In this document: positions 1 through 32,000 of the stretch, in pieces
How the letters are laid out: each line of letters opens with the position of its first letter
How positions within the stretch are numbered: position 1 is the first letter of the stretch
Notes under the pieces: model-generated
Told to the model about the DNA's origin: nothing
What the model saw: the letters and a program-made list of their open reading frames with translations, nothing else
Databases searched by the model: none
Made by a program: the position numbers and the translations under genes
Source: Candidatus Saccharimonas sp.
GTDB lineage: Bacteria; Patescibacteriota; Saccharimonadia; Saccharimonadales; Saccharimonadaceae
Assembly (NCBI GenBank): GCA_015256915.3
Contig: CP076101.2
Span: 420,001 to 452,000 of the forward strand
Direction: 5' to 3'
Length of the DNA stretch: 32,000 nucleotides

Positions 1-1044
1 CTGTTCATGATAATGGAAACTCGCCGCCAAACCGCGCTCGGCAAATTCATGCATGTCGCGAGTTCGAATTTGAAACTCCGCAATCAGTTTCGAAGGAGTA
101 ATTACTGTTGTGTGAAGTGATTGATAGCCATTTGGCTTTGGCATTGAAATATAATCTTTGATTCGTTCAATCATCGGTTTATAAATCGAATGCAAAATCC
201 CCAGAACACGATAGCAATCATCTTTCGAATTTACAATAATCCGCAGAGCCATCAAATCATAAACTCGGTCAATATCACCTTTTGTCTTTTTTAATTTTTT
301 ATGAAGTGAATAAACACTTTTTACGCGGCCAGAAATTTCAAAATCTAAACCAGCCTTTTTCAATTCCTGTTCAACCTCTTCTCGAACTTTTCCTAGTTTT
401 CGTGTGCTTTTACCAAGACGCTTTCGAATTTCATTTTCAAGCCGTTTATATTCTTTCGGGTTTAAATACAAAAAAGCTTGCTCTTCCATCTGCATTCGAA
501 CTCGCCCCATTCCTAAACGATCGGCGATTCTTGCGAAAACATCCAAAGTTTCACGAGCGATTTTTTTCTGTTTTTCGGGCGACATATATTGCAAAGTTTG
601 AACATTATGCAATCTATCAGCCAACTTAATAATAACCACTCGCACATCTTGCCCAACAGCAATCAATAATTTCGAAAGGTTGTCTTTAGTTTGAGGTAGA
701 TAGGTTTCAAGATCACCCATTCCAGCACGTGCTTTACCAACTTTAGTTACACCGTCAACCAAAAACGCAATATCGTCATCAAAATTTTCAGCAATTTCAT
801 CAAGGGGAGTTTCAGTATCTTCAACAACATCATGCAAAACACCAGCAATAATCGTGTCAATGTCCATCCCCCATTCAACCAAAAAACTCGCAACTTTCAA
901 AGGGTGCGTTATATATTCTTCACCAGATTTTCGCATTTGGCCTTTATGTTTTTCGGTAGCAAATTCAATCGCTTTTTCTAGTCTTTTTATATCTTCCGCC
1001 GAATAAAACGGTTTTGCAATTCTCAAGAGTTCTGCCTTTTCCAT
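1..1044 (-). CDS. rel: RelA/SpoT-family (p)ppGpp synthetase/hydrolase, N-terminal part; the gene runs off the left edge
   Basis: Absent from the ORF track because there is no stop in the window. My minus-strand translation from ATG 1044-1042 reads MEKAELLRIAKPFY...KHKGQMRKSGEEYITHPLKVA...AGVLHDVVEDT (HD hydrolase motif). It continues ...GRVKSVYSLHKKLKK...DLMALRIIV...YISMPKPNGYQSLHTTV (RelA_SpoT synthetase core) and is open to position 1. Confidence 0.9.
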   Translation of the reverse strand, partial: MEKAELLRIAKPFYSAEDIKRLEKAIEFATEKHKGQMRKSGEEYITHPLKVASFLVEWGMDIDTIIAGVLHDVVEDTETPLDEIAENFDDDIAFLVDGVTKVGKARAGMGDLETYLPQTKDNLSKLLIAVGQDVRVVIIKLADRLHNVQTLQYMSPEKQKKIARETLDVFARIADRLGMGRVRMQMEEQAFLYLNPKEYKRLENEIRKRLGKSTRKLGKVREEVEQELKKAGLDFEISGRVKSVYSLHKKLKKTKGDIDRVYDLMALRIIVNSKDDCYRVLGILHSIYKPMIERIKDYISMPKPNGYQSLHTTVITPSKLIAEFQIRTRDMHEFAERGLAASFHYHEQ

Positions 1045-1050
1045 ATATTA

Positions 1051-1078
1051 ATTATACACTTTTTTTGATAAAAGTAAA
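1051..1078 (-). promoter_or_regulatory. Predicted sigma70 promoter of rel: TTTACT-16-TATAAT, with the -10 ending 6 nt before the ATG (leaderless)
   Basis: The minus strand reads TTTACTtttatcaaaaaaagtgTATAATtaatatATG. There is no Shine-Dalgarno. Confidence 0.5.
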
Positions 1079-1110
1079 GCTTTTACATTTTTAGCAGAAT
1101 TTCACTAAAT

Positions 1111-1136
1111 AAAAACTGAGTATTTTTACTCAGTTT
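1111..1136 (-). terminator. Intrinsic terminator downstream of ppa
   Basis: The minus strand reads AAACTGAGTAaaaaTACTCAGTTTTT, a stem followed by a T-run. Confidence 0.65.
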
Positions 1137-1151
1137 CCAATTTATTTATAA

Positions 1152-1682
1152 CTATTTTTCGTTCCAGCGAACAATCGATTCGGCAATAACTTCTTTTGCT
1201 TCTTCTATGTCGCCAAATTTCTCAACTTTTGTTGTGCCAGCTTTTTTCAAATCTTTGTAGTGATTAAAGTGAAATTCAATCTGTTTAATAAGTTGCTCTG
1301 GTAAATCAGCCAAAGTTTTATAAGCATTTCCAGTGTTACGGTCGTCGGCGGGAACGGCAATAATTTTGTCGTCAACTTCTCCATCATCAACGAATTTCAT
1401 TACACCTAAGATTCGTGCTTCTAGGAAAATTCCAGTTGTAAGTGGATCATTTGTAATAAGTAAAACATCAAGCTCATCGCCATCTTCATCCAAAGTTTGC
1501 GGAATAAAACCATAATTAGTTGGCTTTGCAAAAGCTTTTGGTTCCACGCGATCAAGTTGCATTACAGCCAAATCACGATTCCATTCAATTTTGTGAGTTG
1601 AGCCAGTTGGAATTTCCACCACAACATTAATAATTCCATTTTTATAATCACCAGGAGTTAAAATTTTATTAAAATCTGCCAT
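1152..1682 (-). CDS. ppa: Inorganic pyrophosphatase (family I)
   Basis: ORF 1152..1715 is trimmed to the ATG at 1682, which is preceded by GAAAGGAAAAT. The sequence MADFNKILTPGDY...VVVEIPTGSTHKIEW...YGFIPQTLDEDGDELDVLL...DDKIIAV is typical of soluble PPase. Confidence 0.95.
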   Translation of the reverse strand: MADFNKILTPGDYKNGIINVVVEIPTGSTHKIEWNRDLAVMQLDRVEPKAFAKPTNYGFIPQTLDEDGDELDVLLITNDPLTTGIFLEARILGVMKFVDDGEVDDKIIAVPADDRNTGNAYKTLADLPEQLIKQIEFHFNHYKDLKKAGTTKVEKFGDIEEAKEVIAESIVRWNEK

Positions 1683-1737
1683 ATTTTCCTTTCTTTTATT
1701 CTTTAATTTTAGCAAAAAAACTTTAAAAGTTCAACCG

Positions 1738-2625
1738 TTAATCACGATTAGCAAGCTTAACTAAACTATCTTCTACCGTTTTTTGAGTTCGATGGCGAGT
1801 TTGAGTTTTAGTTTTAGCTTTCGAATTCTGCTTAATATTTTTTGATTTTTTAGAAGATTCTTTCGTTTTTTTTCCGCCTGTTACATTTTTTAAAACTGGT
1901 GCTCGCCCTTTACTTTTTTGAGTCTCAACTTTCGAAACCTTAACACTAGCAGGTCGTGCAAACATCATCTTTCCTGCGGCAGTTTGAAGCGAACGAATAA
2001 ATTCAACTTCACTAATCGTACCAATCAATCCTTCGCCATTTTCAACTACAACCATCGTACCATCTGGTAAATGCCCAATTCCTTGTTTTTTCTCATTACC
2101 TTTTTGAGTAATTTCAAGCATAATTTTTTCGCCTGGTAAATAGTCTGCACGAACTGACTGAACCAACTCATTAATATTTAAAACTTCAATTCCCTCAACT
2201 TTTGCAACTTTATTCAAGTTGTAGTCTGCCGTTAAGATATCAGCATTCATTTTTTTGGCGAGCGAAATCAAACGATTATCTACCCCTTCTTCTGCAGAAT
2301 TTCCATCCGCCAAAATGCTTACAGTTATTTTTTCTTCATTTTGAAGAGCTGAAATAATATCCAAGCCATATCTTGCACGAACTCGTTTTTCATCATCGCC
2401 ACCATCCGCCAAAATTTGAAGCTCACCGACTACACTCCGCGGAATCAGAATATCAAAATTAATAAATCCAGTTCTCGCTACTGCTAAAAATCGGCCATCA
2501 ATTAAAATTGATGTGTCAACTAGTACTTGTTTTTTTGTTTTCGAAATCAACGGTTTATCATTTTTCGAATCAAACCAAATTCCGCAAACAATAAATAAAA
2601 TTAAAAATAGTAAAAATGTTTCCAT
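1738..2625 (-). CDS. Membrane-anchored PIN + TRAM domain protein (YacL-like) with a lysine-rich C-terminal tail
   Basis: It has an N-terminal TM helix, then VLVDTSILIDGRF (PIN), then a C-terminal TRAM-like segment GEKIMLEITQKG...GIGHLPDGTMVVVE. It lies directly downstream of radA, as yacL does in Firmicutes. The RBS AAGGAAAG precedes the start. Confidence 0.8.
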   Translation of the reverse strand: METFLLFLILFIVCGIWFDSKNDKPLISKTKKQVLVDTSILIDGRFLAVARTGFINFDILIPRSVVGELQILADGGDDEKRVRARYGLDIISALQNEEKITVSILADGNSAEEGVDNRLISLAKKMNADILTADYNLNKVAKVEGIEVLNINELVQSVRADYLPGEKIMLEITQKGNEKKQGIGHLPDGTMVVVENGEGLIGTISEVEFIRSLQTAAGKMMFARPASVKVSKVETQKSKGRAPVLKNVTGGKKTKESSKKSKNIKQNSKAKTKTQTRHRTQKTVEDSLVKLANRD

Positions 2626-2633
2626 ACTTTCCT

Positions 2634-3986
2634 TTATTGTAAATATTTAATTAAAGCTTCTCGCAAATCACGAACAGATGTCACAATGCTATCTTTCGAA
2701 GAATTTTTTGGAGCAAGAACATTGTTAAACCCAAGTTTCTTTGCTTCAGAGATTCTTCTTTCAGTCTGAATCACTGTTCGAATTTCGCCGCCCAAGCCAA
2801 CTTCACCAAAAACTACTACACCATCAGAGAGTTTTCGCTTTGCAGCTGCCGAAGCGATCGCCATGGCAACAGCCAAGTCGGCTGCTCGGTCGTCAAGTTT
2901 TAACCCACCAACCACATTTATATGAATATCTTTATCACTTAAATCAAGTTTAGTTCGTCGCTGAAGAACTGCGATCAATAAATTGAGGCGATTTATATCA
3001 AATCCACTTGCTGCCCGTTTTGGATACCCAAAATTTGAGGTTGTTACTAAAGCCTGAATCTCAACCAAAATCGGGCGAGTTCCTTCTAGAGTTGCCATAA
3101 TTATTGAGCCATCCGTATTTTGGCGCTCAGCTAAAAGTGCCGCTGAAGGATTTTCGACAATTTTCAAACCATTATCAACCATTTCAAAAATCGCCGCCCC
3201 ACTAGTTGAACCATAGCGATTTTTTACCGCCCGTACAACTTTAAAGCCACCATATCGGTCTCCTTCGAAATTTAAAACTACATCAACTAGATGTTCAAGT
3301 GTTTTTGGCCCAGCGATTGAACCTTCTTTTGTAATATGGCCAACCAAAATAACAGCCGTTCCAGAACTTTTTGCTGCTTGAATTATTAAATTAGAAGAAT
3401 TCGTAATTTGCGAAACCGTTCCTGGTGCGCTCGAAATTTCTTCCATCGCCAAAGTTTGAATTGAGTCAATAATCACTAGGTCAAAGCCGCTCTCACGAAT
3501 TGTTGCTGAGATATCATCAGCCGAAGTTGAGGCAGCAAATTTAAGATTTTTGGCTTTAGAAGCACCAAGCCTTTTTGCACGTAATGCTACTTGCTCTGCC
3601 GATTCTTCACCTGAAACATACAAAACATTTTTCGAACCAGCAATAAAAGCTGAAATCTGCATTAAAAGCGTAGATTTTCCGATTCCAGGCTGTCCCGCAA
3701 TCAAAAGTACTCCTGCCGGCAAAATTCCACCACCCAAAACAATATCAAGATCTCTTATACCGCTCGAAATTCTTTCTTGTTTTTTTTCAGAAATAACTTC
3801 ATTCAAATCTTGCACATTCAAAATACGACCAGTTTTCGCACTTTTACTGATTGCGTTTTTTCCTAAAGCCTCTTCAACTTGCTCAACCAAGGTATTCCAA
3901 TGGCCACAGTTTTCACATTTTCCCGACCATTTAGGATAAGAAGCTCCACAATTTTGACATACAAATTTTGTTTTTAACTTCGCCAC
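2634..3986 (-). CDS. radA: DNA repair protein RadA/Sms
   Basis: The protein begins with the zinc ribbon CQNCGASYPKWSGKCENCGHWNT. It carries the Walker A motif GQPGIGKST and a KNRYG motif, followed by a Lon-like C-terminal domain. The start codon is GTG. Confidence 0.95.
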   Translation of the reverse strand: MAKLKTKFVCQNCGASYPKWSGKCENCGHWNTLVEQVEEALGKNAISKSAKTGRILNVQDLNEVISEKKQERISSGIRDLDIVLGGGILPAGVLLIAGQPGIGKSTLLMQISAFIAGSKNVLYVSGEESAEQVALRAKRLGASKAKNLKFAASTSADDISATIRESGFDLVIIDSIQTLAMEEISSAPGTVSQITNSSNLIIQAAKSSGTAVILVGHITKEGSIAGPKTLEHLVDVVLNFEGDRYGGFKVVRAVKNRYGSTSGAAIFEMVDNGLKIVENPSAALLAERQNTDGSIIMATLEGTRPILVEIQALVTTSNFGYPKRAASGFDINRLNLLIAVLQRRTKLDLSDKDIHINVVGGLKLDDRAADLAVAMAIASAAAKRKLSDGVVVFGEVGLGGEIRTVIQTERRISEAKKLGFNNVLAPKNSSKDSIVTSVRDLREALIKYLQ

Positions 3987-4022
3987 AACTAATATTTTAT
4001 CACAATAAATCTTTTTTGAAAA

Positions 4023-5015
4023 CTATAAACTTGGTGAATTTAAATTTGAATTTATACTTTTATAGAGTTCATTTTGCTGGACTGAAACTTCATTAAATTC
4101 ATTAATTTTCGAATTGTAACTATTCACTAAATTATTAATTTTCAACCTTGAATTTTCAAGATTTCGAATTCTTTGCAATAATTTTGCACGGTCAGCGTTA
4201 AATTCCGCCCGAGTTTCATACTTTCCAGTTTTAGCATCATTATTAAACTCGGCAATATCTTCCTCCAATTCTCTAGAATCTTCAGAGTATTTTTTCGTAG
4301 ATTGTTCGATCTCTGACTTCATTTTTTCAAGCTCTGCGGTCAAAGCTTCTGCTCGATTCTTTAAATCTTTAAAGTTTTTATTATAACTTTGATAGATCTG
4401 AGCGATTTCTCTACGATTTTTAAAAAACTTAGCATAATGTTCTTCAAGCTCTTTCGAGATTTCCAGCTGCTCAGTACCAATTAAGGAATGAAGCTCATTG
4501 ATTCTCTCACCAGGCTCAGTCCGATCATAAGATTGCATCAACTTTTCGAAATCTGCATCTTTAACCCTCTCATACTCAGCATTAAGCAGTTTGCCAATCT
4601 TATCTCGTTCGCTCAAGCTCATTCGCTCCCAAATTGCATGCAAAAGCTCGTGAGCCGCCGTTACCTCTTTTATACCGTCAAGTTTCAAGTTTTTTACATC
4701 ATAAAGATGAATTTTACCCAACTTATAACACCCCAAAATTGCTGAATCTTCTTCACGATTTTTGCAATTTTCATTAAATTTCTCTGAATCTTCAACCTTT
4801 GGGTTAGAAGCGTAAAAAATTGTCTTAGCATTAGTGGTTGGTTTAATTTTATTTTCTATTTTTAAAATTTCAGAATCTGGCTTATAATTTTGTGCTGCAA
4901 AATAATCACGGATCCCGTGTTGATTAAATAACACAAAAAATGCTGCACTACCAAGAATAGCAATAACTACTAAAGTTCGAGCTACTCTCCAAAAAGTTTT
5001 ATGTTGAAAAATCAT
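4023..5015 (-). CDS. Hypothetical membrane-anchored protein with an HExxH motif and a long C-terminal coiled coil (putative zinc metallopeptidase)
   Basis: It has an N-terminal TM helix (LVVIAILGSAAFFVLF) and the motif VTAAHELLHAIWERM. The C-terminal ~150 aa are heptad-like and E/K/N-rich. The function is not recognised. Confidence 0.6.
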   Translation of the reverse strand: MIFQHKTFWRVARTLVVIAILGSAAFFVLFNQHGIRDYFAAQNYKPDSEILKIENKIKPTTNAKTIFYASNPKVEDSEKFNENCKNREEDSAILGCYKLGKIHLYDVKNLKLDGIKEVTAAHELLHAIWERMSLSERDKIGKLLNAEYERVKDADFEKLMQSYDRTEPGERINELHSLIGTEQLEISKELEEHYAKFFKNRREIAQIYQSYNKNFKDLKNRAEALTAELEKMKSEIEQSTKKYSEDSRELEEDIAEFNNDAKTGKYETRAEFNADRAKLLQRIRNLENSRLKINNLVNSYNSKINEFNEVSVQQNELYKSINSNLNSPSL

Positions 5016-5053
5016 ATCATAACCATTATAATATTTTTATGAGAAAAAAGCAA
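5004..5053. promoter_or_regulatory. Back-to-back divergent promoters sharing the palindrome ATTATAAT as overlapping -10 boxes
   Basis: The plus strand reads TTGAAA(5004-5009)-17-TATAAT(5027-5032)-6 nt-ATG 5039. The minus strand reads TTGCTT(5053-5048)-17-TATAAT(5030-5025)-9 nt-ATG 5015. The whole intergenic spacer is 23 bp. Confidence 0.55.
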
Positions 5054-5716
5054 AGTATTTTTCGAAGAAGGAGAATTTTTGGTTTATTTTTTATAGCCAT
5101 AATCGCAATTGCATCAATTTTAGCAAATCCAGATTTTTGGCAAACTTCAAAACTAGATTCAAATAAAAAATCAGATTCTCAAACTTCTTTAACTGATTTA
5201 AACTCACTTGAAGTTAAAGGTCGTTCACCAAAAACTGGTTATTCTCGCGAGCAATTTGGTAAAGGCTGGACAAAAGATTCTAGCGGTTGCGATACACGAA
5301 ACCGTATTTTAAAACGTGATTTAATAAATGCTGTAGAAAATTCGGATTGCAAAATTTTAAGCGGAACCCTAAAAGACCCTTATACTGGCAAAGAAATTAA
5401 TTTTTCACGTAAGCAAAATGCTTCTGCTGTTCAAATAGACCACGTCGTTGCACTTTCTGATGCTTGGCAAAAGGGCGCTCAACAATTTTCGAAAGAAAAA
5501 CGAATCGAATTTGCGAATGATCCGCTAAATCTTTTAGCTTCAGATGGCCCAGCCAATCAGCAAAAAGGTGATTCTGACGCCGGCTCTTGGCTTCCTTCAA
5601 ATAAAGATTTTCGCTGTGAATATATTTCTCGCCAAATTTCAATCAAGAAAAAATACTCAATTTGGGTAACTGCCTCTGAAAAATCAGCAATGCAAAATAT
5701 TTTGCAAAATTGCTAA
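5039..5716 (+). CDS. Signal-anchored HNH/DUF1524-type nuclease (GmrSD C-terminal nuclease fold), probably extracytoplasmic
   Basis: It has an N-terminal anchor IFGLFFIAIIAIASILA. The motifs are GYSREQFGKGW...CDTRNRILKRDL...VQIDHVVALSDAW...NDPLNLLASDGPANQQKGDSDAGSWLP, as in secreted DUF1524 nucleases of Actinobacteria. Confidence 0.75.
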   Translation: MRKKQSIFRRRRIFGLFFIAIIAIASILANPDFWQTSKLDSNKKSDSQTSLTDLNSLEVKGRSPKTGYSREQFGKGWTKDSSGCDTRNRILKRDLINAVENSDCKILSGTLKDPYTGKEINFSRKQNASAVQIDHVVALSDAWQKGAQQFSKEKRIEFANDPLNLLASDGPANQQKGDSDAGSWLPSNKDFRCEYISRQISIKKKYSIWVTASEKSAMQNILQNC

Positions 5717-6702
5717 TCAGTAATTTCAAACCAATCAAACTTTTTAAAATTCTCGCCCTCAACTATTGCCGCAGCAAGCCGCATCTCGCTATTTTTTATA
5801 TTATTTTTGTAAGCAAAAAATTCTGCCGCAAATCGCATTTGATCCACTTTATTCTTTGAAATTGCAGCCTCTCCACCACCAAAATCATTATTTTTTCGAA
5901 ATTTAACCTCTGTAAAATAGTAATTTTCACCATATTTCGAAATAATATCAATTTCACAAAATTTTGTTCGCCAATTTCGCGCCAGAATCTCGTGTTTCTC
6001 TTGCTTTAGAAATTCCGCTACAAAATCCTCAGCTTTATCACCAAGCTCTTTTGTAGTAATTTTTTCAGCTTTCTTCACCTTAAAGGTATTCATGTTCTTA
6101 TTTTGAGAATTTTCTAAGAATTCCGCTATTGGCTTAAAACTTTTGCGATGTATTTTGCTCACTCCAAATTCAGACAAAGCTGCCCTATGTTTTGGTGTTC
6201 CATATCCTGCGTGATTTTCAAAGCAAAAAGGTGCAAGCTCAGGTTTTTTCGAAAGTTCTGCCATAAAATTATCCCTCGCAACTTTCGCACAAATTGCAGC
6301 TGCAGAAACGCTTAAAATTAGTAAATCAGCCTTTTTAAGAGTGGAGGCATATTTTTCAAGTGGTGTGCCAGCCAAGAAATTTACAGTGCCATCAATTATA
6401 ATTTCATTAAATTTGATATTTTGTTTTTTACATTTTATCTGCACTTCCTTAACAGCTCGCCTTGTTGCAAGTTTTAAAGCAGCGCTCAAACCAATTTCAT
6501 CAAGCTCATCGTTCGAAACCCAACCCAAGCCAATAATTGCAGAACTTTTAGAAATCTCTGCCGATAGCTTCTCTCTCTGCTTTTTTGAAAGAGCTTTTGA
6601 ATCTGTTAGTCCTTTAATTTTAGCACCATTCAAAACGCAAGCACCCACAACCAAAGGCCCAGCCCACGCTCCACGACCAACTTCATCAATCCCGAGAACC
6701 AT
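5713..6702 (-). CDS. rnhB: RNase HII fused to a YraN (UPF0102) endonuclease-like domain
   Basis: The N-terminal part MVLGIDEVGRGAWAGPLVVGA...DSK is RNase HII. The C-terminal ~115 aa, LGDKAEDFVAEFLKQEKHEILARNWRTKFCEIDIISKYG..YFTEVKFRKN..FGGGEAAIS..K, match the YraN signature. The start is set at ATG 6702, preceded by TAGGAAATAAA; the ORF track start at 6720 is an alternative. Confidence 0.85.
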   Translation of the reverse strand: MVLGIDEVGRGAWAGPLVVGACVLNGAKIKGLTDSKALSKKQREKLSAEISKSSAIIGLGWVSNDELDEIGLSAALKLATRRAVKEVQIKCKKQNIKFNEIIIDGTVNFLAGTPLEKYASTLKKADLLILSVSAAAICAKVARDNFMAELSKKPELAPFCFENHAGYGTPKHRAALSEFGVSKIHRKSFKPIAEFLENSQNKNMNTFKVKKAEKITTKELGDKAEDFVAEFLKQEKHEILARNWRTKFCEIDIISKYGENYYFTEVKFRKNNDFGGGEAAISKNKVDQMRFAAEFFAYKNNIKNSEMRLAAAIVEGENFKKFDWFEITD

Positions 6703-6822
6703 TTTATTTCCTAAATACATGAAAATTACAATAAGAATCAGTTTTTAACTATTTTAACGAATATCTATGTAAACATACTAACAAAAAAATATGCCTTAGT
6801 CAATAAACTTAATTTTTAGGAG

Positions 6823-7366
6823 ATGATATAATTAAAACTATAAAAAAGCATAATTGCAATTATTGAAGTTGTTATAGTTATTGCAGTGGCTGGGCTGATA
6901 TTTTTAATGGTGTTTCTTGCAGTCCCTACTCTTGGGCGATCTCAAAGATATACGGCAAAAAAATGATGCCCGTAATCTTTTAGTTGCAATTATTCAATTT
7001 AAGACTAATAATGGCGGCAAGGTTCCCTTTAATGAAAATAACGATGCATGGACAGAACTTAAACCTTATTGGAATAAAAGCCCGTACTTAAATGATCGTC
7101 CTAATGGTTATATTGACAACTTCGGCTCCTTTAATTCTACCACAACTCAAATTGCTACATATAGTAGACTTGATAGTGGTTGGCGTAGGCTGGGCAGTTG
7201 GAGTATCGTTCTTGGCGCGATTTGCAAAAAAGCGATAGCGACAGATACTGTTTAAAATATAGCGGATCTGTTCCAACTAAAGATATTGCTATATTGGTAA
7301 GTATAGCTCGAGAGTGTTCCTACTAATAACAGTTGGGGATACTGCATAGATTCAGAAAGTAATTAA
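6823..7366 (+). pseudogene. Decayed type IV pilin paralog with in-frame stops and several frameshifts
   Basis: The first frame reads M-I-stop-L-K-L-stop-K-S-I-I-A-I-I-E-V-V-I-V-I-A-V-A-G-L-I-F-L-M-V-F-L-A-V-P-T-L-G-R-S-Q-R-Y-T. The intact pilin at 11682..12185 reads MKKLKLNSGFTIIEVVLVLAIAGLIFLMVFLALPTLQRSQRDT. The reading then shifts +1 near 6955 into ORF 6917..7255, and shifts twice more. It ends WGYCIDSESN-stop, compared with GGLYCFSSSN-stop in the paralog. Confidence 0.7.
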
Positions 7367-7395
7367 AAATAGAAGAATGATTATTCTTCTATTTT
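7365..7395. terminator. Bidirectional hairpin between the pilin pseudogene and the convergent ORF
   Basis: ATAGAAGAAT-gatt-ATTCTTCTAT forms a perfect 10-bp stem flanked by A and T runs. It overlaps the stop codon at 7381-7383. Confidence 0.6.
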
Positions 7396-7881
7396 AGTAT
7401 TTTTGTGGTTTAGCTGATTTTTAAGAATATCTCGTACCCAAAAAATAGTTTTGAGCTCTTCGCTAATATGCTGCTCTTCCACTCCAAAATCCAAATAATG
7501 CGCACTTGCTACTTCAATATTATCGGTATAAATCGTTAGATGCTGATCACCCATCCCGAAATCACCTACATTAAGATCGTGGCTTAAAATTTCATATCTT
7601 CCATCGGAATATAACTCCCAGGGTTGATCATAACCACCACCGTCACGTGCTAAATCTGGGTTATAGCTTTCATTTAGTTGCCCTTCATCAATAAGAGCGA
7701 GATTTGATAAATCTAAATCATCTATTGCTCTTTTAACATTTTCTGGTGATGATTTCAATGTATAATATTTGTTATAAGACGGTTGTTTTCGAAAACCCTT
7801 ATTTGCGTTTAACGCCCATTCAGCATAAGCGTTATCTAAAAGATATTGTTGAGTTTTTGACTTGTTTAAGCTTTTTTCCAC
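7381..7881 (-). CDS. Hypothetical acidic cytoplasmic protein (166 aa)
   Basis: It is the only long ORF here, with a GTG start preceded by AAGGAAtctt. I recognise no TM helix, signal peptide or family. Confidence 0.55.
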   Translation of the reverse strand: MEKSLNKSKTQQYLLDNAYAEWALNANKGFRKQPSYNKYYTLKSSPENVKRAIDDLDLSNLALIDEGQLNESYNPDLARDGGGYDQPWELYSDGRYEILSHDLNVGDFGMGDQHLTIYTDNIEVASAHYLDFGVEEQHISEELKTIFWVRDILKNQLNHKNTKIEE

Positions 7882-7996
7882 AAGATTCCTTTGATGAGAC
7901 TTTATAACCTTCGCCTAAAGTCATCTCAAACTCTAGGATAGTATAATAACATAATAATAGAATAAAGTCAATAGTAATAATACATTTTTATAAAAA

Positions 7997-8026
7997 CAAA
8001 AAATCGCCCATGTTCTGAGCGATTTT
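7997..8026 (-). terminator. Intrinsic terminator downstream of rplL
   Basis: The minus strand reads AAAATCGCTCAgaacaTGGGCGATTTTTTGTTTTT. Confidence 0.7.
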
Positions 8027-8065
8027 CGAAAATCTTAAATTAGGTCGATTTAATTTATGTTAAAA

Positions 8066-8431
8066 TTAAGCAAGCTCAACAGTTGCGCCAGCTTCTTCAA
8101 GTTTCTTTTTAGCTTCTTCAGCTTCATCTTTAGAAACTTTTTCTTTAACTGGTGCTGGAGCACCGTCAACGATAGCTTTAGCTTCACCAAGTCCAAGACC
8201 TGTGATTTCTTTAACTGCTTTAATAACAGCAACTTTTTGAGCACCAGCGTCTTTCAAAGTAACTGTAAATTCTGTTTTTTCGTCAGCAGCGTCAGCAGCA
8301 CCGGCAGTAGCGGCAACAGCAACAGCAGCTGGTTCAATTCCGTATTCCTCTTTGAGGTGTTCTTTCAATTCGTTAGCTTCAAGAATAGTCAATTTTACCA
8401 ATTCTTCAGCCAATTTTTTAATGTCAGCCAT
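8066..8431 (-). CDS. rplL: 50S ribosomal protein L7/L12
   Basis: The sequence is [34 protein letters not shown]...[45 protein letters not shown]. The RBS is AAAGGAG. Confidence 0.97.
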
Positions 8432-8476
8432 TTTTGACTCCTTTAAAAATTTAAGTGGTTAATATTCTAAAATAAA

Positions 8477-8986
8477 TTAATTGGTTGCTTTTCGAAATTC
8501 CAAATCTTCGTTTGTAAGACCACCAGCAATCGCGTTGATTGGCGAAAGAAGTGTATCCACAATTTGACCAATAAGTTGATCTTTGCTTGGAAGTTCTGAA
8601 AGTGTCGTAACAGTTGCAGTATCCATTACATCACCATTGTCAGCAAACGCACCAACAAGTTTCATTTCTGGGTGATTTTTTGCAAATTTACCCAAAACTT
8701 GCGCAGCAGCAATCTCATCTTCGCTTGAAATTGCGTAAACGAGTTGACCTTTTAGTGCAGAAGTGTCAGATTCTTTCAAAGCTTCAACTTCTTGCATCGC
8801 AACTCGCACAAGGCGGTTTTTAACAACTTTGATTTGAACACCAGCCTCGCGAGCTTCTTTTCGAAGTTCTTGAAGGTCGGCAACTGTCAAACCTTTATAT
8901 TCAGCAAAAGCTGTCATTTTTGCGTCTTTAAGAGCGGCGCTTAATTCAGCAACCAATTGGTTCTTTTTATCGCGTGATAATGCCAT
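8477..8986 (-). CDS. rplJ: 50S ribosomal protein L10
   Basis: The sequence is MALSRDKKNQLVAELSAALKDAKMTAFAEYKGLTVADLQELRKEAREAGVQIKVVKNRL. It lies directly upstream of rplL. The RBS is AAAAGGAG. Confidence 0.97.
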   Translation of the reverse strand: MALSRDKKNQLVAELSAALKDAKMTAFAEYKGLTVADLQELRKEAREAGVQIKVVKNRLVRVAMQEVEALKESDTSALKGQLVYAISSEDEIAAAQVLGKFAKNHPEMKLVGAFADNGDVMDTATVTTLSELPSKDQLIGQIVDTLLSPINAIAGGLTNEDLEFRKATN

Positions 8987-9141
8987 AAAAACTCCTTTTT
9001 TGGTTAATATTCTTCGACCTAATTGTTAAGATTCTGGCGTTTTGAAAGCCTCCCTTCAAAACTCGTTGGCAGATAGAAAAAGTATTCCTCGGTAGCAGAT
9101 TAAGCCTAGCTAACGCGAGGCGGCTACTGTCTCTGGCAACT
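8987..9141 (-). promoter_or_regulatory. Structured 5' leader of rplJ-rplL, a possible L10-leader autoregulatory element
   Basis: This is a ~155-nt untranslated leader. It contains a long helix GUUGcCAGA / UCUGcCAAC, an inner GUAGC/GCUAC pairing, and a hairpin GUUUUGAAgggaggcUUUCAAAAC. The position matches the known L10(L12)4 feedback leader. The assignment to that family is not verified. Confidence 0.4.
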
Positions 9142-9147
9142 TGTTTT

Positions 9148-9176
9148 ATTTTAACACAAAAAAACTAAAATTTCAA
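9148..9176 (-). promoter_or_regulatory. Predicted promoter of rplJL: TTGAAA-17-TGtTAAAAT
   Basis: The minus strand reads TTGAAAttttagtttttttgtgtTAAAAT. Confidence 0.5.
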
Positions 9177-9220
9177 GCATTTTAAGCTCAAAAATCTTGC
9201 AAAAATGTCTAATTTCATCA

Positions 9221-9249
9221 TTGACAAGCTAGAATATTTTTGCTATAAT
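9221..9249 (+). promoter_or_regulatory. Full-consensus sigma70 promoter: TTGACA-17-TGcTATAAT with an A/T-rich upstream region
   Basis: The sequence is ttgacaAGCTAGAATATTTTTGCtataat. No start codon follows within 50 nt. Confidence 0.65.
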
Positions 9250-9255
9250 TTAACA

Positions 9256-9504
9256 GTTATCACTTATTGAAAGTTTATTTTAGATACGATGGATATAAAG
9301 AGGACGAAGAAGTATTCATCGAGGATATTGAAAGATAACGCAATAAATGATAACTAAAAAACTTCCGAAGAAAGGAGATAGTTCTTTTATCAAGTAGTTT
9401 TATAAACTATGGCGGTAGTTTATAAAATGAATCACATCTTCGCTAGTGAGAAGTTATTTATTCATTACGGTTACGGTTACGCTTATTCTTGCGTAGCCTT
9501 TTTT
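9256..9504 (+). ncRNA. Candidate ~250-nt structured RNA of unknown class, bounded by a consensus promoter and an intrinsic terminator
   Basis: A 14-bp closing helix pairs 9256-9269 GTTATCACTTATTG with 9341-9354 CAATAAATGATAAC, with one mismatch. Internal pairings include CGATG/CATCG and the hairpin TAGTTT-tat-AAACTA (9395-9409). There is no convincing ORF or RBS. I could not match it to SRP, 6S, tmRNA, RNase P, T-box or any common riboswitch consensus. Confidence 0.4.
9475..9504 (+). terminator. Intrinsic terminator ending the candidate RNA
   Basis: GGTTACGC-ttattctt-GCGTAGCC is followed by TTTTTT. Confidence 0.65.
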
Positions 9505-9649
9505 ACTGCATAAAATTAAGCCGCTCCAAACCCAGAACTAGAATAAACTCCAACAGAATATTAGCTGCACTACTACCGTTTTTAGCCACCACTGAGTTTT
9601 TTCATAGTAAAATAAAATGTTTAAAATCTAAAAATTCTAAGAGCAACTC

Positions 9650-9678
9650 TCGCCAACTTTTCTAAAAAATGTTATAAT
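9650..9678 (+). promoter_or_regulatory. Predicted promoter of the LtaS-like gene: TCGCCA-17-TGtTATAAT, with the ATG 9 nt after the -10
   Basis: The sequence is aaaaaTGtTATAATtaaattattATG. There is no Shine-Dalgarno. Confidence 0.5.
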
Positions 9679-9687
9679 TAAATTATT

Positions 9688-11637
9688 ATGAAAAATTTAA
9701 AAAAGCTTGATTTCAAAAAATACTTTAAAGAAATTTTTAAAAAATATTTATCTGAAAAATCACAAAAAAACGTTATAAAATACGCAAAAATTAGCAAAAA
9801 AATCATTCAAAGCAAAGCTACTTTTTTGATATTTTCAACGATTTGTATTTATTTATTGGGAGCCTTTCTTGCAAAATATATTTTAAATCTCCAATTTGGT
9901 GGCTGGGAAAAGGCTAACGAATTCCTTTCGAAAAATCCAAAAATTGCCGAGTATAGCCAGATTGTAACAATTTTAATCAGTTTTTTGTTTGTCGGAATCT
10001 TTCGAAACTGGCGAATTTCAATGGGCATTTTGTTTTCACTCGCCACAATTGTGATGTATATCAATACTGAAAAAATGGCCTCGCGCAATACGCCGTTTTT
10101 GCCTGAAGATTTGGCGATGTCTGGTGAAGCTGGCGGACTAGCCTCAATGATTAATTTAGAACGATTTTTAAATATGCTTTTTACGATTGCGATAATTATA
10201 ATCATAACCATTATTGTAAATAAAATTTCAAAAAAAATCTGGCATTTTAAATTTTCAAAAAAGCAAAAAATAGCAATCTTTATTCCACAAATTGCTCTAA
10301 TTCTAATTTGTGCGCACTTTTTAAATTTACACACTTTAGAAATTCGAAATCTTAGTGGAAAAGGCACTTTCATTAAAGTTGAGAATCTCGAGACTTCTAT
10401 TGACTTCACCGATCAAGCTTATAACTACCGAACCAATGGCTTTATTTTAGCAACAATCTCAAACCTTCAAACTAAAACTCAAAAACAACCAGAAGGTTAT
10501 TCTAAAGAAGCCGTACAAAAAATTGTCCAAAAATATAAAAAAATTGCTGAAGAAAATAATAAAAATCGCAAAAAATTAAGTGATGAAAAAGTAAATGTCG
10601 TTTATGTGATGAGCGAGAGTTTTATCGACCCTAAGCTTGGTAAGCATCTTTATGATTACGGAAATAAAGAGCCAATTCCATACACACAAGAAATTAAAAA
10701 ATCACAAAGTTCTGGTTGGGCTGCTTCAAGCGAATATGGCGGCGGAACAGCTAATGTTGAATTCGAAGCTTTAACAGGATTAAGTAATTTCTTTCTAAAT
10801 TCAATCCCCTATACTTCAATTGTGTCTACAAATAAAGACACACCTTCAATCGTGAAGAATTTTAATGAAAACGGCTACAAAACAATCGCAATGCATCCGT
10901 ATAATCGTAATATGTATCGCCGCGAGGTTGTTTATCCAAACCTTGGTTTTCAAGAATATAAGAGCGCTGATAATTTCAAAAACAATTCGAAAATTGATAA
11001 CTCGAAATATATTTCAGATGAATCCGCCTTTAATGAAGTTTTAGCTGAACTAAAAAATAGCCAAAAGCCTGAATTTATCCACCTCGTAACAATGCAGAAC
11101 CATATGCCCTATGACAACAATTTTTATTCGAAACATAATTTTAGCGTTGAAGCGAAAAATGGCGCAAATCCAGAAAATGCAAAAACTATTCAGGCTTATC
11201 TTGAAGGAATTTCACATTCAGATAAAGCAATGAAGAATTTTCTTTCTGAAATTAAAAAATTAAATGAAAAAACCATTGTGGTTTTCTGGGGTGATCACTG
11301 GCCAGGAATTTATGGCGAAATGTTCGAAAAAGAATTAAATAAAAACGATATTCGCCGCACACCACTTTTTGTTTATTCGAATTTTAAAAAAGAAAAACAA
11401 GATTTAGGAACCTCAAGCTTGATTTATAATCAAATCTTAGCTTTAAATTCTTTTGATTCAAAACTTTCAGCATTTCAATACTTACTAAGTGATTTGCGAG
11501 AAAAATATCCCGCCTTAACTAAACAATTTGTAAAAACAGACGAAAAAAGTGACATTTTAAAAGATTTCGAAATGATTGAATACGACATTTTAAGCGGAAA
11601 TAAATACAGCCTTGGTGATTTTTATAAAATCAAATAA
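9688..11637 (+). CDS. LTA synthase / phosphoglycerol-transferase family membrane sulfatase (LtaS/MdoB-like)
   Basis: It has a multi-TM N-terminal region followed by an extracytoplasmic sulfatase domain. The motifs are VVYVMSESF, GGGTANVEFEALTG, MHPYNRNMYRR, MQNHMPY and FWGDHWP. Confidence 0.85.
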   Translation: MKNLKKLDFKKYFKEIFKKYLSEKSQKNVIKYAKISKKIIQSKATFLIFSTICIYLLGAFLAKYILNLQFGGWEKANEFLSKNPKIAEYSQIVTILISFLFVGIFRNWRISMGILFSLATIVMYINTEKMASRNTPFLPEDLAMSGEAGGLASMINLERFLNMLFTIAIIIIITIIVNKISKKIWHFKFSKKQKIAIFIPQIALILICAHFLNLHTLEIRNLSGKGTFIKVENLETSIDFTDQAYNYRTNGFILATISNLQTKTQKQPEGYSKEAVQKIVQKYKKIAEENNKNRKKLSDEKVNVVYVMSESFIDPKLGKHLYDYGNKEPIPYTQEIKKSQSSGWAASSEYGGGTANVEFEALTGLSNFFLNSIPYTSIVSTNKDTPSIVKNFNENGYKTIAMHPYNRNMYRREVVYPNLGFQEYKSADNFKNNSKIDNSKYISDESAFNEVLAELKNSQKPEFIHLVTMQNHMPYDNNFYSKHNFSVEAKNGANPENAKTIQAYLEGISHSDKAMKNFLSEIKKLNEKTIVVFWGDHWPGIYGEMFEKELNKNDIRRTPLFVYSNFKKEKQDLGTSSLIYNQILALNSFDSKLSAFQYLLSDLREKYPALTKQFVKTDEKSDILKDFEMIEYDILSGNKYSLGDFYKIK

Positions 11638-11639
11638 TC

Positions 11640-11666
11640 AAAAACTCCTTTATGAGAGGAGTTTTT
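11640..11666. terminator. Bidirectional terminator between the LtaS-like gene and the pilin gene
   Basis: The sequence is AAAAACTCCTttatgagAGGAGTTTTT. Confidence 0.7.
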
Positions 11667-11681
11667 AAATTTTTAAAAATC

Positions 11682-12185
11682 TTAATTTGAAGATGAAAAA
11701 CAATATAATCCGCCAGTTTCAAGTCTTGTAAGTAAAATGAAATTCGTTGCATTGAAAGGTTTATCAACGAATCTCCCAACCTCGCAATCAGCATTTGAGT
11801 TATAGTAAATTTCACCAATTTCAAGATTATCTTGGCCAACCCCTGTTCCACAATTTACCTTACTTCCACACTTTAAAAACGTGTAAAATTGCCCTGTACT
11901 TGGATCCAAAAACTCACTCTCGTGGGGCCTTAGATAGTTTTTAATAAAATTTTCAAGCTCATTATTAGTATCATAATCACTCACGTAATTACCTTTATTG
12001 TTCGTTCTCGACTCCTCTAAAATTGCCGCAATTTTCGAAATAACCTGTTTTCTTTGGGTGTCCCTCTGCGAACGCTGCAATGTAGGTAGAGCCAAAAATA
12101 CCATTAGAAATATCAGGCCAGCAATCGCAAGAACTAAAACAACCTCAATAATTGTAAAACCACTATTTAGCTTAAGCTTTTTCAT
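11682..12185 (-). CDS. Type IV pilin-like protein with a prepilin N-terminal cleavage/methylation motif
   Basis: The N-terminus is MKKLKLNSG/FTIIEVVLVLAIAGLIFLMVFLALPTL, with G-1, F+1 and E+5. The C-terminal region contains Cys pairs. The start is set at ATG 12185; the ORF track begins at an upstream TTG at 12194. Confidence 0.85.
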   Translation of the reverse strand: MKKLKLNSGFTIIEVVLVLAIAGLIFLMVFLALPTLQRSQRDTQRKQVISKIAAILEESRTNNKGNYVSDYDTNNELENFIKNYLRPHESEFLDPSTGQFYTFLKCGSKVNCGTGVGQDNLEIGEIYYNSNADCEVGRFVDKPFNATNFILLTRLETGGLYCFSSSN

Positions 12186-12193
12186 ACTCTTCA

Positions 12194-12221
12194 ATTATAG
12201 CACACTCTCTAAAAAAGTCAA
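12194..12221 (-). promoter_or_regulatory. Predicted pilin promoter: TTGACT-16-TGcTATAAT, with the ATG 8 nt after the -10
   Basis: The minus strand reads TTGACTtttttagagagtgtgcTATAATtgaagagtATG. Confidence 0.55.
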
Positions 12222-12224
12222 TTA

Positions 12225-12251
12225 AAAATCGCCCAAAATTTGAGCGATTTT
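12225..12251 (-). terminator. Intrinsic terminator downstream of rplS
   Basis: The minus strand reads AAAATCGCTCAAAttTTGGGCGATTTTTAATT. Confidence 0.7.
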
Positions 12252-12297
12252 AATTTTATAAAAACAATTAAGCTTATTTGGCTTCTTCAGTTTTTTC

Positions 12298-12714
12298 TTA
12301 CTTAGCTTCAACTTTTTCTTCCGCTTTTGGAGCTTCAGGCAAAGTATTTACAGCTTCACGGTCAAAAGAAACTTGTTTAAGACGAGCACTTTTACCGCTT
12401 CGGTTTCTTAAGAATGAAAGGTAATTTCGGCGAACTTTCGAACGGCGAACAATTTCAATCTTTTCAATTAACGGGCTATGAAGAAGGAAAGATTTCTCAA
12501 CTCCAACACCGCTAGCAATTTTCCGAACAGTAATTCGAGAAGTATGTGATTTCTTGCGGTCAGTTCGAATAACTACACCTTCGAAAATCTGGATTCGTTC
12601 TTTATTACCTTCTTTAATTTTTTGGTGAACGCGAACAGTATCGCCACTTTTAATATCAAGAACGGCTTCTTTTTTCTGTGCGTCATTAACTTTTTTGATT
12701 AACTCAAAACTCAT
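12298..12714 (-). CDS. rplS: 50S ribosomal protein L19 with a short C-terminal extension
   Basis: The sequence is MSFELIKKV...DIKSGDTVRVHQKIKEGNKERIQIFEGVVIR...ITVRKIASGVGVEKSFLLHSPLIEKIEIVRR.KVRR. The ATG at 12714 aligns with known L19 N-termini. The GTG at 12723 is an alternative start. Confidence 0.92.
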   Translation of the reverse strand: MSFELIKKVNDAQKKEAVLDIKSGDTVRVHQKIKEGNKERIQIFEGVVIRTDRKKSHTSRITVRKIASGVGVEKSFLLHSPLIEKIEIVRRSKVRRNYLSFLRNRSGKSARLKQVSFDREAVNTLPEAPKAEEKVEAK

Positions 12715-12789
12715 ATTTTCCACTCACTTTTAAATTTAATATATACAATCAAGATTCATTATATCATACTTTTTAGTTTTTGTGAAGAG

Positions 12790-14418
12790 CTAAATTACAC
12801 GATTTACTTCTTCAATAGTTGTATCACCACGAAGTGCCGAAATCACGCCCTGCTGTAAAAGGGTTAACAAGCCATCTTTGCGAGCTTGAGCCTCAATAGC
12901 TTCAGTTGAAATCACACCTCTTTCACCACGTAAAAATGCTGCAATATTATCGTTTACAACCATCATTTCCATAACCACAATTCGCCCCTTATAACCAAAC
13001 GGACTATCTTCTGAAGCTACTGGTTTCCAAAGTTTAAAATCTCCAGAAATATCTTGTGGAAGTTTTTCAGCTGGGACACCCTCAAGAACGTTTCGAACCC
13101 ATTTTTTAGTTGCTTCATCTGGGATATATTCTTTAGCATTTTTGTCAAGTTTTCGAACAAGTCGCTGAGCGATCAAAAGTCGAATTGCGCTCGAGAAAAT
13201 TGGATTCATACCAATCATATCAATCATACGCGAAAAAGCCGCACTCGTTGAATTGGCATGAAAACTTGAAAGCACCAAGTGGCCAGTAATTGAAGCCTGA
13301 ATTGCAGTTTTCGCCGTGTCATTGTCACGAATCTCACCAACCATTACAACATCTGGATCAAGACGCAAAACAGAACGTAATCCGTCAGCAAAACTAGCTC
13401 CATGTGTTGTATCAATCGGGATTTGTGAAATCCCACCAATACCATATTCAATTGGATCTTCAAGCGTAATAATCTTACGATCAAGCGTATTTAAGGCATT
13501 AAGCATAGAATAAAGAGTTGTTGATTTACCGGAACCAGTTGGACCAACCATTAAAACCATTCCACGCGGGTGCGAAATAATTTCATCAATTTCAGCTCGC
13601 TCTTTTGGCGCAATTCCAAGTAAATCAAGCTGAAGCATGCTTTCATCAAAGTTAAATAAACGCATCACCGCATCCATTCCATACATTGTCGGCACAGTTT
13701 CAACACGCAAATTTAAAAGATGCGAAGTTCCATCACGATAAATATCCTTCTGCATATGGCCAGACTGGGAAGTTTTTGAAGCGCTTGACACCCCCGCTCG
13801 CGAAGAAAGTTCACCCATAATAACACGGTATCGATCTCGCCCAAGCTCAGCAACTGGGTGAAGCGCACCATCAACACGCATCCGGATTCGAATCGTCTGG
13901 CGTTGATTTTCGATATGAATATCACTCGCGCCGAGCCTATCTGCTTGATCAATCAGATAATCAAAAACCTGATCGGAAGCAACATTTGCCAAAGTTTGAC
14001 TAACCTTCTCTAAAGTAGCACTATCGCCCTCACCAGCAATTTCAATATCGTCATAAACAACCTTTTTCGGCGGATCATAACGCCGCATAATATTCTTCCA
14101 TGCGCTTTCAGAAACCAAGAAAAGCTCAAGAGTCTTGCCTTCATCTTGATATTTTTTACTCAATTTTTGAATAACTGAGCGTGGAGTTAAACTGGTGATC
14201 AAAACTCGCCAAGGCTTATTTTCATCAATATCACCAATTTGAAGTGGTGCCAAAAATGCCCGATACATCTGCTCATTTGTGAAAAGATCTCTTGCGAGAG
14301 GAAAAATATCTTCGAAATCTCGTGTATCAAGATACGTTAGCCCAAGGATTCTAGCTCGTTGCTCGGTCGCTTCTTCTTCCTTTTGCCTACGCATTAGCTG
14401 AATTTTATTTTCTTCCAT
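12790..14418 (-). CDS. pilB: Type IV pilus assembly / type II secretion ATPase (PilB/GspE family)
   Basis: It carries the Walker A motif GPTGSGKSTT, the Asp box ITLEDPIEY, the Walker B motif DPDVVMVGEIRD and the His box GHLVLSSFHAN. Confidence 0.9.
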   Translation of the reverse strand: MEENKIQLMRRQKEEEATEQRARILGLTYLDTRDFEDIFPLARDLFTNEQMYRAFLAPLQIGDIDENKPWRVLITSLTPRSVIQKLSKKYQDEGKTLELFLVSESAWKNIMRRYDPPKKVVYDDIEIAGEGDSATLEKVSQTLANVASDQVFDYLIDQADRLGASDIHIENQRQTIRIRMRVDGALHPVAELGRDRYRVIMGELSSRAGVSSASKTSQSGHMQKDIYRDGTSHLLNLRVETVPTMYGMDAVMRLFNFDESMLQLDLLGIAPKERAEIDEIISHPRGMVLMVGPTGSGKSTTLYSMLNALNTLDRKIITLEDPIEYGIGGISQIPIDTTHGASFADGLRSVLRLDPDVVMVGEIRDNDTAKTAIQASITGHLVLSSFHANSTSAAFSRMIDMIGMNPIFSSAIRLLIAQRLVRKLDKNAKEYIPDEATKKWVRNVLEGVPAEKLPQDISGDFKLWKPVASEDSPFGYKGRIVVMEMMVVNDNIAAFLRGERGVISTEAIEAQARKDGLLTLLQQGVISALRGDTTIEEVNRVI

Positions 14419-14425
14419 TAACTTA

Positions 14426-14454
14426 ATTTTACCACAAGCACTTTATTTTTTCAA
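14426..14454 (-). promoter_or_regulatory. Predicted pilB promoter: TTGAAA-17-TGgTAAAAT, with the ATG 7 nt after the -10 (leaderless)
   Basis: The minus strand reads TTGAAAaaataaagtgcttgtggTAAAATtaagttaATG. Confidence 0.55.
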
Positions 14455-14515
14455 TCAAAAATGCTAAAATATTCTCATCGCTTCAAGCGAAATTTTTAGA
14501 ACGAGGTAAGAAAAA

Positions 14516-14857
14516 ATGCACCTTAAAGAAACAATCGAGCAAGCTATTTTCGAAAGTTGCCCAGAAGTAGAAAAAGAGATAAATATCCCATTCGAAAACC
14601 ACTCGAACATTTTTCTAAAAATCGAAAACTCTTTTCGCGCAAAAATTGGCATACTTTCAAAATATTCTGCTTTTGTTAAAGTTGAAGAACTAGAAACTGA
14701 CAACAAAAGCTCATCGTTGGTAACTTTTAAAAAAGGACTTTACGAAAGCGAGTATACTTTCGAAATAATAAATACCGGTGGGGTTTCACCAGGGCTCGCA
14801 AAATACACCTATGAAATCATCGGTCGAACATTATCAAAACTTAAACGCCATAAATAA
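14516..14857 (+). CDS. Hypothetical small protein (113 aa)
   Basis: The RBS is GAGGTAAGAAAAA-ATG. The ORF is followed by a weak hairpin GAGCC-tttg-GGCTC plus a T-run at 14873-14891. It is preferred over the overlapping antisense ORF 14464..14706. No family is recognised. Confidence 0.55.
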   Translation: MHLKETIEQAIFESCPEVEKEINIPFENHSNIFLKIENSFRAKIGILSKYSAFVKVEELETDNKSSSLVTFKKGLYESEYTFEIINTGGVSPGLAKYTYEIIGRTLSKLKRHK

Positions 14858-14924
14858 CAAGCGTTAAAATTCGAGCCTTTGGGCTCTTTTTATTTTTTAA
14901 AAAATCTGCTAAAATAAAAAAATA

Positions 14925-15482
14925 ATGAAAAATCCTAACTCTTTCGAAAATCAAAACCGTGTGCAAAATCGTAAAATCGTTGTTTTAGCGCACAATATTC
15001 GTTCAACTCATAACATTGGCGCAATCTTACGCACTAGTGAAGGCTTTGGAGTTTCAAAAATTATCTTCAGCGGATATTCGCCCTTCCCAATTTTAAAGGA
15101 CGAAAATTTTCAAAAAACTGGCCGTTTGCCACACATTGCACAAAAAATTGATTCACAAATTCATAAAACCGCGCTTGGGGCTGAAAAAATTGTTCCAGCT
15201 GAAATTTCTGAAGATATTTTTAAAACGATTCAAAATCTAAAAAGTCAAGGTTTCGAAATCTTTGCGCTCGAACAAAGCAAAAAATCAATTTTCTTAAAAG
15301 ATTTTGTAGCCGATAAAAATGCCAAAATTACACTGCTTTTGGGAGAAGAAGTTGAAGGGATTTCGAAAGAATTACTCAATTTATGCGATAGAACTCTTGA
15401 AATTCCAATGTTTGGCCAAAAAGAAAGTTTCAACGTTTCAGTTGCAACCGGAATAGCCCTTTATAAAATTGCTTGCGAATAA
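14925..15482 (+). CDS. SpoU/TrmH-family RNA 2'-O-methyltransferase
   Basis: The SPOUT motifs are HNIGAILRTSEGFGV, LLLGEEVEGISKELL and IPMFGQKESFNVSVATGIALY. Confidence 0.85.
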   Translation: MKNPNSFENQNRVQNRKIVVLAHNIRSTHNIGAILRTSEGFGVSKIIFSGYSPFPILKDENFQKTGRLPHIAQKIDSQIHKTALGAEKIVPAEISEDIFKTIQNLKSQGFEIFALEQSKKSIFLKDFVADKNAKITLLLGEEVEGISKELLNLCDRTLEIPMFGQKESFNVSVATGIALYKIACE

Positions 15483-16019
15483 TTATTTTTCAATTTTTTC
15501 TCGGGCTTTTTCAAGAATTTTTAATGTAACTTCTGGTAAATCCGTAAAATCTTCAGGATGTTCTTTAATCATTTTTTGAAATTCTTTAAAATTCACTAGC
15601 TTAATTTCGGCAACTTCATCACGCGCAATCGCTAGATCTTCAAGATTAAAATTCATTTTTGCAGCAAAAACTTGCATAAAACGACGCTTATTTTCTTTGG
15701 TATGAATAAAAACCTTTTCAACTTTAATGAAATCTTGAAATCGCAAGTTCAAGCCAATTTCTTCAATAGTTTCACGATGAATCGCGTCCAGATAACTTTC
15801 ACCAATCTGAACATGGCCAGCCGCTGCCGAATTTTGCCATTTTCCAGCAAATGTAGCTTTCGAAAAAGATCGCCGTTGAATCAAAAAATCACCATCTAAA
15901 TTAAATAAAATTAGTGAAACCGTTCGATAAATTCGCCCCGTAGTTTTATCAAATTCAGCCTTATCAATTTCGTCAATAATTTTATCATTTTCATCAACAA
16001 TTGGTAAAATTTCTTTCAT
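15483..16019 (-). CDS. NUDIX hydrolase
   Basis: The Nudix box is GHVQIGESYLDAIHRETIEEIGL. The start abuts the stop of the upstream murF-like gene, suggesting translational coupling. Confidence 0.85.
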   Translation of the reverse strand: MKEILPIVDENDKIIDEIDKAEFDKTTGRIYRTVSLILFNLDGDFLIQRRSFSKATFAGKWQNSAAAGHVQIGESYLDAIHRETIEEIGLNLRFQDFIKVEKVFIHTKENKRRFMQVFAAKMNFNLEDLAIARDEVAEIKLVNFKEFQKMIKEHPEDFTDLPEVTLKILEKAREKIEK

Positions 16020-17339
16020 CTAAACCTCATCTTCAGCAACTTCTGTGAAGCTACTAAAAAAGTCATCTTTGGTTTTTTTCCATTTTTCGTCCTGACGAAC
16101 CAACCATTTTTCATCATCTTTATTTAAGAGTAGGATTTTTGTAGCCTCCTCTAGGTAAATTTTACCTTGAGAGCCTTTAAGTAGAACTAGAGTACCTCGT
16201 TCCATAATCTTATGAACAAAAGTTCCTGCATCAATTGCATTTTTTGCTTCATAAACCTGACAGCCCCGCAATCTTGCAGCTGGAGCAAGAAACTTATTTG
16301 CATGTTCACCAACAGTAACCACCCAGGAAAGAGAAACCCCATCAAGCATTTCACCTATTTTTTGATGTTCAAAAGCAGAATCCTCACCAAGCTCATTCAT
16401 ACTTCCAATAACTGCAATTTTCGAAGGTGCAGAAAGAGAATAAAGTGTTTGGATCGCAGCTTCTAATGCGGCCGGACTCGAGTTATAAGTATCATCAATT
16501 AAAACAGAGTCTTTAACGCCTCGCATAAAATTCATTCTACCAGGAACTGGTTTCAAACTTGCCAACCCACCTACAATTTCTTGCGGGCTCAAGCCAAGCT
16601 TAATAGAGACCGCTACTGCACCAGCAATTGGCCTAAGAGAATGTTCGCCAAAAACTTTTACTCGAACATTAATTTCACCATATTCTGGAGTTTGAATTTT
16701 ACCGCTAAAGCCATCAAGTAAAGAGAAATTATTAGCTATAAAATTATAGTTAGCTCCACCAACCGAGCTATAAGTTGCAATATTCGAATTTCGAATATAT
16801 TTAAAAAAATCTGGCGAGATATCATCTTGATTTAAAATTGCCATTTCAGCAAAATTCCCAGCTTCAAGTTCTTCTTGCGCAACAGCATCGATACTTCCAA
16901 AAAACTCCATATGTTCAGGAGTAACAGATGTAATTACTGCTATATTTGGAGCAAGATATTTGCTAAACCGTTCGATATCACCGGGGTGGTCAGTTCCAAG
17001 TTCTTGAATGATAATTTGCGGCTCTTGATCACTAGGTGATTTAATCCGCTTTCTTGCAGCCTTAAAAACTCTATGCCATTCCCAAAAATTACGAGGATTT
17101 CCAGGAAAATTTATTCCTAAAATCGCTAAAGGAGCACTCAAATGTGTATTGTGGTTTCCTTCGTGTAATCGTACACGATATTTTTGACTCAAGATAGTTG
17201 CAATTGCAAGTTTTGTACTAGTTTTTCCAACAGAACCAGCAACCGTAATTAATTTAATATCTGGATGAGTTTCGAAATATTTTCGAACATATTTTTCAAG
17301 TTTTCTTTGAATTCCTTTTTTAAACATAATCTTATTCAT
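16020..17339 (-). CDS. murF: Mur ligase family protein, most like UDP-MurNAc-tripeptide--D-Ala-D-Ala ligase (MurF)
   Basis: The motifs are ITVAGSVGKTSTK (P-loop), ELGTDHPGDIERFSKYLAPNIAVITSVTPEHMEFFGS, and a C-terminal domain containing DDTYNSSP. Confidence 0.75.
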   Translation of the reverse strand: MNKIMFKKGIQRKLEKYVRKYFETHPDIKLITVAGSVGKTSTKLAIATILSQKYRVRLHEGNHNTHLSAPLAILGINFPGNPRNFWEWHRVFKAARKRIKSPSDQEPQIIIQELGTDHPGDIERFSKYLAPNIAVITSVTPEHMEFFGSIDAVAQEELEAGNFAEMAILNQDDISPDFFKYIRNSNIATYSSVGGANYNFIANNFSLLDGFSGKIQTPEYGEINVRVKVFGEHSLRPIAGAVAVSIKLGLSPQEIVGGLASLKPVPGRMNFMRGVKDSVLIDDTYNSSPAALEAAIQTLYSLSAPSKIAVIGSMNELGEDSAFEHQKIGEMLDGVSLSWVVTVGEHANKFLAPAARLRGCQVYEAKNAIDAGTFVHKIMERGTLVLLKGSQGKIYLEEATKILLLNKDDEKWLVRQDEKWKKTKDDFFSSFTEVAEDEV

Positions 17340-17482
17340 TATAATATAAAATCACCACTTTTTCAAGCAGTGATTTATTTGTTGATGTGTGCCCACCCTG
17401 GGCGGTTTTTGTTATTTATTTTTATTTATAAGTGTTATTTAGGGGAGAAAACAAACATCGCCCTTGATAACACATCAACTGT
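17340..17482 (-). ncRNA. Candidate structured 5' leader or small RNA upstream of murF
   Basis: On the minus strand the outer helix pairs GUUGAUGUGU (17479-17470) with ACACAUCAAC (17390-17381). The inner helix pairs GGGCGAUGUUUGUU (17463-17450) with AACAAAAACCGCCC (17413-17400). The inner helix competes with a local hairpin GCCCAgggUGGGC. A second hairpin AAAUCAC-14 nt-GUGAUUU (17376-17349), followed by UAUAUUAU, lies just before the murF ATG. Confidence 0.4.
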
Positions 17483-17488
17483 AATAGA

Positions 17489-17517
17489 ATTATAGCAAAA
17501 CGTTTAAGCTTTGTCAA
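17489..17517 (-). promoter_or_regulatory. Full-consensus sigma70 promoter: TTGACA-17-TGcTATAAT
   Basis: The minus strand reads ttgacaAAGCTTAAACGTTTTGCtataat. The -35 begins 4 nt after the stop codon of the upstream gene. It is nearly identical to the promoter at 9221-9249. Confidence 0.65.
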
Positions 17518-17520
17518 TAA

Positions 17521-18333
17521 CTATTTTAAAAAAGGTTTATTTTCATTAATTTGAGCTAATAATTCATCATTCGAAAATTCTCGGCGAATATCAAATTCTT
17601 CCCAATCTCCATATTTTCCGTCAGCTTCGCCTAAATTCAAAACCCTCCGCCAAGCAAAATTTTCACGAACATCACTCGCATTCATTGGATTGATTCTTGA
17701 ATACTCAATTGCTCCCAAATTTGGCACATCGTAAATATCTCGTATTCGATTATCATTCCAATGTTCAGGCAAAAATCCTTCAATTAAATAACAAGCAGAT
17801 TGAATCAACTGTTTATGAGAAACAATCAAAACATTCTGGTTTGACTCATCTCTCTTTAGACGCTCACAAAAACTTCGAAAACGCAAATAAACATCAAAAA
17901 TGCTCTCACCGCCATCAAGCCGCATAAAAAATGGATCATTATAGAGGTATCTCATTGTAATTGGAAAATTATCAACTCGCTCATTCATATCTACACGACC
18001 AAAAATCCCCCAGTTTCGCTCTGAGAGTAAATCATCAATCTTCCAGAAATGGCAATTTTCTCCACTTAAAATTGCAGCAGTTTCTCTTGCTCGAATAAAA
18101 GGTGAAGTATATTTCGAATCAAAAAAATCCAAACTTCCATAAATTTTCGAAAGTTCTCTCCCTGCCTTCTCGGCTTGCTCTTTACCTTTCGGCGAGAGCC
18201 GCTGTCGCCAATCTGCACGCGCCTCAACCTTTTTTTCTAGATCAATTTTTTGCCCGAGCTTTTGCGCATGCTGAACAATATTAGCCTCACTTTGCCCGTG
18301 ACGAATCATCACTAGTCGCAGTGGATTTGCCAT
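17521..18333 (-). CDS. Histidine phosphatase (phosphoglycerate mutase-like) family protein
   Basis: The N-terminal catalytic motif is LVMIRHGQSEAN, followed later by SPFIRARETA and SH. The RBS is AAAGGAAAAA. Confidence 0.8.
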   Translation of the reverse strand: MANPLRLVMIRHGQSEANIVQHAQKLGQKIDLEKKVEARADWRQRLSPKGKEQAEKAGRELSKIYGSLDFFDSKYTSPFIRARETAAILSGENCHFWKIDDLLSERNWGIFGRVDMNERVDNFPITMRYLYNDPFFMRLDGGESIFDVYLRFRSFCERLKRDESNQNVLIVSHKQLIQSACYLIEGFLPEHWNDNRIRDIYDVPNLGAIEYSRINPMNASDVRENFAWRRVLNLGEADGKYGDWEEFDIRREFSNDELLAQINENKPFLK

Positions 18334-18412
18334 TTTTTCCTTTCTTTTTATTTAAAAATTCTTAAGCTTTAGATATATTATATCACAGCTTATACTTTTT
18401 CGAAAGTGCATT

Positions 18413-18441
18413 TTGTAATTAGGCCTCAAAAATGGTACAAT
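18413..18441 (+). promoter_or_regulatory. Predicted promoter: TTGTAA-17-TGgTACAAT, with the ATG 6 nt after the -10 (leaderless)
   Basis: The sequence is TTGTAAttaggcctcaaaaatggTACAATtatataATG. Confidence 0.5.
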
Positions 18442-18447
18442 TATATA

Positions 18448-19263
18448 ATGAATCTAAAATCTTGGCGAAGAGAGCTAAAAAATGAATTTATCGATATTGA
18501 CGGTAATAAAATTTCAATATATAAAAATTTAGAAGAAAGTAAACCAATTGCCGTTCTTTTTCATGGTTTTGGTGGAAACTATTTTGGATTAACTCCACTT
18601 GGATTTGAGCTTTCAAAAAAATATTCAATTATTATTTGTGAATTACCGGCTCATGGTAAAAGTTCACTTAATACCTTTCAAAATATCGATATTTTTCGAA
18701 TTTTCTACCAGAAGATGATTTCAAAACTTAGTAATTTTGGTAAAATTCATCTTATTATTGGCCACTCTTTTAGTTCTTATTTTATCAGCGATGATGAGAT
18801 TTCGAAAAAAATTCCAACCATTATTATAAATCCAGTTTTTGAGCCTAGCGATTCATTTTTAGCTGGAATGAAATTATTAAATAAATCTAGATTTTTAATG
18901 ATTTTTTCAAATCTACCAGTTTTCTCACCTTTCAAAGCAGCTACTCTCCAAAAAACTTGGTCGCTTGAAGCAAATAAAAATATTTATCAAAACATGTTTT
19001 TATGTCAAAACTCAGCAAGGAATTTACTCGCGCAAAAATCAACAATCCCAATAGCACTTGACAAAAAAGTGTTCAAAACCGAGAATTATATCAAAATTGC
19101 TATTATTGGCGATAAAGATGGAACGGTTCAGCCTTTTAATGAAGAGGAATTTCGCAAAAACTTCCCTAAATCAGATTTTCATATCCTTGAAAATTCTGGC
19201 CATTTGTCGCCAATGGAAAAACCGCGAGAGATTGCTAAAATTATTTTCGAAAATATTAAATAA
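18448..19263 (+). CDS. Alpha/beta-fold hydrolase
   Basis: It has the oxyanion region HGFGGN, the nucleophile elbow GHSFS and the C-terminal SGH. The start is set at ATG 18448 (MNLKSWRR...), not at the upstream alternative-start extension at 18406. Confidence 0.8.
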   Translation: MNLKSWRRELKNEFIDIDGNKISIYKNLEESKPIAVLFHGFGGNYFGLTPLGFELSKKYSIIICELPAHGKSSLNTFQNIDIFRIFYQKMISKLSNFGKIHLIIGHSFSSYFISDDEISKKIPTIIINPVFEPSDSFLAGMKLLNKSRFLMIFSNLPVFSPFKAATLQKTWSLEANKNIYQNMFLCQNSARNLLAQKSTIPIALDKKVFKTENYIKIAIIGDKDGTVQPFNEEEFRKNFPKSDFHILENSGHLSPMEKPREIAKIIFENIK

Positions 19264-19290
19264 ACTCCGTTTGTCGCGGAGCTTATTTTT
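19264..19290. terminator. Short bidirectional hairpin between the hydrolase gene and gltX
   Basis: CTCCG-tttgtcg-CGGAG carries T-runs on both strands. The stem is only 5 bp. Confidence 0.4.
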
Positions 19291-20746
19291 ACATTTTCTC
19301 AATTTCTTGTAGTGAATTTTTAAGGCGTTTTGCGCTTTCGTCCTTACCGATTACTCGTAGAGTTTGATTCAAGGCTGGTGAAAATGGCGCCCAAGTTAAT
19401 GAAATTCGAATAATCTGGAATAGAATTCCCGGTTTCTGGCTAGTCTTTTCAAGCAACCTGTTTAGCAATTCTTGGATTTTATCATCATTCCATTCCTCAA
19501 GCTGCTCCACCTCAAAAATTACTAAACTCAAAAGCTCTGCAACTTGCGATTTTTCAAGTTTTTTAAGCTGCTTATTTTTCGAAATCATCTCTAAATCAGA
19601 TTGTTGTTCAGCAAAAAAGTATTCGCTAGCAAGCGGGAGATCTTTAAGTGTTTTTAAGCGATCAAAAACTAGACCAAGAACTTCTCTTTTGTATTCTTCA
19701 CTAGCATTCTTAGCATTTTCTCCCCAAAAATCTTGCACACGCTTAAATAGATCTTCAAGAGAAATTTTGCGGATCCACTGACCATTGAGCCATAAAAGTC
19801 GCTGTTCGTCAAACCTTGCACCAGATTTTTGCACACGATCAAGGGAAAATTTTTCGATTAATTCTTCTTTAGTAAAGATTTCTTGTTCAGTGCCATCGTT
19901 CCAGCCAAGTTGAGCCAGAAAGTTCAGCATAGCCTCTGGCAAAATTCCATCTACTCGATATTCGCTAACACTTTTTGCACCGTCGCGTTTACCAAGCTTC
20001 TTATTACCTTCCGGCGCCAAGATATGCGGTAAATGAGCTAAAATTGGTGGTTGAATTTCAAGCGCCTCATATAACGAAAGATATTTTGGAGTGCTGGCAA
20101 CATACTCCGAACCACGAATTACATGCGTAACTTTCATTTCAAAATCGTCAACAATATGTGCAAAATTATAAGTTGGAAGACCATCCGCTTTAATCAAAAT
20201 AAAATCATCTAAAGCCTCAGGACCAGCTGAGAGTTCACCCATCACAGCGTCATGCCAAGTATAACGTTTAATTTCTGGTGTCTTAAAACGAAGTGGCATT
20301 CCGAGTTTCCATTCTGGTGGATTTTCCGGGCGATGGTTACGGTATAAAAATGCACGTTTTTCAGATTTAGCTTTTTTTCGAAATTCCTCAACTTCCTCTG
20401 GTGAATATGGGTCGGCATAAGCTAGGCCTTTTTCGATCATTTTTTGCGCCCATTCAAGATATTTTTCGCGGCGCTTAGTTTGATGATATGGCCCAAAATC
20501 ACCTTTTTCTTCATTTTTTTTGCTATAAATTGGACCTTCATCCCAATCTAGACCGAGCCATTTTAGAGTATCAAGAATTAAATCCTCCGCACCATCGACA
20601 AATCGAGCTTGGTCAGTATCTTCAATTCGCAGAATAAAATCTCCGCCGGTTTGCTTGGCGATCAAATAGGGGTAAAGTGCGCTTCGAACATTTCCAACAT
20701 GAATATATCCAGTTGGACTTGGCGCAAAACGAGTTCTTGCTTTCAT
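19289..20746 (-). CDS. gltX: Glutamyl-tRNA synthetase
   Basis: The N-terminus RFAPSPTGYIHVGNVRSALY is the HIGH region. The KLGKRDG segment is KMSKS-like. The length and overall pattern are those of class I GluRS. Confidence 0.95.
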   Translation of the reverse strand: MKARTRFAPSPTGYIHVGNVRSALYPYLIAKQTGGDFILRIEDTDQARFVDGAEDLILDTLKWLGLDWDEGPIYSKKNEEKGDFGPYHQTKRREKYLEWAQKMIEKGLAYADPYSPEEVEEFRKKAKSEKRAFLYRNHRPENPPEWKLGMPLRFKTPEIKRYTWHDAVMGELSAGPEALDDFILIKADGLPTYNFAHIVDDFEMKVTHVIRGSEYVASTPKYLSLYEALEIQPPILAHLPHILAPEGNKKLGKRDGAKSVSEYRVDGILPEAMLNFLAQLGWNDGTEQEIFTKEELIEKFSLDRVQKSGARFDEQRLLWLNGQWIRKISLEDLFKRVQDFWGENAKNASEEYKREVLGLVFDRLKTLKDLPLASEYFFAEQQSDLEMISKNKQLKKLEKSQVAELLSLVIFEVEQLEEWNDDKIQELLNRLLEKTSQKPGILFQIIRISLTWAPFSPALNQTLRVIGKDESAKRLKNSLQEIEKM

Positions 20747-20754
20747 AATTATCT

Positions 20755-20783
20755 ATTATACTTTAATTTTTATTTTTTCTCAA
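20755..20783 (-). promoter_or_regulatory. Predicted gltX promoter: TTGAGA-17-TATAAT, with the ATG 8 nt after the -10
   Basis: The minus strand reads TTGAGAaaaaataaaaattaaagTATAATagataattATG. Confidence 0.5.
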
Positions 20784-20792
20784 CCCAAAATG

Positions 20793-20814
20793 AAAAGTAG
20801 CTAAAGCTACTTTT
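20793..20814 (-). terminator. Intrinsic terminator immediately after the TGA stop of ORF 20814..21818
   Basis: The minus strand reads tgAAAAGTAGCTttAGCTACTTTTcatttt. Confidence 0.6.
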
Positions 20815-21818
20815 CATGCACTAAGACTAGTTGCTATTTTTCGAATTTCTTCATCCGAAATCTTATTGCCAGAGACCTCAACTTTATAAAGTTTTCCATT
20901 ATTCACCCAAACAGATTCCCCACGACGATTCGAATAAATTGTTAACCCATTGCTGTAAGTTGTTGAATAATCTTCACTCCATTTTTTTGTAACATAATTT
21001 TGCAATAATGCCGAACTATCCCAGCCACTTTGCGATTGTTGAACCTTATAATTAGAATCACCTTTTTTATATTCAAAATTAACATTTTTTCCATCAAAAT
21101 AAGCTAGGCCTTTTGGAGAGTATCCATTTGCAATATAAGCAGGAGTTTCGACTGCTATACCAGATTGGAAAGCTGTAATCCTACTTGCAATATCCGGTAA
21201 GTTAACATAAGTTAGATATCCAACGCCAAAAATCGCAACAGCAAAACCCATCGAGAAACTAATAAACTTCTTGCGCGCAAAAAAACTCTTTCGATGAATT
21301 CCACGGCTTTTTTTGCTTTCTTCGCGAGACTTTTCAATTGCTTGACTAATTGCAAATTCTTTAACTTCTTGGTTTGAAATTTCTTGTTTTTGAGATTTTT
21401 TCGCTCTAAGTTCTTCATTAGCTTTTTTAGCAAGTGGATGCTCTTCGAAAGGTGCAATCTTCTCAGCTTCTTTAATTTGTTCTTTCGTAATTGGCGAGAT
21501 TGTTTTAGAATTTTTCGAAAAACGTGAAATTAAAATTCGGTCTTGTTGAGTCTCTTTTGCTTCACGTGCGCGTAAAATCGCCTCTTGATAATCGTGGCGA
21601 CGCTTAAACTGGCTAATCATTTCATCTTGGCGAAGAGAAACTCCTTGTCTCTTTGGAATTGTAACATATTTACGGTTTAAAGTGCTTGAACGCTGCAAAT
21701 TATTATGAATTTTCGAAATATCTTTGTTTTTAATATCATAATTATTTTTTGGAGCACTTAAAAGTTTACCCGTAATTGCATCATATTTTTTTCCATTTAT
21801 GATAATTTCGTCTCTCAT
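20814..21818 (-). CDS. Hypothetical single-pass membrane protein: charged cytoplasmic N-terminal region, TM helix, extracytoplasmic globular domain
   Basis: The RBS is AGGGAATAAA. The TM helix is FISFSMGFAVAIFGVGYLTYV. No family is recognised. Confidence 0.6.
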   Translation of the reverse strand: MRDEIIINGKKYDAITGKLLSAPKNNYDIKNKDISKIHNNLQRSSTLNRKYVTIPKRQGVSLRQDEMISQFKRRHDYQEAILRAREAKETQQDRILISRFSKNSKTISPITKEQIKEAEKIAPFEEHPLAKKANEELRAKKSQKQEISNQEVKEFAISQAIEKSREESKKSRGIHRKSFFARKKFISFSMGFAVAIFGVGYLTYVNLPDIASRITAFQSGIAVETPAYIANGYSPKGLAYFDGKNVNFEYKKGDSNYKVQQSQSGWDSSALLQNYVTKKWSEDYSTTYSNGLTIYSNRRGESVWVNNGKLYKVEVSGNKISDEEIRKIATSLSA

Positions 21819-21887
21819 TTTATTCCCTATTTAGCTTATGTATATTTTACTTTATTTTTACTAAATTTTCAAGGGTTTTAAAAAAAT

Positions 21888-21917
21888 AAATCGCTCAAGT
21901 TTAAATTTGAGCGATTT
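21888..21917 (-). terminator. Intrinsic terminator downstream of the sortase gene
   Basis: The minus strand reads AAATCGCTCAAatttaaacTTGAGCGATTTatttttt. Confidence 0.7.
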
Positions 21918-21923
21918 ATTATC

Positions 21924-23372
21924 TTAATCCCATTTCCAACTAAATAATCTTTCAAAAAATGTTAGAGAATTCCTAGGAAGCGTTACTTCTTTATTATCAG
22001 AATTCTCCTGGCTGGCTGGTTTTTCAGCTTTGGTTGGATCTGGAGAAACTTGTTCGGCAAAAACGAGCAAACGCTTTTCAGCAGTTCCAAGAGGTACGCA
22101 AGTAATCAAAGTTAGCATTGGTTTATCTGTCCCAATTTGAACTCTATTTACTTGATTTGGCATTACAACCTCTGTTTTTGTTACATTATAAGTATATCGT
22201 TTGCCGTTATAATTAGCATAAATTACATCACCTTGTTTAAGTTTATCAAGCTGAGCAAAAATAAATTTATAATCGCCTGTATCAAACAGATCATTGCTTG
22301 AATGCCCGCTCAAAACGGTATTTCCATTTTGCCCCGGAACCGCATTTGCGCCTGGAATTGAAAAATGTGCAACACCCTTTTCCATTGCTTTCAATTGAGA
22401 TGCGCTATCATTCCCAACACCATAAACAACTGGAACATCAACATTAATTTTCGGAATAATCAATTTTGGCTCTTGCCCAACCGAGTTAGAAGAATTCGGG
22501 CTATAAATTGTTTGAGTAGCATTCGAATTTCCCGGCGCAACATAAGCTTCAACTGAAGCAAAAATCAATCTATTATATTGCAAAAATAGAAACAAAGCTA
22601 CCACAACAATTGCTGAAAAAATTGGTACAAAATGACGGGATTTTCGAATTTTCTCAGTTTTCTGACGCGCTTTTTCTGAAATATCTTTTCGAAGCTTCGC
22701 CAAAGCTCGCTCTTTTTTCTGGCTTTCCGTTAAATCTTCCACAACTTCTGATTGAATATTTGCCGTTTGCTTTTTTTGCTGCTTCAAGGCCGCCGAATAA
22801 TAGGTTTCGTAATACTTTTGATAATAATTCTGCCAAGCCGCGTGGTATCGTTTCCATTGCTCACTTGGCTGATTTTCTTGCTGGATATTATATAAATTTT
22901 GAACAGCTTGCTGAGGCTTATATTTTATCGCTCCTAAATTATGTGAGTTTTCATCAACTTTTACAATATCTTGCTTATTCTGGAGCGGTTGAATAACTTT
23001 TTGACGAGTCTTAAATTCGTCAGTCTCTTGACCAACACCAGAATTAAAACTAGCTTTTGGTTGCGGCTGAAATGGTTTCGAAACTTCCTCAATTGAGTTT
23101 TTAATTAATTCTTCTCGCCGCACATCAACTTTTTTAGAGTTATTTTGATTTTTTAAATATTCTGCCAAGTTAATTTTCTCTGGCTGATTTTCTTTTTTGC
23201 TTTGCTGAATTTCTAAAATTTGTTCAGTATTAGCTTTTTGATAAAGCTGTTGAACTTTTTGCCTTCGAAATTCAATCGCAGCACGATTTCTATCATTTGA
23301 AAAAGTACTCTGCAATTGCCTCTCAGGTATATTCAATCCATTGTTTTGATTTTTTGTATTATTATCATTCAT
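21924..23372 (-). CDS. Sortase-family transpeptidase with an unusually long (~290 aa) Q/K/N-rich N-terminal region
   Basis: The C-terminal domain carries the catalytic His in TVLSGHSS, the TLITC motif (MLTLITCVP) and the downstream Arg in AEKRLLVFAE. The TM helix is FVPIFSAIVVVALFLFL. The start is trimmed to ATG 23372 (MNDNNTKNQ) because the longer ORF overlaps tRNA-Leu. Confidence 0.8.
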   Translation of the reverse strand: MNDNNTKNQNNGLNIPERQLQSTFSNDRNRAAIEFRRQKVQQLYQKANTEQILEIQQSKKENQPEKINLAEYLKNQNNSKKVDVRREELIKNSIEEVSKPFQPQPKASFNSGVGQETDEFKTRQKVIQPLQNKQDIVKVDENSHNLGAIKYKPQQAVQNLYNIQQENQPSEQWKRYHAAWQNYYQKYYETYYSAALKQQKKQTANIQSEVVEDLTESQKKERALAKLRKDISEKARQKTEKIRKSRHFVPIFSAIVVVALFLFLQYNRLIFASVEAYVAPGNSNATQTIYSPNSSNSVGQEPKLIIPKINVDVPVVYGVGNDSASQLKAMEKGVAHFSIPGANAVPGQNGNTVLSGHSSNDLFDTGDYKFIFAQLDKLKQGDVIYANYNGKRYTYNVTKTEVVMPNQVNRVQIGTDKPMLTLITCVPLGTAEKRLLVFAEQVSPDPTKAEKPASQENSDNKEVTLPRNSLTFFERLFSWKWD

Positions 23373-23443
23373 TTCTCTTGATTTTTCCCTACTCTTAGTA
23401 TACAATAGATAATGAGCTATGTAAATAGTCAAAACCATAATAA

Positions 23444-23531
23444 GCCGCGATGGTGGAATTGGTAGACACGCTAGACTCAAAATCTGGTGAGCATTACGCT
23501 CGTGCCGGTTCAAGTCCGGCTCGCGGTACCA
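23444..23531 (+). tRNA. tRNA-Leu (anticodon CAA), long variable arm, CCA encoded
   Basis: The sequence is GCCGCGAtgGTGGAATTGGTAGACACgCTAGACTCAAAATCTGGtgagcattacgctcgtGCCGGTTCAAGTCCGGCTCGCGGTACCA. It folds as a class II cloverleaf and closely parallels E. coli tRNA-Leu. Confidence 0.92.
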
Positions 23532-23540
23532 AAAAAGGAA

Positions 23541-23570
23541 CAGCTACTTGATGGGTAGCTGCTTCTTTTA
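23541..23570 (+). terminator. Hairpin plus T-rich tract after tRNA-Leu
   Basis: The sequence is CAGCTAC-ttgatgg-GTAGCTG-cttctttta. Confidence 0.55.
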
Positions 23571-23584
23571 GTTTATAGAAGGAT

Positions 23585-23620
23585 TAGACCTACGGGGTCA
23601 GATGGCCGTAGGTCTATTTT
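23585..23620 (+). terminator. Second, GC-rich 11-bp hairpin plus T-run
   Basis: The sequence is TAGACCTACGG-ggtcagat(gg)-CCGTAGGTCTA-ttttgtt. Its role is uncertain: a tandem terminator or a small stable stem-loop. Confidence 0.45.
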
Positions 23621-23843
23621 GTTGCTCCAATTGAGGCGATTCCATGTAAATCACCTCTGAGGACTAGCAAAACCTTCAAATGTGAAACTTAACAATCTGG
23701 CAATTATTTAATAGAAGCCTTCCCTTTCGAAAGCAAGCTAATTAGTAATAATTTAGAACTTAAGCAATAAGATTGAGAAACTTTAAAATATAAATAAACT
23801 AATCGAAGGATATTGAAAACTTTAGTAGCCTATACTGTTATAA

Positions 23844-23870
23844 AATAAAGACTGCCTAAGCAGTCATTTT
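23844..23870 (-). terminator. Terminator downstream of tRNA-Gly
   Basis: The minus strand reads aaaatGACTGCttagGCAGTCtttatttta. Confidence 0.6.
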
Positions 23871-23881
23871 CATATCCATAT

Positions 23882-23957
23882 TGGTGCGGGTTAGGAGACT
23901 CTAACTCCTGGCCTCTTCCATGGCAAGGAAGCGCTCTAACAACTGAGCTAAACCCGC
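23882..23957 (-). tRNA. tRNA-Gly (anticodon GCC), CCA encoded, with an atypical D-loop/T-loop pair
   Basis: The minus strand reads GCGGGTTtaGCTCAGTTGTTAGAGCgCTTCCTTGCCATGGAAGaggcCAGGAGTTAGAGTCTCCTAACCCGCACCA. It is a 76-nt cloverleaf. Confidence 0.9.
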
Positions 23958-23967
23958 GTATGTTTTA

Positions 23968-23996
23968 ATTTTACCAAAAAGCATCGTTCAAGTCAA
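23968..23996 (-). promoter_or_regulatory. Predicted tRNA-Gly promoter: TTGACT-17-TGgTAAAAT
   Basis: The minus strand reads TTGACTtgaacgatgctttttggTAAAATtaaaacatacGCGGG. Confidence 0.55.
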
Positions 23997-24005
23997 TACT
24001 TTCAA

Positions 24006-25151
24006 TTAAAATTCTTTCAAAAAATCAATAATCCAAGTTTTATATTTCGAAAGCTTATCTATATATATAAATTCATTCTGGTGATGAGCTTCATCCCATT
24101 CACCCGGCCCAAAAACAACTATTTGAGCATTTTTCAACCCATTCACGAATTCGCCCTGATCGGTTGCTCCTGGACTAACCATAATCGATTCTTCATTTAA
24201 TTTTGAAACTTTCAAAATATTTTCAATAACCCTTGATTTTTTTGAAACAAGGCTTGAAGGAACCGGCTCACTATGATACTCCCACTTAAAATCATATTTT
24301 TCAGCCAATGAATTGAAGGTATTTTTAAAATCAGAGTCAAGTTCAGGCGTGGTCCGAATATCTAGAATCAATTCAGCAGAAGGCGCAGTTTTATTTGGAC
24401 TTTTATCTTCACCAGATTTCAATGAAGTTGGGACCAAACTTGGCGAACCTAAAAAATCGTTCGAAAAACTTTCTTGCCAATTTTTAAAAATATCATCAAT
24501 TCGTGACAGAAAGAATGAAGCTTTCGAAAGTGCAGATTTCTGAAAATTCGCCTGTTGTGAAGCGTGGCCACTTTCGCCTTTAAATTTTAATCGAACAAAA
24601 CGATTTCCACGATGACCAATTTCAATATTTTCACAATTTGTTGGCTCGGCAATTACTCCAAAAAATTCGCTATAATCAAATTCTTTTTGTTCATTCAACC
24701 ATTTTACAAAATTTCGACTTCCACGGCCATCAATTTCTTCATTAGAAACTGCAACCAGCCAAAGGTCAAAATTACTTTCAAAATTATTTTCTTTGACAAA
24801 TTCAAGACCAGCAATAAATTGAGCCGCTAGCCCACCTTTCATATCACTCGCACCCAAGCCAATAATTTTTCCGTTCATTTCAGTCGCTTCCCAAGGTGAT
24901 CTCTCCCAGGCTCGCAAATCACCAGCTGAAACGGTATCAATGTGCCCTGTCAAAATAATTGCTCGACTACTTTTCGAAAACTCATTTCCATTTGTTCTAA
25001 TTCTTAAAACGCCAGCCGCAAAATCTTTATTTTGCCAAACTTCGGCCGAATTCTCCCTTAAAAAATCTGCCAAAAATTCTAAAATCTCTGTCTCATTCCC
25101 AGAAACGCTCTCGATTTCAATAAGTTTTTTTGTTAGCTCAATTTCGTTCAT
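24006..25151 (-). CDS. M20-family metallopeptidase/deacylase (ArgE/DapE-like)
   Basis: The N-terminus is LIEIESVSGNE. The motifs are LTGHIDTV, GASDMKGG, SNEEIDGRGS and HRGN. Confidence 0.85.
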   Translation of the reverse strand: MNEIELTKKLIEIESVSGNETEILEFLADFLRENSAEVWQNKDFAAGVLRIRTNGNEFSKSSRAIILTGHIDTVSAGDLRAWERSPWEATEMNGKIIGLGASDMKGGLAAQFIAGLEFVKENNFESNFDLWLVAVSNEEIDGRGSRNFVKWLNEQKEFDYSEFFGVIAEPTNCENIEIGHRGNRFVRLKFKGESGHASQQANFQKSALSKASFFLSRIDDIFKNWQESFSNDFLGSPSLVPTSLKSGEDKSPNKTAPSAELILDIRTTPELDSDFKNTFNSLAEKYDFKWEYHSEPVPSSLVSKKSRVIENILKVSKLNEESIMVSPGATDQGEFVNGLKNAQIVVFGPGEWDEAHHQNEFIYIDKLSKYKTWIIDFLKEF

Positions 25152-25159
25152 TTCAACCT

Positions 25160-26104
25160 CTATAAAATCTCAATTATTTTATCGCTTATCTTCGCTTCAA
25201 TAGTTTGCACTTTTTTAATTTTGCAAACCTCGCCTTCAATTTGAATTACAATATTTTGCGGTTTTCGAAAAGCTATCTCTACACGATCAACCCTTTTAAG
25301 CGGAATTTTACCAAAAAAACCTTTTATTAAGAACGGAGAATTCCGTATAAGTCCTGCTGAATTTAAGACTTCAAATCCAAAATTATCACTATCATTTTTA
25401 TTAATTGAGCTTCGCATAATCCTAGCCATCCTTGGCCCATTCATAAAAACAATATCAGTTGGATTTTGTGGAATATTTAAAAAATCTTCATCGTTAATTT
25501 TAATTTTCGAAAGATTTAAAATGTGATTACGGCAATGTTTAAAATAAAATCGTGTTGCAGCAGAAAGCGAAAGAATTAAACGTATATTTCGATTATAAAC
25601 CTTTTTCAAAACCTTTCGGATTCTTCCACCTTCAAAAATTTCAGCCATTTCAGCAGTCAAGCCAACCGTTGCGTAAAGTGGCGCATATCTAAAAAATTCA
25701 CCATTAATTCTTAATTCAATTGGTCTAATTTTAGCTTGAACCTTTAATGTTTCAAAAGACTTAATTGCCGCTTTTCCGCTATTTTTTGAAAAACTATGAG
25801 CATAATCGTTGAAGTTTCCAAATCCTGTAAATTTGATTTTTATGTTCTTTTTTTCAGAAATAGCCACAGCATTTGCTGCAATATGTGCCGTTCCATCACC
25901 ACCAGCAACTAGAATAATATCATCATCCTCTAATCCTTTTGCCATTTCATGAGCATTTTCCATAGGTGAAGTTGGTTGAATTTCAAAAGTTTTAAAACTA
26001 CCTTTTTCAAAATGAGTTTCATCTAAAAAAGGCAAAATCTTTTTTCGAATCAGTTCGAAACCGCTTGAGCGAGGATTTACAACAAGTGTAAGATTTTTCT
26101 TCAT
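25160..26104 (-). CDS. Diacylglycerol/lipid kinase catalytic-domain protein (YegS/BmrU family)
   Basis: The signature ILVAGGDGTAHIAANA (GGDGT) is present. The length and layout are typical of DAGK_cat lipid kinases. Confidence 0.8.
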   Translation of the reverse strand: MKKNLTLVVNPRSSGFELIRKKILPFLDETHFEKGSFKTFEIQPTSPMENAHEMAKGLEDDDIILVAGGDGTAHIAANAVAISEKKNIKIKFTGFGNFNDYAHSFSKNSGKAAIKSFETLKVQAKIRPIELRINGEFFRYAPLYATVGLTAEMAEIFEGGRIRKVLKKVYNRNIRLILSLSAATRFYFKHCRNHILNLSKIKINDEDFLNIPQNPTDIVFMNGPRMARIMRSSINKNDSDNFGFEVLNSAGLIRNSPFLIKGFFGKIPLKRVDRVEIAFRKPQNIVIQIEGEVCKIKKVQTIEAKISDKIIEIL

Positions 26105-26150
26105 ATTGGTATTATTTTACCATATTTTTGTTTTTTCAACAAATATAAGA

Positions 26151-26936
26151 TTATTTCTTTTTTAGTTCAAGCGTTCTCGGAGCAACAAATCCAATCAAAA
26201 CAATCGCCATCAAAACTGCAAAACCGCACATAATTGACGGAATTCCTTCAATCGTGGATGGGTTTACAATATTCACAATTGTTGTTGGTAAAATAAACGC
26301 AATATACCCGCTGATCAGCCATTTTAAAGCTGATATTTTTCGAAGGTTTTCACTATTTATAATTTCATTAAGTTTTTTAGAACGTGAAATAAATATTCGT
26401 AAAATTCCACGATTATTTTCTCTTGACATCTTCGAAATCTGACTCCAGCAGAAAAATACCGCTACAAAAAGCCACCCATAATAATAAAGCGTATAAAGCA
26501 ATGTTGCAACTCCATTTGGCGTGTTAAAAACTGAATAATTCGCTCGACAAGTATTTTCTCCGGTAAAAACGCTTCTACTTACAAATACAAAATAAATCGA
26601 AAAAAGTACACAAGTTAAATAAGAAGTTTTTACCAAAATACCTGCTTTTTTACCAGAAATTTCGTGTGCTAAATGCAAACCAAGTGGTGGTAAAAGCGTT
26701 ATTGCAAGATAGCCAAACCTAGCCCAATCCATTCCAGAAAAATGCTCTGTCCCACAAACCATGAATTCAGCAGCTTGAAAGCCTGCCAAACTCATTAAAA
26801 GTAAAATTATTAGTGTGCGAATTTTACTTGGCTTATATTTAAAAATTGCAAATGCCGCTGAAAAACTTTCGAAAATAAAAGTAATTAACATTATGGTTGG
26901 CGAGAAGCAATAAAGTCTAGATGATTTTTTATTCAT
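26151..26936 (-). CDS. Hypothetical polytopic membrane protein (about 7 TM helices)
   Basis: The ORF is long with multiple hydrophobic helices and conserved-looking Cys residues (FMVCG, MCGF). No family is recognised. Confidence 0.55.
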   Translation of the reverse strand: MNKKSSRLYCFSPTIMLITFIFESFSAAFAIFKYKPSKIRTLIILLLMSLAGFQAAEFMVCGTEHFSGMDWARFGYLAITLLPPLGLHLAHEISGKKAGILVKTSYLTCVLFSIYFVFVSRSVFTGENTCRANYSVFNTPNGVATLLYTLYYYGWLFVAVFFCWSQISKMSRENNRGILRIFISRSKKLNEIINSENLRKISALKWLISGYIAFILPTTIVNIVNPSTIEGIPSIMCGFAVLMAIVLIGFVAPRTLELKKK

Positions 26937-27038
26937 AATAATTAAAATTTTATATTAAAATCGGTAAAAAATCAATAAAAAACACCAAAAAATGAACATT
27001 ATCATCAGCTTTTAGATAAAATTCTAAAAAGAATATTT

Positions 27039-28493
27039 CTATTCTTCAATTGTCATTTTTAAACGGTTCAAAGAATATCCGCCAGAATTATTCTGAATAA
27101 AACTATAAATATATTTATTATCATTAGAAAGCGTAAATGGAAGATTCGAAATTGCTCGCGAAAGAATTTGTTTATTCATTCCATCAAAATCATAAATCGC
27201 CATTCTTTCACCTTCAAAATCACCTAAAATAAAATCATCAAGCCATTTTATCTTACCATCATTTGATACCGAGAATTGATATTCATTCCGCGTTTCAATA
27301 TCAAAAGAATAAACATCTTTGCCCTTTTTCGCAACTAGAATCCGAGACTCACCATTTAGCTTTAAATAATCTGGCGAGAATTTCAAATTAAGCGTTTTGG
27401 TTAAATGCATTTTTTCTGTCCAGCTAGCAGATTTATAAATATCAATTTTCGAGTCTTGCCCAATATAAACGTAACTCTCTCGATAATATCGCCCAATCGC
27501 AACCTTTGGTTGATTTTTTATATTTTTCGCAATTTCAATATTTTTATCATTTTTTCGAAGACCGACCGAAAAATCGTTACTCGTTGTTTTTTTCTCAACA
27601 TAAACAATATTCTCTTTGTCATAAAGTTCAAAATCAACAACATCACTTAAAATTGCTGCGGAAATTGTACTATTTGAAAGATTGATTTCTCGCAAATCTG
27701 ATCCAGAAATTCCAATGAGTTTATTTAATTCATCATTTGAAGGTATAATTTTCGAAAAATCAATATGGAATTTTTGAGTTAAATTAATAGATTCATCTGG
27801 ATTTTCAAAATTCAAAATAAGCCATTCAAGTTTATTGCCATTTTTAAAACTTAAGAGCGCTTTTTTATTATCATTTGAAGCTTTCGAAAATTGTAAATTT
27901 TCTGCAATTTTATAAAAATTGGTTTGGTTTATACTTTTATTATTTTGCGAATCGCGCTCAAAAATATTCAAGTTAAAATTAATTCTTGAGATTTTTGGCT
28001 CCCTTAAAGAAATATCAATCAGCCAAAAAGCCGCTTCACCATTGTTGTCTTCAGAAATTACAAAAATCTTCTTTTTATCTGGTGAAACTTGAGCAGATTT
28101 TAAATTTAAAATATTTAGAAAACTCTTTTCATTAAGTTGTTTTGGAACTAATCTTGCATAATTTAGCCACAAGATTTCACCAACTTTAACTTCAGCACGC
28201 CGCCACCAAGTTTTATAGCCTTCTTTCCAGATTGAAAATTCGTGATTTCCTGGTTTTGCGAGTATTTTTGTAGGTGTTCCTTCTGACAATTTTTTTTTGT
28301 CAATTTCGGCAATTGAATTTAAAACTGAAGAATTAAATTGAACTAAACCAGTTTGTTGAACTTCAAATTTTTCATCAAGCCGCCAGCCTTGTGTTAAAAA
28401 AACTAAAATTAAAACAATACTAAAAACAGTTGTCGTCATCGCAAGGTTTTTGAAGAAGACGAGTGCATTTTCCTTCTTTCGAGAAATCTTCAT
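27039..28493 (-). CDS. Hypothetical membrane-anchored protein with a PEGA-like domain and a long beta-rich extracytoplasmic region
   Basis: It has an N-terminal TM helix. The segment KPGNHEFSIWKEGYKTWWRRAEVKVGEILWL resembles a PEGA domain. The remainder is repetitive and beta-strand-like, possibly a propeller. The start is set at ATG 28493 (MKISRKK). Confidence 0.55.
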   Translation of the reverse strand: MKISRKKENALVFFKNLAMTTTVFSIVLILVFLTQGWRLDEKFEVQQTGLVQFNSSVLNSIAEIDKKKLSEGTPTKILAKPGNHEFSIWKEGYKTWWRRAEVKVGEILWLNYARLVPKQLNEKSFLNILNLKSAQVSPDKKKIFVISEDNNGEAAFWLIDISLREPKISRINFNLNIFERDSQNNKSINQTNFYKIAENLQFSKASNDNKKALLSFKNGNKLEWLILNFENPDESINLTQKFHIDFSKIIPSNDELNKLIGISGSDLREINLSNSTISAAILSDVVDFELYDKENIVYVEKKTTSNDFSVGLRKNDKNIEIAKNIKNQPKVAIGRYYRESYVYIGQDSKIDIYKSASWTEKMHLTKTLNLKFSPDYLKLNGESRILVAKKGKDVYSFDIETRNEYQFSVSNDGKIKWLDDFILGDFEGERMAIYDFDGMNKQILSRAISNLPFTLSNDNKYIYSFIQNNSGGYSLNRLKMTIEE

Positions 28494-28555
28494 ATTAAAA
28501 TAATTATACCATAGTTTGGCCACTTTTAGCAAATAATATTTTTGAAATAAAACTC

Positions 28556-28584
28556 TTGCGAAAGGCTTTTTTTGGTGCTAAAAT
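28556..28584 (+). promoter_or_regulatory. Predicted eno promoter: TTGCGA-17-TGcTAAAAT, with the ATG 6 nt after the -10 (leaderless)
   Basis: The sequence is TTGCGAaaggctttttttggtgcTAAAATggaaatATG. Confidence 0.55.
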
Positions 28585-28590
28585 GGAAAT

Positions 28591-29868
28591 ATGGAATACA
28601 CAATTAAAGACATTAAAGGACGACAAATTTTAGACTCTCGTGGCAACCCAACAGTTGAGGCGGATGTAATTTTAGAAAACGGAGCTTTTGGCCGAGCCGC
28701 GGTTCCGAGTGGGGCATCAACAGGTTCGGGTGAAGCTCTTGAACTTCGTGACGGTGGTTCAGCTTTTGGTGGAAAAGCCGTAACGAAAGCAGTTTCAGCT
28801 GTGAATAACCAAATTCGTGGAGCCCTAGTCGGCAAGAATGCTGAAGATCAAGAAGCGATTGATAAAATCATGATTGAACTTGATGGCACAGAAAATAAAT
28901 CTTCCCTCGGAGCAAATGCAATTTTAGCAGTTTCACTTGCTACTGCAAAAGCTGTTGCAAATGCGAAAGGTGTAGAACTTTGGCAATATATCGCTGAAAA
29001 AACAAATTCAACACCAAATCTTCCTCTTCCTATGATGAATGTGATGAATGGTGGTGCACATGCTGGCTGGGCAACTGATATTCAAGAATACATGATTATG
29101 CCAGTTGGTGCAAAAACTATTTTCGAAGCAGTTCAAATGGGTGCAGAAACTTTCCACGCTTTAGCAAAAGTTTTGAAAACTAAAAATTACCCAACGACTG
29201 TTGGCGACGAAGGTGGTTATGCTCCAAAAGTTCAAAATGGCAATGAAGAGCCGCTTGAATTGATTTCAGAAGCTATTAAAGACGCTGGATATGAACTTGG
29301 CAAAGATATCGCCTTTGCTTCAGATCCAGCTTCAAGTGAATTCTATAAAGAAGAAAAGTATGATCTAAAAGCTAACGATGCAATCCTTTCAAGTGAAGAG
29401 ATGATTGAATTTTATGAAAATCTAACTTCGAAATATCCTTTTGTTTCAATCGAAGATGGCTTAGCTGAAAATGACTGGGATGGATGGAAGATTCTTACCG
29501 AAAAACTTGGTTCAAAAATTCAGCTTGTTGGTGACGACCTAATGGTTACAAATTCGAAACTTCTACAAAAATCAATCGATTTAGGTGTCGCGAACGCAAT
29601 TCTTATTAAACCAAACCAGATCGGCTCTTTGACAGAAACAATCGAAGCTGTAAAATTAGCACAAAATAATGGCTACAATACTGTTATGAGCCACCGTTCA
29701 GGTGAAACCGAAGATGTAACAATTGCGCATTTAGCTGTAGGATTGGGCTGTGGGCAGATCAAGACTGGTTCACTCTCACGAACTGATCGAGTTGCAAAAT
29801 ATAATGAATTAATGCGAATTGCAGAAGCTCACCCAGAACTTGAACTTGCAAAACCTTTCAAAAAATAA
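28591..29868 (+). CDS. eno: Enolase (phosphopyruvate hydratase)
   Basis: The sequence is [22 protein letters not shown]...[16 protein letters not shown]...DDLMVTN...[17 protein letters not shown]...SHRSGETED. Confidence 0.97.
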
Positions 29869-29884
29869 TAATTTAGAATAATTA

Positions 29885-29913
29885 AAAATCTCCAGAATCT
29901 AACTGGAGATTTT
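29885..29913. terminator. Bidirectional terminator between eno and dnaE
   Basis: The sequence is AAAATCTCCAGaatctaaCTGGAGATTTT. Confidence 0.7.
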
Positions 29914-29922
29914 ATTTTACTT

Positions 29923-32000
29923 TTAATCCTTAAGAACAACGCAATCTTCGCCTAGTAATCTCACTAGCTCTTTTGGCAAATCTGAATTTGAGTCAACTTT
30001 AAATGGCATTCGAATTGCAGATTTCTCAACCTCGCCGAGAACCAAAATTATCTCACTCATACCTGGGAATTTTCCACAGATCTTCTTTACTGAAAGCAAT
30101 GATTCATGATCACTTGGATTTTTAATATGTACGAAGACTCTTTGTATTTTTTCAGCTTGATAGTTTTCTGCTGATCTCGACGGATTTGATGTCGACTTTT
30201 CTGAAGATCTATTCAAAACCGCACTGCTATTATTTTTAGGAGTAAATGCTTTTTTCTGTATATTTGAAACATTTTGCGAAACTGTTTTCGTTTGAGGAAC
30301 TTTTCTCGCCTTTAAGTCATCTGCCCTACGACCAGTAGATTCATAATTTTCCAATTCTTCATCTGTTATTATCGAAACTGTTTCTGCTATAATCTGAGCA
30401 TCAGATTTTAAATTACCTTCCCTATCGCGGGCGGAAATTTTTCCTTCAATTTTTAAAACCGCATCAATTTTAAGCTTTTCGCTAATTTCAGAATAAAGAT
30501 TCGGGAAGATAATCACCTCTCCTTCAGAAGTTTTGTCTTCCATCTTCACAAACGCCATTTTTGTTCCAGATTTCGTTATAATCGTTCGAATATCAATCAC
30601 AATTCCACCAATAGTCGCTTTTTGACCGTCAGTATTCGGTTGAACCTGTGAAAGTGGCTGAGTTTGCTCTTCGAAATATTTAACATATCTGTCGAGTGGA
30701 TGCGCTGAGACGTAAAGCCCTAAAAGCTCACGCTCCCAAGTTAGACGCTCCTTGTCGGTGTGTTGTTTCGGCGCGTTGATTAATTCAATTGATGATTCAA
30801 CTCGCATATCTTCAGCACCCGCAAAGCCGAATAAATCAGTCTGGCCTGAAAGTGCCTCTTTTTGAGATTTCGAACCATATTCCTGGATTCTTTCAAGATT
30901 AAAAAGCAAATCTGAGCGAGTTCCAAATTGGTCAAAAGCCCCAGTCATAATTAATGAATCCCAGGCCTTTTTATTAAATTGGCGGGCGTTAACACGTTTT
31001 GCAAAATCTAAAATTGAAGTAAATTTACCGTCAGCTTTTCGAGCATTCAAAACTGCATCAACTGCACCACTACCAACAGCCTTCACCGCTAAAAGACCAA
31101 AACGAATTTTATTCTCGTGTGGTACAATTGCAAAATCCTTGAATGATTCATTTACATCTGGACCAAGAACCTCAATTCCCATAGAACGGCATTCGGCAAT
31201 CTCAATCGCTAAACGGTCGGTGTCATCAGAGTCGGCTGTCATTAATGCCGCCATGAAAGCATCTGGGTAATGTGCCTTAATATAAGCTGTCCAATAGGCA
31301 ATTAAAGCATAGCACGCCGCATGCGACTTATTGAAACAATAGTTAGCAAATTCCTCCAAATGTTCCCAGAAAGCCTCAACTTTTCCTCGGTCGGCGTTAG
31401 AATGTTTTACTGCTCCTTCAATAAACTCGCCCTTCATTTTCTTCATCAAGTCGATTTTCTTTTTACCCACGGCCTTTCGAAGCGTATCCGCCTGACCACC
31501 AGTAAATCCGCAAACTTCCTTCGAAATCTGCATAAATTGCTCCTGATAAACCAAAATTCCATAAGTATTTTTAAGAGCATTCTCCATATGATCTTCATAG
31601 TAAGTAACTGGCTCTTCACCGTGTTTTCGAGCAATAAATTTTGGAATTTCGCTCATTGGCCCAGGTCGATAAAGTGCAACCATGGCGATAATATCTTCAA
31701 ACTTTGAAGGTTTAAGCTCCCGCAGATATCGCTTCATTCCAGCGGATTCAAGCTGAAAAACACCGGTTGAATCACCACGAGCTAATAATTCATAAGCTTT
31801 TTTATCATCAAGGCCAAGTTTCGAAAGGTCAAGGTCAATACCATATGTTTTTTTGACAATTTTTTGCGCAGTTGAAATAATTGAAAGGTTTTTAAGTCCC
31901 AAAAAGTCCATTTTTAAAAGACCTAAATCTTCAACCTGGCCCATCGGAACTTGAGTTGCCACAACACCTTTTTGTGCCATTTCAAGAGGTAGATATTTCA
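29923..32000 (-). CDS. dnaE: DNA polymerase III alpha subunit, C-terminal two-thirds; the gene continues past the right edge
   Basis: The motifs are GLLKMDFLGLKNLS, ALYRPGP and FNKSHAACYALIAYWTAYIKAHYP, followed by an OB-fold region and a serine/asparagine-rich C-terminal linker. The frame stays open upstream of the annotated Met at 31980 (..KYLPLE-MAQKG). Confidence 0.95.
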   Translation of the reverse strand, partial: KYLPLEMAQKGVVATQVPMGQVEDLGLLKMDFLGLKNLSIISTAQKIVKKTYGIDLDLSKLGLDDKKAYELLARGDSTGVFQLESAGMKRYLRELKPSKFEDIIAMVALYRPGPMSEIPKFIARKHGEEPVTYYEDHMENALKNTYGILVYQEQFMQISKEVCGFTGGQADTLRKAVGKKKIDLMKKMKGEFIEGAVKHSNADRGKVEAFWEHLEEFANYCFNKSHAACYALIAYWTAYIKAHYPDAFMAALMTADSDDTDRLAIEIAECRSMGIEVLGPDVNESFKDFAIVPHENKIRFGLLAVKAVGSGAVDAVLNARKADGKFTSILDFAKRVNARQFNKKAWDSLIMTGAFDQFGTRSDLLFNLERIQEYGSKSQKEALSGQTDLFGFAGAEDMRVESSIELINAPKQHTDKERLTWERELLGLYVSAHPLDRYVKYFEEQTQPLSQVQPNTDGQKATIGGIVIDIRTIITKSGTKMAFVKMEDKTSEGEVIIFPNLYSEISEKLKIDAVLKIEGKISARDREGNLKSDAQIIAETVSIITDEELENYESTGRRADDLKARKVPQTKTVSQNVSNIQKKAFTPKNNSSAVLNRSSEKSTSNPSRSAENYQAEKIQRVFVHIKNPSDHESLLSVKKICGKFPGMSEIILVLGEVEKSAIRMPFKVDSNSDLPKELVRLLGEDCVVLKD

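Follow-up and report, generated by a model that had tools for sequence, protein, structure and literature searches.

The palindrome TTCGAA is hyper-abundant in a single genus-level clade of gut Saccharibacteria

The stretch of DNA analyzed here (the window; 32,000 bases, GC 35.1%) raises the question of why a single six-base palindrome, TTCGAA, recurs throughout it. An exact count gave 104 copies, the same number that an earlier inspection of the letters (the sequence-only reading) had reached by eye, or 3.25 per kb (roughly one per 300 bases). The mononucleotide model predicts 10.7, in agreement with that reading's estimate on the order of 10, and the excess is 9.7-fold. Di- and trinucleotides account for part of this raw figure: the first-, second- and third-order Markov expectations are 23.6, 36.2 and 43.9, and even the maximal-order model predicts 88.1 copies (z 5.8). 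TTCGAA has the top score among hexamers in the window, and TTCGA and TCGAA top the pentamers. AAGCTT, a palindrome with the same composition, occurs 26 times, more than the 20 or so counted by eye and, as had been claimed, far below 104. The one-off words ATCGAA (9), CTCGAA (8), TTCGAT (10) and TTCGAG (8) are likewise far rarer, as first noted. TTCGAA starts at the following positions, all from the exact count.

1-8 kb: 63, 89, 224, 423, 495, 671, 1820, 1931, 2540, 2564, 2695, 2777, 3264, 3631, 4108, 4163, 4545, 5061, 5488, 5895, 5936, 6248, 6512, 7788
8-12 kb: 8025, 8491, 8860, 9927, 10001, 10343, 10762, 10986, 11127, 11323, 11376, 11566
12-15 kb: 12034, 12437, 12564, 12580, 13092, 13152, 13887, 14311, 14549, 14591, 14759, 14943
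15-18 kb: 15252, 15362, 15859, 16420, 16783, 16790, 17271, 17282, 17570, 17874
18-22 kb: 18113, 18146, 18399, 18695, 18801, 19246, 19405, 19578, 20377, 20683, 20840, 20929, 21444, 21514, 21712
22-26 kb: 22522, 22643, 22688, 23077, 23264, 23726, 24046, 24460, 24523, 24973, 25264, 25506
26-32 kb: 26044, 26054, 26339, 26431, 26868, 27145, 27554, 27751, 27883, 29122, 29427, 29553, 30009, 30585, 30670, 30869, 31476, 31520, 31820

The sequence-only reading had staked its claim on a count above any codon- or dinucleotide-aware expectation and on enrichment beyond a single frame or dipeptide. Genes hold 94 copies. Shuffling synonymous codons gave 29.5 ± 4.6 (maximum 45 in 1000 shuffles), shuffling codon order gave 19.1 ± 4.2, and shuffling third positions with dinucleotides kept gave 56.6 ± 4.5 (maximum 70), with z of about 8-14 for the codon-aware shuffles. 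Each of the three phases was enriched, with 18, 31 and 45 copies versus 7.5, 10.6 and 11.9 expected. The 3.3 kb of non-coding DNA contained 6 copies versus 1.1 (mononucleotide) or 1.6 (first-order Markov) expected (P = 0.006); this count uses corrected gene calls, which assign sites 63-671 to a RelA/SpoT gene. Collectively, these data confirm that the enrichment is real and holds under every null model, in all frames and in non-coding DNA. The non-coding sites and an example of each phase are as follows.

8025..8030, no strand: non-coding site tTTCGAAa, 5' of rplL
14549..14554, no strand: non-coding site tTTCGAAa, in the 506-bp PilB/SpoU spacer
14591..14596, no strand: non-coding site aTTCGAAa, in the same 506-bp spacer
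14759..14764, no strand: non-coding site tTTCGAAa, in the same 506-bp spacer
18399..18404, no strand: non-coding site tTTCGAAa, directly 5' of a hydrolase gene
23726..23731, no strand: non-coding site tTTCGAAa, between two tRNA genes and outside both tRNAs
29122..29127, plus strand: phase 0, TTC-GAA (Phe-Glu), in enolase
10001..10006, plus strand: phase 1, xTT-CGA-Axx (Arg), in the LtaS-like sulfatase gene
29427..29432, plus strand: phase 2, xxT-TCG-AAx (Ser-Lys), in enolase

The frames assigned by eye at 29122, 10001, 29427 and 29553 (the last also T-TCG-AA) were correct, and the three non-coding sites named then (8025, 18399 and 23726) are all among these six. The flanks have the T...A bias that was noted at the outset: T precedes 69 of the 104 sites and A follows 62, TTTCGAAA occurs 41 times, and T precedes a generic TTC in just 38-40% of cases. 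Beyond ±1 the flanks are not conserved. The halves of the hexamer are coupled, TTCGA being followed by A in 82% of cases. Sites lie on average 308 bp apart (coefficient of variation 0.83), with a slight and weak under-dispersion over 40 kb of contiguous sequence (P = 0.02-0.19 by bin size), and no gene in the window was significantly depleted.

The window comes from an uncultured gut lineage of Saccharibacteria (TM7), which are ultra-small bacteria. At least four species groups with DNA identities of 79-96% each carry 2.1-3.4 TTCGAA per kb, and the word ranks first to fourth among hexamers in all clade loci of at least about 10 kb. The nearest relatives, with this set of genes in unchanged order, offer the best empirical null. 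These non-enriched relatives (L175/L176/L190, the outgroup), at 74% DNA identity and with the same GC and CpG odds as the window, have 14-19 copies per 21.6 kb, which is what a first-order Markov model predicts for them. TTCGAA, preferably preceded by T and followed by A (TTTCGAAA), is thus hyper-abundant in a lineage-specific manner, in one genus-level clade of gut Saccharibacteria. Since the closest relatives, with the same genes and composition, are at chance level, this phylum, new to such words, appears to have its own counterpart of cyanobacterial HIP1 or of DNA-uptake sequences, and the sister lineages offer a natural "before and after" comparison. Base composition, codon or dipeptide usage, a dispersed repeat or an assembly artefact has a negligible probability of lying behind the excess: the shuffles, the relatives, the unconserved outer flanks and the agreement of independent assemblies (ENA, Logan and GTDB-collection MAGs), all of which share the enrichment, refute it.

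Comparison with relatives also reveals how the sites arose. About 90% of those in the window are missing at the matching outgroup positions, which differ by 1-5 bases, indicating that TTCGAA is not a mobile repeat. The enolase site at 29427, for example, is TTCAAA at the matching position in the related loci L007, L008 and L010, and is therefore a gain in the window lineage. Site sharing drops from 88% to 62%, 50%, 37% and 14% with rising divergence and every lineage compared has private sites, indicating that the cause is still active in each of them. These data show that scattered point substitutions created the sites and that single sites are continuously gained and lost; turnover is fast enough that no site can be individually important. 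Conservation exceeds background: 23 of 41 sites are kept relative to L007 (13.4 ± 3.0 expected, z 3.2) and 15 of 17 relative to L010 (10.0 ± 2.0 expected, z 2.5). This excess is modest and falls mostly in the frame xTT-CGA-Axx, where a CpG transition changes the amino acid. The encoded proteins are 58% identical to the outgroup at TTCGAA positions, compared with 72% (p = 2e-4), placing the sites at more variable protein positions.

Codon choice in the window genes depends on the TTCGAA context. Phe before GAA is encoded by TTC in 18 of 37 cases (49%), compared with 0-19% elsewhere (p = 7e-6) and with none of 27 before GAG or GAY. Ser in the context T|_|AA is TCG in 51% of cases versus 8-13% elsewhere (p = 5e-17), and Arg in the context TT|_|A is CGA in 31 of 36 (86%) versus 12-35% (p = 2e-12), the remainder being AGA (1), CGC (2) and CGG (2), with no CGT. 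All 18 Glu codons that follow TTC are GAA and none is GAG, and a third-position T ahead of the hexamer is also favored. The sequence-only reading had listed three options without choosing between them: a methylation-linked mark for self-recognition or uptake, a site bound by an abundant protein, and a context-specific mutation or repair bias. These data bear on the last. Limited to CpG, such a bias would have Vsr-type T:G repair counter m5C deamination and over-correct TTTGAA and TTCAAA to TTCGAA, or would protect the C from deamination. These two words are the commonest difference from L007 at TTCGAA sites (16 of 34), and the sites are most stable where CpG transitions change the protein. However, species differences by transition are simply the main synonymous routes, and the presumed deamination products are not depleted: TTTGAA plus TTCAAA total 100 in the window versus 104.5 under the first-order model, at 26.8 per 10 kb compared with 25.3 in the outgroup. 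Synonymous choices that need a transversion, or that fall at hexamer positions 1, 2, 5 and 6, are skewed just as strongly. Since no position of the hexamer escapes the force, a bias acting on CpG transitions alone is excluded, and we reject it as the sole cause, leaving it only a very small probability.

Collectively, these data show that TTCGAA is maintained at a density of about 3 per kb by a directional force that is persistent and genome-wide. The force acts on the hexamer as a whole, whether a position is synonymous, non-synonymous or non-coding. From a force that "sees" a palindrome of 6-8 bp, we infer recognition by a dimeric sequence-specific protein. Our preferred reading, to which we give somewhat less than an even chance, is that TTCGAA is a self palindrome resembling HIP1 and uptake sequences, read by a dimeric protein that is probably a DNA methyltransferase, and favoring uptake or recombination of DNA from kin. 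The clade ancestor would have acquired this protein, the likeliest candidate being a TTCGAA-specific methyltransferase (the site of the BstBI/AsuII group), either an orphan or a self-marking enzyme. In naturally competent hosts the site, perhaps methylated, would favor uptake or recombination of kin DNA, and alleles bearing it would be transmitted preferentially ("molecular drive"). The same mechanism was put forward for Neisseria and Haemophilus uptake sequences and for the methylated RAATTY of Campylobacter; a recent proposal extends it to the methylated HIP1 of cyanobacteria. In the last case, methylation boosts transformation up to 100-fold or more (bioRxiv 10.1101/2024.09.10.611283), and the abundance of HIP1 varies together with uptake machinery (bioRxiv 10.64898/2026.06.24.733823). 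Restriction to one clade, continuous turnover and the competence of Saccharibacteria, which proceeds through ComEC and type IV pili and was shown only in other genera (PMC10633639), lend support to both a self-mark or uptake role and a protein-binding role. Counting against uptake, a 6-mer discriminates against foreign DNA only about 4-10-fold. The sequence-only reading had pointed to the pilin, PilB and secreted nuclease genes in the window, which are listed here with a recombination gene.

2634..3986, minus strand: RadA/Sms recombination protein
5039..5716, plus strand: nuclease with a GmrSD_C / DUF1524 (His-Me) domain, the "secreted nuclease"
11682..12185, minus strand: pilin with an N-terminal methylation motif
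12790..14418, minus strand: PilB, type IV pilus ATPase, also in relatives without the enrichment

The genes are present in the window, but the relatives without the enrichment also carry the window's pilus, competence-related and nuclease genes (the nuclease is 73-75% identical in the outgroup), and they are therefore no specific evidence for an uptake mark. No gene for a DNA methyltransferase, a restriction enzyme or a candidate receptor turned up in the 40 kb inspected. A bolder version of the preferred reading, which we consider rather unlikely but worth stating, is that this is the first sequence-tagged recognition of self DNA in the Candidate Phyla Radiation, in which an acquired TTCGAA reader (a methyltransferase, a pilus or competence receptor, or both) biases uptake or recombination toward kin. 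If so, kin-biased uptake would have driven the word to about 3 per kb, even altering protein sequences, as an independent and recently evolved counterpart of DUS/USS and methylated HIP1.

Two other explanations also invoke a protein that reads the hexamer. In Elhai's ratchet model for alternate HIPs, the word is a by-product of a methyltransferase and biased mismatch repair and needs no function: a new site completed by a replication error gets methylated and evades correction, whereas an error that destroys a methylated site is repaired back. The model predicts what is seen here, a bias at each site position that extends to every frame and to non-coding DNA. It further predicts a saturating density, which the fairly even spacing fits; as a neutral drive it is in keeping with high turnover and modest conservation. 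It also predicts sporadic, lineage-restricted words tied to gain of a methyltransferase, as in alternate HIPs (PMC4390886), and the sharp clade boundary fits. However, one-off neighbors of TTCGAA show no overall depletion relative to the outgroup, and the word persists over at least four species groups that span about 21% DNA divergence; alternate HIPs, by contrast, are described as occurring sporadically and not throughout a clade. The model is itself unproven, with difficulties listed by its author (PMC4390886, section 3.4), and we regard it as unlikely here, though a serious candidate. Less probable still is that an abundant dimeric protein binds or nicks TTCGAA and that selection favors many such sites. 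The protein could be nucleoid-associated, or it could be a MutH-like nuclease that discriminates strands at hemimethylated TTCGAA, in which case it would be an analogue of Dam/MutH with its origin in a restriction-modification system. A dimer is suggested by the palindrome and its symmetric T/A flanks; the density, at one site per 308 bp, approximates that of 4-base sites like GATC; spacing is slightly even, and conservation exceeds background. On the other hand, no candidate protein was identified, individual sites turn over fast and GATC is not known to be enriched several-fold in Dam+ bacteria.

How does the preferred reading, a HIP1-like or uptake-sequence-like self palindrome, compare with known systems? 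TTCGAA is identical to the recognition site of the BstBI/AsuII/SfuI/NspV restriction-modification systems, as the sequence-only reading recognized. Genomes with an active type II system normally avoid their own site; here the word is enriched rather than avoided (104 versus 23.6, first-order), and the 40 kb inspected holds no restriction-modification gene. Another restriction-type palindrome in excess is CCWGG, reportedly over-represented in E. coli through Dcm/Vsr very-short-patch repair, a repair bias linked to a methyltransferase. That effect stays below 2-fold, is confined to T:G mismatches and leaves the T-containing product depleted, whereas the excess of TTCGAA is 3-10-fold and spans all positions, beyond the C/T or G/A position alone, with TTTGAA and TTCAAA not depleted. 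Methylated RAATTY (CtsM) discriminates self DNA in transformation of Campylobacter jejuni, and TTCGAA, also a short AT-rich palindrome, could serve as a similar methyl-tagged self mark; we know of no several-fold excess of RAATTY such as TTCGAA displays.

The uptake sequences of Neisseriaceae (DUS) and Pasteurellaceae (USS) are over-represented genome-wide, also inside genes, and lie in more variable protein positions, as TTCGAA does. They too accumulate and turn over by point mutation with each lineage dense, are rather evenly spaced and occur in hosts with type IV pili and competence genes. By contrast, they are 9-12 bp or longer, non-palindromic, enriched hundreds-fold and present at about 1 per kb (about three times less dense than TTCGAA), and DUS has a known receptor (ComP), for which the 40 kb inspected holds no candidate gene. 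Cyanobacteria provide another close system in HIP1 (GCGATCGC) and the alternate HIPs (Elhai 2015, PMC4390886; Xu, Lawrence and Durand 2018, PMC5861425). HIP1 is an octamer with a 15-300-fold excess, and the cognate methyltransferase, central to its story, has no counterpart within the 40 kb inspected; TTCGAA is an AT-rich hexamer with a single CpG, extended toward an octamer by weak flanks; its excess is 3-10-fold, and its hosts belong to a different phylum (Patescibacteria/Saccharibacteria). Words of the HIP class have a chromosomal periodicity of 10-90 kb, and TTCGAA was viewed over only 40 kb of contiguous sequence. Like HIP1, TTCGAA is a short palindrome and a type II restriction-modification site, lies far above Markov expectation in all frames and in intergenic DNA, arose by point substitution rather than as a mobile element, is conserved between species modestly above background (the measure of Xu et al. 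2018), belongs to a naturally transformable host lineage and, like the alternate HIPs, is confined to particular lineages.

TTCGAA occurs 104 times in the window (GC 35.1%), and this exact count agrees with the roughly 104 copies that the sequence-only reading had tallied by eye. Base composition predicts 10.7 copies, and Markov models of order 1, 2 and 3 predict 23.6, 36.2 and 43.9. The maximal-order model yields 88.1 (z 5.8), though the enriched pentamers are already built into it. TTCGAA is the top-scoring hexamer in the window and TTCGA and TCGAA are the top pentamers; 59% of the 176 TCGA tetramers fall within the hexamer. AAGCTT, which has the same composition, is far rarer, as that reading had noted, although its 26 copies exceed the estimate of about 20. 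One-mismatch neighbors of TTCGAA, CpG-transition products excepted, are present in 6-36 copies each, both orientations summed. The reported preference for flanking T and A was borne out as well: the 5' base is T in 66% of cases and the 3' base is A in 60%, compared to 38-40% at generic TTC. These statistics cover approximately 40 kb of this genome and orthologous pieces of about 20 kb from relatives. Spacing of the sites along the window is compatible with an exponential distribution (KS test p = 0.35). Bin counts were mildly under-dispersed (variance-to-mean ratio 0.45-0.8, P = 0.02-0.19 depending on bin size) and, because this is not robust across bin sizes, even spacing is only suggestive. 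None of the window genes is significantly site-poor.

With gene models supported by Pfam and by those called on public contigs, we assigned 94 to 98 of the 104 sites to coding sequence. Window positions 1-1044 (minus strand) hold the 5' part of a RelA/SpoT-family gene (HD, RelA_SpoT and TGS domains) that continues past the window edge; accordingly, a 115-aa ORF at 282-629 (plus strand) is spurious, and six sites at 63-671 that appear non-coding at first sight are coding. Shuffling synonymous codons within genes gave 29.5±4.6 sites, where the first gene set has 94, and shuffling codon order gave 19.1±4.2; a third-position shuffle that kept dinucleotides gave 56.6±4.5 and in 1000 runs never exceeded 70. 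All three phases were enriched: 18 sites read as TTC-GAA, 31 as xTT-CGA-Axx and 45 as xxT-TCG-AAx, against 7.5, 10.6 and 11.9 expected. Codon choice followed the same contexts. Of 37 phenylalanine codons preceding GAA, 18 were TTC, compared to none of the 27 preceding GAG or GAY; elsewhere the TTC share was 19%. The glutamate codon after TTC was GAA 18 times and GAG never. TCG was used for 45 of 89 serines in T|_|AA contexts compared to 8-13% elsewhere (p = 5e-17), and CGA for 31 of 36 arginines in TT|_|A contexts compared to 12-35% elsewhere (p = 2e-12); in the TT|_|A context AGA appeared once and CGT not at all. Non-coding DNA (3.3 kb, GC 28%) contains six sites where 1.1-1.6 are expected (P = 0.006), five of them within the full octamer TTTCGAAA. 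The three kinds of shuffle and the codon context tables rule out codon or dipeptide usage as the cause and, with the excess present in every phase and in non-coding DNA rather than confined to one frame, the enrichment proposed from sequence alone stands. Copies of the tRNA T-loop (GGTTCGAATCC) are not the source, as neither window tRNA gene contains a TTCGAA. At 506 bp, the spacer that separates PilB from SpoU (14419-14924) is unusually long; it carries three sites and two unannotated, overlapping ORFs of 80 and 113 aa on opposite strands, and could be the site of a small gene or RNA.

Proteins encoded in the window match gut-type metagenome contigs in ENA and Logan exactly, for example on a 240-kb scaffold, and a scan of species-representative genomes identified uncultured Candidatus Saccharibacteria MAGs, including UMGS1907, as the closest relatives. 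In that scan, enrichment (2.3-3.2 sites per kb) was confined to loci whose enolase was at least 94% identical. The Saccharibacteria next in rank (63-71% enolase identity) and about 65 unrelated bacteria ranged from 0 to 0.6 sites per kb; the sole exception was a Luteolibacter contig (L050; 4.9 kb, 61.5% GC), whose six sites amount to 1.2 per kb. Scanning metagenomes with PilB yielded 50 loci, and all 13 tested for gene order were syntenic with the window. Comparing loci by BLAST-anchored pseudo-alignments, we found at least four species groups at 79-96% DNA identity to the window, each with 2.1-3.4 sites per kb and each with TTCGAA ranking first to fourth among the top-scoring hexamers. The TTCGAA-rich genomes and contigs include CAUQGB01, USNP01 (UMGS1907), CALHCA01 and CALIXB01, together with BNJV01000132.1 (666 kb), BNJT01001056.1 (698 kb), BNJT01000680.1 (660 kb), BNJS01003921.1 (414 kb) and ODKC01000006.1 (306 kb); gut metagenomes contain many strains, among them several 99%-identical contigs. 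Three loci with low PilB identity (L193, L196 and L197) represent the same syntenic region and the same clade, not new genome regions; the low identity values of some BNJ* contigs may result from indel errors in those assemblies.

The nearest outgroup loci, L175 (OEAS01000003.1), L176 (ERZ773065 NODE-219) and L190 (ERZ773083 NODE-20), have 74% DNA identity to the window, the same gene order and tetranucleotide profile, GC of 36.6-38.1% and CpG odds of 1.08-1.23. They contain 14, 19 and 14 TTCGAA per 21.6 kb compared to first-order Markov expectations of 13.3, 16.2 and 13.3. These loci are the cleanest control obtainable: with gene order and composition matched and counts at expectation, the excess must be clade-specific and does not arise from genes or composition.

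Other words and neighboring lineages have patterns of their own. Two further Saccharibacteria loci, L173 and L174 (QWCC01000019.1 and ODVC01000018.1; PilB 86% identical, GC 32.5%), are syntenic with window 1152-18333 and show the opposite of the clade pattern, with CpG odds of 0.64, TCGA at 0.3 of expectation and only two copies of TTCGAA across about 20 kb. This pattern could stem from a general loss of CpG or from avoidance of a restriction site of the TCGA type. ACGT is approximately four-fold under-represented in the window (24 compared to about 104 expected), and TACGTA, TGTACA, CTATAG and ACGCGT are absent from it. GCGA/TCGC and CCGC/GCGG are over-represented, roughly two-fold. The scarcity of ACGT is common to the TTCGAA-rich clade and its neighbors (the window, the three outgroup loci, and the compared loci L195 and L201), and this wider group may share avoidance of an ACGT-type restriction site.

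At the matching outgroup codons, TTCGAA is present for only 3-5 of 52-55 window sites; the remaining counterparts differ by one to six scattered substitutions, indicating that the sites originated by point mutation rather than through an inserted element. These scattered substitutions, and the lack of conserved flanks beyond ±1, rule out dispersed repeats and mobile elements. Among members of the clade, the fraction of shared sites falls from 88% at 95% identity to 62% at 86%, 50% at 82% and 37% at 79%, and every lineage has private sites. Each lineage thus sustains its high site density separately, through a steady balance of gains and losses. Existing sites were retained more often than codon-position- and base-specific rates predict: 23 of 41 compared to 13.4±3.0 for the related locus L007, and 15 of 17 compared to 10.0±2.0 for the related locus L010. 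Most of this excess falls in xTT-CGA-Axx, a frame in which a CpG transition would yield Gln or a stop; when sites in the remaining two frames differ between species, the alternative is usually TTTGAA or TTCAAA. Codons overlapping sites have 58% protein identity to the outgroup compared to a background of 72% (p = 2e-4), so that either the sites settle at positions tolerant of change or they forced replacements. The locus L157 encodes a PilB protein identical to that of the window, yet its 21-kb region (window 2790-24418) is only 95.5% identical in DNA, a mosaic pattern that suggests recombination between clade lineages.

Among the explanations offered in the sequence-only reading was a mutation or repair bias. 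In its CpG-limited form (m5C deamination against Vsr-type repair, or protection of C), this is excluded. Synonymous alternatives that differ by transversion only (AGA, CGT and CGC) are disfavored as strongly as TTT or TCA, and so are alternatives at hexamer positions 1, 2, 5 and 6. Furthermore, TTTGAA and TTCAAA are not depleted (100 compared to a Markov expectation of 104.5) and are not below their outgroup density. With composition, codon usage, dipeptide usage, repeats and a CpG-confined bias all excluded as causes, what remains is a force acting on the palindrome as a whole. Such a force would imply a dimeric sequence-specific protein, presumably gained by the clade ancestor, and since TTCGAA is the recognition site of the BstBI/AsuII restriction-modification group, a DNA methyltransferase would be the obvious candidate.

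Two ways in which such a protein might raise the number of sites have been described for comparable systems. Uptake or recombination of motif-bearing DNA could lead to biased fixation of sites, the mechanism proposed for DUS and USS. In cyanobacteria, the methylated form of the highly iterated palindrome HIP1 increases transformation by up to 100-fold or more (bioRxiv 10.1101/2024.09.10.611283), and uptake genes and HIP1 abundance vary together (bioRxiv 10.64898/2026.06.24.733823). Alternatively, a methyltransferase together with mismatch repair could act as a ratchet that enriches TTCGAA while the word itself has no function (PMC4390886), a route we consider somewhat less likely. Because Saccharibacteria are naturally competent, via ComEC and type IV pili (PMC10633639), we tentatively rank uptake or recombination slightly higher, as a real possibility that stops short of probable. 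Across all window genes and a further 8 kb to the left (40 kb in total), Pfam searches revealed neither a methyltransferase nor a restriction enzyme, nor any DNA-binding gene specific to the clade. The pilin, PilB and secreted nuclease (GmrSD_C-type) genes to which the sequence-only reading had drawn attention occur, like RadA, in unenriched relatives too and are context, not evidence.

Several features of gene content accompany these loci. A 335-aa protein encoded at 5713-6720 (minus strand) fuses RNase HII to a YraN/UPF0102 (PD-(D/E)xK nuclease-like) domain, and the fusion is present in outgroup loci as well (53-71% identity). In the TTCGAA-rich clade, the RNase HII gene and rplS are separated by unk112, unk166, rplL, rplJ, an LtaS-like sulfatase and pilin (window 6917-12185). 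The two genes adjoin without this block in L175, L190 and L173, so that the arrangement is a clade-specific rearrangement; in L176, a pilin-like match, weak at 40%, is retained between rplS and PilB. Assemblies from several samples and two species (L001-L004 and L007; window 29923-32000 and beyond) all stop 100-200 bp past the dnaE start, suggesting that either a conserved repeat, perhaps an rRNA operon, or a variable island lies there.

No phage of the clade emerged when viral contigs were scanned for clustered TTCGAA. The scan identified three unrelated IMG/VR contigs with denser sites, at 6-9 per kb (105 in 11.6 kb in one case):
L129, 1-11599, IMGVR_UViG_3300044959_000303
L127, 1-11983, IMGVR_UViG_3300044959_000237
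L148, 1-6983, IMGVR_UViG_3300020567_000331
TTTGAA and TTCAAA are nearly missing from them (2-10 copies), and their CpG odds of 1.7-1.9 and TA odds of 0.26-0.40 define a compositional regime unlike that of the window. TAA and TAG are so rare that both strands carry long ORFs, and Pfam gave only hints (WD40/Prp19-like, DUF723 and REase_MTES_1575). These contigs derive from an organism unrelated to the clade, possibly a eukaryotic or giant virus.

The host of this hyper-abundant palindrome is an ultra-small, epibiotic bacterium that lives in the human or animal gut. In the phylogeny, the enrichment has an unusually sharp boundary, with enriched and unenriched loci alike in gene order and base composition and about 25% apart in DNA; the causal gene should therefore be findable by presence/absence comparison with these matched sisters. 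Methylation should be testable in existing long-read metagenomes, whose availability for this clade is suggested by the great length of the BNJ* contigs, and TTCGAA density provides a clean binning signature for the clade. If the word governs uptake or recombination, it would reveal gene exchange among these uncultured, naturally competent bacteria and aid the design of DNA for their genetic manipulation.

In the literature searched, we found no paper linking TTCGAA to Saccharibacteria or Patescibacteria, or describing uptake sequences in Saccharibacteria; to our knowledge, short hyper-abundant palindromes and uptake sequences are known from few phyla only, and what HIP1 does has been a matter of debate for 30 years. 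TTCGAA shows neither the signature of very-short-patch repair nor the site avoidance that marks an active type II restriction system. It departs from the formal definition of DUS and USS in length, asymmetry and density. Like HIP, it is a palindrome, hyper-abundant, present in all frames and in non-coding DNA, and conserved above background, but it differs in word, length, fold-excess and phylum. By analogy, then, TTCGAA behaves like a HIP or an uptake sequence.

Follow-up and report, generated by a model that had tools for sequence, protein, structure and literature searches.

A human-associated Saccharibacteria genome (TM7, group G6) probably carries a stand-alone gene for a small, structured non-coding RNA, which measures 178-250 nt among group-G6 Saccharibacteria and most likely acts in trans. 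The gene is located between rplJ-rplL, transcribed leftwards, and a gene for an LtaS-like protein, within the 32,000-nucleotide stretch of DNA that was analysed (hereafter the window). In silico, it has the features of a free-standing small RNA gene: its own promoter, its own terminator, no conserved ORF and compensatory changes in its structure. As judged from these sequences, the RNA would represent a new family in a lineage of the candidate phyla radiation (CPR), while being ordinary in kind for a free-standing small RNA gene.

The RNA gene and its neighbourhood

The features of the locus are listed below. The transcript is an in silico prediction, with its start at 9255 set by the position of the -10 box.

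8477-8986, minus strand: rplJ (L10), the divergent neighbour of the RNA gene.
9067-9176, minus strand: rplJ promoter (9176-9148) and L10-leader-like 5′ UTR (9154-9067), from the promoter scan and Rfam; neighbour outside the RNA.
9221-9249, plus strand: sigma-70-type promoter, with -35 box TTGACA (9221-9226), 17-nt spacer, TG (9241-9242) and -10 box TATAAT (9244-9249); 12/12 consensus match.
9255-9504, plus strand: predicted transcript, ~250 nt here and 178-250 nt in relatives.
9255-9355, plus strand: P1, the 5′ hairpin domain, an inverted repeat with outer stem 9255-9269 paired with 9341-9355 and a variable, dispensable interior (9270-9340).
9356-9397, plus strand: A-rich linker (9356-9361), P2 (CUUCC, 9362-9366, with GGAG, 9374-9377) and U-rich linker (9378-9397), from variant comparison.
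9397-9428, plus strand: P3, a 12-14 bp AU-rich hairpin whose 6-nt loop, UGGCGG (9410-9415), is GC-rich; perfect 12-bp inverted repeat.
9429-9474, plus strand: GAAUCAC linker, P4 (predicted hairpin; CUUC, 9438-9441, with GAAG, 9450-9453) and U/A-rich linker with a tandem copy of TACGGT.
9475-9504, plus strand: intrinsic terminator, GGUUACGC, 8-nt loop, GCGUAGCC and U6; 8-bp stem 9475-9498, from the terminator scan.
9505-9592, no strand: variable spacer of 88 nt 3′ of the terminator, outside the RNA and apparently unconstrained (divergence 0.236, plus indels).
9593-9690, plus strand: conserved block followed by the promoter of the LtaS-like gene, TCGCCA (9650-9655), 17-nt spacer and TGtTATAAT ending at 9678, with the ATG at 9688; promoter scan.
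9688-11637, plus strand: LtaS-like sulfatase-family gene (649 aa), the downstream neighbour.

A preliminary description of this DNA had ranked the promoter at 9221-9249 among the two best of the window. The ranking holds: the two are the only perfect (12/12) consensus matches, and the exact TTGACA-17-TGnTATAAT-type pattern has two occurrences in the window, where shuffles predict 0.03. Across the variants described below, the -35 box is TTGACA in 28/29; among the 28 with a recognisable promoter, the -10 box is TATAAT in 25, the spacer measures 17 nt in 26 and the TG is present in 10. The intrinsic terminator noted earlier was also recovered by the terminator scan, as an 8-bp stem followed by T6. 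Its stem is paired in 100% of the cells of 28 variants, with one pair changed on both sides (C-G to U-A) and two changed on one side. It holds 37 G·U cells and no A·C cell, and one U·G is invariant.

The genomic context was as first described, with a divergent rplJL promoter (9176-9148) and a separate promoter for the LtaS-like gene (9650-9678). The RNA promoter is back to back with that of rplJ, and the RNA terminator is 184 nt ahead of the LtaS-like gene. The 5′ UTR of rplJ scored 42.6 bits against the L10_leader model, just under the gathering score of 44. For the LtaS-like gene, the -10 box ends 9 nt ahead of an ATG without a Shine-Dalgarno (SD) box, and this promoter-to-ATG layout suggests a leaderless mRNA.

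A query with the rplJ (L10) protein led to 43 loci, nearly all from metagenome-assembled genomes with the label Saccharibacteria or Candidatus Saccharimonas; among the L10 matches is Candidatus Nanogingivalis (group G6), with 91-92% identity. BLAST and nhmmer located the RNA region in 17 rplJ loci; in every one it lies upstream of rplJ, on the opposite strand, and the LtaS-like gene comes next. An exact-pattern scan of metagenome contigs with the promoter and start of the LtaS-like gene added 15 more loci. Together, the 17 genome loci and 15 metagenome loci gave 29 distinct versions of the RNA, all between the rplJ promoter and the LtaS-like gene. Conservation in relatives, on which the preliminary description had made its claim depend, is thus found in 29 variants. 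When the 3′ half of the RNA was searched for with a covariance model, each locus held a single copy, and the rest of the window held none.

The RNA appears to be restricted to a cluster of related group-G6 Saccharibacteria species. Eight loci with another gene order (L007, L017, L020-L022 and L024-L026) have unrelated DNA at this site and no RNA, with L10 proteins that are 96-99% identical; the element therefore seems dispensable at the genus level. Two of these loci, L021 and L026, have the LtaS-like gene in inverted orientation, and the RNA is missing ahead of it. Apparent distant homologues in L027 and L029 were set aside, being weak covariance-model matches inside an apparent small protein-coding gene. 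A search for a phage origin gave no match in 50,697 phage records, and the one match of a terminator pattern scan of viral contigs, located inside a coding region, was judged to be due to chance.

Conserved fold, sequence turnover and coding potential

Thermodynamic folding, one of the checks first proposed, gave a minimum free energy of -61.6 kcal/mol for the 249-nt transcript against -44.1 ± 4.6 kcal/mol for shuffled sequences (z = -3.85), and none of the 200 shuffles did as well. The architecture consists of five hairpins (P1, P2, P3, P4 and the terminator) with short A/U-rich linkers between them. The same series, with P1 from +1, the A-rich linker, P2, P3, P4 and the terminator, is present in each of the 29 variants, whose fold z-scores range from -2.7 to -8.3 (median -4.9).

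The pairing of the 5′ end reported in the preliminary description corresponds to the outer stem of P1, which the inverted-repeat search returned as 15 nt with 93% complementarity. Over 22 variants, this stem is 94% paired, against 28-57% when the partners are slid. The changes in P1 are all one-sided (A-U to G·U), with no double change, and its covariation test was not significant. P1 is supported by pairing that survives deletions of the interior and by a 5′ arm that starts exactly at the predicted +1. The interior exists in long, short and near-deleted forms, being deleted in L003 and L012, and the stem is kept at arm distances of 12 to 71 nt; this varying arm spacing rules out P1 as a DNA operator. 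As reported, the sequence has an AAAGGAG box at 9371-9377 and GATAAC at both 9334-9339 and 9349-9354. The alternative pairings proposed for the two GATAAC copies are not conserved and apply to the long P1 form alone, the one form that has the first copy.

The other hairpins vary in form. P2 is found as CUUCC with GGAG or GGAAG, or as UCCG-AAAA-CGGA, and RNAalifold favours an alternative GGAG/UUCU pairing here; the U-rich linker that follows (9378-9397) is partly deleted in five variants. For P3, the hairpin described earlier as TAGTTT-tat-AAACTA does exist, as just a part of a perfect 12-bp hairpin (9398-9409 with 9416-9427), and what had been taken for a direct repeat, GTAGTTT(T)ATAAA, is simply the two arms of that hairpin. 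P4 is predicted in most variants, with varying size and sequence; in the type 2 alleles, it is a C-rich/G-rich two-tier hairpin.

Covariation, another of the checks first proposed, was found with the covariance model. The aligned cells are 98.4% paired, against 40-49% with the partners slid, and 12 pairs are changed on both sides, a covariation score reached by none of 500 shuffles; the P3 and terminator alignment was fitted to the model, which favours structure, and the margin is still large. In P3, 11 of the 13 pairs are double-changed and 98% of the cells are paired. DNA-level processes acting on hairpins or palindromes could also yield some apparent compensatory changes. The counts of G·U against A·C cells on the plus strand were 31:8 for P1, 38:2 for P2, 24:5 for P3 and 37:0 for the terminator, or 130:15 in total. 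Since plus-strand G·U outnumbers A·C, and these cells would count as mismatches in a DNA palindrome or if read from the opposite strand, we regard this strand test as decisive for RNA against DNA, and the fold appears to be kept at the RNA level.

The P3 loops include four pairs of exact reverse complements, such as UUGGGG and CCCCAA, which are minute inversions. Because the loop flips in this way, its sequence seems unconstrained, and the loop does not qualify as a conserved element for recognition. Minute inversions are known from chloroplasts, in the hairpin loops of non-coding spacers. Similarly, the spacer between perfect inverted repeats is found here in both orientations among close relatives; unlike in chloroplasts, the hairpin is inside a predicted bacterial RNA gene, and its stem otherwise behaves as an RNA helix.

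Divergence was calculated between loci that are representatives of different species, and the values are between-species rather than strain-level ones. It was lowest within the RNA gene for the P1 arms (0.10-0.12), the promoter (0.11) and the terminator (0.14), followed by the P1 interior (0.22), the linker with P2 (0.24), the P4 region (0.35) and P3 (0.37). Across species, the flank with the rplJ promoter and leader gave 0.01-0.03 (0.01 for the rplJ leader), and the promoter block of the LtaS-like gene gave 0.03. The RNA body as a whole diverges by 0.23, against a mean of 0.19 (maximum 0.30) at the four-fold sites of the LtaS-like gene. With values this close, the body appears to turn over at about the neutral rate or slightly faster, with many indels. 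We considered calling it hypervariable relative to its flanks and rejected the term, since near-neutral divergence is expected for loci from different species.

Several parts of the locus exist as distinct types: long, short and mini for P1, CUUCC and CCUCC for P2, types 1 and 2 for P3, and various spacer types, the spacer after the terminator having three or four allele types that cannot be aligned. For several pairs of modules, the types are found in all four combinations, and the divergence of the RNA shows no correlation with that of the LtaS-like four-fold sites (r = -0.01). These two observations, and only these, point to a locus made mosaic by recombination. What seems to be kept is the promoter, the 5′ stem from +1, the P1 to P4 layout and the terminator, while the rest drifts.

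No conserved reading frame was found in the region. The preliminary description had stated that no start codon follows the promoter, which is loosely correct: ATGs at 9290, 9347 and 9409 open frames of 22, 16 and 34 aa, and none has an SD box or a conserved frame. The 22-aa plus-strand ORF is confined to the long form of P1. The 16-aa ORF starts within the 3′ arm of P1, its frame shifts with the length of the A-run, and its ATG is missing in several variants. An ORF of 26-38 aa running through the terminator is in different frames in different variants. On the minus strand, a conserved ATG opens 7 codons only. The adjoining frame runs for 21-53 codons without a stop in the majority of variants; only an A-run of 7 A's provides it with an in-frame start, which most variants lack, and its C-terminal halves are unrelated between alleles. 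Six tested peptides had no match in Pfam or NCBIfam. The conserved small protein that would have undermined the first interpretation was thus not found among these frames and peptides, and we judge the RNA region to be non-coding.

Comparison with known RNA families

In a search of the window with all 4227 Rfam models, two tRNAs reached the gathering score and nothing did on the RNA; the divergent variant L009 gave nothing of note. The earlier failure to match the RNA to a common family was thus borne out with Rfam, no model reaching its gathering score on the window copy or on two divergent variants. The best family on the window copy was GcvB (RF00022), a proteobacterial family, with 23.1 bits over 9338-9505 against a gathering score of 42. 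The likeness is that of a small RNA with a terminal terminator: the terminator is well aligned, the G/U-rich region of GcvB is largely gapped and the central block of the model is skipped. In 6S RNA, the 5′ and 3′ ends pair to form a long rod with a central bubble. Here, the partner of the 5′ end is close by, at nt 87-101, separate hairpins make up the 3′ half and there is no RF00013 match, so 6S RNA was rejected.

The L10 leader (RF00557) required a closer comparison, as the RNA adjoins rplJ and the 3′ half of variant L016 scored 33.4 bits (E = 6.6e-4) against the gathering score of 44. The L016 alignment lacks the model's main stem, and the RNA is transcribed away from rplJ. Ancestry from an L10 leader was rejected: in local alignments of 11 variants with the leader of the genus itself, the scores were no better than those of shuffles (z up to 1.3).

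RoxS/RsaE and SR1 are trans-encoded small regulatory RNAs of Gram-positive bacteria. The RNA described here resembles them, with no homology implied, in being a free-standing intergenic gene of the ~100-250 nt class with a sigma-70-type promoter and an intrinsic terminator, in having hairpins, A/U-rich linkers and C/U-rich anti-SD-like motifs, and in being distributed in one lineage. It differs in having no sequence or model similarity to them, in its mostly paired C/U motif and in its near-neutral turnover. Our literature search found no paper on regulatory RNAs of Saccharibacteria or other CPR bacteria, and to our knowledge few regulators have been described in these tiny-genome bacteria.

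Proposed function, alternatives and a second unit

We propose that the RNA would be transcribed from its near-consensus sigma-70 promoter, back to back with that of rplJ, and that transcription would stop at its own intrinsic terminator. Selection would act on the fold and on the P1 and terminator sequences, with most of the primary sequence drifting and being reshuffled by recombination. A transcript is usually made long-lived by terminal hairpins at both ends. Those of the RNA would have this effect, and it is because of them that trans action appears the most likely, with a stable RNA regulating through pairing with mRNAs or through binding to a protein. The highly expressed trans-acting RNA, one of two options in the preliminary description, is plausible under this model.

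Candidate contact sites were sought in the RNA and in the window. Except for the A-run, no single-stranded stretch of at least 7 nt is conserved in all variants. The anti-SD-like motif CUUCC/CCUCC forms the 5′ arm of P2, where it is mostly paired (mean unpaired probability 0.29), for which reason it was rejected as a seed. A pattern search for sites complementary to the P1 arms in the 32-kb window found only the RNA itself, and the duplexes predicted with 30 translation starts were long and interrupted by loops, none standing out.

The main rival holds that the locus matters through its transcription alone, or not at all: a portable strong promoter would have landed at an inversion breakpoint and would transcribe leftover DNA up to an old terminator, perhaps being kept because it helps the rplJ promoter through supercoiling or because the terminator shields the LtaS-like promoter, with hairpins that are DNA palindromes maintained by template switching. 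The near-identity of the promoter to the second perfect one in the window, a site where gene order differs between close relatives, a body rich in indels whose turnover equals or exceeds the neutral rate, and the lack of any seed or target in the 32-kb window all fit it, and the inverted P3 loops prove that DNA-level hairpin processes take place here. We nevertheless consider it unlikely, as the constraint is strand-specific and seen at the RNA level. A DNA palindrome would have no bias of the kind seen on the plus strand (130 G·U to 15 A·C, with the invariant terminator U·G); P1 pairing kept across 12 to 71 nt fits an RNA rather than an operator or palindrome, P1 begins at the very +1 predicted, and all 29 variants fold far better than shuffles. 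The other option of the preliminary description, a decoupled regulatory leader, would make the RNA a cis-acting leader or attenuator of the LtaS-like gene, in which a signal decides between a stop at 9504 and read-through. The RNA does lie upstream of this envelope gene in the same orientation, with a terminator between promoter and gene, and a second structured RNA of the window is similarly placed upstream of a Mur-ligase gene. This option is disfavoured, and we hold it to be improbable, because the gene has its own extended -10 promoter, which is nearly invariant (divergence 0.03), and because the 88-nt spacer behind the terminator is unconstrained. In L021, where there is no RNA and the upstream DNA is different, the gene keeps its TGnTATAAT-9 nt-ATG layout. 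With no SD box at the ATG, a read-through transcript would presumably be poorly translated. L003 and L012 have lost the P1 interior, the only candidate ligand pocket; inspection by eye showed no conserved antiterminator pairing, and there was no match to a riboswitch or leader family. The locus thus lacks the marks of a riboswitch or attenuator leader.

A product of another kind has also been considered, namely a small protein, encoded either by a plus-strand ORF (16 aa from 9347, or 26-38 aa from 9409/9427) or as a minus-strand hydrophobic peptide in 9503-9603, the latter as part of a type I toxin-antitoxin system with convergent transcripts. Small ORFs recur in many variants, and the minus-strand frame of 21-53 codons can be reached from the conserved ATG if there are 7 A's or if the ribosome slips. 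Moreover, the strong RNA promoter and the convergent layout recall what we take to be the arrangement of Bacillus type I systems such as bsrG/SR4, a resemblance that speaks for a toxin-antitoxin pair. This is nonetheless quite improbable: the frames differ between variants, the starts are inside stems without an SD box, the A-run varies by 1 nt and not by 3, and there is no Pfam or NCBIfam match. As regards a toxin, 6-A variants offer the minus-strand frame no in-frame start, no transmembrane segment is shared, and no minus-strand promoter was found by the scan in the spacer or the conserved block. The minus strand also looks A-poor by eye, which makes long open frames easy. A type I locus was rejected, no conserved toxin ORF with a start and a ribosome-binding site having been found. 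Very improbable, in our view, is an RNA under diversifying selection, as a specificity determinant with alleles that the population retains, although old non-alignable P3, P4 and spacer alleles, the shuffling of modules between species, the missing correlation with the neighbouring gene and the flipping P3 loops are what suggest it. If so, the determinant might act against phage or in the interaction between epibiont and host bacterium, with loop inversion as a simple switch. Finally, a diverged copy of the L10 leader could serve as a decoy, drawing off the L10-(L7/L12) complex by titration and relieving rplJL autoregulation. The sub-threshold 33.4-bit match of L016 and the real rplJ leader directly beside the RNA gave rise to this idea, to which we assign next to no probability. 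The L016 score is below 44 with the main stem deleted, and much of the match is over the terminator and A/U-rich flanks. In addition, the window copy gives no L10_leader match at E values up to 10, the comparison with the genus's own leader reached a z of 1.3 at most, and the CCGAG element is present in few variants only.

A conserved and presumably strongly expressed small RNA beside the L10 operon would be a concrete handle that is searchable in oral and gut metatranscriptomes, and its more than 25 species-level variants suit comparative target prediction. Its addition to family libraries could improve the annotation of Saccharibacteria genomes. The gain would be modest if it is merely another lineage-specific small RNA. 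The locus also offers an example of an RNA gene that keeps its promoter, terminator and hairpins despite an approximately neutral turnover of its sequence.

The other perfect promoter of the window, at 17489-17517, is on the minus strand; the strand had not been stated in the preliminary description. Read from 17517 to 17489, it drives a predicted orphan structured RNA upstream of the Mur-ligase gene, in a unit that extends from 17517 to about 17340. This unit has a fold z-score of -5.36, belongs to no Rfam family and is 84-99% conserved in sequence. Paralogy of the two units was rejected: the similarity stops a few bases past the promoter, and a comparison limited to the transcripts was equalled by 60 of 300 shuffles. 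In common with the RNA at 9255, the second unit has a near-identical promoter, an AGUU start, a 5′ end that closes a ~90-nt stem, and a hairpin end before the leaderless-type promoter of an envelope gene. It differs in having no significant similarity past the promoter and in being highly conserved, while the RNA at 9255 drifts.

A second orphan promoter unit

A second orphan unit is found on the minus strand, and a predicted structured RNA (~100-140 nt) lies downstream of its promoter.

Features of the second orphan unit and its neighbor (window positions)
17340-17517, minus: whole unit, promoter plus structured RNA
17517-17489, minus: perfect promoter, TTGACAAAGCTTAAACGTTTTGCTATAAT
17479-17470 with 17392-17383, minus: closing stem of the RNA, 10 bp
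17376-17349, minus: last hairpin of the RNA
16020-17339, minus: Mur-ligase gene, directly downstream of the unit

This RNA, which also contains the GC hairpin GCCCAGGGUGGGC, has an MFE z of -5.36, and the loop of its last hairpin holds the -35 of the next promoter. None of the Rfam models searched matched it. The unit is 84-99% identical across six metagenome loci, and its RNA is far better conserved than the predicted small RNA at 9255-9504.

Promoters close to start codons

For the LtaS-like sulfatase-family gene, in two lineages, and for the Mur-ligase gene, the promoter ends 9-10 nt before the ATG and the SD box is absent, which suggests that envelope genes in this organism are served by leaderless mRNAs. 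By contrast, rplJ has a clear AAAGGAG box.

ATG-proximal promoter sites
Window 9650-9690: LtaS-like gene
Window 17322-17366: Mur-ligase gene; the ATG concerned is the second one, at ~17327
L021 (the lineage lacking the small RNA) 1735-1765: LtaS-like gene

Upstream of the LtaS-like promoter, a 57-nt A/T-rich block (9593-9649) is conserved, with a divergence of 0.09, and the spacer preceding it is not. The block includes a small AGAG..CTCT palindrome and a conserved ATGAAAAAAC on the minus strand, and may be a UP element or a regulator site. Upstream of the same gene in L021 (1500-1620), we also observed two direct repeats of ~33 nt each (..CTCCGGACTATTTCGGGGATAATATATC), each holding one small hairpin.

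Variation in the small RNA gene, and a fused ORF

Both orientations of the 6-nt loop of P3, the AU-rich hairpin of the small RNA (9398-9427 in the window, with equivalents in L001-L056), occur among relatives: UUGGGG/CCCCAA, CGGCAA/UUGCCG, CGGCCA/UGGCCG, and UGGCAG/CUGCCA. Each pair is a minute inversion of the loop between its flanking perfect inverted repeats, inside an RNA gene predicted to be transcribed. In the copy L045 (BNJT01000680.1, ~4000-4480), the promoter is damaged (TTAACA; CTGTAAT) and the 3′ arm of the 5′ hairpin domain P1 is broken. Homopolymer lengths also vary in contigs of the BNJ* series, and this copy is either decaying or a product of assembly errors.

RNase HII and UPF0102 (YraN-like) proteins are normally encoded by separate genes. 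Here, Pfam places both domains in one ORF (5713-6720, minus), a fusion of the two genes.
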